A stretch of 49,753 nt of DNA, counting the filler, from Jimgerdemannia flammicorona (lineage: Eukaryota), in NCBI GenBank assembly GCA_003990765.1. It is 2 parts of 2 records of this genome, joined end to end, with 100 filler letters (N's around TTAATTAATTAA, not from the genome) between each part and the next. Parts side by side here need not be neighbours in the genome. Positions count along the whole stretch, not along the records: positions 1 to 24,827 come from RBNJ01000918.1; 1 more part is not named here. One strand, written 5' to 3'. Position 1 is the first letter of the stretch. The number at the start of each line of letters is the position of its first letter. Shown here in pieces: positions 1 to 49,753 of this stretch. The position numbers and the translations under genes were made by a program. The notes under the pieces were generated by a model. The model did not search any database and was not told the origin of the DNA. It was given only the letters and a program-made list of their open reading frames with translations.

Positions 1-2
1 AG

Positions 3-140
3 GATATGGAGGAGGAGGATATAGAGGAAAGTGGTTCGGAATATATTGAGGAAGATGGTTTGGAATATGAGAAGGAGGAGGATCAGTTGGTTTATAGCAA
101 TGAAGAGGAGGATCAGTTGGTTTATAGCGATGAAGAGTAA
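3..140 (+). CDS. C-terminal acidic tail of an ORF entering from outside the window (possibly a transposase)
   Basis: Open frame DMEEEDIEESGSEYIEEDGLEYEKEEDQLVYSNEEEDQLVYSDEE* with a 30-bp internal duplication; TAA at 138-140. Confidence 0.45.
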   Translation, partial: DMEEEDIEESGSEYIEEDGLEYEKEEDQLVYSNEEEDQLVYSDEE

Positions 141-385
141 GATCTGTTCACACCGGTAAGTTCTTTATTTTCCTGATTTACTTCCTATTTATTTCCGATT
201 TCATTTTGATTTCTGATTCCTAATTATGTTTCTGTTTGTTTATTCTAAATATATCTTAGATGTGCAATATATTTTTTTTGGTGCCTTGTAGCTTAAAGGC
301 GGATTAAAGACAGGTCTGTATCAGGTTAAATACATGTCAGGGTCGGGTCACGTATATTTCTCAGGTCGGGTCACATATATTTCTC

Positions 386-632
386 GGGTTGGGTTAAAGA
401 TGGGTTACGTATAATTCCAGATCGGGTTAAAGACGGGTGACATACGTTTCCAGGTTGGGTTAAAGATGGGTGACATATAATTCTGGGTCGGGTTAAAGAC
501 GGGTGACGTATTATTCCGGGTCGGGTTAAAGACGGGTGATATATTATTCTGGATCGGGTTAAAGACAGGTGACGTATAATTCCGGGTTGGGTTAAAGATG
601 GGTGACATATAATTCCGGGTCGGGTTAAATAT
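386..632. repeat. 33-bp tandem minisatellite (about 7 units, consensus near GGGTCGGGTTAAAGACGGGTGACGTATAATTCC)
   Basis: Direct 33-nt periodicity; shorter degenerate units extend back to about 296. Confidence 0.9.
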
Positions 633-664
633 GTACACGGGTCGGCTCAGGTTGCGATGCACTA

Positions 665-1323
665 CCTGCCCCTGTGGAGATAAGTTTCATCGTGGCCATC
701 TCCTCAGGTGCGGTCTTCTTGGCGGTTCATATTCTGCTTTCCGAGGTTCTTCAGATCGAGATGAACAGCTCGACTGGTTTACCAGTAATGAATGGCAGGA
801 AGAACTTCGTGCCTACCCTCTTCACACTCTCCACGAGACAGCCTACCATGCCATAGATGCCATGTGTAACTCTGGTGGCCATCTTGCGGTCGGGTTCTGC
901 TTGACCGAGATTATGAAGATACTTGGGTGATTGAGCGATCGCACATTTTCCTCACTTCTTTCTTTCCCCTCATTTACCCTGGTTGGTTCTCACGTTGTTG
1001 AGAGCATGTTGAGTTATTCATCTCATATCAGTCGTTTGGTGTTTAGTTGTCGATACAGTTCTTGTAGTAGGTGCCAGGCGAATGTGTATTATATCTTAGC
1101 CTTTCTTTTCTTTGCTTTTTGCATTTATTATCTCTATGGCCATGACAAAATGGTTTTATCCAGCCCGTCCATAGGGTGGTCACCTCTCTGGCCTTTGTTT
1201 TGTACTTCTTAGCTAGTTGTTTACTTCGCTGGCCTCGTTTTGCTTTCCTCATCTTAGGAGTCTTTGTCTTTTGTTGCTCCGATATACCTTTCTCCTCTAC
1301 AATGAATAAATTCTTACTTGAAG
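665..1323 (+). mobile_element. Telomere-associated LINE copy 0 (3' fragment: ORF2 C-terminus with CCHC knuckle, plus 3' UTR)
   Basis: Near-identical to 5830-6493. Encodes CPCGDKFHRGHLLRC, stop at 928-930, AATAAA at 1305-1310, and ends TTCTTACTTGAAG. Confidence 0.92.
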
Positions 1324-1339
1324 CCTAACCCTAACCTAA
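1324..1339 (+). repeat. Telomeric repeat spacer CCTAACCCTAACCTAA
   Basis: C-strand of (TTAGGG)n between copies 0 and 1. Confidence 0.9.
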
Positions 1340-1345
1340 GCCCCT

Positions 1346-1498
1346 CACGTGATTTCCCCATTTGGCTAGACTCGGCTTTACGGCCCGAAGGTATTCCAAA
1401 TTAAGAAAGCAGTCACTTTGATTAGCTAAGCCTCTCATCAGGTATAAATACCCCTCTTTCACATTATTTTTTCATTGCACAAACAAAGGTCACGTGAC
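1346..1498 (+). promoter_or_regulatory. Candidate internal promoter of the LINE
   Basis: CACGTG at 1346-1351, TATAAA at 1443-1448 within a GGTAT/ATACC inverted repeat, and palindrome GTCACGTGAC at 1489-1498. The TATA element is kept in all four copies that have a 5' end. Confidence 0.4.
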
Positions 1499-1552
1499 TC
1501 GTATTTCACAATTTCACAAACACAAACAAATACACCTTTGCCTATTTCGGCA

Positions 1553-3051
1553 ATGTCGGCCACCTCCTCCGTCGTCGGTGATGATGGCAACGCCACCTGC
1601 CTCTTCGCGTGCTTCGGCGCCTCTCTTCGCTACGCTGAATGTCGCGGCGTCGGTCTTCTCTCCCTTGGCTTCAGCAAGGGTAGCCTTATGGTGATGTGCA
1701 GGTCTTGCGGGAATGCATGACTGATATCGTCGTATTTATCTTCCCTGCGTGATGCGGAAGATGACGAAGAGATCACGATCTCTTCCGATTCGGACCATGA
1801 TGCCCAGCACTCCCCCTACTCTCCCACGCCCCCGCCCCTCAATCGGAATAAGCGTGGTCACCCAAACACTAGTTTGAGAATGACCCCGACAGCTGGTCAT
1901 GCAGGCCCCTCAACCGACCCCGATCTGGTCATGGAGATGGCCATGATGAGGAAGCAGATCTCGGATTTGCTGACTCAAGTGGCCGAACTGGCCAAGATCA
2001 ATGCCCAGCTGATGGCGCAGCTTGCTGCGCGTCATGCGCCCACTGCCCCCTCGTCATCTGGTGCTCCCTCGGGAAGCACCCCCACTGTCCCTTCCACATC
2101 CGCCCCCCCCAAGTCCTCGGCCCCCCCTCCTACTGGTCTTGCCACGAACACGCGGTCGAAGGCCCAGAAGTGAGCGGACAAGCGGGCCGTTAAAGCCGCC
2201 GCATCGCAGTCTGGTACACCGCCGAAGGAGGCAACTCCCACGGCTGTGCCTCCAGCTGCTAAAGCCACGCCCCCTAAAAAGGGCAAGGCCAAGGCTCCCG
2301 GGCTAGTGCCCCAGGTTACGCCTGTGGGACCCAGTGCCGCCGGTCCATCTTCATTCTCCGCTTCGACCCCTGCCCCCCCCAAATCATATGCCACCACCGC
2401 CAAGAAGGTCTCTATCAAGGATAGGACCCAGGCCTACTCTGAGACAGAAAGGGCAGCTGCTGCTGCTGCCCTTTCGCGCATGACCCACAAGTCGACCTCT
2501 CATTTGTCGCCGACTGAGAAGGGTGCTAGGCTGCAGCCCGTCTACATTGACAGGTTTGCCCATCTAAAGATCGGGCAGATCTGGAAGAACTTGTATGACG
2601 TCCATGTGATGTTGTCAAAAGTTCTCAACATCTCGTACGTCTCGGCGTCGACTATTGAATTCCTTCTCCGCCCTGATTATGTCACGGCGTTCCAAAAGAA
2701 GATGAAGGTGCTCGGGTTCTCGGTGCTGTCGGCCTGGGACCCGCGCTCCCACGCAACAAAAACGGCACGGAGGCCGTGAAGACATGAGTCCTCCAATCAT
2801 TCTATGCTCGGGTCTGGCAGTTGGCTGGCGAAGCCACTGCAAAGAGGCCCGAGGTGCAGACCTTCTACCGAGCTTGGGCCGCGGAACTTGGCCTTACTCT
2901 TCCTTCCATTGTCTCCCCATCGGCCGGCCCTGCTTCGAAGACAGGTGGTACTGTGGCCATGATAGGTAACATGGCAATGGATTTGGAAGCTGAAGCTTCC
3001 GCCTCAGGTGCTTCTCACACTATTGGTGCTAACGTGCCCGGCCCACAATGA
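1553..3051 (+). pseudogene. LINE ORF1, copy 1 (about 499 aa when repaired)
   Basis: MSATSS start; two CxxC pairs in the consensus (CAEC...CRSC); heptad coiled coil MRKQISDLLTQVAELAKINAQL; Pro/Ala/Lys linker; conserved C-terminal domain. CGA>TGA stops at 1718 and 2171 and a 1-bp frameshift near 2740. Confidence 0.85.
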
Positions 3052-6000
3052 GAGTCGGGTTCCTCAATGCACACAGACTACCCCAGGACAAGTTCGATGT
3101 GCTCAGTCATTTGATTGGTCCTGCCATTGACATTCTCTTCATATGTGAAACGTGGCACATTCTGCTGCATCCCTCTCCGCTCATTCACATGTCCTCCCCT
3201 CTGGTGTTGCACAGGATCATTGGTCACCAGAATGGTGGTCTCGTGGTCCTTGTGTCAAACCATTTCGCCCCCCTTATTTCCGGGTCCTCTGCCGACCCCT
3301 TCCATATCCGACTCATGTTCCAGAGCCTGGCTTTGGTTGGGGTTTACCCCCCCCCCTCTCTTCCCATTGTTGGCTTCCGCAATCTGGTGTCTGGACCCTT
3401 CCCGGGTAAGGCCCTTTTGATCGGTGACATCAATACCTGTTTCGGTGCCTGCTTTGGTGACATCAACTCTGGTCCTCACAATCAGATGGATGTCGTCGAC
3501 ACCTCCCTGATGACATAGTCATTGAACCACCTGACCCCGGTGGCTGGATCTATATGCATTGATCACGTGTTCGCCACCGCGTCCCTCCACGCGTCCCTCA
3601 CCTGCTCTACCCCTCCTGTCGCCACTGACCACCCCTCCCTCCTCACCATCTCCTTCTCCTTCTCTCTCTCGCCGGTTGCTGCCTTGGCTGGCATCCGTCG
3701 TTACTCTGCGAGATACCTGACTGACCCGGTCGTTCAAGCTCACCTTCGGGAATCAGCGGATATCATTTGCGATACCGTTATCAGGTCTATCTACTCCGTT
3801 AGAGACCACATCGCTGGCTTTCACTCTGTGGATGATCGCCAGCAGTTTGTGGATTCCCTTGATGCTTTTTTGACCTCTGGTCTGCAGTCTGTCTATGAGG
3901 ACATTCTTGGCTCATATGATGCAAGAGATATTAGAGCAGTGCCACTCCCTAGGTGTGACCTCCTTCGCAGTGCATCCTCGGTCTCTGATGCCATCCGTGG
4001 TTTTAAGCGAGCGTACCGCTCCACCCCCTCCGCACCCCTTCAGTCCCGCTCTACCAATGTCCCAGTGTTCGATGATGTGGTTGCTCACTTTACCACTATC
4101 TTTGGCCAGCCGGACGCCTCCCTCCGCCTCGATGACTCTGAAGATGTCTTTCTCCTCGACGTGGGCACTCTTGGGCTGCAGTCTTGGTTTGACCAACCTG
4201 CGGTTTGGAGGGCTGTCCGCAGCTACCCACTATCAAAGGCGTGTGGTGCCGACTCCTTGCATGTCCGAATCCTTCGGGTGATGGCAGGTGAGAAGGACAC
4301 CCCCTATAGCCTTTTGAAGGCCCTCTCGTTCTTCTTCCAGATGTGCATGGTTTGGGGGCTCACTCCCCACCACTGGAACTCAGCCATCATCACCCCGGTC
4401 CCGAAGAAGGAGGAATCATGAATGATTGATGGATTTCGCCCTATTGCTCTGACTGAAATGTTTTGTAGACTCTTCGAGCGGTGTTTGGAAGGATATGTCA
4501 AGAGCCGAAGCGGCCTGACAGAAATGTCGCACTGCCAAGGCAGCTTCCGAACCCGCTTCTCGTCCCTTTCTCATGTCTTGCTTTTGCACGAGATGTGGGC
4601 TAAGGGATGGGGCTGCCATATCTTCTTGGACCTCCGGCAGGTGTATGATCGAGTCCCCCTCAAGTGCATTCTTTCTTGCCTTGAGGCGCGAGGTGCCGAT
4701 GCAGCCCTCCTTAGCATTATCCGAAGCCTGTTCAATCACTGCTCTTATCAGGTGGTTGTTAATGGCCTCATCACCCCTTCGGTCCCCACTGAGTGCAGCC
4801 TCTTCAAGGACTCCCTCCTCTCCCCTTGGCTCTTTGATGTCTTTATCGACCCCCTCGCCGCCTCTTTTGATGAACAGTTCAAGGAGTACGACTTCCCCCT
4901 CGGGCTTTTCTTCGCTGATGATATCGCCCTTACCCCCCGTACTGCCGCGGAAGGGCAAAGGATGGTTGACTTCTGTGAGGATTGGCTTCAGGTGAACGGT
5001 ATGGAGCTCAATCCCAAGAAGTGTGGTTATGTCAGCCCAGCAGACTGTACTGTGCTGATTGGGGGTGAACTCTGCCCGCGACCCACCTCCTACGTATACC
5101 TGGGTGTACCGTACACCAACAAAGGGTTTGACTTTGTCATCCTCGCGTTGCAGAATGCGGCAAAGGCGGAACGAACCCTTGGGTTCTGCCTTGCCCGTGG
5201 TCCTCTCTGGTTGCCAATGGTCAAGTTGGCCATCGTACGAACATTCATCAGACCTCAGCTGGAGTATGGCCTCCCCCTCCTACGAGCCTCCTGTCCGGCT
5301 ACTACCACGGGGCTTCAGGTGTTGAAGTGTCCCGAGCAGGTCTTTGATGATGCTGTCGCTTGGGCAGTTGGATTTTCCGGCCGTCCCTTGCTTGGCAGTT
5401 CGATTCTCGGCCTCCCTTCCTTCCTTTGTCACATGTCTGACCTCTGCTGCATGTTCCAAGCCTATCTGGATTGGTGTAGCAAGTCGGGCAACAACCCCAT
5501 CGGCCCTCTTAGCGAGCACTTTGTCACGCATCCCCTGGGTTCTATCATTGATAAGTTCCGGCGTTGGACCTCCTGGCTTGACTTCCTCGACTAGTACTGG
5601 GACCTCCGTCCCCAGGTCCACAAGACTCACTCGCTCTGCTCCTTCCTCCAGTCCTTTCTCCGGGATCAGCTGCTGCAGGAATGGGCCTCCTCCTCCCAGG
5701 CTCTCATTCGGTATATTACCCCCAAAGGCCATTTACGGTCGCGGGGCGCCGATCGCGTCCTTTCCTTCCCCCCCCGGCTTGTGCATTCTGCCCTCGCCTG
5801 GCGCTATGGCTACTTTGGCCAACCCCGCCCCTGCCCCTGTGGAGATAAGTTTCATTGTGACCATCTCCTCAGGTGCGGTCTTCTCGATGGTTCGTATTCT
5901 GCTTTCCGAGGTTCTTCAGATCGAGATGATCAGCTCGACTGGTTTACCAGTGACGAATGGCAGGAAGAACTTCGTGCCTACCCTCTTCATACTCTTCATG

Positions 6001-6095
6001 AGACAGCCTGCCATGCCATAGATGCTATGTGTAATTCTGGTGGCCACCTCGCGGTCGGGTTCTGCCTGACCGAGATTATGAAGATGCTTGGGTGA
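3048..6095 (+). pseudogene. LINE ORF2, copy 1: APE endonuclease + reverse transcriptase + CCHC (1015 aa, one frame)
   Basis: APE motifs FLNAH, DILFICETW, LIGDIN, IDHVF, TDH. RT motifs PVPKK, FRPIAL, FLDLRQ.YDRV, LSPWLF, FFADDI, LNPKKC, YVYLG. C-terminal CPCGDKFHCDHLLRC. Only three in-frame stops (3516, 4419, 5592), all single transitions. Confidence 0.95.
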
Positions 6096-6493
6096 TCGAG
6101 CAATCGCACATTTTCTTTACTTCTTTCTTTCCCCTCATTTGCCCTGGTTGGTTCCCCCCGTTGTTGAGAGCGCATTGAGTTATCATCTCATATTAGTCGT
6201 TTGGTGTTTAGTTGTCGATACGGTTCATGTAGTTGGTACCGGGTGAATGTGTATTATATCTTAGCCTTTCTTTTCTTTGCTTTTTGCATTTATTATCTCT
6301 ATGGCTCTGACAAAATGGTTTTATCCAGCCCATCCATAGGGTGGTCACCTCTCTGGCCTTTGTTTTGTACTTCTTAGCTACATAGTTGTTTACTTCACTG
6401 GCCTTGTTTTGCTTTTCTCATCTTAGGAGTCTTTGTCTTTTATTGCTCCGATGTATCTTGTCTTCTCTACAATGAATAAATTCTTACTTGAAG

Positions 6494-6503
6494 CCTAACC
6501 TTA
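6494..6503 (+). repeat. Degenerate telomeric spacer CCTAACCTTA
   Basis: Between copies 1 and 2, in the same phase as the other junctions. Confidence 0.75.
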
Positions 6504-6716
6504 GCCACTCACGTGATTTCCCCATTTGGTTAGACTCAGCTTTACAGCCCGAAGCTATTCCAAATTAAGAAAGCAGTCACTTTGATTAGCTAAGCCTCTC
6601 ATCGGGTATAAATACCCCCCTTCCCCATTATTTTTTCGTTGCACAAACAAAGGTCACATGACTCATATTTCACAATTTCACAAAAACAAACAAACACACC
6701 TTCGCCTATTCCGGCA

Positions 6717-8214
6717 ATGTCGGCCACCTCCTCCGTCGTCAGTGATGATGGCAATGCCACCCACCTCTTTGCATGCTTCGTCGCCTCTCTCCGCTGCGCT
6801 GAATGTCGCGGCATCAGTCTCCTCTCCCTCGGCTTCGGCGAGAGTAGCCTTACGGCGATGTGCAGGTCGTGCGGGGATGCACGACCGATCTCATCGTATT
6901 TATCTTCCCTGCGCAATGTGGAAGATGACAAAGAGATTGCGATCTCTTCCGATTCAGACCACGACGCCCAGTGCCCCCCCTACTCTCCCATGCCACCGCC
7001 CCTCAATCGGAACAAGCGCGGTCGCTGGAACACTAGTTTGGGAATGACCCCGACAGCCGCTCGTGTGGGCCCCTCAGCCGACCCCAATCTGGTCACGGAG
7101 ATGGCCGCGATGAGAAAGCAGATCTCTGACCTGCTGACTTAGGTAGCCAAACTGGCCAAGATCAATGCCCAGCTGATGGCGCAGCTTGCTGCGCATCATG
7201 CACCCACCACCCCCTCATCATCTGGTGCTCCTTCGGGAAGTACCCCCGCTGCCCCTTCCACATCCGCCCCCCCCAAGTCCTCGGCCCCCCCTTCTACTGG
7301 TCCTGCCGCGAACATGCAGTTGAAGGCCCAGAAGCGAGCGGACAAGCGGGCTGCTAAAGCCGCCACGTCACAGTCTGTGCGCCACCAAAGGAGACAACTC
7401 CCATGGCTGTGCCCCAGCCGCTAAAGCCGTGCACCCTAAAAAGGGCAAGGGCAAGGTCTCCGGGCCAGTGCCCCAGGTTATGCCTGTGGGACCCAGTGCC
7501 GCCGGTCCATCTTCATCCCCTGTTTCGACCCTCGCCCCCCCCAAATCATATGCCGCTGCCACCAAAAAGGTCTCTATCAAGGATAGGACCCAGGCCTACC
7601 CCGAGACGGAAAGAGCAGCTGCTGCCGCCGCCTTTTCACGCATGACCCACAAGCCAACCTCTCATTTGTCACTGACTGAGAAGGGCACTAGGCTGCAGCG
7701 TGTTTACATCGATGGATTTGCCCATCTGAAGATCGGGCAGATCCGGAAGACCTTGTACGACATACATGTGATATTGTCAAAGGTCCTTAACATGTCGTAC
7801 GTCTTGGCGTTGACCATCGAATTCCTGCTCCACCCTGATTATGTCACGGCATTCCAAAGGAAGATGAAGGCACTCGGGTTCTCGGTGCTGTTGGCCTGGG
7901 ACTCTGCGCTCTCATGCAACAAGAACGCCACAGAGGCTGTGAAGACACGGGTACTCCAATCATTCCATGCTCGGGTCTGGCAATTGGCAGGCAAAGCCAC
8001 TGTGAAGAGGCCCGAGGTGCAGAGCTTCTAATGAGCTTGGGCCGCGGAACTCGGCCTCACTCTCCCCTCCCTCGCCTTCCCGCTAGCCGGCCCTGCTTCG
8101 AAGGCAGGTGGTACTGTGGCAGTGACGGGTGAAATGGTGATGGATCTGGAAGCTGAAGCTTCCACCTCAGGTGCTTCCCATGCTGTTTGTGCTAACGTGC
8201 CCAGCCTACAATGA
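6717..8214 (+). pseudogene. LINE ORF1, copy 2
   Basis: Homologous to 1553-3051; stops at 7140 and 8029, frameshift near 7380. Confidence 0.85.
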
Positions 8215-11200
8215 GAGTCGGGTTCCTCAATGCATACGGACTACCCCAGGACAAGTTCGATGTGCTCAGTCAGTTTATTGGTCCTGCCCTCGACATTCTT
8301 TTCGTATGTGAAACATGGCACATTCCGCTGCGTCCCTGTCCGCTCATTCACATGTCCTCACCTCTGGCATCATACAGGATCATGGGTCACCAGAATGGTG
8401 GTCTCGTGGTCCTTGTGTCAAACCATTTCGCCCCCCTCATTTCCGGGTCCTCCGCTGACCCCTTCCATATCCGGCTCATATTCCAGGGCTTGGCTTTGGT
8501 TGAGATTTACACCCCCCCCTCTCTTCCCATTGGTGGCTTCCGTGATCTGGTGTCTGGACCCTTCCCGGGTAAGGCCCTTTTGATCGGTGACATCAATACC
8601 CGCTTCGGTGCCCGCCTTGGTGACGTCAACTCTGGTCCTCACGATCGGATGGATGTCGTCGACACCTCTCTGATGACGTGGTCGTTGAACCACCTGACCC
8701 CGGTGGCTGGATCTATATGCTTTGACCATGTGTTTGCCACTGCGTCCCTCTACACATCCCTCACCTGCTCCACCCCTCCTGTCGCTACCGACCACCCCTC
8801 CCTCCTCACTGTCTCCTTCCCCTTCTCCCCCTCACTGGTTGCTGCCCTGGCTGGCATCCATTATTACTCTGCAAGGTACCTGACCGATCCGGTCATTCAA
8901 GCTCACCTTCGGGAATCAGCGGATATCATTTGCGATACCATTATCAGGTCTATCTACTCTGTTAGGGACCACATTGCTGGCTTTCGCTCTGTGGATGATC
9001 GCCAGCAGTTTGTGGATTCTCTTGATGCTCTTTTGACCTCTGGTCTACAGTCTGTTTGTGAGGACATTCTTGGCTCATATGACGCAAGAGAAATCAGAGC
9101 AGCGCTGCTCCCTAGGCGAGACCTCCTCCGCAGTGTATTCTCAGTCTTGAATGCCATTCGTGGTTTTAAGCGAGCATACCGCTCCACCCCCTCCGCACCC
9201 CTCCAGTCCCGCTCCCCCAATGTCCCGGTATTCGACGACGTGATTGTTCACTTTATTACTATCTTCGGCCAACCAGAAGCCTCCCTCCATCTCGATGACT
9301 CAGAAGATGTCTTCCCCCTCGGCGTGGGTGCTCTTGAGCTGCAGTCTTGGTTTGACCAACCTATAGTTTGGAGGGCTGTCCGCAGCTACCCCCTCTCGAA
9401 GGTATATGGTGCCGACTCCTTGCATGTCCGGATCCTTCAGGTGATGACAGGTGAGAAGGATGCCCCCTGTAGCCTTTGGAAGGTCCTCTTGTTCTTCTTC
9501 CAGATGTGTGTAGTTTGGGGGCTCACTCTCTGCCACTGGAACTCAGCCATCATCACCCTGGTCCCCAAGAAGGAGGAATCGCAAATGATCGATAGATTTC
9601 GCCCTATTGCTCTGGCTGAAATGTTTCGTAGACTCTTCGAGCGATGTTTGGAAGGATACATCAAGAGCCGAAGTGGCCTGACAGAAATGTCATGCTACCA
9701 AGGTGGCTTCCAAACCCGCTTCTCATCCCTATCTCATGTCTTGTTATCGCACGAGACGTGGGCTAAGGGATGGGGCCGCTATGTCTTTTTGGACCTCCGG
9801 CAGGTGCAAGATCGAGTCCCCCTCAAGTGCATCCTTTCTCGCCTTGAGGCACAAGGTGCCGATGCAGCTCTCCTTAGTATTATTCGAAGCCTGTTCAATC
9901 ACTGTTCTTATTAGGTGGTTGTTAATGGCCTCGTCACACCTTCAGTCCCCACTGAGCATGGCCTCTTCCAGGACTCCCTCCTCTCCCCTTGGCTATTTGA
10001 TGTCTTTATCGATCCCCTCGCCACCTCTTTTGATGAGCAGTTTAAGGTGTACGACTTCCCCCTCAGGCTTTTCTTTGCTGATGACATCACCCTTACCCCC
10101 CGCACTACCGCGGAAGGGCAAAGGATGGTTGATTTCTGTGAGGATTGGCTCCAGGTGAACGGTATGGAGCTCAATCCCAAGAAGTGTGGTTATGTTGGCC
10201 CGGCTGACTGTACTGTGCTGATTGGGGGCGAACTCTGCCCACGACCCACCTCCTACGTGTACCTGGGCATGCCGTACACCAACAAAGGGTTTGACTTTGT
10301 CAACCTTGCATTGCAGAATGCGGCGATGGCGGAACGAACTCTTGGTTTCTGCCACACTTGTGGTCCCCTCTGGTCGCCAATGGTCAAGTTGGCCATCATA
10401 CGAACATTCATCAGGCCTCAGCTGGAGTATGGCCACTCTCTTCTACGAGCTTTCTGTCCAGCTACTACCACGGGGCTTCAGGTGTTAAAGCATCCCGAGC
10501 AGGTCTTTGATGATGCTGTCGCTTGGGCGGTTGGATTTTCCGGCCGTCCCTTGCTTGGCAGCTCGATTCTTGGCCTCTCTTCCTTCCTTTGTCATATGTC
10601 TAACCTCTGCTGCATGTTCTAAGCCCACCTGGATTGGTGTAGCAAGTCGGTCAACAAACCTATCGGTCCCCTTAGCGAGTGCTTTGTCACGTGTCCCCCA
10701 GGTTCTATTATTGACAAGTTCCGGCATTGGACCTCTTGGCTTGACTTCCTCAACTGGTACTGGGACCTTCGTCCCCAGGTCCACAAGACTCACTCGCTCC
10801 GCTCCTTCCTCCAGTGCTTCCTTTGGGATCAGTTGCTGTAGGAATGGGCCTCCTCTTCCCAGGCTCTCGTTTGGTATATCACTCCCAAAGGCCACTTGCG
10901 GTTGAGGGATACCGATCATGTCCTCTCCTTCCCCCCCCGGCTTGTGCATTCTGCCCTTGCTTGGCATTATGGCTACTTTGGTCAACCCCGCCCCTGCCCC
11001 TGTAGAGATAAATTTAATTGTGGCCATCTCCTCAGGTGCAGTCTTCTCAATGGTTCGTATTCTGCTTTCCGAGGTTCTTCCGATCATGATGAACAACTCG
11101 ATTGGTTTTCCAATAACGAATGGCAGAAAGAACTTTATGCCTACCCTCTTCACGCTCTTCACGAGACAGCCTACCATGCTATAGACACCATGTGTAATTC

Positions 11201-11258
11201 TGGTAGCCACCTCGCGGTCGGGTTTTGCCTGACTGAGATTACGAAGATGCTTGGGTGA
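8211..11258 (+). pseudogene. LINE ORF2, copy 2 (APE-RT-CCHC)
   Basis: Same 3048-nt length as copy 1; 567-aa open stretch, then stops including CAG>TAG at 9912 and CAA>TAA at 10620; FFADDI retained. Confidence 0.93.
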
Positions 11259-11352
11259 TCAAGTGATCGCACATTTTCTTTACTCCTTTTCTTCCCCTCA
11301 TTTGCCCTGGTTGGTTCTCCAGTCGTTGAGAGTGCATTGAGTTATTCATCTC

Positions 11353-12526
11353 TTTTTTTTGTTTAATGGACTCTATGTCTCATGGAATTTTATTGGAAGG
11401 GAACCTAGACTGTATAGGCCAAAACCCTCTCCCACCATCCACCAAGCACTGTCCCCCCGTTAATCTAGGCTAGCTATTGTCCAGCAGCCCAACCATGCCA
11501 GGCGCAGCAGGGCAAAGAAGCCCGCACCCATTCTACACACCATGCTCTCCCTACCACCAGGGGAAACCCAGCCATATGCCAATGACTGAAAGCGCACGCC
11601 CAAGAACTCAACGTATGTACAAGGCCACACCCGAGCTGAATAGAATAGCCCCTGCCACCCCAAAGAGAATGACAGGCAAAGAAAAACCCTCATCAAAGTA
11701 CAACATGGTGGATAGGGCCTGGTTCTCCCAGTCAAGGTGAGTAAAGGACTTACACGTGAGGCGGGAGGAAATCCCCAATACCCCACTACTCAAGCTTGTC
11801 GGCCTCGATCATGTTGCCATGTCAGCTCCCAGTTCCAGTTGAGTGCAGCCAAGATACCTGAAATGGATAGCCTCAGGCCCCCCGACCCCCCCTGACGACT
11901 GGGGCCTCATCCCACTATCTGCCAAAAGAAGCTGAGAGTGAGACCTACCACCTAACTGTACTGCACCAATCAAAAGGCCCCACCGAAGCAGCATCTGCCC
12001 CAGCCCCGACGACCGCCCCCAGCCTGGCACCCTACTGGTCCACCATTATCATCCTTCCTCCTATCTGTGATGGCCATCTCCCCTCCCAACCCAACAACAC
12101 CCGAAAAGCAGTCACCTACGCCAGAACCGCGCTCGCCGGGAATCTCGCCAAAGCCAGAGGGCCCCACCACAGGCACCGAAGACCTGCAGATAACCTACAC
12201 TGGGCACTTAATGCCCAAGGTCAGCTGACTCCCTATGTAGCCTGAGACATACCGAGACAACACCTCGTTGGCGACGGCAAAAGGAAGAAGGTGCCGCACC
12301 AAAACAAGTACACCCCAGATGTAGCCGAAGGGACCAGAATCCGTGAAAAAGTGGAGGAAGCACCGATCCGACACTGATAAAGGGGCAACTCAATACTATT
12401 ACCCTCCTCCCACCATGCCCCTACAGGCACAGCAAATCAACCTGAGGTAGAGGGGGTAATATTAAGGGAAAGGGGACTCGGAAGGTCGCTTACCAAACCT
12501 TGTGACTGGTAAGGTAGCGGAGAAAG
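11353..12526 (-). mobile_element. ~1.17-kb poly(A)-tailed non-coding retroposon (copy A) with 23-bp target-site duplication
   Basis: T-run at 11353-11360; AATAAA on the minus strand near 11388-11393; TSD GAGTGCATTGAGTTATTCATCTC (11330-11352) and GAGCATGTTGAGTTATTCATCTC (12527-12549); homologous end to end with 22547-23735. Confidence 0.88.
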
Positions 12527-12846
12527 GAGCATGTTGAGTTATTCATCTCATGTCAGTCGTTTGGTGTTTAGTTGTCAATATAGTTCATGTAGTTGGTGCC
12601 AGGCGAATGTGTATTATATCTTAGCCTTTCTTTTCTTGCTACTGCATTTATTATCTATACAGCCATGACAAAATGGTTTTATCCAGCCCGTCCATAGGGT
12701 GGTCACCTCTCTGGCCTTTGTTTTGTACTTCTTAGCTAGTTGTTTACTTCGCTGGCCTTGATTTGCTTTTCTCATCTTAGGTGTCTTATCTTTTGTTGCA
12801 CCGATGTACCCTATCTTCTCTACAATGAATAAATTCTTACTTGAAG

Positions 12847-12857
12847 CCTAACCCTAA
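12847..12857 (+). repeat. Telomeric spacer CCTAACCCTAA
   Basis: Between copies 2 and 3. Confidence 0.88.
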
Positions 12858-15800
12858 GCCACTTATGTGATTTCCCATTTGGCTAGACTCGGCTTTACGG
12901 CCCGAAGCTATTCCAAATTAAGAAAGCAGTCACTTTGATTAGCTAAGCCTCTCATTGGGTATAAATACCCCCTTCACCATTATTTTTTCATTGCACAAAC
13001 AAAGGTCACATGACCTGCATTTCACAATTTCACAAACACAAACAAACACACCTTCACCTTTTCCGGCAATATCGGCCACCTCCTCCATCGTCGGCAATGA
13101 CAGCAATGCCACCTGCCTCTTTGTGCACTTTGGCGCCTTTCTCCGCTGTGCTGAATGCCGCGGCATCGGTCTTCTCTCTCTTGGCTTCGGCGAGGGTAGC
13201 CTTATGGTGATGTGCAGGTCGTGTGGGGATGAACGACCGATTTCATCGTATTTATCTTCCCTGCATGATGCGGAAGATGATGAAGAGATCGCAATCTCTT
13301 CCAATTTGGACCATAATGCCCAGCGCCCCCCTACTCTCCCACACCCCCACCCCTCAACCGGAACAAGCGTGGTCGCCCGAATACTAGTTTGGAAATGACC
13401 CCAACTGCCAGTCGTGCAGGCCCCTCAGCCGACCCCGATCTAGTCACGGAGATGGCCGTGATGAGGAAGCAGATCTCGGATCTGCTGACTCAAGTAGCCG
13501 ATCTGGCCAAGATCAACACCCAGCTGATGGCGCAGCTAGCTGCGCGTCATGTGCCCACCGCCCCCTCGTCATCTGGTGCTCCCTCGGGAAGTACCCCCAC
13601 TGCCCCTTCCACATCTGCCCCCTCCAAGTCCTTGGCCCCCCCTCCTACTGGTCCTGCCACGAACATGCGGTCAAAGGCCCAGAAGCGAGCGGACAAGCGG
13701 GCCGCTAAAGCTGCCACGTCGCAGTCTGGTGCACCGCCAAAGGAGGCAACTCTCATAGCTGTGCCTCTGGCCGCTAAAGCCGCACCCACTAAAAAGGGCA
13801 AGGCCAAGGCTCCCGGGCCAGTGCCCCAGGTTACGCCTGTAGGACCCAGCACCGCCGGTCTGTCTTCATCCCCTGCTTCGACCCCCGCCCCCCCCAAATC
13901 ATATGCTGCCACCGCCAAGAAAGTTTCTATCAAAGATAGGACCCAGGCCAACCCCGAGATGGAAAGAGCAGCTGCTGCCACCGCTCTTTTGCGCATGACC
14001 TGGAAGCCGACCTCTCATTTGTCACTGACTGAGAAAGGAGCTAGGCTCCAGCGTATTTACGTCGACAGGTTTGCCCATCTTAAGATCGGGCAGATCCAGA
14101 AGAACTTGTACGACGTCCATGTGATGTTGTCAAAAGTTCTCAATATGTCGTACGTCTCGGCGTCGACCATCGAATTCCTGCTCCACCCTGATTATGTCAC
14201 GGCGTTCCAAAAGAAGATGAAGGCACTCGGGTTCTCAGTGCTATTGGCCTGGGACCCTGCACTCCCATGCAACAAGAACGCCATAGAGGCCGTGAAGACA
14301 CAGGTACTCCAATCATTCCATGCTTGGGTCCGGTAGTTGGCAGGTAAAGCCACTGCGAAGAGGCCTGAGGTGCAGACCTTCTACCAAGCCTGGGCCGTGG
14401 AACTCGGCCTCACTCTCCCCTCCCCTGCTTCCCCATCGGCTGGCCCTGCTTCGAAGGCAGGTGGTACTGTAGTCATGATAGGTAATATGGTGATGGATTT
14501 GGAAGCTGAAGCTTCCACCTCAGGTGCTTCCCATACTGTTGGTGCTAATGCGTCTGGCCCACAATGAGAGTCGGGTTCCTCAATGCACATGGACATCCCA
14601 GGACAAGTTCGATGTGCTCAGTCGATTGATTGGTCCTGTCCTCGAGGTTCTTTTCATATGTGAAATGTGGCACATTCCGCTGCATCCCTCTCCACTCATT
14701 CACATATCCTCTCCTCCAGCATCGAACAGGATCGTGGGTCACCAGAACAGTGGTCTCGTGGTCCTTGTATCAAACTGTTTCGCCCCCCTTATTTCCAGGT
14801 CCTCCGCCAACCCCTTCCATATCCGGCTCATGTTCCAGAGCTTGGCTTTGGTTGGGGTTTATGCCCACCCTTCTCTACCCATTGGTGGCTTCTGTGATCT
14901 GGTGTCTGGACCCTTCCCAGGTAAGGCCCTTTTGATCGGTGACATCAATACCCGCTTCGGTGCCTGCCTTGGTGACGTCAACTCTGGTCCTCGCGATCGG
15001 ATAGATGTCGTCGACACCTCCTTGATGACGTGGTCGTTGAACCACCTGACTCCAGTGGCTGGATCTACTTACGTTGACCATGCGTTCGCCACCGCATCCC
15101 TCTATAAGTCTCTCACCTGCTCTACCCCTCCTGTCACTACTGACTACCCCTCTCTCCTCACTGTCTCCTTCCCCTTCTCCCCCTCACCGGTTGCTGCCTT
15201 GGCTGGCATCCGACGTTACTCTGCGAGATATCAGACCAATCTGGTCATTCAAGCTCATCTCTGGGAATTAGCGGATATCGTTTGCGATACCATTATCAGG
15301 TCTATCTACTCTGTCAGAGACTACATCGCCGGCTTTTGCTCTATGGAAGATCGCCAGCAGTTTGTGGATTCCCTTGACGCCCTTTTGACCTCTGGTCTAC
15401 AGTCAGTCTGTGAGGACATTCTTAGCTCGTATGATGCAAGAGAGATTAGGGTGGCACTGCTCCCTCGGCGTGACCTCCTTCACAGTGCATCTTCAGTCTC
15501 TGATGACATCTGTGGCTTCAAGCAAGCATACTGCTCCACCCCCTCCACGCCTCTCCAATCTCGCTCTCCCAATGTCCCAGTATTCGATGATGTGGTTGCC
15601 CACTTCACCACCATCTTCGGCCAGCTGGATGCCTCCCTCCGCCTTGATGACTCTGAGGACATCTTCCCCCTTGGCGTGGGCGCTCTTGGGCTGCAGTCTT
15701 GGTTTGACCAACCTGTGGTTTGAAGAGCTGTCTGTAGCAACCCCCTCTCAAAGATGTGTGGTGCTGACTCCTTGCATGTCCAGATCCTTCGGGTGATGGC

Positions 15801-18005
15801 AGGTGAGAAGGACGCCCCTTGTAGCCTTTCGAAGGCCCTCTTGTTCTTCTTCCAGATGTGCATGGTCTGGGGGCTCACACCCTGCCGCTGGAACTCAGCC
15901 ATCATCACCCCAGTCTCCAAGAAGGAGAAATCACAAATGATCGATGGATTTCGCCCTATTGCTCTGACTGAAATGTTTTGTAGACTCTTCGAGCAGTGTT
16001 TGGAAGGATATGTTAAGAGCTGAAGTGGCTTGACAGAAATGTCGTGCTGCCAATTTGGCTTCTGAACCTGCTTCTCGTCCCTTTCTCATGTCTTGTTATC
16101 ACACGAGACATGGGCTAAGGGATGGGGCCACCGTGTCTTTTTGGACCTTCGGCAGGCGTATGATCGAGTCCCTCTCAAGTGCATTCTTTCCCGCCTTGAG
16201 GTACAAGATGCCGACGCGACCCTCCTTAGTATTATTCGAAGCCTGTTCAATCATTGTTCTTATCAGGTGGTTGTTAATGGCCTCATCACCCCTTCGGTCC
16301 CCACTGAGCGTAGCCTCTTCCAGGGCTCCCTCCTCTCCCCTTAGCTGTTTGATGTCTTTATCAACCCCCCTTGCCGCCTCCTTTGATGAGCAGTTCAAGG
16401 AGTACGACTTCTCTCTCGGGCTTTTCTTTACAGATAATATCGCCCTTATCCCCGGCACTGCTGCAGAAGGGCAAAGGATGGTTGATTTTTGTAAGGATTG
16501 GCTTCAGGTGAACGGTATGGAGCTCAATCCCAAGAAGTGTGGTTATATTGGCCTGGCTGACTATACTGTGCTGATTGGGGGTGAACTCTGCCCACGACCC
16601 ACCTCCTACATGTACCTGGGCGTGCCATACACTAACAAAGGGTTTGATTTTATCAGCCTTGTGTTATAGAATATGGCAAAGGCAGAATGAACTCTTGGGA
16701 TCTACAGTGCCCATAGTCCCCTCTGGTCACCAATGGTCAAGTTGGCCATCGTACGAACGTTTATCAGGCCTCAACTGGAGTATGGCCTCCCCCTTCTATG
16801 AGCTTCCTGTCCAGCTACTATCACGGGGCTTCAGGTATTAAAGCGTCCCGAGCAGGTCTTTGATGATGCTGTTGCTTAGGTGGTTGGATTTTCTGGCTGT
16901 CCCTTGCTTGGCAGTTTGATTCTTGGTCTCCCTTCCTTTCTTCGTCATATGTCTGACCTCTACTGCATGTTCCAAGCCCTTCTGGATTGTTGTAGCAAGT
17001 TGGGCAACAACCCCATCAGTCCCCTTAGCAAGCGCTTTGTCACGCGCCCCCCGGGTTCTATTATTGATAAGTTCCGGCATTGGACCTCTTGGCTTGACTT
17101 CCTCGACTAGGACTGGGACCTCTGTCCCCAGGTCCGCAAGACTCACTCACTCTGCTCCTTCCTCCAGTCCTTCCTTCAGGATCAGCTGCTACAGGAATGG
17201 GCCTTCTCTTCCCAGGCTCTTGTTCAGTACATCACCCCCAAAGGCCGCTTGCGGTCACGGGGTACCAATCGTGTCCTCTCCTTCCCACCCTGGCTTGTGT
17301 GTTCTACCCTTGCTTGGTACTATGGCTATTTTGGCCAACCCCGCCCCTGCCCCTGTAGAGATAAGCTTAATCGTGGCCATCTCCTCAGGTGCGGTCTTCT
17401 CGATGGTTTGTATTCTGCTTTCCGAGATTCTTCCGATCGTGAAGAACAGCTCGATTGGTTTACCAATGATGAATGGCAGGAGGAATTTCATGCCTACCCT
17501 CTTCATGCTCTTCACGAGACAAGCTACCATGCCATAGATGCCATGTATAATTCTGGTGGCCACCTCATAGTTGGGTTCTGCCTGATTGAGATTATGAAGA
17601 TGCTTGGGTGATCGAGCGATTACACATTTTCTTTACTTCCTTCTTTCCCCTCGTTTGCTTGATTGATTCCCCCCGTTGTTGAGAGTATATTGAGTTATTC
17701 ATCTCATGTCAGTCGTTTGGTGTTTAGTTGATGATACAGTTCATGTAGTTGGTGCCAGGTGAATGTGTATTATATCTTAGCCTCCCTTTTCTTTGCTTTC
17801 GCATTTCATTATCTATATGGCCATAACAAAATGGTTTTATCCAGTCCGTCCATAGGGTGGTCACCTCTCTTGCTTTTATTTTATACTTCTTAGCTAGTTG
17901 TTTACTTCACTGGTCTTGTTTTGCTTTTCTCATCTTAGGAGTCTTTGTCTTTTGTTGCTCCGATGTATCTTATCTTCTCTACAATGAATAAATTTTTACT
18001 TGAAG
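12858..18005 (+). mobile_element. Telomere-associated LINE copy 3 (full length, decayed)
   Basis: Colinear with copy 1. ORF1 13069-14567 (start mutated ATG>ATA); ORF2 14564-17611 with frameshifts and stops; catalytic ADD mutated to TDN. Confidence 0.93.
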
Positions 18006-18025
18006 CCTAACCCTAACCCTAACCC
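18006..18025 (+). repeat. Telomeric spacer CCTAACCCTAACCCTAACCC
   Basis: Longest perfect tract (20 bp); joins copy 4, which lacks the first 11 nt of the element. Confidence 0.92.
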
Positions 18026-21000
18026 GATTTCCCCATTTGGCTAGACTTGGCTTTACGGCCCGAAGCTAAACCAAATTGAGAAAGCTGTCACTTTGACTAG
18101 CTAAGCCTCCCATCGGGTATAAATACCCCCTTCTCCATTATTTTTTCATTATATAAACAAAGGTCATATAACCTATATTTCAAAATTTCACAAATACAAA
18201 CATTCCTCCATCTAATTTGGTAATGTTGGCCACCTCATCTATCATCGGTAATGACAGCAACACCATCCATCTCTTTGTATGCTTCAGCACCTCTCTTTGC
18301 TATGCTGAATGTCATGGCATCAATCTCTTCTCTCTTGGTTTTGGCAAGGGTAGCCTGATGGCGATGTACTGATCATGCGGGGATACACGACCAATATTGG
18401 CGTATTTATCTTCCCTGCATGATGCAGAAGATGACAAGGAGATTGTGATCTCTTCCGATTTGGACCATGACACCCAGCACTCTCCCTACTCTCCAATACC
18501 ACCACTCCTCAATTAAAACAAGCATGGTTGCCCAAACACTAGTTTGAAAATGACCCCGATGGCTGGTCATGTGGGTCCCTCAGCCGACCCCGATCTGGTT
18601 ACAGAGATGGCTGCAATGAGGAAGCAGATCTCAGATCTGCTGACTCAGGTGGCTGAACTGGCCAAGATCAATACCCAGCTGATAGTACAGCTTGCTGTAT
18701 GATCTGCACCCACTGCCCCCTCATCATCTGGTGCTCCTTTGGGAAGTACCCCTACCACCATTTCCACATCTGCCCCCCCCAAGTTCTCGGTCCCCCCTCC
18801 TACTAGTCCCACTGCGAATACACAGTTAAAGGCCCAGAAGAGAGCGGATAAGTGAGCCACCAAAGCCGCTGCATCATAATCTGGTGTGCTGCTGAAGGAG
18901 GCAACTCTCATGGCTGTGCCTCTGGCTGCTAAGGCTGCACCCCCTAAAAAGGGCAAGGCCAAAGCCCCCAGGCCAGTACCCCATGTTATGCCTGTGGGTC
19001 CCAGTGCTGCCAGCCAGTCTTCGTCCCCTACTTCGACCCCTGCCCCCCCCAAATCGTACGCCACCGCTGTTAAGAAGATTTCTATCAAAGATTGGACCCA
19101 GGCCTACCCCAAGATGGAAAGGGCAGCTGTCACCACCACCCTCTCACATATGACTGATATGCCGACCTCTCATTTGTCGCCGACTGAGAAGGGCGCTAGG
19201 CTGCAGTGCATTTATGTTGATGGGTTTGCCCATCTTAAGATCAGGTAGATCCAGAAGAACTTGTATGACATCCATGTGATGTTGTCAAAAGTTCTCAACA
19301 TGTCATATGCCTCGGCGTCGACCATCGAATTCCTGCTTCGCCCTAATTATATCATGGCATTCCAAAAGAAGATAATGGTGCTCGGGTTCTCAGTGCTGTC
19401 AGCCTGAGGCTCTGTGCTCCCCACAACAAGAATGCCATGGAGGCCATGAAGATACAGATACTCCAATCATTCCATGCTCAGATCCGGCAGTTGGCTGGTG
19501 AAGCCACTGCGAGAAGGCCTGAGGTGCAGACCTTCTATAGAGCTTGGGCTGCAGAACTCGGCCTCACTCTCCCTTCTTTCACCCCACCATTGGCCAGCCC
19601 TGCTTCGAAGGCAGATGGTACCGTAGCTGTAATGGGTGAGATAGTGATGGATTTGGAAGCTGAAGCTTCCTCCTCAGGTACTTCCCATGCTGTTGGCACT
19701 AATGCACCCAGCCCACAATGAGAGTCGGGTTCCTCAATATATATGAACTACCTCAGGACAAGTTTGATGTGCTCAGTCAGTTGATTGTTCCTGCCCTCGA
19801 CATTCTTTTCATAGCACATCTCACTGCGTCTCTCTCTGCTCATTCACATGTCCTCCCCTCCAGCATCACACAGGATCATGGGCCACCAAAATGGCAGTCT
19901 TGTGGTCCTTGTGTCAAACTGTTTCGCTCCCCTCATCTCCGGGTCCTTCACTGACCCCTTTCATATTCAGCTTATGTTCCAGGGCCTGGCTTTGGTTGGG
20001 GTTTATGCCCCCCCTCCCTTCCTATTGGTGGTTTCCATGATCTGGTGTCTGGACCCTTTCTGGGTAAGGCTCATCTGATCAGTAACATCAATACTCACTT
20101 TGGTGCCTATCTTAGTGATGTCAACTCTGGTCCCCACAACCAGATGGATGTCGTTGACATCTCCCTAATAACATGATCATTGAACCACCTGACCCCAGTG
20201 GCTGGATCTATATGTGTTGATCACGCATTCACCACTGCATCCCTCTACGCGTCTCTCACCTACTCCACCCCTCCTGTTGCTACCAACCACCCCTCTCTCC
20301 TCACTGTCTCCTTTCCCTTCTCTCTCTTGCCGGTTGCTGTCTTGGCTGGTATCTGTCATTACTCTGCGAGATACCTGACTGATCCGGTCATTCAAGCTCA
20401 CCTTCGGGAATTAGCAGATATTGTTTGCGATACTGTTGTCAGATCTGGTATTGAAGCATCCCAAGCAGGTCTTTGATGATGCTGTCACTTGGGCAGTCAG
20501 ATTTTCCAGCTGTCTCTTGCTTGGCAGCTCCATTCTTGGTCTCCCTTCCTTTCTTCATTGAACGTCTGACCTCTGCTGAATGTTCCAAGCCCACCTGGAT
20601 TGGTGTAGCAAGTCTGGTAACAATCCCATTGGCCCCCTTAGTGAGTGCTTTATCATGCATCCCTCGGGTTCTATTATTGACAAGTTCTGGTGTTGGACCT
20701 CTTGGCTTGACTTCCTCAACTAGTACTGGGACCTTTGTCCCCAGGTCTGCAAGACTCGCCTGCTCTGCTCCTTCCTCCAGTCCTTCCTTCAGGATCAGCT
20801 ATTGCAGTAATGGGCCTCCTCTTCTCAGGCTCTCATTCAGTATATCACCCCCAAAGGCCACTTGCAGTCACGGGGCGCTGACCATATCCTCTCCTTCCCC
20901 CCCCAGCTTGTGTGTTCTGCCCTCGCCTAGTGCTATGACTACTTTGGCCAACCCTGCTCCTGCCTCTGTGGAGATAAGTTTCATTGTGGACATCTCCTCT

Positions 21001-21618
21001 GGTGTGGTCTTCTTGATGGCTCATATTCTGCAATCTGAGGAACTTTCGATCGAGATGAACAACTTGATTGATTTACTAATGACGAATGGCAGGAAGAACT
21101 TCATGCCTACCCTCTTCATGCTCTTCATGAGATAGCCTATCATGCTATAGACACTATGTATAATTCTGGTGGCTACCTCATGGTCAGGTTCTGCCTGACC
21201 GAGATTATGAAGATGCTTGGGTGATCGAGCAATTGCACATTTTCTTTACTCCTTTCTTTCCCCTCATTTGCCTTAGTTAGTTCCCTTGTTATTGAGAGCA
21301 CATTGAGTTATTCATCTCATGTCAGTCATTTGGTATCTAGTTGTCGATACCGTTCATGTAGTTGGTGCCAGGCGAATGTGTATTATACCTTAGCCTTTCT
21401 TTTCTTTGCTTTTTGCATTTATTATCTTTATGGCCATGACAAAATGGTTTTTATCCAGCCCGTCCATAGGGTGGTCACCTCTCTGGCTCTTGTTTTGTTC
21501 TTCTTAGCTAGTTGTTACTCTGCTGGCCTTTTTTTGCTTTTCTCATCTTAGGAGTCTTTGTCTTTTGTTGCTCCAATGTACCTTGCCTTCTCTACAATAA
21601 ATAAATTCTTACTTGAAG
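18026..21618 (+). mobile_element. Telomere-associated LINE copy 4 (most decayed; ~1.53-kb internal deletion removes the RT core)
   Basis: ORF1 remnant 18223-19721, ORF2 remnant 19718-21224; the junction at 20446/20447 joins positions equivalent to 3788 and 5318 of copy 1. Confidence 0.92.
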
Positions 21619-21634
21619 TCTAACCCTAACCCTA
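21619..21634 (+). repeat. Telomeric tract TCTAACCCTAACCCTA at the right end of the array
   Basis: Follows the invariant TTCTTACTTGAAG 3' end. Confidence 0.88.
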
Positions 21635-23890
21635 TATATATATCATAAAAGATAAATAATGGTGTTTAGTTGCCTCTTTATTAGTATCAGTTCTACTTTT
21701 TCACAATTTCTGATACCTTTGATTATATAAGAAATATACTTGTTTTTGTTTAGTACTCTCTTTCTTTTGTTATCATCAATAAGATATTATTTGATATATT
21801 ATACACCATATATAGAGTTGGCTAACCTTGGGTATTAAATGCTAGTATAAGTTACCTACAGATCATGAGTCTCTATAGTAGAGCTCTCTAAGCTTTAGAA
21901 AGCTTTCTGGTGAGTATAGTTATAATATAGATAACTGTTTTTTAGGTAGAGTTAGAATGAGAGAGAAGATAACTATTACAGATAAGTAGAAAGATAATAA
22001 TAGTGGACCAGTAGAGTATTAGACTGAGGGGCAATCATTATAGTTAGAGTAGATATTATCTCAGTAAGATCTTTGAATTAACTAATAGAAGGTGAGATAG
22101 TGCAGAAGTCAGTATCTTGACTATACTCACTAAAACTAAGAGCTGACAAAGTAATACAATTAAGGTCTATAGACTTGTAGAGTGGGACCTACTTTATTTA
22201 GTAGTATCTAACTAGAACTGAAAACTGACTTAGTAACATAATTGAGGTCTGTAGGTTCAAAAGTCCTTTTGAGAGAGTTCTATATATAACTCCTTTACTT
22301 ACTAACTCTAAATCTATGCTATTTTCTATTAACTAGTTGGTGGATTTTTTGTTATTTTGAGTCTTAATTCAGATTTTGGGGAACTATTTCTTATTAGGTC
22401 TCAGTATTATTAAATCAGATATATAGGTGTGCTCTTGTATATAGTCATGATAATCTAATCCTGATAAATAGACAAGTCTAGTTTATTTAGTGAGAGTACT
22501 ATATCTAATATATATAGTGAGAATAGTAGAACTATAGATGTCACCCCTTTCTCCACTATCTTACTGATCACAAGGTTTGGTAAGTGATCTTCCAAGTCCC
22601 CTTTCCTCTATTATTATCTCCTCTACCTCGGATTGGTTTGCTGTGTCTACATAGATATGATGAGAGAAGGGTAATGGTGATGAGTTGCCTCTTTATTGGT
22701 ATCTGATCAGTGTCTTCACTACTTTTTCATAGTTTCTAGTACCTTCAGCTATATCTGGAATATATCTGTTTTAGTGTGGCACCTTCTTTCTTTTGCTGTT
22801 ATCAATAAGGTACTATCTCGGTATATCTTGGGCTATATAGGGAGTCAGCTGACCTTGGGCATCAAGTGCTCAGTATAGGTTACCTATAGGTCCTCGGTAC
22901 TTGTGGTGGGGCCCTCTGGCTTTGGCAAGCTTCTCAGTATACATAGTTCTAGTATAGGTGACTGCTTTTCAGATATTGTTGGGATGGGAGGGGAGATGGC
23001 CATTACAGATAGGAGGAAGAGCAATAATGGTGGACCAGTAGGGTACTAGACTGGGGGTGGCTGTCAGGACTAGAGTAGGTGCTGCTTCGGTGGGGTCTTT
23101 TGATTGATGCAGTGCAGTTAGGTAGTAGGTATTACTCTCAGCTTCTTTTAGCAGTTAGGTGGATTAGGCCCCAGTCATCAAGAGGGATCGGGAGGCCCAA
23201 GGCTACCTATTTCAGGCATCTTGACTATACTTAACTAGAACTGGGAGCTGATATGGCAATATGATTAAGGCTTGCAGGCTTGAGTAGTGGGGTATTGGGG
23301 GTTTTCTCCCACCTTACATATAAGTTCTTTACTTATCTTGACTAGGAGAACCAGGCCCTACCCACTGTATTATACTTTGATGAGGGTTTTTTTTCTGTCT
23401 GTCATTCTCTTTAAAGTAGCAGAGACTATTCTATTTGGCTCGTGTATGGCCTTGTATATATGTTGGGTTCTTGGGCATGTACTTTCAGTCATTGGTATAT
23501 GGCTGGGTTTCCCCTGATAGTAGAGAGAGTATGGTATACAGAATGAGATATGGATCTCTATCAGCCCTGCTGTGCCTGGCTTGGTTGAGCTACTGGACAA
23601 TAGCTAGCCTAGATTAATAGAGGGGCATTGCTTGGTTGGTGGTAGAAGAGAGTTTTGGCACATACAGTCTAGGTTCCCTTCTAATAAAAATCTATGGGAC
23701 ATTGAGTCTATTAAAAAAAAAAAAAAAAAAAAAAATCATAGAACTATAGAACAATTTGATAGCCTAGATTAATGACAAGGTAATGTCTAGTGGGTAATAG
23801 AGGAGAGATTTGGCCTATATAGTCTAGGTTTTCTTCTAATAAAATCTATGAAACTCTGAGTCTATATATAAAATAAAAAAAACAAAAAAC
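21631..23890 (+). mobile_element. Old, 5'-truncated, hypermutated copy (C) of the 1.2-kb retroposon, split by copy B
   Basis: 21631-22538 aligns to copies A and B with mostly G>A and C>T changes; the 3' end resumes at about 23739 with AATAAA and an A-rich tail to 23890. Confidence 0.75.
22539..23735 (+). mobile_element. 1.2-kb retroposon copy B, with A23 tail and TSD
   Basis: Poly(A) at 23713-23735; direct repeat TAGAACTATAGA at 22527-22538 and 23739-23750; colinear with copy A. Confidence 0.85.
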
Positions 23891-24827
23891 ATTCCTCATC
23901 TATGAGTAGATTATATATATTGTATTTTGATGTTTTGAATATTATAGATATTTCAGAATACTTTCTAACTTCTGAAAATTCCTTAGATATATAATTTTAT
24001 ATTAGTTTTTTGAGTTATATATAATTTTATTTTATATATATATATTATATTATATTTTACTCTTATATTCTTTTTTTCTGGTTATATATCTCATTCAGCA
24101 AAAGTGTTAGATTGGCAACTCAATATATCAGTATATGACTTATATCATTTTATCAGTTTTATATCATTTATCAATAATGTATGAAATATGTGATTAAATT
24201 AATTTTAACAAAATCATCTCTCTTTATAATTATAATAACTTTGTCTAATATATATACTTCTTTATTATTCAATATATATATCTAACTCTTATAAATAATG
24301 TTATTAATATCTTATTGATATAAAATTTTAAAAAATTAATTATTATACAAAATGAATGTTATAAATAATTCAATTGGAGTCAAATTCAATTTAATTAAAT
24401 TTAGAGGTTTCATTGCAAAGAGGTTTACTTTGACAGAGTTACTATTAAGAGATGTTTATTCCTTACTTCAAAGACATTCTAGGGGGACGGGGATTTCTTT
24501 TCTTGTTTTACTTCCAAGTTTCCAGAAACGTTCCCCAATCATAATGGGAGCTTCTGCAAAATTCCACGACGTAAATAATCTTTTACAACCATAATCAATA
24601 GGATTCCTCAGTCATCGTTTCGTCATACAACCCGCCCTGTGCTAATTCAGATTTTAATGAATAAAATATAAGAGCCTTTCGAATCGACTAAAATACACTA
24701 CAACGCGATGAGAAATAATCTGTAAACTGCAAACGGATAAACGATGTTTGACAAATCACACGCTCCAAATACACCCAACATCCGTCCGGCGCTGACGCGA
24801 TCTCACGATCTCCTCGTCTTCGTTTCA

Positions 24828-24927
24828 NNNNNNNNNNNNNNNNNNNNNNNNNNNNNNNNNNNNNNNNNNNNTTAATTAATTAANNNNNNNNNNNNNNNNN
24901 NNNNNNNNNNNNNNNNNNNNNNNNNNN
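24828..24927. other. Artificial scaffold or contig-joining spacer
   Basis: Exactly 44 N + TTAATTAATTAA (stop codons in all six frames) + 44 N = 100 bp. Confidence 0.95.
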
Positions 24928-25031
24928 AGGTCCGCATCCAGACCCCGAAGCCAACCAAAGATGTACTTCCTCCTAGCCGCCCCCCGTAACCCATTAACGT
25001 TCAATGAGAATATCCTAGTTGTACTGTTCAT
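24928..25031 (-). CDS. N-terminus of L1-type ORF2 (APE endonuclease)
   Basis: MNSTTRIFSLNVNGLRGAARRKYIFGWLRGLDAD, the typical L1 APE motif I (S.NV.GL). Confidence 0.85.
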
Positions 25032-25062
25032 ATTGAATAGATATTGTAGAAGAGACCCCAAC

Positions 25063-26910
25063 CTATAATTCCATGCTCATCTCATCCCTCACCAAGTCCA
25101 AGAGCCGCTCAGCCTCCACTTCCCCCTCCTCAATATCCCAAGCATCCAGTGCCCCCAAGATCTCCTGACACTCCACCCTGTCCACCTCCTCTATATCTGC
25201 CCTATAATCCAAGCAGACTGCACACCACTTCTCCAGTCCCTTCCTTGAGTTCCACAAGACAAGTGCCCTCTCACTCGCAATCTGTCTAAGCTCCTCCTCA
25301 CGCCGATCATCAACCTGATATTCAACTGACTCCAAGAGGACCACCAGGATCTCGTTCCTCATCTTCCTCGGCACCTCTTCCCCACAGAGAATCTCCTCCC
25401 AATGCCTCTCCTCCATCACCCTGAAGTTCTCACCCCCCAGCTCTTCAGCCGCTACCCCTTCCAGGGTCTTCCACATCCACTTCTCCTCATCGACTGCCTC
25501 CACCGCCCCTTGAGCAATCCGTCCCCCATCCACCTCGGGGTCCACCAGTGCGCTCCTCCTTACTGACTCATCCCACTCCTCATCTGGCACATCCATCAGC
25601 TCCTCCTCGCCTCCTGCCTCATTCAGTACACTATACTGAGGGCACCCACCATCCCCCATTTCGGCATCCACCTCCAGGTTAACCTCCCTCTCCTCCCTGC
25701 CTCCAATCGGAGCCCCGCCCTGGGCCAACTCTCCTCCTTCTGCCCAGGCACTCTCCTGCAACCCCGCAGCCCCCTCCCTGGAGCTTCCACCATCCCTACC
25801 CCTGTCCAACTTTGCTAACAACTCCTTCTGAATCCTCCTCCCCTGCATCTTCTCCCAGGCCCCCTTCTCTATCTGAACCCTCTTCCCATCCACCTCTCCC
25901 ACCACCATCCTGGCCTCGAACTCCTTCCAGGCCAATCTCCTCCTTGCGACAGCCCCTTCCAGGTCCTCCAGAGCTTCCAGCAGGTCCTCCTCCTCCTCCT
26001 GAGTCCCCTTCACCCTAGCGACCTTACACTCCACCAGTCCCCACCTCAGCACTGCTGGCCAGTCCCTCGACTTCCCCGTATTCTCCTTTCCAGCCAGTCT
26101 CACCCTGACATCGACATCTCCAGTTCTAAGCTCCGTGCCCTCCCAGACCTTGAACCCCACGTCCACAATCTTGCCATACTCCTTTATCGCCTCTACAACC
26201 AACTCCCTGGTCCTTTCCTTCAACACCGTAGGGAGGTCCAACACCGTCAACTGCATCACCTGGGGGTCCCAGCGTATACACCGAGCCATAGGGACCACAA
26301 CCCCGCCAACCATCACCCCCTTCTCCATGGCTGCCAACAAGGTATCTTTCTCCTCGAATCCCACCTCAACCCCTTCCTTTCCCCTCAAAAACTTCACCGA
26401 TGCTGCTCCCCTAGCCTCCTGCGCCACCAGCCCCAAAATCATTCTCGCTGTCACTGCCAAGCCCTGGAAGCACATTGTGACCGCGAATTCGGACCTCGAC
26501 TTCTTGAGTAATGGGGCCGACACCATGCCCGTCACCCCATCTGCCAGGTCCCCAGGCCTTGTGTTCACTCCAAGTCCCGAATTGCCAAATGCCATCACAT
26601 CTGGATTTTTTGCCAGATCCCCAGTCACAGCCCCATCAACCGTCACATCTCCAGCCTCTACTCCGGCCTCTTCCCTACCACCAGAGGCACCCTGGAGTGC
26701 ACCCCCCTGACCCCCGGCAGTAGCCATCGACACCTTCCCCAGGCCTAGCCAACTATCCAGCCCTGAAGCCACCTTCCCCATCCTGACCTTGTCAGCAAAG
26801 GTCATCTGCTCTCCTCCTCTCTGCCTCAGACCTCCCCTCCCTCCGCCGCTGGGGCCCCGGCTAGCCATTGAGGCCCCCGGCATCCCCAAACCATCTCCCC
26901 TCCTCCCCAC
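25063..26910 (-). CDS. L1/Tx1-like ORF1 protein (about 615 aa; start uncertain)
   Basis: Long open frame directly upstream of the APE ORF; RRM-like segment LTVLDLP...IKEYGKIVDV...RTGDVDVRVRL; Gly-rich N-terminus and acidic C-terminus. Confidence 0.8.
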   Translation of the reverse strand: MGRRGDGLGMPGASMASRGPSGGGRGGLRQRGGEQMTFADKVRMGKVASGLDSWLGLGKVSMATAGGQGGALQGASGGREEAGVEAGDVTVDGAVTGDLAKNPDVMAFGNSGLGVNTRPGDLADGVTGMVSAPLLKKSRSEFAVTMCFQGLAVTARMILGLVAQEARGAASVKFLRGKEGVEVGFEEKDTLLAAMEKGVMVGGVVVPMARCIRWDPQVMQLTVLDLPTVLKERTRELVVEAIKEYGKIVDVGFKVWEGTELRTGDVDVRVRLAGKENTGKSRDWPAVLRWGLVECKVARVKGTQEEEEDLLEALEDLEGAVARRRLAWKEFEARMVVGEVDGKRVQIEKGAWEKMQGRRIQKELLAKLDRGRDGGSSREGAAGLQESAWAEGGELAQGGAPIGGREEREVNLEVDAEMGDGGCPQYSVLNEAGGEEELMDVPDEEWDESVRRSALVDPEVDGGRIAQGAVEAVDEEKWMWKTLEGVAAEELGGENFRVMEERHWEEILCGEEVPRKMRNEILVVLLESVEYQVDDRREEELRQIASERALVLWNSRKGLEKWCAVCLDYRADIEEVDRVECQEILGALDAWDIEEGEVEAERLLDLVRDEMSMEL

Positions 26911-27055
26911 CTGCTACCAGCCAAAGGTGCCGCCACCCCCCTGGCCAGTATGCTCACCAGATCGATCATTGCCGTCTATGTTGTTAGTCGTTGGACACCA
27001 AAAACATTGTAAAAAGTGTTGTCTGAGTCTTGTGTAACCTGAATGTTGTCAGAGA

Positions 27056-30000
27056 TCTGTACTATATCTTCCTCCTGTCCAACATTCAGATACTCCTTAT
27101 ACTCTAGAGCACCTCCTTCAACCAAATGTCCTGACTAGTAGTTTAGTATTATATTGTACTATAGTAATCTCCACCATACTACCTAGAGCTTAGGAGAAAG
27201 CCATCTTATTACCTTCTTATATTAGGGCCAGATACTATTCTAGTCTCACTCCTCACTGATCTCTACTCTCTGCCATATCTCTAGCCACAAATCTCTCCCA
27301 TACTCCCATAGATACTCCATACTATCATCTAGCTAAAAATCATCCACTAGGGTATCTCCTAACAATAGACAGTCCTATCTTTATATCTAGAGTCCTTATT
27401 TCTTCTCTCTCTCATCATCTCTCTATCTGAGACCAATATGGTGAGCACTATCTACTACTCCTCATTAGAATTCTCTATAGCACATCTTCTTACTCTCTTC
27501 AAGAGTCACTAGAGAGAGCAAATCACTAGTCATGTCCTGGAGGGAGTACTGAGCCTCTCACACCTACTAAATAAGAGGCACCCACTCTTGGCTCTGTAAT
27601 TCACTTACTCACTTTAGCCACCATGGTCTCAAGCAGTATAAGTACTTGGTGAAGTCTACCAGACCCAGCCCTCCCCTATCTACTGGTCTTGTCAATACCT
27701 CTCAGCCAATCTGGCTCCTCTACCCTGCCCAGATCTATGACCTTACTATCTTTATCAGCCTCTTGACCACCCATACTGAAAAGTTCAAGTGATACCCCAA
27801 ATACTACAGCTTAGACAATCAGTATATATTCAGCACTATTACTCTCTCTATCAGAGAGATATATATAACAGCCTCTCTATCTCAAGAGAATATTTTCCTA
27901 TATAAGTAGCTACTGCTCTCACCAACCACAATATAGTAGAGAACTATATACTAAAAAATAAATCCCCAGATAGTAGACTACTTCTCTAACTGGGATCACT
28001 ATTTCTATCACATCTCTACCAACTATTCCTTCTCCTAGGACTAAAGTCTTATACTTATGCCAATTGAGTCTGATATCTGAGCACTCCTTATACTACTTCA
28101 CTATATTCTTCAATACTACTATATCTTCTACAGAGCTCAGCCCAACTACCATATTATCAGCAAAGGTCCCAACTTTCAGTTTACTTCCAAAATATTCAAA
28201 CTCCTAACTCTGTACTATATTCTGTCTAACAGGAGCTCTAATGAGAGAGTATAGAGGATTGGTAACAGTGGGTCTTCTTGTGATACTCCTCAGTCCAGGA
28301 AGAAGGACTCTCCTCTATATCTGTTTACCATAATAGCTGCCTGACTCCCCTCTAACAGATAAATCAATAATCTCCTAAACCCTGGAAGGACCCCCATCTA
28401 CTTCAATATCTCCTTCAGCCATATATGTATACCAAACTCTGTCATAAGTCTTCTCTTGATCTGGAAAAACTAGTCAGCCATCAACCCTGGCTACATGAGT
28501 ACCCTCAATAATACTGTGAACCTACACTATTCTATTACAGATCAAATGATCTCTGATGAAGCCCCTCTGTTCAGCCCCCAATATCTGCTAAGCCACTCCT
28601 TGCAATCTGATCATTAAAATCTTCATCACTAACTTACAATTTATATCTAGAAGCATAATCAGCCTCTAGTTCTTCCAATTCTCCCTTCTTTCTTTGTTCT
28701 TATATAATAGATCTACAAGCCCCAGATACTGTCCCTCAATCCAGATCCCTGAGCCAATGATCTCATTATATATCTATACTATCTCTTTCAGCACAACCTC
28801 AACTCTAGCTATCTTTTTTCAAAAATCCCAAGACAACCCATCCTTCTCTAGAGCTGTCCTCATACTTGTTGTCACCAAAATCTGATATATCTCCTCTCCT
28901 TACACTGGAGCTCCAAGTTTGTCTAAACCTGCAGCCAGGTCTGGATGCCAATCCTCCAACTACCTTTTAATACTAGTAGTATCTTCACTACTCTCCTCTT
29001 CACTTCACAGTTGCTCTTAGTGAGACTACAGTATGCCCAAGATCTCTGGTATCCCAATTACTATTTCTCTTACCTCATCCAATACTCCTTTCTACTGCTG
29101 CCTCATCCTCCTAGCCTGTAGCAACTATGACAAAAACTTTGTAGACTACTTCCCCTCCTTTAGACTCTACTACTATAGTCTTATTGCCAACCTCTCTACC
29201 TATAGTTCCTTCTTCTGCCTAAGCAGTCTCTTTAGTTCTTCCACCTCTCACTGGATCCTTTGAATTCTCTAATATCCTTTCTCATAGTTAGCTAAAAATC
29301 TGGCCCACCTCTCCAGTAGTTGTTCCAACTACCTTAAAGCCAACCAAACTTGATACCTCTACTAAGTACCCCTCTCTCTCTCTACCTTACTTCAGTACTA
29401 CTGAGTATCAGATTTTAACTACCACCAACAATCCCTGATCTCCAACCCCTGTGCCCTTCAGTCAATAATCCTAGTACTAACCTCTACCACCTATTCTTCC
29501 CACAAGACATGATCTCTCAGTAGTGAGATATTCAGACACCAATGTCCAGGCCCCTCTCTCTCTCCCCCAAACCTCTCTCTACCTAGCAATTCTCAGTGAT
29601 CAGACTAAGGACACCAGACCATCTCAATCTCACTCCAGATATCTGTACCCCAACACTCAGCTATTAATACTCAGTTAATTCTTGATCCCAACCCTGCCAC
29701 CCAGTGAGTATAGACCTGATGATCTCTCTATCCAAGTTGCCCTATATCTACTAAAGAGCTCAGTCTCTCCAACTTCTCTCAATCTTCCATCTCTTTACTC
29801 CTACCTATTATCTCCTTCTCTCTATCAGTTCTGTCCATCCTTCTATTATGTATTATATTAAAGTTGCCTTCTAAATAGTTGATTTCTACAGCTTTTACCT
29901 TCCACAGACCTCTTATCCAATTCATACATTCCTCCTTTTCTGTCAGACAGTAGTATGACCTAACAGTTAGGGGGCTCCAGTCTAACCTCTTCCATACTCT

Positions 30001-32287
30001 TTACACTAATCTGCCCCCCCAATGTCTAATGTCCTCAATATCCCCCACCCCCTTTCTAATCAGAATGCTCATCTAATCCTACTATACTACTAAATCTCCC
30101 CATTCTCTCATTCAACCCAGTAAGTCTAAGTTTGTATCATATTTCACATTCTGTGGTAAGAAAAGATCTGCTTTCAACCCCTTCAACCAACTAAAGATAT
30201 TCTGATACCTTATTGCACCCCTCAGACTATTGACATTCAGAGAGAAGATTCTTGTTATACTGTTTATATTAAATAATGTTTGAAGAAAAAAGTGCCTACT
30301 CTATAATTCTATACTCATTCCTTTATCAGTAATATCCAGGTTCCTCTCTACCTCAATCTTATCTATCTCTTCCTACTGAGCATCCAGTACCACCAAGATC
30401 TCCTGGTAATCCATACCATCCACAGCTTCTATCTCTATCCTATACTCCTCATATACTACTTACTACTTTACCAGCCCTTTCCTAGGACTCTATATATAAG
30501 CAGTCTGATCATTTGAAATTACCAGAAGTACTGCCTCCCTGATATCATCTATTTGATATATCTCAGCTTCTAGTAAGGCTACCATTATCTCATCTCAGAG
30601 TTTCCTTGGCACCTCCTTACCTCATAGAATTTCAGCCCAGTATCTCTCACTTAGTATCCAAAAGTCCTCTCTCTCCAGCTCCTCAGCTGCTATATTCTCA
30701 AGTATTTTTCATAGCCATTTCTCCTCATCTACCACCTCCTCAACTCTTTAGGCCACCCTCTTTCCCCCCTCCATCTGCCCACCCTTGACATTTCTTTCTA
30801 CTAACTTGTCTCAATCCTTCTCTAGTATATTCTACAGTTTTTCCTCACTAGCAGCTCCATCTAGCATACTTACTGAGAGTATTCCTCCTTGACCATCTCC
30901 ACATCCTCTATGACAATACTCAATCCAGCACTACCTCTCTCTCTCTAGGTTGCCTCTGGAGCTGCTTCTTTCTCTCTAGCCCAAGTATTTGTCCTCAATT
31001 CAGTAGCTTCTATAGTAATTTCCCCTACTCCCCCCCCTCTCCCAACTTTGTCAATAGGTTCTTCTGAATACTCCTCTCCTGTACCCTTTTCTAGACCACC
31101 TGATCCAGTCTCACCTTCTTGCCATTTATAATCTCCACTACTGTCTTGGCCTCAAACTCCTTCCAGACCAGTCTCCTCCTTTTAACAGCCCTGGCCAGAT
31201 CCTCTAATATCTCTAATAAATTCTCCTTATCTTCTTGTGAATGACCCTTTCACTCTAGAGACTTTGTACTCTACTGGTCTCCATTTGAGTACCACTAGTC
31301 AGTCCTGTACTCTCTCTGTATTCTTCTTGCCCATCAGCTATACTCTGATATTCATATCTTCTGTCCTGAACTCTATACCTTCCCAGACCCTAAACTCAAT
31401 ATCCACAATATCTCTATACTCCTTGATGGCCTTCACAATCAGCTCTCTGGCCATCTCCTTTGATACTATGGAGATATTCAATACTCTCAACTACATTACT
31501 CAGAGATTCCAACATAGGTATCTGGTTATAGGGATCACTATCCCCCCTACTACCACCTTTTTCTCCATCACTTCCAGTAGTATATCCTCCTTCTTGAAAC
31601 TAATCTCCATCTCTTTCAGCCTCTTCAAAAACTTCACCAAGGCAGCCCTCTTCACCTCCTGGGCCAGGAGCCCTAGAATCATCTTTGCAGTTACTACCAA
31701 GCCTCAGAAGTACAGTATGATGGTGAATTCTGACCTTGACTTCTTGAGTAATAGTATCACCACCAGGTCTGTCACACTATCTATCAGATCCCCAGACCTC
31801 ATACCCACTCTCTATCCAGATCTGCCATTAACTATCACATCTGGATTTTTTTCCAGATTAGCAGTCTCCTTGCTATCAGTAGTCCCACTTTCTCCAGCCT
31901 TTACTCCCTCAGCCCTACTGCTCTTACTACTCTAGGCTACTCCCCCAGACCCATTATTCCTTGCCATCTCCTTGCCCTTTCTCAGTCAGTCCTTCAGTCT
32001 AGTCATCAGATGGCCTCTCTTTATCTTATCTGTAAAACTTGCTCTCCTGGTCCTCTGTTCCCCAATACTACCCCCTCTTCTTCCATATCCTCTAGCTAGT
32101 AGACTTTACATACTTCTCTCTAAGCCATAACTTCTCCCTACATACTACCAGTTGAATACACTAGAGCTATTCTGTCTAGCATATATCTTGGAATACTTAT
32201 CAATTACCATATTGCTAATATCTTTTCTCTAAAAAATAATGTTGTAAGTATTGCCAGAAGATTGTATAACCTGAATATTATCAGAGA
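27056..32287 (-). mobile_element. Heavily mutated related L1/Tx1-like LINE (ORF1 about 30300-32150; ORF2 APE-RT from about 30265 leftwards)
   Basis: ORF1 remnant aligns to the 615-aa ORF (TAKMILGLLAQE); RT relics GVSQEDPLLP (from QGDPLSP) near 28260-28295 and TFADN (from FADD) near 28152-28166. Confidence 0.85.
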
Positions 32288-32289
32288 AA

Positions 32290-33960
32290 GATGTCTTTTG
32301 AATTTTGAGTATCTTATTAGCTATAAAATAGAGCATAGCTCTTAGTGAGGATAGTCTGCTTTAAGACTTTTAGAAGAAAATAGTGGAAGTCTCAAGAATC
32401 TTAAGAGAGATAACAGTATTATACAATTTGGTCTTTATATTTAGAGAGTAGATTAGGGTTCAGAATCTTGGTCTAGTAGTACTACTATATAAAGATAAAG
32501 ACAAGAGAGAGAATTGAAAGAATTGAAGATTAATTATGCTTTTAGATATAGACAGAAAGTTGATCATAAAGGTGATTATTATAAGGTTATAGAAGGTGGC
32601 TCAATAGGTATTAGAAGTTGAGCAGAGAGACTTTGTTAGTAGTAAGCTGATTAAGAATAGGATAGTTTAGATTTATGATATAATTGAAGGAGTGAGAGCT
32701 AGTAGACTAAATGGATAGTTGGTCTTTTTGAAGGAGAAGATCTATAATCAGATATAGTATATCTGGCTGAAGAAGATATTAGAGAGAATTAATATCTCTT
32801 ACTAATTTTAGTTATTAATGATCAGTCTTTTAGAGAGTAGTTAAGCTATAATCTTATATAATAGATATTATAGTATCTTATTCTCATTGTGAAGAGGGGT
32901 CTCTCAAGAGGATCTGTTGTTTTCTATTATATATATATTGTTATTAAAGTTATTAATAGACAGAATTCACTATAAGATATTAGAGCTTTTAGTCTTAGAA
33001 GTTGTTTGAAAGATTGGACTCTTTGTAGATAATATAGTAGTTAAACTTAGTTTTGTAATAATATTAATAAGCTAAGAGCTATTATAGACTAGTATAAGAA
33101 GTGCTCTAGAGCTAAGCTCAACTGGTATAAGTGTGAGACAATGGTATTGGAGAATAATTTAGTAGGTAGAAATATTGTAGATACTATTATCTCTGCTAGA
33201 GAGATGATACAGTATCTGGATATATTTCTATTAGTATATAGATCAATCTTACTTAGAACTTAGTAGAAGAGAAAGATAGTAGAATGAAGAAAGGTTCTTT
33301 AGAGTTAAGGGGGGGTACTATATTTCTCTTACTAGGCAGATATCAATTCTTAATATCTACTAGTTGCCAAAGTTATAGTATCTGATATATTACTTAAACT
33401 TTTTAATATAGATAGTAAAGAGATTGTTGAAGATAGTTAAGAACTAGATTTAGATCAGGAGATAGAGTTAGATAAGTTAAGAAGTCTTGATTACTCTAAT
33501 AGATAGAGAAGGTTTAGATCTAGTAGACTTTCTGAAGAGATTATATTGTCTCAGAGCTTAGTAGTTGAAGAGAGCTATTGAGTTATAAAATAGAGAATAA
33601 GTATTATTAATACTGAAGATCTAAAAGATAAGATTCTTTTCTAGAAGTTTTTTAGATAATTTATTATCAAAAGTTGAACTGAGAAGTAATAGATACTTAT
33701 GATATAGAGAATTCTAGTGAAGGGTAGTAGAGGAGACTCACTATATTAGTCTATATTAGTAAGATAATAAGAGAAGAGGTATAATAGAAACTTGTAATAT
33801 AGAGATGAGATAGCCTTTTATTAGGTAATTTACTACTAATAGACTTTGATATTAGTATTAGTATAAAGTATCAAAAGGAGGTGAGACAGGATCTGTGGCC
33901 AATAGACTAATAGTTAGTAGATATTGATAAGATATAAGACTGGACTAGAATCAGATCTTG
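32290..33960 (+). mobile_element. Very degraded L1-type RT fragment in the opposite orientation
   Basis: Relics GVSQEDLLFLLLY (from QGDPLSPLLY) near 32896-32934, LFVDN (from FADD) near 33019-33033, and YLD (from YLG) near 33213; many TAG/TAA codons. Confidence 0.7.
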
Positions 33961-34613
33961 AAGTATTAATATATAAATAATTAAAATAAGAAATAATATT
34001 TATATTTAAAATAATTAAAATATAAAATTTAATAAATATTAGTTTAGTTTTAGAATATATTATAATATATAAGCTAAAAATAAATTTATATTTATAATAC
34101 TAATATTTATAATACTAATATTTAAGTTAATAAAATATTATTTCAAAATTTAAAAATTATAAACTACTATTAATAAAGTTATATCTATTAATATTTTTTA
34201 AAAAATATATTTTATATTTACTCTTCTAAGCTATTGATATATTCTTATGATATCCATAGTAAAAAAAAAAAAAAAAAGGTAAAACTATACTAAAGTTATA
34301 TAGTCTTTAAACCTTAAAAGTATAAAATCAAACTTAACTGTTATCTGCATAATTTTTTTATTGTCTCTATTAACAAACTGACCGAGCTTGCAATCCCTGA
34401 ATCTAAAAGGTATGCAGGAATTCAGCGCACTATATTTTCATATTCATCTGTTTAAACAATGGTATTGGCGAGATGCACCGAAAATGATGTAGGAATCCCA
34501 CATGACTCGATTTGTATATAAACCATTCCCACACCTCATTCTCGTTCAACAGTGATCATTCCCAACAGTACCCATTTCCAACCCCCCCATTCAAGCGATA
34601 CTTCCACAAAAAG

Positions 34614-35632
34614 ATGATCACCCCAATCGATAGCGAAGAGTTTCCGCACGGCTATTTCTACATAAAATCCAAGAAGAACGGTATGGTGCTCGATGTCGAG
34701 GAGGCTTCGGTCAGGGTATATGTATATTCATGCCTTCGGCCTGACGTGGCAACCTCTTTCTGTAGGACATTTGACCAACCACAAAGTGTATTAACGTCCA
34801 CCATCAATCTTGTACGGCACACGCCTTGTGTAGCCTAATGCAAGGGTCATTGTGTGGCCGCAGAAGTTCAGGGACAACTCGAACCAGTTGTGGAGTTATG
34901 ATGAAGGCTTCCTCGTCAACAAGAACTCTGGTCTTGGTTAGTTACATTACTAATCAACTCGTTCGGTTACGTTGGCTTTTGAAGAATACAAATCAAAGGA
35001 TGCGGTGATAGAACAACCACGAGAGCCTTCGATTTGGTGCAGAAAGTTTGATATCATATCATTAACTCATTCATACATCCTCTGCTTCCCATACCGAATT
35101 TCTGATTATGTGATTCAGTATTGGAGGTGAAAGGAGGTATGTTTTTGGCCATCACGGTCCATGAGATACGATCGCTGGTCGCATTTGCATCACAACTAAC
35201 ATATGCACTTCCAAATGACAGGTATGCTTCAGTCCGACCGCCAGATCGTCCAATCGAAGCGCAAGTTCACAGCGGAAGCTCAAAATCAGCTGTGGCACTA
35301 CTGTGAGGAAGGATTCTTCTACCCGCTTGAGCACTCAAATCTCGTACTTGATATCCGGGTATGTTTGGTCGGATTTGGTGTGTCGTCATAAAACATTGTA
35401 CATATTTCAACCATATTAATTAATAACCACCTCCTTTGTCAAATCTCACCTTCATTCTCAGGGCGACTCTGACAAACCAGGTGCCACCATCCTTCTGTAC
35501 CAACGCAAAGACGCCGACAACAAAAATCAGTTGTGGACGATTGAACCGTACGGTGTCTCGGGTGAAACCTTTTCGTTCTCGGGACAAGAGGGGTATTCGT
35601 ATTCATTCAGCAAATCCTCATATGATATCTAA
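34614..35632 (+). CDS. Ricin-B (beta-trefoil, CBM13-like) lectin, 5 exons
   Basis: MITPIDSEEFPHGYFYIKSKKNGMVLDV, three NQLW repeats, GT-AG introns (exons about 34614-34715, 34834-34936, 35119-35136, 35222-35358, 35462-35632). Confidence 0.85.
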
Positions 35633-36460
35633 GCACTCTGTTTTGTCGTCGGGTTAATGTTTTGTAATGCAGGTTAGAGAATGTGATACAAAATGATGCT
35701 TTATCAATATAACACATAATCGTTTAACTACTCGAACATTGGCGATACTGGTATCGCACGAAGAAATATAGTACAATTGAAGACGCACACCATGCCGTGT
35801 TACTATTTGGGTTGGCTTAAAGCCAACAACAGAAAAGTTCGAAGATGAATATCGCATTTCTTTCTCGCAAGCCTGACCTTCAGAAATATTCTCTTTTAAT
35901 ACAAGCAAGTAGAACCCGACAAAGTTCAATCACAAAACCAAAGCGGAACCAGATTTCCTTCGTAACATTCAATCACGTATGGAAAGAACGGATGTTCTTG
36001 TGGAATCAAACGGACAAATACCTTGTGATAAACAAGATTTAAGTCATTAATAAATCGCCTCGACATTGCTGAAGGTCTCCTCAAGATGATGACTACGGGT
36101 TCAACCACACCATCGCCATGCGCACGCGCCTCGGCGAACCTGCAGAATTTTATCTTCCACCGAATCGAGATATTTATTTGTTGTCTGTGAAGAGGCATGG
36201 CAAAAGGGGGAAGCGACATCAGGCGTCATGGTAAGGAACTTTCCGTAGGGGTTTCAACCGACTCCCATATAGACCGGTGTATCTGCCCCGTTCTCACATC
36301 ACTAATTATGTATTAAACTAATATCGCTTCTTACTACGGATATTCAACGCTTTTGACCATTTTATATTGCATTGATAGATCATTTCTTGCACGACCTTTT
36401 TATTTATACGAAAGATTTCGGAACATGCATGATGTCTGTCGTGTATTATTCTTTGCAGCA

Positions 36461-36884
36461 CTACGCCAACGGGCTAATCAACCTGATAAAGCGGTGGTGA
36501 GGTCGCAGATCAGACACAGAGACAGGAAAGACGAGAAACAAATGTGGCATGGGAGGAATTTATCGCTACATACTTGATCAGAGATGGCTTTGGGTTACTC
36601 CAGGTGAAGCCTGGGCATGTGTGGAGGGATATGTAGGTGAGGCAAAAAATAAAAAGTAAAAACGAGCTGAGGACGCAAATCCAGTCGGCCCTGAGAGTTG
36701 CTTACCGAGGTAGATAACGAAGGGGATGAATCCCCAATGGACGACGTGCTTGGTAAAGTCGATGACCTGGTTTGGTGAGAGGGGAATGGGGAGCGATGAG
36801 GGATAGGTTGGGTGTGAAATAAAGCTTAGGCGAGGATTTCTTTCCTTGTACCTTGAGTATTTTCTCCTTTGTTTCCTCCTGCAT
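36461..36884 (-). CDS. TOM7: Mitochondrial import receptor subunit Tom7, 4 exons
   Basis: Spliced product MQEETKEKILKVIDFTKHVVHWGFIPFVIYLGFTWSNPKPSLIKLISPLA*, with the Tom7 signature H.GFIP.V.YLG; GT-AG introns. Confidence 0.92.
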
Positions 36885-37023
36885 GATGACGGTTCACTGT
36901 TTGGCTGGTTGCTGTTGCTAGTAAATTTGTTTATATATATATAAGGCGTGACTGGTTTATCGTCCTGTGGCTCATTTCCATGCATTTTTGTTTTTCCACC
37001 AGCAACCTCTCCCTCCCTTCACC

Positions 37024-38492
37024 ATGACTTCCGCAAACTACAAAGCCGCTGACCTGCTACCAAAGATTCAGCAGGCAATCGACGCCCTCGAATACCCTCT
37101 GGCCCACGCCTTCTGCACTAGGGCCCTCCAGCTCGAGCCCGAAAACGTCGACGCGCTCGAGTTGACGGGGCAGGTGGAGATCGAGCTGGGGAAGCTGTGG
37201 GACGCGAAGATGGTGGGAATATTGCTACTTTTATTGTCAAATCTCAATACTTGGAATACCATGTTTTATTCCTCACCCTACTGTTTTCATTAGCACTTCC
37301 AAAAAGCTGTTTCTCTCCAACCCGCTATCGGTTTCACCAAGTTCATGTATCTCGGCCAGCTCTCAGGGGAGCTCGAGGCCATTCAGAACTTCCAACGCGG
37401 CGTCGACCTCATGACTCAGGAGCGCCTCGGGCTGCCGGAGGGGTCCGAGGAAGCCCAAACCCTCAGCCGGAGGATCTCGTCCGCGCTGGTCTCCATGACC
37501 GAGATCTATCTTACGGATTGTTGGTGAGTTACTCATTATTCTGTCGATATCATATGGTTTTTGGCGAAGGCGGAAAGGGGAAAGGGGCCGCGCCCAGACG
37601 TTGTAGTCTGACGCGACTAATCCCCGAACGAGTACCACTCACAACGCACTATAGTTTCGAACTCGAAGCCGAACAGAAATGCGAAGCCTACCTCCAACAA
37701 GCCGTTTCCGTCGACCCGTCCAACCCAGAGGTCTACCAAACCCTCGCCTCCGTCCGCCTCAGCCAGGTACGCAACGATGAGGCCCGCGACGCGCTGGAAC
37801 GGAGCATGCGCTTGTGGATCGGCCTCGAGCCCGGTACATATATATATCCTCCCCTCCTCCTCTTCCTTCTTTTCATTCCCACCTTCACTACTTGACGCTG
37901 ACCTTTGGAACGCGGACAACAGGCCACTCCTTCATTCCCCTCTACGACTCGCGCATCGCGCTAGTCAAGATGCTACTCGAGCTGTCGTTGTATTCGCGCG
38001 CCTTTGTGGTGCTGGAGGGGCTGCAGAAGGAAAACGATCAGGTTGTCGATTTGTGGTACTTGTATGGATGGGCGTATTATTGTCAAGGAGAAGAGACCAA
38101 GGAGGAGGAAGAGAGAAAGGGAATGTGGGAGGACGCAAGGGAGTGTCTCGAGCAGGCGGTCAATGTGAGTATCGTGATGAAGGGGCCCGGAGGAGATTGT
38201 GATGTGGATTACGTGATGTGCTGCCATGTGGTAAATGAACAAAATGTTTGTGAACCATGTCTATTTGCTTACCGAACACCCTACCAACTCTTATACAACC
38301 CGTGCATGAACGACATAGCTCTATCAACAGCAGGAACCCGATGACGAGGGCATGCTCCAGCACAGCCAGGAGCTAATACAGAAGATCGACGGGGTCATGC
38401 CGCGGGGTGATGACGAAGACGAGGATGAGGACGAGGACGAGGAGGGAAATGGTGAGGGGGAGGTCGATGACGATGAAGAGATGGAGGTGTGA
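37024..38492 (+). CDS. ACL4: TPR protein, assembly chaperone of ribosomal protein L4 (Acl4-like), multi-exon
   Basis: TPR helices (RALQLEPENVDALE, KFMYLGQLS, EIYLTDC, LASVRLSQ, DLWYLYGW) and an acidic C-terminal tail ending EEMEV*. Confidence 0.8.
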
Positions 38493-38639
38493 GAAATAGT
38501 TGGGCTCGATGTGGGTTAGATTGGGAAAGACAATTGGAGGGTGGGAACTGAGCGAGATGGAACTGGAGTGACATTTTTAAGTATGCTGTTTTGGGTGTCT
38601 GGAAAAAATTTGGTCGCGTGTTTAGATTGTTGTTGTCGG

Positions 38640-38640
<1 letters not shown>

Positions 38641-38670
<30 letters not shown>
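38641..38670. repeat. (TTA)10 microsatellite
   Basis: Perfect trinucleotide run between the convergent ACL4 and NAT genes. Confidence 0.9.
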
Positions 38671-38674
<4 letters not shown>

Positions 38675-38780
38675 GTTTTCCTGATAGGTTGTGGGTTGAA
38701 GTTCTGATAATTCTCATTATCAAATAATATTGCATTTTCATCTCGCCACGTGACCTTTATTGGTAATGGTTCAATTACAT

Positions 38781-39761
38781 CTACTCCATCAACGCTACAC
38801 TTCTCCCTTTCATCCCACCTATATCTTCCTCGCTCAGTTTGATTCCAAACCACTCTTCAATTGCTTTTACCCTCTCATGTTCCCTCTCAAATTGCTGTAT
38901 TAATTTAGTTTCCCCATCCCTCCGCAATTTCAATATATCGTTTAACAAAAGCACCCTCGTCAAAACTCCGTCCTCATCTCTGCGCAATCGCGCCATCATC
39001 ACGTTCTTCACAAACTTCGATTCGGGATTTGTAGACATATATTGATTCGCCACGTAATAATCTGCGTGCGAACGCTCAGTCAGGTCGAAAACCACGGCCG
39101 ACATCCAAGGGGAATCCGGTTTGTAGCGGTACTCCAACAACCAGTAGGGCGGGTTCTCCTGTCGGACGTTTGAGGCCAGATGGACGCGTGTGAAACGGAA
39201 TTGCTCGGGCCTTACACCCGGCGTAATCTCGTGCTCCACCAGCATCTTGGGTGCCGGGAGGGTTTGCCCACCGAATCCGACGTCCACGAGCCACAGCGCG
39301 TCTTGTCGATCTTCCGAGTCCCCACCGTCCTGTGCGGTGGTAGGAAGCTGCACGATGGTGATCTGGTGCGTCATTGGCGGGGCCTTGATTGTAGGCTGCC
39401 CGTCTTGGACCTCCACCTTCGCTTCGAGGACCACGCTTGCGGCACCGGTCCAGAGTTTGTAGCCCAAACTCCGTAACACCCGAGCGAATAAGCCATTATT
39501 CTCGAAGCAATACCCGCCGCGGCGGTTGAGGACAATCTTGTTGTACAGAGCTTGCGGCTCAATGTCGATGGTGTGGTTCGAAGAGTAGTGGATGGTCAGG
39601 TTTTCGAAGGGGATGGCTTGCTGGTGATTAACAATAAGTTGACAGAGATTTTCGATTGTCGGTGCAGGGAGACCGCTGGGGGAAGGATCACGCTGAGAAT
39701 AGTTGATCCGGTCAAAGTAGGCGAGAAGTTCATCTTGAGTGAAGGGAGTGAAGGTAGCCAT
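38781..39761 (-). CDS. Arylamine N-acetyltransferase (326 aa, intronless)
   Basis: IPFENL, RRGGYCFENN (catalytic Cys), THQ (His) and VDVGFG (Asp) triad motifs. Confidence 0.93.
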   Translation of the reverse strand: MATFTPFTQDELLAYFDRINYSQRDPSPSGLPAPTIENLCQLIVNHQQAIPFENLTIHYSSNHTIDIEPQALYNKIVLNRRGGYCFENNGLFARVLRSLGYKLWTGAASVVLEAKVEVQDGQPTIKAPPMTHQITIVQLPTTAQDGGDSEDRQDALWLVDVGFGGQTLPAPKMLVEHEITPGVRPEQFRFTRVHLASNVRQENPPYWLLEYRYKPDSPWMSAVVFDLTERSHADYYVANQYMSTNPESKFVKNVMMARLRRDEDGVLTRVLLLNDILKLRRDGETKLIQQFEREHERVKAIEEWFGIKLSEEDIGGMKGRSVALME

Positions 39762-40399
39762 TATTTACGCTTCGATGATTGTCGCGTCGATAAGATTCTG
39801 CTGCGTAATTTTCCTAGAAGGATGACCGATAAACACGATTGGAATGGAGGGTGTAACTGGTCCGAATCTAGCCTAGAATACGCTGACAAAAGCTTTTGCT
39901 GGGACCCCCACGGACCCTACTCCCCGTCGACGACGTCGCGTAAGAAAGCTTGCCAAGAAGACAAGTCGATAGGTGGCTCTCTACGCCATTACGTATTCGA
40001 AGCTCAAATCCCACGTCTTTTTCAAAGTGCTGATACAATATCGGATCGAGTGACACGAGCGTAGAACGGTTGGACGACTATGGAGATTTAGTAGAGCAAT
40101 ATAGCGCTCCAGAATAGCATCGTTTTGTAGAAAATAAGAGAAATCCAAAATAAAAATCACATTAGGACGAAACCCACGACGCACATCTTAACATTTGAAG
40201 TATATTTTGGAACAAGTAACTCCGAAGGAGAGGTAGGGGTTATCATTTCAAGTTGGCATTTGTTTTTTTTTTTCTGGCATTTGAAAATAATTAATGCGTC
40301 ATCCTGTGCGCAGTGCATCGTCGCACGTGACAAGGAATTTGAAGCCTGATTTTTTCTTTCGTCGCGAACCTAGGACCTTTCAAACCGCAAACCGCAACA

Positions 40400-43300
40400 A
40401 TGAGCACATCCAACACTGTCGACCCTCGGCTCAGCTCAGACCCCGCCTCCGAAGCTGCCGCCGCGGAAGGCTCCGCCAAGTCAAAGAATGCCGACAAGAA
40501 CGAGGCCAAGAGGCTCGCGAAGCTTGCAAAGTTCCAACAGAAGCAGGCCGCAAAGGTGAGATGCCTAACTCTGGGCTGGGGCGTTAGTCACACACTCCGC
40601 GCATTGCACGGACCTCATTGCACACTACGTGCGGATTTGAAAGGCGAGCCAACCCGTATCTGGTAGGGAGCGCTCGCCGCTTCGTGGGCTTGATCAAGGC
40701 CGAGTTCTTACTCGCGGCGCGGCACCTTCTTTCGCCCGACTATGATGTAGGAAGCGCCCAAGGCCGAGGCTGCTCCCAAAGAGAAGAAGGAGAAGAAGCC
40801 AAAGACTGAAAAGGCCCCCGAGCCTGAATACGTGAACATCACTCCAGCCGGTGAAAAGAAGGGTAATTGGTTTTTGTCCCCGAGTCGCATTCTGATGTGT
40901 CACTCCATCGTCAGCCTATCAACTGTATTATCGTTTTCGTTGGGCTTCAATAGACATATCCCAGCCCATCGCCTCTAGCTACAATCCCCGTGCCGTCGAA
41001 TCGGCATGGTACGAATGGTGGGAGAAGGAGAAGCTCTTTACGCCTCAGTTTGGCCCGAACGGCAAGCCCAAGCCCGAAGGCCTGTTCGTCGTCCCCGCAC
41101 CACCGCCCAATGTCACAGGATCTTTGCATATCGGCCATGCTCTCACCGTCGCCATCCAGGACTCGCTGGTCCGGTGGTACGTATTCCGAGCGCGATGCCA
41201 GCTCCTTGTGCATTGCATCCTAATCTTTCTTGATTTGGATTCCAAACGTCTCTCAGACAGGCTCTAACAGAACGCGCACACACAACGCATTCTGTTTCAG
41301 GAACCGCATGCAGGGCAAGACCGTTCTCTTCAACCCCGGTACCGATCACGCCGGCATCTCGTGCCAATCCGTCGTCGAGAAGAAGTTGTGGAAAGAGCAG
41401 AAGAAGACGCGTCACGATCTGGGCCGTGAAACCTTCGTGGCTGAAGTGTGGAAGTGGAAGGAGAAGTACGGCGATCGTATCTACGAGCAGTTCAAGCGCC
41501 TAGGCTCGTCGTACGATTGGGACCGGGCGGCGTTCACGATGGATCCTGTGGGTTTCTCAATCCCCTTTGAAGACCTTTCCGTACTGTCTATCCGTCTTGC
41601 CCTCACCCATTGTGTCGGACGCTCATTAGTATCCTCGTAAATTTTCCTAGAAACCCTCCAAAGCCGTCCGTGAGACTTTTGTTCGTCTCCACGACGAAGG
41701 TATCATCTATCGCGCCAACCGCCTCGTGAACTGGTGCGTCCGTCTCAACACCACGTTATCGAACCTCGAGGTTGAGAGTAGGGAGTTGGCGGGACGTACG
41801 CTCTTGTCCGTGCCCGGATATGAAGCCCACGAGAAATTCGAGTTTGGTGTCCTCGTGCAGTTTGCATACCCGGTCGAGGATTCAGGTAAAATTGTTCTTA
41901 TTTTTATTTATTTTTATTATCCGAGAGTATCATGTTTTATTGTCCATGGCGGCTTTTCGAGACGTGAGGCGAAGATTTGTGTTTGGAAAAGCTGTGGAGG
42001 ACAGTGGGGGTTGAACTTTGGCTAACTCTTTTTTCCAAGGATCTACATCAATTCATTGATCCCCCTCCCCCCCCCCCTTTCTCTTTATCTCAATCCTATA
42101 TAATGGGTAGATGAGAAGCTTGTTGTCGCCACCACCCGTGTGGAGACTATGCTGGGTGACACTGCCGTCGCCGTCCATTCACAGGACACACGCTACAAGG
42201 TGTGCATTGGGATTTTTGTTGGAATTCGACGAACTCGCGGTCAACCTTATTAGTTCAAATCTTACTATTTTACCATATCTGGCATCTGACCAATCAACCA
42301 CACCTGACATGTTCCACATAGCACCTTCACGGCAAGTACGTTATTCATCCCTTCAACGACCGCCGCCTCCCCATCGTCATCGACGATGTCCTCGTCGACC
42401 CAACCTTCGGCACGGGCGCCGTCAAGATCACCCCCGCGCACGATTTCAATGACTACGAGGTCGGCAAGCGTCACAACCTCGAATTTATCAACATTCTCAA
42501 CGATGATGGCACGTTAAACGAGAACGCGGGACAGTTCAAAGGCTTTCGCCGCTTCCACGCCCGCAAGGCCGTCGTGGACGCGCTCAAGGAGAAGGGGCTG
42601 TACATCGATACCAAGGACAATCCGATGACCGTTCCTATTTGCAGGTAGGGATGAGATTTTGGCACGTCAACATGGAAGTAGAGGGACACTAGTTTCTCAT
42701 ACAAAAGATCACAGAAGGACTGATACTCGTTTTTGTGCGTGTCCACAGCAAGTCCGGCGACATCATCGAGCCGCTGATGAAGCCGCAATGGTGGGTCAAT
42801 TGCAAGGATATGGCTGACGCCGCCATGCAGGTCCGTTTAAGACTTGAATTCTTCGCACATGTGACATACATCCGTATTTCGCGCTCCTGACGATTTGGTT
42901 TGCAATTTTCTTCTCCACTCCGCAGGCCGTCACGGACGGCAAGCTCAAGATCCAACCAAAGACTTCGGAGCAAGAATGGTTCCGCTGGTTGGGCAGCATC
43001 CAGGACTGGTGCGTCTCACGTCAGCTGTGGTGGGGTCACCGCGTGCCAGCATACTTTGTCAGGTTGGAGAAGATTGATTTTCAAGATGTAGGTGATACAT
43101 TTTGGTGCAAAGCTCGAATCATGGGCGATCGTGCTTTTTAGGTGAACGCAATGTCAGATATATTGTGTCGGTGCAGCCAGGAAACCGTGAAGTTGGCGTG
43201 CAACGCATACCGCATGGACCCCGCGGCACGTGCGGTATACTGGGATGGGCTTGGGGAATCCGAGGGATGGAACGCGGGAGAGTCTTTTGTACTGGCCTTA

Positions 43301-45934
43301 AACGACAGAATCAGTCATACACGTATGCCGTATATTTTTACTAGAAATCGGATTTAATCATGTATTTTTCATTTACAGCCTTCCGATAATCATTACTGGA
43401 TCTCAGGCCAAGACGAGGAGATCGCCATGAAGAAGGCAAGAGCCAGGTTCCACGACCAAAAGTTCACCTTGGAGCAAGGTATATATTTTTTTGTCGAATT
43501 GCTTTCGACCATCACCAAAGCTATGCATTTCCAATGTAAGCTGACGATGTTTCACTACCCGACGTCAGATCCTGATGTGCTGGACACGTGGTTCTCGTCA
43601 GGCCTGTGGCCTTTCTCGATTTTTGGCTGGCCCGATGATGTGAGTGTCACACAAGATTTACAGTGCCGTCCTTGATTCAGCACAGGCAATTGTATGCCAT
43701 ATAAGCAATATTGTCACCTAACACCATGCATTTTTGTCTTCCGGACTAGACCGAGGACCTCCGCAACTTTTATCCCACTTCCCTCCTAGAGACCGGCTGG
43801 GACATCCTGTTCTTCTGGGTCGCACGCATGGTGATGCTGGGCATTAAGTTGACGGGCCAGGCTCCCTTCTCACAGGTCTTCTGCCACGCGATGATTCGTG
43901 ACGCGCATGGTCGCAAGATGTCCAAGAGCTTGGGCAACGTCGTCGATCCCGTTGACGTGATCGAGGGTATTTCGCTCGAGTCAATGCACCAGAAACTATA
44001 CGAGGGTAACCTTGACGCTGTGGAGATTGAGAGGGCAAAGTCAGGGCAGGTACGTTTGCGAGTGGGATTGGGATTTGTGCTCGTCGAAATGGCAACGCAT
44101 GCGTCGACACGAAACCTCCAATGTCAATAACCGTCATGTTATCATATAATACGACTTCGTAGAAAGCGGACTACCCCAACGGCATTCCCGAGTGTGGTAC
44201 TGACGCACTACGGTTTGCACTGTGCGCGTACACATCGGCAGGTGAGAATTTCCCTATTATCTCTCCTGCTAGCTTTCGCATTGCATGTGCTAATTGGAAT
44301 CTAAATGTTTCCTATTGTGTGTTTCTCCACAGGCCGGGACATCAACCTTGATATCCTTCGTGTTGAGGGCTACCGCAAGTTCTGCAACAAACTCTGGAAT
44401 GCCACACGCTTTGCGTTGATGAAGCTTGGTGATGACTTCCAGCCTCGAACTGACGCCACGGTATGTGATGTCTTTGAGTAGAGCGAACGCTTCATGACAT
44501 GGTCTTTGTTCAGGGATATGTCCAAGATTACTAAGCATTTTTTGCGCCATCAATAACATAGCTCACTGGGAACGAGTCGCTAGCGGATCGGTGGATCCTC
44601 AGTAAGCTCAATAATGCCTCGATCGAGGTTAACAAGGCATTGCTTGACAACAACTTCATGATTGCTACCAACGTCGTCTACCAGTTTTGGATCTATGAAC
44701 TCTGCGACGTTTTTATCGTGAGTTCTAGTCCCCTTGGTCTTTCTGGGTTAGTTTGCTCTGTGTCATTCAATGCTGGCTTGTTTCCTGACATGTCGTCTTT
44801 CACAGGAAATCAGCAAGCCCGCCATCGATTCGAACCAAGATATATCTGAGAACGTTGTCCGTAGACGTTCAGCACAAGATACCCTGTATACATGCTTGGA
44901 GGCTGGCTTGAAACTCTTGCATCCTTTCATGCCCTTTGTCACCGAGGAGTTGTACCAGCGTTTGGCACGGCGCCCGGGTGATAGCATCCGTACTATCGCG
45001 CTGGCGAGATACCCCATTGAGGTATACTAGTCGATGTTGAGCTGTCAATTAATGTACTCATTATCCGTACTGGCACGTTCGTTCTGGGTAGTAAGATTAT
45101 GCTAAAATCGCCCTTTGCAATATCAGGAACCGGCATATGCTGATCAACAAGCGGAGAAGGACTTTGACCAGGTCTTCGCCATCGTCAAGGCTGCGCGTTC
45201 CTTGATTGCCGAGTACAACATACAATCCAACGCGAAGAGTAGGTGAAGACGACACTTTGTTCGCAATATTTATTTGGATGCATGCCTCTTAAATGGCCAC
45301 TTGATTCGTTGAACCTCCACTTTTTTTTGACGCTGAACTGTACTCTCTTTATTTCCCGCTTTTCCTAGTATATATCAAGTCTTCAGGCGCAAGGCTCCAC
45401 GCCATATTCCGTTCCCAAGAGCCGTCCATTGTCACCCTGATCAAAGAGTGCAGCGAAGCCACTTCTTTGGAGCCATCTCATGATGTTCCCCACGGTTGTG
45501 CGCTGTCGACGATTTCGGAGGACATCAACGTCCTCCTGTTGGTTAAGGTGAGTCTTGTGTAATTGACCTTTTACAGAAACCGATTACCTGATGTGCAACG
45601 GAAATCTAAATTGTGATACACTTGACAGGGTATGGTTGACCTCGATGCTGAGGTCAGCAAATTCCAGAAAAAGCTCGGCAATGTCACCAAGGCACAGGAA
45701 ACGCTCCAGAAGAAGATTTCCATCACTGATTACGAGATTAAAGTACCTGCCGATGTTCGGGAGGCTAACGAGACTAAGGTATGTGTGCGAGCTTCGATAT
45801 TGATTTGCGCCTTTTCTATATGAGACGTTCATTGGTGAAACTGTTCATTTGTATATACATAGCTCAAGAGTTACCAAGCTGAGATCGACGCATTAACACT
45901 CAGTATCCAGAACTTCCTTAAGCTGAAAGACTGA
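40400..45934 (+). CDS. VAS1: Valyl-tRNA synthetase, many introns
   Basis: [15 protein letters not shown] (HIGH) near 41100-41145, [51 protein letters not shown] near 43910-43940; C-terminal coiled coil ending FLKLKD*. Confidence 0.96.
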
Positions 45935-48574
45935 GAAATATATGATTATTTACGCAAGAGTGGACATTTTGGGGGCCTCACCGCAATTTGGTTTCGATGT
46001 GTAATATAATCTTTTTGTGTGATCTCCATGCAACCTGAAAAACATCTGGAATTAGTCCGTTTTAAATTACGATTGTATTGGCATCTATGAGGCTATACGC
46101 GGTTATTTGTGCCACATGAAGCAGATGGACGTAAAGTTACCAAAATAGTGGTTAATGTTGAGCTTCAAAAGCTTGTCTTTATCTTGAATCGTTTCAGCAT
46201 GCCATGGCAGGCTAAATGTAAGTAATCTCCCCACTTTTTTGAGCAAGATATTTAAGAAATACGGAGTTAAAACCCCGTTCAGAAAAGAGTGAAGCCGATT
46301 TACTCGAAAAACTCTTCGGCAACTAAAACCCCTAAAATCACATTAGTCGACTTACCGAATATATTCTGCGTATGAGCAAGGAAGTGCCCATGAACCCCGA
46401 GGTGGGTACCGCTGCAGTTCAGGTTCTGGCCTGATCTAAACGTCTGGCATATATCATTTATTACGTCGCTTCAGCCAAACAAAAAAAAAAAACACCTATA
46501 CACATAATTATGTGCATGTACTACCAAACATCACTCACAAGATCCATTGTAAATTATTTTTCATCATGTACTTAGCCATCTCACCACAAAAATGGCAGTC
46601 AAAATACATTGTTCAATGAGCAAATTCTCTACTAAGACACATTGCAAGTATTGTTTGCTTGACCAGCTATTTGGATTTGGTCGTTATCCAAGTTTCCAAG
46701 AAGCGGAACAATAATTCAAACCTGATACTAAAGTATATAATCAACTTGTAATAAGGTCATAACCTAGTAGGTATCCAAGAAATGAGTATCGTTGATCCAC
46801 AGCTATGCCTGGCCTCGGCTAATTTAGACGTCAAAAGTGCAACTTCATTCAATAGCAAGAACATCCAATCATGCATCAGTACAGAGAACCTCGCTTTCGC
46901 TTTCTTGCCTGTGGCGGCCCTGCAAGTGTTTCACTCACTTCCTACACCATACCCTGGCGCAGCGCTACGCCCACAAATGGGGTGCCCTGAACACAGTCAT
47001 CTAGTACTGTTTCAGGCACCAACCGATGGAAATAAGACTACCGTCTTAATGCGATTGACCCATATCAGCTTCGATGAGATTGCAAAGTAATAATATACTC
47101 GAGCCGAAGTATTAAAATATTGAAAAGCTGGACAAGATTGGAGGTGATCGATTGAAAGCTCTCACCAGCATGACAACTGTGGCCAACAGTGACACCGTGA
47201 GCATATTTTTATCATTCATCACATTGGGAAAACGTGCCTTACCACCAGTGAACAGGAGGCCGATTGCGTTAGTGATCCAGTGTAAGTGGAAGGACGTCCC
47301 ACCTTAAGGACGTTTGTCGTGCTCAAAACGAAACCGGAAATCGCCTCAGATACACAATAGCAAATTTTAAGCTGGGTGCACCAACGTTTTTGAAAGAGAT
47401 ATCCGGACATGGTTCAGGGCTCTTACGACTTGCCATACTGATACAGTCCGATACCAATACTTATGACGTCGAAAGTCAGATTCTGAAACCGGACGAAAGG
47501 CGCATTTGCTTCTTTTTACTCTCCAGATTTACATCTTCAACATCTTCACAATTTCTTTGAGCACGTTCAGGATGGATGTTGCATACGCGAGGTGTGACAT
47601 GGTGCGTATCACATTACGTGTGTTGCTATTAAGTTCTTTGTAGGGGTTCCCATGTGGTCTCCTTTCGTTTGCATCCGCCCAATACCTGCGAGTACAAAAC
47701 AGGCGTCCTGTCGTTTCTGCTCTTTATATTAATCCGTGCTCAAGCTCTTTGAACGTCTACGTCGTTATCTCCCTGTCGTCAGGTATGACTTTCTTTGTGG
47801 GACCTTTCGTTCGTCTGAACTGGGGCGGATTTCGCTTCTTCTTACCTACCATCTCGACGTTTTGGTGCACTCCGTTTGCCCGCATTTGCATCGCTACTTG
47901 ACATGTCAACATTTTGTGTGTCTTTGTCTTTGCAACATTTTCAGCGACACTATCATTACAACATTTTCGGCCTATTTTTTACACCTTCTCTATCTACCTT
48001 GGAACGTTTTACGACTCTCGTTTTGCTTTATTCGTTTTTTTTGACGTTGCTTTCATTGAAAAATCTTTGCCTCTCTGTTTTAACATTTGGTTTAACCCAT
48101 ATGAACGATAATATTTTAACCTACCAGCTCTCAAATTCGACCAAATACTCTAACACTATTGAATCATTATCCAAACATAATCCCATGTTCATTAAATAAG
48201 AAATGCAATCAATAGCATCAAAATAATTGGATATCGACACGTGTGTTCTACCATTCGTGTTTGTTAACCACATCACCTTGCTCACAAAACTTTCAATGGA
48301 TATAAGGTAATATCTGTCTCAATGTGCAAACCCGCCCTTCGCCCTGCCTCTCTTCTGCGACAGCATGGTCATGGCCTACCACATTTCTATTCCCACCCGG
48401 TGACCACCTCAGATCCTTTCCTGGGCCCCACACGAAACTCTCGGTGCCATGTACGTCAAGCTAACTGCAGAGATATAGTTGTTGTCCTCAGTCTTTGTAG
48501 ACGTGATATCATGTGACCCATAAAGAAATCCGCGAAAGAAACATTACTCTAATGTTCGCTTCCCCCGCCAACAG

Positions 48575-49500
48575 GTCAACTCAAGCCCTTCGAACACCTG
48601 CAGTACCCACCAAACTGAAATCTTGGCCTGGAAGGATTATTATTCCAATTATGACAAAGAACTCCGTGCCTGCCTCAATACCTTGGGCGTGCCACAGCTG
48701 GAGCTGTGCCTTACCTGGATTCCGCACAGTCAACTCTACGATTTTAACGAGCTTGCCGAAGGCGGGTTCGCCAAAGTTTACCAGGCTATGGTTTATGTGA
48801 ATGGAATATCCAAGGTGGCCGCCAAAGAATTAGAGCCAATAATGGTTGCCGAGGTGAGATAATAAACTTGATATGGGCACTCTTGAACATCAGCCGTGTG
48901 AAATAGTTTATGATTGGTACACCGCTTTGACATATGCCATAAAACTGGCCAGCCGCCTGGCTAGTCTCCATAATAGGGGTTTTAGCCATCAGGATCTCTA
49001 CCCTGGTAACGTGGTATTTCACAAATATCGCACCACGGTCCTAATTGATGTTGGGCTTACCCGGAGTGTGGAGGACACGCACCCTGAGCATGGTGCGTAT
49101 GGTCGGGAAGCATACCTCCCTCCGGAAAGCTTCAAGCAATACACTCTGAAGTCGGACGTCTATTGCTTGGGAACGCTGCTGTGGCAGCTCGTCGGCGTCC
49201 CATCAAGAAGCGTTGCGTCGGTGGCCGTTACCAGCAACCCGGATGGCCTGCACGAGGGGCTGATTCCTGGCGCGCCGGCATCATTCAGTAATGTCATTCA
49301 GAGATAGACCCCGACCGGCGACCGAGTGCTCACGACGAGCTCAAGCAAACTACGGAAGCGCACTCGCAAACGGCGTTTGTCACCCTCTCGAAGCAGCCGA
49401 ATTTTTAAAGGGAATTACATTGGTGACGTTGGGGCCAAGTCTTTGAAACAGAATACAACCTTGACCAAGCTGAAACTTTCCTATATGTCAGAATGTGGGA
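48575..49500 (+). pseudogene. Degenerate TKL-type protein kinase followed by an LRR-like fragment
   Basis: LAEGGFAKVY, VAAK, HQDLYPGN, IDVGL, YLPPE, KSDVYCLG. Premature stop at 49305, subdomains appear missing, then GNYIGDVGAKSLKQNTTLTKLKLS. Confidence 0.7.
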
Positions 49501-49599
49501 AGTATTGTGTGGCTACATGACAGAATTAAGTCAAGTCTCTCATAAGTGTTAATCCTTGATATCTGTTAAATCTTTGACAATCATCAAAACTTTAACATC

Positions 49600-49753
49600 T
49601 TTTTTTTTTTTTTTTTTTTTATAGTCACTTGGACTTCCCTTTATTATGCACTCTCTATAGATAATACATAAATGCCTCCATCCACCTTAACCTATGCCCC
49701 TCGGGTCTCTCTCCCCACCCACCCCACCCCCCTGCCGAAGGACAACCCACCCA
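49600..49753 (-). mobile_element. 3' end of another poly(A)-tailed retroelement running out of the window
   Basis: T21 at 49600-49620, with AATAAA on the minus strand about 20 nt upstream of the tail. Confidence 0.5.

Follow-up and report, generated by a model that had tools for sequence, protein, structure and literature searches.

Positions 664-21634 of the window, by which we mean the whole analysed stretch of 49,753 nt from Jimgerdemannia flammicorona, hold copies of a two-ORF non-LTR retrotransposon, all dead and arranged head to tail, with short telomere-type repeats joining one unit to the next. The element belongs to a large fungal family of endonuclease-bearing LINEs joined to telomere repeats that is apparently undescribed, and the same junctions and tandem pairs are found in independent relatives. 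This clade of APE LINEs is real, and telomere repeats are probably its target. As an explanation of the whole we lean towards a family that has an APE endonuclease, primes its target-primed reverse transcription on telomere repeats, and forms arrays by successive outward insertion.

Organisation and decay of the array

The array is made up of three full-length copies of ~5.15 kb, a copy with an internal deletion and a 3' remnant of 660 bp (Table 1). Identity among the copies is 83-90%, every one of them has stops or frameshifts, and all units are dead. Over 710 aligned nt the remnant u0 shares 90% identity with u1, and no telomere repeat was found on its 5' side, either in the flank sequence or in the boundary alignment. 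The longest open stretch of the array (8211-9914) lies in ORF2 of u2 and spans 567 aa with the APE domain intact; the same unit has three in-frame stops in ORF2 and three frameshifting indels in ORF1. The innermost unit, u4, has lost ~1.5 kb of ORF2 and contains six stops in ORF1 and eight in the ORF2 that remains.

Private substitutions number 188 in u1, 220 in u2, 269 in u3 and 305 in u4, of which only 3.6 kb is left, and per length they rise inwards (~3.6, ~4.3, ~5.2 and ~8.4%), which fits outward growth of the array. The gradient comprises four units, which would line up monotonically in a given direction by chance once in 24 times, and it is not extended by u0, with 35 private changes in 710 nt.

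Table 1. Coordinates of the array, its junctions and the surrounding DNA in the window
Feature	Position	Strand	Description
u0	~664-1323	+	5'-truncated; last ~660 bp (ORF2 end and 3' UTR); homology to other units begins near 664
u1	1340-6493	+	full-length; 5' end GCCCCTCACGTGATTTCCCC; 3' UTR end AATAAATTCTTACTTGAAG
u1 ORF1	~1721-2779	+	one premature stop
u1 ORF2	3048-6095	+	one frame throughout; three in-frame stops
u2	6504-12846	+	full-length, includes foreign 1192-bp insertion
u3	12858-18005	+	full-length; ORF2 with nine in-frame stops and two frameshifting indels
u4	18026-21618	+	innermost, most diverged; starts ~12 nt inside consensus 5' end
Junction tract 1	1324-1339	+	CCTAACCCTAACCTAA, 16 nt
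Junction tract 2	6494-6503	+	CCTAACCTTA, 10 nt
Junction tract 3	12847-12857	+	CCTAACCCTAA, 11 nt
Junction tract 4	18006-18025	+	CCTAACCCTAACCCTAACCC, 20 nt, longest of the five
Terminal tract	21619-21634	+	TCTAACCCTAACCCTA, 16 nt, runs straight into AT-rich flank DNA
Left-flank minisatellite	341-629	+	33-bp units, ~8 copies, adjoins u0; TRF rows 341-394 and 367-629
Foreign retroposon in u2 3' UTR	11345-12536	-	1192 bp, poly(A)-tailed, antisense, outside the LINE family
Right flank	21657-23881	+	AT-rich, transition-riddled copies of the poly(A) retroposon also found in u2
Assembly linker	24828-24927	.	N44-TTAATTAATTAA-N44; ends the contig of the array
Second contig	24928-49753		24826 bp, bears a NAT gene

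Telomere-type repeats at the 3' ends

The 19-nt 3' end of the element, AATAAATTYTTACTTGAAG, occurs exactly five times, always on the plus strand (at 1305, 6475, 12828, 17987 and 21600), against an expectation from shuffles of 0.01. With at most one mismatch, CCCTAACCCTAA also gives five matches, all on the plus strand, where 0.26 are expected and none of 100 shuffles reached five or more. Both a reading of the sequence and the alignment place all five tracts directly against the element 3' end, beginning with CCTAAC or TCTAAC, and an AATAAA signal lies 5-25 nt ahead of the tract in the window and in four relatives (L001-L004). Poly(A) is absent from the five window ends and from those of the relatives. 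The initial annotation had described five copies of ~5.15 kb, each with a 3' end followed by 10-20 bp of (CCCTAA)n instead of poly(A) and then by the next unit, and had equated the sense strand with the C-strand. Direct reading and alignment agree with this for all five 3' ends, which have the same orientation, 10-20 nt of CCTAACCCTAA-type repeat in sense, no poly(A), and then the next unit or the flank; as for the copies, just three (u1, u2 and u3) are full-length.

We hypothesize that insertion of the family occurs by target-primed reverse transcription at telomeric repeats, on their G-rich strand, where a 3'-OH ending in ...TTAGG(G) would prime cDNA synthesis on an RNA that ends just past the AAUAAA signal. 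Priming at a telomere repeat would give a sense strand that ends in unique 3' sequence followed by CCTAACCC..., without poly(A). The 3'-OH would most likely come from the element's own endonuclease, nicking the repeat at a fixed place, a specificity that we infer from the junction register only. Later insertions could then enter the short telomere tract on the outer side of the previous copy, leaving the oldest copy innermost, and the receiving tract might be what the last insertion left behind, or else a chromosome end that telomerase had lengthened again. The tracts in the window are very short (10-20 nt), a point that speaks against this explanation.

The 3' ends are identical in all five units and in one register, tract lengths differ (16, 10, 11, 20 and 16 nt), and the 5' ends vary (three full, one minus ~12 nt, one minus ~4.5 kb), which together point to separate events of target-primed reverse transcription and not to one junction that was copied. 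The array would carry no information on targeting if unequal crossing-over or segmental tandem duplication had turned a single insertion beside an internal telomere-like motif into five units. In favour of this, tandem arrays are prone to unequal exchange, the 5' start is the same at three of the four internal junctions, and two tracts (CCTAACCTTA and CCTAACCCTAA) are nearly alike. Against it, u4 follows a longer tract and lacks the first ~12 nt of the element, the truncation of u0 lies 4.5 kb into the element, and the divergence is graded and not patchy. The same joint also recurs in the independent loci L001 and L004, with a different truncation point in the second unit of L004, and we find such an amplification very improbable.

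Proteins and the APE endonuclease

The element is a LINE with an ORF1 and an ORF2, and the predicted ORF2 product runs from an APE-type endonuclease at the N-terminus through a reverse transcriptase to a CCHC motif at the C-terminus. Pfam RVT_1 matches the window copy u1 (E=6e-18) and 19 of 19 family members, FADD is invariant in the family RT, and the nearest solved relatives of the RT by sequence are R2 and LINE-1 ORF2p. Pfam gives no APE-domain match for the window copy alone, and Exo_endo_phos (PF03372) matches seven of the 19 family members at E<=0.1; the first match of a profile of the N-terminal domain is LINE-1 EN (E=0.0015). An AlphaFold model built from 45 sequences (pLDDT 93) has human LINE-1 ORF2p/EN and APE1 as its best Foldseek matches (E ~1e-10, TM 0.62), and the modelled APE fold carries conserved catalytic residues: N7, E34, Y100, D127, N129, H173 and H195 are invariant in the 45 sequences, and D172 and D194 are conserved in at least 90% of them. 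The core of the domain measures ~205 aa in an ORF2 of ~1000 aa. The strict CCHC pattern matches 31 of 45 sequences, with C929 invariant, and ORF1, which belongs to no Pfam family, has a C-terminal part that is conserved among the window, L002 and L003 (25-31% identity). No RNase H was matched by Pfam in the 19 family members at E<=0.1, a search that alone may miss a divergent domain.

Telomere association could also arise without the endonuclease, if a few CCCUAA repeats at the 3' end of the RNA paired with the single-stranded TTAGGG overhang and the 3'-OH of the latter served as primer, so that arrays would grow at true chromosome ends only. Overhang priming of this kind has been proposed for Penelope-like elements that lack an endonuclease and, in broad terms, for HeT-A/TART. 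It would agree with a sense strand that is the C-strand in the window and in all five relatives with a visible 3' end, with poly(A) that is never copied and with an age gradient that fits strictly terminal addition, and the AATAAA is so near the tract that transcripts of arrayed copies could end within the next tract. A fixed 3' junction register is, on the other hand, the outcome of a site-specific nick, and one relative (L007) is not terminal. The catalytic residues are moreover invariant or nearly so in 45 sequences whose APE domains have only 21-33% identity to that of the window, which suggests that the endonuclease is under selection and presumably used. We think priming without a nick unlikely.

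Metagenomic relatives

The family comprises at least 150 clusters at 50% identity, and seven metagenomic family loci were studied, five of which include the region past ORF2. All five, with 24-31% ORF2 identity, show telomere-type (CCCTAA) repeats there on the sense strand. In L003 a (CCCTAA)3 tract ~100 nt past the stop leads into a 30-bp minisatellite in which CCCTAAC is embedded with unchanged orientation, and the two together have the look of a telomere/subtelomere boundary. L002 has CCTAACCCTAACCC at the contig end, L007, a single copy, has a tail of 2.5 units, CCCTAACCCTAACCC, and L001 has a degenerate CCTAAATAACCCTAAAGG tract. Two telomere-repeat ends are present in L004, which like L001 is a head-to-tail pair with the repeat at the joint, its second unit being truncated at a different point. 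A telomere 11-mer was found in four of the seven family loci, always in sense, and in 0 of 73 non-family LINE loci (268.5 kb, both strands). The telomere junction is thus a property of the whole family and not of this locus, since it is present in 5/5 relatives and in 0/73 unrelated loci.

Many LINEs have 3' microsatellite tails, and the CCCTAA-like tail could be one that the element encodes, with dispersed copies and with pairs that come from insertion into the tail of an earlier copy. The short tracts (10-20 nt) with their single starting register would suit such a tail, as would the non-terminal single copy L007 and the want of telomere repeat outside u0 and on the 5' side of L007. It is, however, hard to see why six lineages with just 24-31% ORF2 identity should all carry the canonical telomere unit without a telomere link; tract length differs from copy to copy, the minisatellite that follows the tract in L003 is telomere-like and has its polarity, and the contigs of the relatives, 3-7 kb in length, break at or close to the element ends, which is what a repeat context common to many copies would produce. 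We regard an encoded tail as distinctly unlikely.

L007 has an intact ORF2 (999 aa) that is separated by ~10 kb or more from both ends of its 48.5-kb contig and has other ORFs around it, so either non-terminal insertion happens or telomeres become internalised.

Relation to described elements

The architecture proposed in the initial annotation, ORF1 followed by APE-RT-CCHC, is borne out by the RVT_1 match, the APE model and fold matches and the conserved catalytic residues. Its view that no APE-encoding telomere-specific LINE is known to be described in fungi is also supported, in that our full-text literature search found no such element, only REL-type (MoTeR, FoTeR, Cnl1) and Penelope-like ones.

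TRAS and SART, from Bombyx and other insects, are members of the animal R1 clade whose copies end in poly(A); in TRAS the C-strand is the sense strand. TRAS1 and SART1 are listed as telomere-repeat LINEs (PMC10088271; PMC4640811). They resemble the present family in having two ORFs, an APE endonuclease at the N-terminus and a fixed register of insertion into telomeric repeats. In structure and host they differ from it in that ours is found in fungal hosts and has no poly(A), no RNase H by Pfam and an ORF2 of only ~1000 aa. As in TRAS/SART-like elements, the 3' junction has a fixed register and orientation: 5/5 window junctions start CCTAAC or TCTAAC, and the repeats are in sense in 5/5 relatives, as against 0/73 controls. 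Tad1-clade elements are described as having an RNase H domain downstream of the RT (PMC4640811). With APE-type elements of L1-like architecture the element shares a non-LTR RT, an N-terminal APE fold, an upstream ORF1 and a C-terminal Cys-His motif, but not the poly(A) or A-rich tail, the ends in the window and in the relatives running into CCCTAA-type repeats.

Fungal non-LTR elements described in or at telomere repeats are MoTeR1 of Pyricularia, FoTeR of Fusarium oxysporum and Cnl1 of Cryptococcus, with Cnl1-like elements in Malassezia (PMC12857005; PMC12810828; PMC10410736). They too have telomere repeats at the 3' junction and truncated copies, and their arrays are described as lying at chromosome ends. 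They are CRE/R2-type, with a single ORF in which the RT is followed by a C-terminal REL endonuclease, the motif being given as CCHC...RHD/N...E...R/KPD (PMC12857005). This motif is present in 0/45 of our proteins, where just 42-79 aa follow the CCHC, and its absence, the two ORFs and the N-terminal APE set the family apart from these CRE-clade elements.

For endonuclease-less PLEs and the subtelomeric 'family 4' element of Zymoseptoria, the features described are a 3' end that is directed away from the telomere and bears one to three telomere hexamers, and tandems in which truncated copies adjoin full ones (PMC4522978); Coprina-1_Alen is given as an example of such a Penelope-like element (PMC13159263). 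Coprina and Athena are PLEs with a telomerase-like RT and no endonuclease, unlike the present 5.15-kb units with ORF1 and APE, and family 4 measures 3.4-3.5 kb. The conserved APE domain sets our family apart from endonuclease-less Penelope-like elements.

HeT-A, TART and TAHRE of Drosophila form head-to-tail arrays with the 3' end inwards that grow at the outer end, where the outermost copy is 5'-eroded. The array in the window resembles them in these respects, but their junctions carry oligo(A), without telomerase repeats between units, whereas every junction here has telomerase-type repeat. Tx1-1_ACar (lizard), Zepp (Chlorella) and GilM/GilT (Giardia) are listed as other independent LINEs linked to telomere repeats or chromosome ends (PMC10088271); by description they are similar, but they come from different kingdoms and clades.

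Telomere-targeting retrotransposons bear on how parasites become devices for end maintenance, as in Drosophila and Bombyx, and they destabilise fungal chromosome ends, as MoTeR does. If our explanation is true, telomere targeting would have evolved convergently in three retroelement classes within one kingdom. The compact APE domain, with a nick site presumably specific for telomeres, would then be of use for comparison with TRAS1 EN, and the family could serve as a marker of fossil chromosome ends in draft fungal assemblies.

Flanks of the array

The window joins two contigs; the array is on one of 24.8 kb, and its position is known relative to that contig only. Beyond u0 there is, instead of telomere repeat, a minisatellite and the tail of an acidic ORF. 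The minisatellite carries GGGTTA, opposite in orientation to the CCCTAA of the array, and TRF places a stretch of 23-bp period (341-394) ahead of the 33-bp units. This distal side, with its 33-bp minisatellite and gene tail, and the non-terminal L007 argue against strict telomere specificity. The locus may nevertheless once have been at or near a chromosome end. A fuller reading, which we offer tentatively, would see a large undescribed fungal clade of two-ORF LINEs, specialised through the APE on telomeric repeats and priming on the TTAGGG strand with no poly(A) tail copied, as a third independent fungal route to telomere targeting, with arrays that mark present or fossil chromosome ends. The array in the window would in that case be a chromosome end that was healed and later internalised, its seed being 2.7 telomere units attached directly to mutated repeat DNA.

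A duplication of ~18 bp, (G)CAT(G)TTGAGTTATTCATCTC, lies on either side of the foreign retroposon in u2. Its copies in the right flank (21657-22030, 22546-23724 with a long A run after it, and 23760-23881) have 65-81% identity to it by blastn, with a TpA/ApT of 1.24 and a GC of 0.37. The host genes in the window have an ascomycete look.

3' junctions and decay of the array

The five LINE units of the head-to-tail array end alike. The 19-nt sequence AATAAATTYTTACTTGAAG occurs five times in the window, always on the + strand (starts 1305, 6475, 12828, 17987 and 21600), where shuffled sequences lead one to expect 0.01, and by direct reading and alignment all five copies run straight into a short telomere-type tract. 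With at most one mismatch, CCCTAACCCTAA has five matches on the + strand of the window against 0.26 expected, and poly(A) is absent from every unit of the array. The same-orientation 3' ends joined by telomere repeats without poly(A), which the initial annotation had described, are real and far beyond chance. In the alignment, tracts 1 to 4 each directly precede the start of the next unit, which reads GCC(C/A)CT(C/T)A(C/T)GTGATTTCCC at three junctions, and the innermost unit, u4, starts about 12 nt farther inside the element, behind the longest tract.

Features of the array and its flanks in the window, and 3' junctions of the metagenomic relatives
Feature	Sequence	Position	Strand	Basis	Remarks
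u0	window	~664-1323	+	MAFFT, repeat families, boundary alignment	last ~660 bp only
Junction tract 1, CCTAACCCTAACCTAA	window	1324-1339	+	read, aligned	
u1	window	1340-6493	+	MAFFT, repeat families	full length; ORF1: 1 stop; ORF2: 3 stops, no frameshift
Junction tract 2, CCTAACCTTA	window	6494-6503	+	read, aligned	
u2	window	6504-12846	+	MAFFT, repeat families	full length + 1192-bp foreign insertion; ORF1: 3 frameshifting indels; ORF2: 3 stops
Poly(A)-tailed retroposon, 1.19 kb (1192 bp)	window	11345-12536	antisense		in 3' UTR of u2; target duplication ~18 bp; GC-rich copy
Junction tract 3, CCTAACCCTAA	window	12847-12857	+	read, aligned	
u3	window	12858-18005	+	MAFFT, repeat families	full length; ORF2: 9 stops + 2 frameshifts
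Junction tract 4, CCTAACCCTAACCCTAACCC	window	18006-18025	+	read, aligned	longest
u4	window	18026-21618	+	MAFFT, repeat families	~1.5 kb missing within ORF2; ORF1: 6 stops; ORF2: 8 stops plus deletions
Terminal tract, TCTAACCCTAACCCTA	window	21619-21634	+	read, aligned	AT-rich flank DNA next
Copies of the same retroposon, right flank	window	21657-22030, 22546-23724, 23760-23881			65-81% identical, AT-rich as after RIP
Linker between the two records, N44-TTAATTAATTAA-N44	window	24828-24927			
Degenerate CCTAAATAACCCTAAAGG, then second element	L001	2952-4835 (ORF1 of second element)			second element: ORF1 + start of APE domain
...AATAAAGCTTAACCGTAACT-CCTAACCCTAACCC	L002	contig end			intact ORF1 + ORF2
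(CCCTAA)3, then eight 30-bp minisatellite copies	L003	~100 nt past stop; minisatellite 4476-4717			copies embed CCCTAAC, same polarity
Two ends, AATAAAGTAGA(A/C)GCGCAT.., then CCCTAAAACCCTAACCC and CCCTAACCCTA	L004				second unit 5'-truncated
CCCTAACCCTAACCC	L007	1.2 kb past ORF2			intact 999-aa ORF2

Unit borders were drawn from a MAFFT alignment of the units together with repeat-family detection. Pairwise identity between units is 83-90%, with about 6-7 transitions per transversion. C-to-T and G-to-A changes are most frequent at CpG (~0.6 per site), followed by CpA/TpG (0.23-0.30), and the classical RIP indices are negative across the array. Private substitutions number 188 in u1, 220 in u2, 269 in u3 and 305 in u4, a shorter unit. 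This rise fits growth at the outer (left) side, which would make the innermost copy the oldest, with four units as a thin basis; the fragment u0 does not prolong the trend. All copies in the array are dead. Positions 1-24827 have no Rfam match at E<=1, and the unit ends thus carry no known ribozyme.

At the 5' end of the full-length units (1340-1470 and equivalents) there is a CACGTG box within CCCCTCACGTGA, and GGGTATAAATACCCC lies about 110 nt inside that end. CCCCTCACGTGA is also present about 70 nt past the junction of the second unit of L001 (about 2760-2780). Both sequences may be promoter elements, and a TATA box 3' of the element's 5' end is odd for a LINE.

Encoded proteins

ORF1 is about 350 aa long in u1 and its C-terminal part is conserved among the relatives. 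It matched no Pfam family, and in a cluster search the intact ORF1 of the metagenomic locus L002 matched only fungal protein clusters, none of them named. ORF2 of u1 spans 3048-6095 in a single frame and contains RVT_1 (E=6e-18) with a FADD box, as well as a C-terminal motif C-x2-C-x7-H-x3-C that is followed by just 42-79 residues. Pfam recognised RVT_1 alone in the ORF pieces of the window, with no endonuclease family for the N-terminal 230 residues; Exo_endo_phos was matched in 7 of 19 relatives. A profile of four N-terminal sequences had the LINE-1 endonuclease as its top PDB match (E=0.0015). The AlphaFold model from an alignment of 45 family sequences reached a pLDDT of 93, and its best Foldseek matches were human LINE-1 ORF2p/EN and APE1 (E about 1e-10, TM 0.62); the model from four sequences had a pLDDT of 57, and its fold search nonetheless pointed to APE1 and L1-EN. 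Across the 45 sequences, N7, E34, Y100, D127, N129, D172-H173 and D194-H195 either do not vary or are conserved to at least 90%. These residues align with the APE catalytic set, as mapped onto the residue numbers of L1-EN. Together, the Pfam and profile matches, the model and the conservation show that the N-terminal 230 residues of ORF2 form an APE domain. The REL endonuclease signature RHD/N...E...R/KPD is found in none of the 45 family proteins, and no RNase H domain was detectable in the element. From the Pfam, profile and structure matches and the conserved residues, the element is thus an ORF1 + APE-RT-CCHC LINE, the architecture that the initial annotation had given it.

Relatives and their 3' junctions

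A word-based search found 18 full-family proteins with 25-33% identity, all about 1000 aa long, and a profile search of 1.84 billion representatives found at least 150 proteins at E below 1e-200, mostly as end-to-end matches, so the family is large. Twenty relatives were looked up; they are on contigs of 3-7 kb and none has a transposon name attached. The scan of metagenome contigs gave 80 loci: tblastn matches that are full-length or high-scoring make seven of them family members (L001-L007), and the other 73 are LINEs that match in the RT only. DNA past ORF2 is present in five of the seven, and in all five the 3' UTR ends in telomere-type repeats on the sense strand; L005 and L006 stop short of their 3' ends. 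A telomere 11-mer is present in four of the seven family loci, always sense, as against none of the 73 control loci on either strand (268.5 kb). The CCCTAA-type flank first noticed in the window recurs in relatives. Repeat-joined head-to-tail pairs are found in the window, L001 and L004, which share at most 30% of their ORF2 residues, and the joining is therefore common to three lineages. The telomere-repeat junction is thus conserved throughout a fungal family of large size.

Comparison with published elements

The non-LTR elements associated with fungal telomeres are MoTeR, FoTeR and Cnl1 with its Malassezia relatives, all of them single-ORF elements of the CRE/R2 type with a REL endonuclease (PMC12857005, PMC12810828, PMC10410736). 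Endonuclease-less Penelope-like elements, e.g. Coprina-1_Alen, make up the other fungal class (PMC13159263). In L007, a palindromic unit of ~62 bp is repeated about four times upstream of the ORF1 region (8040-8300), which recalls the 5'-biased VNTRs described for FoTeRs (PMC12857005). The closest to the habit of our family, compared by description only, is Zymoseptoria 'family 4', which is 3.4-3.5 kb long, is confined to subtelomeres, occurs also as truncated copies in tandem, and has a 3' end that points away from the telomere and bears one to three TTAGGG; its authors interpret it as putatively Penelope-like (PMC4522978). In the available parts of two reviews, a 2023 survey of telomeric retrotransposons has MoTeR1 as its sole fungal entry (PMC10088271), and a 2015 overview assigns most LINEs with target specificity to the early-branched groups, the Tx1 clade and a third group (PMC4640811).

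Full-text searches of the literature yielded no APE-type telomere LINE in fungi, in agreement with what had been proposed, and the fungal cases in the parts available are REL-type or Penelope-like; the accessible sections of the Cladosporium and Epichloe genome papers and of a Pyricularia telomere review describe no such LINE. The family may already have a clade name in Repbase/Dfam, subscription journals or bioRxiv supplements, which lay outside the reach of this search. The third group of the 2015 overview is presumably R1. LINEs that target telomere repeats are already known as a kind, and we rate the present family as probably belonging among them.

Proposed mechanism of integration

The sense strand of the element is the C-strand, and the unique 3' sequence is followed by CCTAACCC in one register, without poly(A), while tract length and 5' end differ between units. 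These features are most simply read as target-primed reverse transcription that would start at a 3'-OH within the G run of the TTAGGG strand. Given how strongly the APE catalytic residues are conserved, we favour the element's own endonuclease as the source of this 3'-OH, which it would create by nicking the repeat at one fixed position, as TRAS/SART do; nick-free priming on a natural overhang, in the manner of Penelope-like elements or HeT-A, is possible. In the window and in L001-L004, AATAAA stands 5-25 nt upstream of the tract, a position that suggests RNA cleavage where the following tract begins or just within it, and a few CCCUAA pairing with the primer could leave the poly(A) uncopied. 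That the element is strictly specific to telomeres, where it would nick the repeat and where on a chromosome the array sits are inferences.

Surroundings of the array

The array is on a contig of ~24.8 kb. On the outer side of u0 there is no telomere repeat, only a 33-bp minisatellite (341-629) that contains GGGTTA in a polarity opposite to the array, followed at the contig edge by the last part of an acidic ORF. On the inner side, 2.7 telomere units lie directly against copies of an unrelated poly(A) retroposon that are AT-rich and heavily mutated by transitions. With a non-telomeric outer side and a retroposon-flanked inner side, the locus can at most be a chromosome end that is fossil or has become internal. 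A speculative history would be a telomerase-healed break within repeat DNA that received LINE additions and was later capped or fused. A long A run is found behind one of the right-flank retroposon copies. The array itself, unlike these copies, is not AT-rich, and the mutating process that seems to have acted on the flank thus either left the array untouched or came before it.

Minisatellites of 30-33 bp with telomere-like motifs adjoin elements both in L003 (after the tract, same polarity) and in the window (outside u0, opposite polarity). The arrangement in the window could reflect two chromosome ends joined together. The acidic ORF (window 1-140) has internal 30-bp repeats, reads ...EEEDQLVYS... 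and meets its stop at ~138.

For L007, with its intact ORF2, neither end of the contig is nearer than ~10 kb, and there is no telomere repeat on the 5' side. Directly after its telomere repeats comes a 2.7-kb tract (14217-16900) whose C-strand has almost no G, 27 in 2684 nt. A test of this tract for 6-nt periodicity found none, and YYYTAA is enriched 3-fold in it; the tract may be what decay has left of a long internal telomere tract, or an unrelated stretch of polypyrimidine.

The linker shows the window to be two contigs of ~24.8 kb each placed end to end, and the array and the genes at 36-49 kb are not necessarily adjacent. In agreement, the N-acetyltransferase gene finds itself on a contig of 24,826 bp, exactly the span 24928-49753. 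The genes on the second record are eukaryotic: an arylamine N-acetyltransferase (38781-39761), Tom7, an intron-split class I tRNA synthetase and a kinase. Among named N-acetyltransferases the closest come from Pezizomycotina, lichen-forming and others, at only 30-36% identity, which by itself would suggest an ascomycete, probably, and nothing narrower. The first ~7 kb of this record (24928-32000) have a strong excess of C over G on the + strand (GC skew -0.4 to -0.5) and may be another repeat element; a G/E-rich ORF of 606 aa without a Pfam family lies within them on the minus strand (25063-26883).

Follow-up and report, generated by a model that had tools for sequence, protein, structure and literature searches.

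What fixes the point at which a retrotransposon begins to be copied into telomere-type repeats? The question is raised by an array of five decayed, head-to-tail copies of a non-LTR retrotransposon of about 5.15 kb, which occupies positions 665-21634 of the window (the whole stretch of 49,753 nucleotides analysed here, filler included) and in which each 3' end passes into a short telomere-type tract. A first-pass annotation had taken the invariant phase of these junctions, combined with tracts of variable length, as the mark of a defined priming site, set either by an endonuclease specific for TTAGG^G (the caret marks the nick) or by transcripts that read through into the repeat and anneal to the G strand as a telomerase-like template. 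The explanation that we favour, and regard as probable but by a good way short of certain, is that the element is a telomere-repeat-specific APE-type LINE whose first strand would be primed at a G-strand TTAGG^G nick paired to CCUAA on a read-through transcript.

A head-to-tail array with telomere-type tracts between its copies

The copies, all of one element of ~5154 bp, were delimited by blastn with positions 1340-6493 as the query (Table 1). Three of the five (copies 1, 2 and 3) are full length. Copy 0 is only 659 bp long and lacks the first 4490 nt of the element; its homology begins at about position 665, right after a 33-bp minisatellite, and there is no telomere tract on its 5' side, where non-telomeric DNA adjoins. 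Upstream of the three full-length copies the sequence reads ...CTAA/GCC (the slash marks a junction; in one case TTA/GCC), and the 5' junction of the truncated copy 4 differs in phase from the other 5' junctions. Every 5'-side telomere tract in the window doubles as the 3' tract of the copy upstream of it, and none is independent. The sense strand of the element runs on into the C-rich telomere strand, and at the proximal edge of the array the last tract is followed directly by unrelated, unique AT-rich DNA.

Table 1. Coordinates of the array copies, of the tracts at their 3' ends and of the coding features of the element, along the whole window.
Feature	Position	Strand	Basis
Copy 0, 5'-truncated (element positions 4491-5154)	665..1323	+	blastn against copy 1, 92% identity
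Copy 1, full length, 5154 bp	1340..6493	+	blastn
Copy 2, full length, with a foreign insertion of 1.18 kb within it (11353-12533)	6504..12846	+	blastn
Copy 3, full length	12858..18005	+	blastn
Copy 4, lacking ~11 nt at the 5' end, with an internal deletion of element positions ~2449-3976	18026..21618	+	blastn, alignment
Tract 1, GAAG/CCTAACCCTAACCTAA, 16 nt, flagged junction	1324..1339	+	junction read directly
Tract 2, GAAG/CCTAACCTTA, 10 nt, degenerate	6494..6503	+	junction read directly
Tract 3, GAAG/CCTAACCCTAA, 11 nt	12847..12857	+	junction read directly
Tract 4, GAAG/CCTAACCCTAACCCTAACCC, 20 nt	18006..18025	+	junction read directly
Tract 5, GAAG/TCTAACCCTAACCCTA, 16 nt, proximal array edge	21619..21634	+	junction read directly
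AATAAA, resembling a poly(A) signal, with 13 nt between it and the 3' junction	1305..1310	+	in 5/5 copies
ORF1, copy 1	~1553 to ~3040	+	translation
ORF2, copy 1, three in-frame stops	3048-6095	+	translation
Predicted endonuclease domain, APE-type, in copy 1 ORF2 (aa 1 to ~215)	3048..3692	+	alignments, profile, AF2 model
Reverse transcriptase region of ORF2, copy 1	4422..5594	+	Pfam RVT_1, E 9.6e-18
3' UTR, copy 1	6096-6493	+	

The copies diverge pairwise by 7-18%, with a ts/tv ratio of ~7-8. Among 658 singleton changes there are 261 C>T and 206 G>A, enriched at CpG and CpA, and the copies are decayed by RIP-like or methylation-type C>T transitions. The in-frame stops of copy 1 and copy 2 have none in common and the four long copies are related as a star, with 2:2 splits of 73, 67 and 63, from which it follows that the copies came from intact, near-identical sources and then decayed separately. 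GTAAGT-type introns were also noted; together with the TTAGGG repeats and the RIP-like decay they are suggestive of a fungal host.

Domains and affinity of the element

The element has two reading frames, ORF1 and ORF2, the second of which combines an APE-type endonuclease with a reverse transcriptase and a CCHC knuckle. ORF1 holds a coiled-coil-like stretch, and Pfam returned no family either for its pieces in the window or for the intact ORF1s of three relatives described below (L024, L049 and L066). In copies 1 and 2 ORF2 lies in one frame, interrupted by three in-frame stops apiece and by no frameshifts; that of copy 2 starts at 8211 and its first 567 aa are open (P0001), and the residue numbers used here are those of the copy 2 protein. 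In a 41-member alignment of the family the endonuclease residues N7, E34, Y100, D127, N129, H173 and H195 are invariant, while D172 and D194 are conserved in at least 90% of the sequences, and the family motifs are in register with LNVNGL, ET, GDFN, DH and SDH of human L1 ORF2p. Exo_endo_phos was called in 20 of the 41 members. An AlphaFold (AF2) model of residues 1-225 has a pLDDT of 91.6, and the top Foldseek matches of this model are L1 EN, APE1 and TRAS1 EN, with E values of about 1e-9 to 1e-10. L1 EN ranks first and TRAS1 EN 17th with similar scores, and the TRAS1 EN structure (1wdu) matches the predicted fold with an E value of 5.9e-9 and a TM score of 0.65. By alignment and predicted fold, ORF2 carries an endonuclease domain of intact APE type.

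RVT_1 is matched by 40 of the 41 family members, and the family profile matches the reverse transcriptases of both L1 and R2. The CCHC knuckle lies C-terminal to the reverse transcriptase, after which nothing else was found, and an Rfam scan of the window at the gathering score gave no match and hence no hammerhead ribozyme. Against human L1 ORF2p the family profile reaches an E value of 4e-51 over APE plus RT (about 1e-9 for L1 EN alone), and the TRAS1 and R1 (R1Bm) EN chains are unmatched by it at E<=1. This comparison of R1-clade kinship covered the sequences of solved structures, among which the element appears nearest to L1 in sequence and is not evidently of the R1 clade; the coiled-coil-like stretch of ORF1, with no Pfam family, is one further indication of an L1-group affinity. 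Taken with the predicted fold, the domain content identifies the element as an APE-type LINE. Terminal repeats are absent, as in LINEs, and truncation at the 5' end, of the LINE type, is seen in copies 0 and 4 and again in two relatives: at L003 a truncated copy of 30 nt (positions 4803-4832) lies between two tracts, and at L012 the same element, truncated at position 1910, comes after a tract.

All five 3' junctions enter the repeat in one register

The 19-mer AATAAATTCTTACTTGAAG occurs five times in the window, always on the + strand, at 1305, 6475, 12828, 17987 (one mismatch) and 21600, compared with no occurrence in 100 shuffles. The 3' ends of all five copies share the form AATAAA-N13-/CCTAAC, with TCTAAC in one copy; this variant, at tract 4, fits the C>T decay of the copies. 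No A-run separates GAAG from the tract at any of the five junctions. The observations on which the first-pass annotation was built are therefore borne out when the junctions are read individually: a single register with one C>T change, tracts of 16, 10, 11, 20 and 16 nt, and AATAAA placed 13 nt before the junction with no copied A-tail in every copy. There are six exact CCTAACCC sites in the window, and all of them lie at the 3' junctions of the array. Were the insertions independent and the phase random, all five would share one phase with a probability of (1/6)^4 = 7.7e-4; the five window copies may share events, independence being argued but unproven.

The same register predominates in metagenomic relatives

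Relatives of ORF2 are numerous. A profile search of 1.84 billion representative proteins gave 5324 matches at E<=1e-30, a total that is expected to include other APE-LINEs; the best 150 of the 5324 are mostly about 1000 aa long and span the profile end to end, and none of these 150 shares more than 35% identity with the window ORF2. A less sensitive homologue search gave two relatives, which the profile search showed to be a limit of sensitivity and not a sign of rarity. APE+RT clusters were found in the ESM Atlas, and a scan of metagenome contigs yielded 79 loci that encode relatives with 24-32% amino acid identity and that fall into two large clades in an RT tree. The clade of the window comprises 41 of these loci. 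In 26 of the 41 a C-strand telomere-type tract lies downstream of ORF2 in the same orientation as in the window; no tract was found in the other 15, six of which lie on contigs that stop within 1400 nt beyond the match and nine on contigs that extend further. The tracts of the relatives are 9-28 nt long (10-20 nt in the window). Other telomere-type units occur at L047 (CCTAA) and L063 (CCCTAAA).

A phase-blind script located 27 3' junctions in 22 of the 79 loci. Thirteen are strictly N/CCTAAC (three at L003 and one each at L002, L005, L007, L013, L020, L023, L024, L028, L072 and L079), and three more start with CCTA in a degenerate unit (L010, L011 and L012), which brings the count to 16 of 27 when degenerate first units are included. 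A further seven are ambiguous since the element ends in C, and four have another phase, N/CCCTAA at L015 and L056b and N/AACCCT at L018 and L056a. Set against a chance expectation of 1/6, the strict count gives P = 1.5e-4, a rough figure because the lineages are related. These statistics support, across the family, the defined priming site put forward in the first pass: as judged from the junction sequences, copying would start from one defined spot in the telomere repeat.

Many LINEs end in a poly(A) or simple-repeat 3' tail; an A-run was sought at the 27 junctions of the relatives and found at none, as in the window. Such a tail is not universal among LINEs, and R1/R2-type elements are likewise not known to have one. 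AATAAA mostly ends 10-16 nt upstream of the junction in the relatives, and only 1-2 nt upstream of it in L004 and L007. One relative, L024, is intact, with an ORF1 of 507 aa, an ORF2 of 999 aa and an end that reads ...CGTGAAG/CCTAAC. The likeness of the terminal AAGCCTAA to AACCCTAA, noted in the first pass, does come down to one mismatch by inspection. A role for the terminal AAG as a telomere mimic was considered and set aside, only the element's own two A's taking part; the last three bases of the relatives are often AAN, but ACT and ATT occur too.

A sister clade faces the opposite telomere strand

The 3' ends of the sister clade take the form AATAAA-N8-13/GTTAGGGTTAGG at L026, L049, L065 and L066, on the opposite telomere strand. 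L061 has the sister-clade orientation but abuts GGTTAG, beyond which TTAGGG repeats continue for 85 nt or more, up to the contig end. Both of the sister-clade loci scanned (L049 and L066) have an uninterrupted ORF1 and ORF2 in which Exo_endo_phos_2 and RVT_1 are matched. A 3' end that lies before TTAGGG needs a C-strand 3'-OH, which is absent from natural chromosome ends, and the sister clade must for this reason nick the C strand; on the evidence of its junction sequences it must be EN-dependent. The pair of clades with opposite orientation mirrors the TRAS/SART pair of Bombyx as portrayed in the excerpt of PMC7265360.

How a nick and a paired template could set the start of copying

The mechanism that we favour begins with the transcript. 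With a poly(A) signal only 13 nt before the last base of the element, transcripts would enter the adjoining repeat and end in ...GAAG-CCUAA(..)-poly(A). The ORF2 endonuclease would nick the G strand at TTAGG^G, the freed ...TTAGG-3'OH would pair with the CCUAA of the RNA, and reverse transcription would begin at the first non-telomeric base. Joining of the second strand after ...CCCTAA would produce the 5' junctions of the form ...CTAA/GCC, which in a repeat array is the same as duplicating 5 bp or losing 1 bp. Pairing of this kind would leave no A-tail copied, would hold the N/CCTAAC phase constant and would leave tract length to be set by the place of the nick alone. Cleavage and polyadenylation normally take place 10-30 nt after AAUAAA. 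Given this usual spacing, it is from the position of AATAAA alone that we infer both read-through and a poly(A) site, the RNA 3' end falling inside the flanking repeat; at L004 and L007, with AATAAA 1-2 nt from the junction, the poly(A) site would lie inside or beyond the tract.

The phase alone does not tell where the nick lies, since a template that bears CCUAA yields this phase whatever the site of the nick. The choice between nick and template posed in the first pass is thus better replaced by a combination: both components are plausible and probably act together, and the phase statistics cannot separate them. Joint action is suggested by the intact-type APE domain, by the APE-bearing sister clade of opposite orientation and by the closeness of the poly(A) signal to the junctions. 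A fixed primer end is further favoured by departure from the telomere repeat at the same repeat position despite diverged termini, together with the EN-dependent sister clade. To speak of a telomerase-like template would be an overstatement, as the RNA would pair over only ~5 nt, to position the primer. Some of the data run against the joint reading. All of the tracts are short (9-28 nt), unlike the prediction of random nicking in a long telomere, four of the 27 related junctions are in another phase and seven are ambiguous, 15 of the 41 clade loci are without a tract, and in the window no tract on a 5' side stands apart from the 3' end of an upstream copy.

Other routes to an invariant junction

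Of the alternatives, the one that survives best, although we consider it unlikely, is EN-independent addition to chromosome ends, in which, at an eroded end, the CCCUAA tail of the RNA would anneal to the G-rich 3' overhang and the reverse transcriptase would extend it, as has been proposed for Athena/Coprina and HeT-A/TART; telomerase would then re-cap the new end before the next element joins. The orientation is as this predicts, with the 3' end towards the centromere side and then CCCTAA, and short tracts (10-20 nt in the window, 9-28 nt in relatives) would be expected if elements were attached to critically short telomeres. The proximal end of the array, where a tract of 16 nt borders immediately on unique AT-rich DNA, and the different phase at the 5' junction of the truncated copy 4 are consistent with end addition as well, and reverse-complement telomeric repeats at 3' ends are given as a hallmark of EN-minus PLEs in the excerpt of PMC8557442. 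What speaks against it is that the APE domain is kept, with catalytic residues invariant across the family, that the opposite-orientation sister clade cannot prime from a chromosome end, and that the phase is conserved across lineages with differing terminal sequences, which fits a fixed primer end; the window also contains no hammerhead ribozyme or other Rfam family. The short tracts, and an array that ends on one of them beside unique DNA, are the reason that we keep end addition alive either as a rival or as an additional route.

Decidedly unlikely, in our assessment, is a precise nick followed by a start without pairing. Here the RNA would end in ...GAAG plus poly(A), the reverse transcriptase would start at the last base of the 3' UTR and skip the tail, and the phase would report the specificity of the endonuclease for TTAGG^G. 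A phase that is constant in all five window junctions and predominant in the relatives agrees with this, AATAAA at 13 nt upstream could put cleavage right at the junction, and site-specific LINEs start at defined template positions (excerpt of PMC7265360). TRAS and SART, however, are described in that excerpt as working in this way and yet copying poly(A), in contrast to an A-tail at none of five window junctions and none of 27 in relatives, and the AATAAA that lies 1-2 nt before the junction in L004 and L007 is too close for cleavage there.

A third possibility, that the CCCTAA repeats are a 3' tail templated by the element itself, of the microsatellite type found in some LINEs and without telomere specificity, strikes us as highly improbable. 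The tracts are always short, any of those in the window could be taken for the tail of the copy upstream, and the last abuts unique DNA. This explanation does not readily accommodate head-to-tail elements and truncated copies with tracts on both sides (L003 and L012), the TTAGGG array, 85 nt or longer, that sister-clade L061 enters, the other telomere-type units at L047 and L063, or the variation of tract length among copies of one family.

We likewise give very little credence to a trivial invariance, in which tandem duplication or unequal crossing-over multiplied one unit of element plus tract with a single ancestral junction: a duplication burst would also give a star phylogeny, and a single indel and a single substitution are all that separates tract 2 from tract 3, but the tract lengths are not whole-repeat multiples apart, the truncations of copy 4 (11 nt) and copy 0 (4490 nt) are LINE-type and not made by duplication, and the same phase is found in 11 separate loci of other organisms. 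The same tract lengths and truncations favour separate retrotransposition events over duplication of one unit, which is an argument and not a proof.

Comparison with known telomere-associated elements

In Drosophila, HeT-A, TART and TAHRE form head-to-tail arrays with their 3' ends facing the centromere, as here. Those elements stand in for telomerase repeats entirely and their attachment is through oligo(A), whereas in this array telomerase-type repeats separate the copies. The fungal elements MoTeR, FoTeR and Cnl1 lie in or next to TTAGGG-type telomere repeats and form arrays with short repeat tracts, again as here, and MoTeR elements are not known to carry a poly(A) tail. The excerpt of PMC12857005 places MoTeR, FoTeR and Cnl1 in the CRE clade, with a restriction-enzyme-like endonuclease. 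A CRE-clade identity was rejected for the present element, in which the endonuclease is N-terminal and APE-type and only a CCHC knuckle follows the reverse transcriptase. Athena and Coprina PLEs have, at their 3' ends, short telomeric repeats in reverse complement that are able to pair with the G strand, as here, but in the excerpted description they have no endonuclease, a PLE/TERT-like reverse transcriptase and hammerhead motifs (PMC8557442), in contrast to the APE domain, LINE-type reverse transcriptase and lack of an Rfam match in the window. The presence of the APE domain led us to reject a Penelope-like (Coprina) identity.

The closest parallel in behaviour is with TRAS1 and SART1, R1-clade LINEs of Bombyx mori. 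In the excerpted account these elements, like the present one, combine an APE endonuclease with a reverse transcriptase, insert at one fixed position of the telomere repeat (compare the five of five window junctions) and comprise two related groups of opposite orientation that form head-to-tail arrays in telomeric repeats (PMC7265360). The target unit is TTAGG in TRAS1/SART1 and TTAGGG here. SART1 ends in poly(A) and needs a long one for accurate initiation, whereas no poly(A) is copied here, and the insertion position of TRAS1 is described differently from the TTAGG^G nick proposed for this family (excerpt of PMC7265360). In sequence affinity, too, the element appears L1-like rather than R1-like, unlike TRAS/SART. 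Insertion into telomeric repeats by a member of an L1-like clade is listed for Tx1-1_ACar of the green anole (Repbase Reports 2013, as given in the excerpt of PMC10088271), a likeness which, as judged from that listing alone, extends to the telomeric target and the L1-like affinity.

Implications for telomere-associated LINEs

APE-type telomere-specific LINEs are well studied only in insects (TRAS/SART). Our literature search, whose scope left Repbase Reports and subscription journals outside, found no APE-type telomere-specific LINE described in fungi, and the excerpt of a 2023 survey of telomere-inserting elements gives only the CRE-clade MoTeR1 for fungi (PMC10088271). The behaviour of the element is probably that of a TRAS/SART-like telomere-repeat-specific LINE, with a host range that is probably fungal and wider. 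The data suggest a broadly distributed pair of clades that are nearest to L1, have fixed insertion positions in TTAGGG in one orientation or the other and leave no A-tail. More speculatively, and rather doubtful as a whole, the two may form an unnamed, large and old sister-clade LINE pair that uses the telomere repeat as its primer-binding site, with RNAs polyadenylated in the repeat, each thereby bearing a few nucleotides that match the G strand, and priming from both nicks and eroded ends, and that could serve as a back-up to telomerase in end healing in fungi and other TTAGGG-type eukaryotes. On this view, relatives seem to have followed hosts whose repeats are TTAGG and TTTAGGG.

Intact members in public contigs, L024, L049 and L066 among them, are new natural candidates for endonucleases with (TTAGGG)n specificity, and the family offers a simple test of how template-target pairing and nick specificity jointly set the start of reverse transcription. 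The finding also bears on the origin of interstitial telomere tracts and subtelomeric arrays.

A sister clade on the opposite strand of the telomere repeat

Among the metagenome loci encoding relatives, a sister clade of APE- and RT-encoding LINEs abuts the G strand, on the 3' side in L026, L049, L061, L065 and L066 and on the 5' side in L040 and L042. In four of these loci (L026, L049, L065 and L066) the 3' junction consists of AATAAA, a further 8-13 nt and then GTTAGGGTTAGG; in these loci, other sequence often follows after exactly 12 nt. The 3' end of L061 abuts GGTTAG, which leads into TTAGGG repeats spanning at least 85 nt. The ORFs of L049 and L066 are intact. The sister clade is a SART-like counterpart of the window elements, which have the TRAS-like orientation.

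Features of the window, the element and related loci
Feature	Position	Strand	Context
30-bp coding-like repeat (acidic residues)	60-148		window start
33-bp minisatellite, 7.9 copies, includes GGGTTAAAGA	367-629		immediately before truncated copy 0
CACGTG	element positions 8-13		near 5' end
TATA-like GGTATAAATACCCC	1436-1450 (copy 1); equivalents in copies 2-4		~100 nt inward from element 5' end
Foreign insertion, 1.18 kb, starting with a T-run	11353-12533		interrupts copy 2
Open 606-aa frame, Gly/Glu-rich	25063-26883	minus	within 25000-32000, where C exceeds G
Arylamine N-acetyltransferase	38781-39761	minus	
Tom7	within 36500-49753		
TPR protein	within 36500-49753		
Class I aminoacyl-tRNA synthetase	within 36500-49753		
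Protein kinase	within 36500-49753		
CCTAACCTAACCTAA, TTAGG type	L047 3244-3258		end of relative
CCCTAAACCCTAAACCCC, TTTAGGG type	L063 4634-4651		end of relative
CCTAAACCCTAA	L012 3410-3421		end of relative
Tandem ~30-nt units, each with ACCCTAAC(CCT)	L004 4465-4690; L007 8633-8821		downstream of 3' tract

Decay, insertion and surroundings of the array

Changes among the array copies (window 665-21618) are almost all transitions (ts/tv ~7-8). Of 658 singleton changes, C>T and G>A together account for 467, with enrichment at CpG and CpA; this bias is a RIP-like or methylation-driven signature. The T-run opening the insertion in copy 2 corresponds to a minus-strand poly(A) tail, and a direct duplication of ~16 bp, TTGAGTTATTCATCTC, lies on both sides. 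The insertion looks like a retroposed sequence produced by other, poly(A)-using LINE machinery.

The array carries no telomere tract on its copy 0 side. On the plus strand of 25000-32000, C strongly exceeds G (GC skew -0.36 to -0.55), and a Pfam search with the 606-aa frame matched no family. Ordinary genes with introns occupy 36500-49753; because they begin ~15 kb from the array, the latter adjoins normal gene-bearing DNA in window coordinates, with the array on RBNJ01000918.1 and the genes on RBNJ01000919.1.

Transcription start and telomere-type units of relatives

The TATA-like motif lies within the element, which leads one to ask where the transcript begins: were this motif to drive transcription, the first ~130 nt would be absent from the RNA. 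HeT-A is transcribed from its upstream neighbour, and by analogy the window element is possibly transcribed in this way. The ~30-nt units in two related loci are a satellite that carries a telomere motif or, alternatively, the 5' region, rich in repeats, of the element that follows. With units of differing type at the ends of other relatives, the family may have tracked hosts that differ in their telomere repeat.
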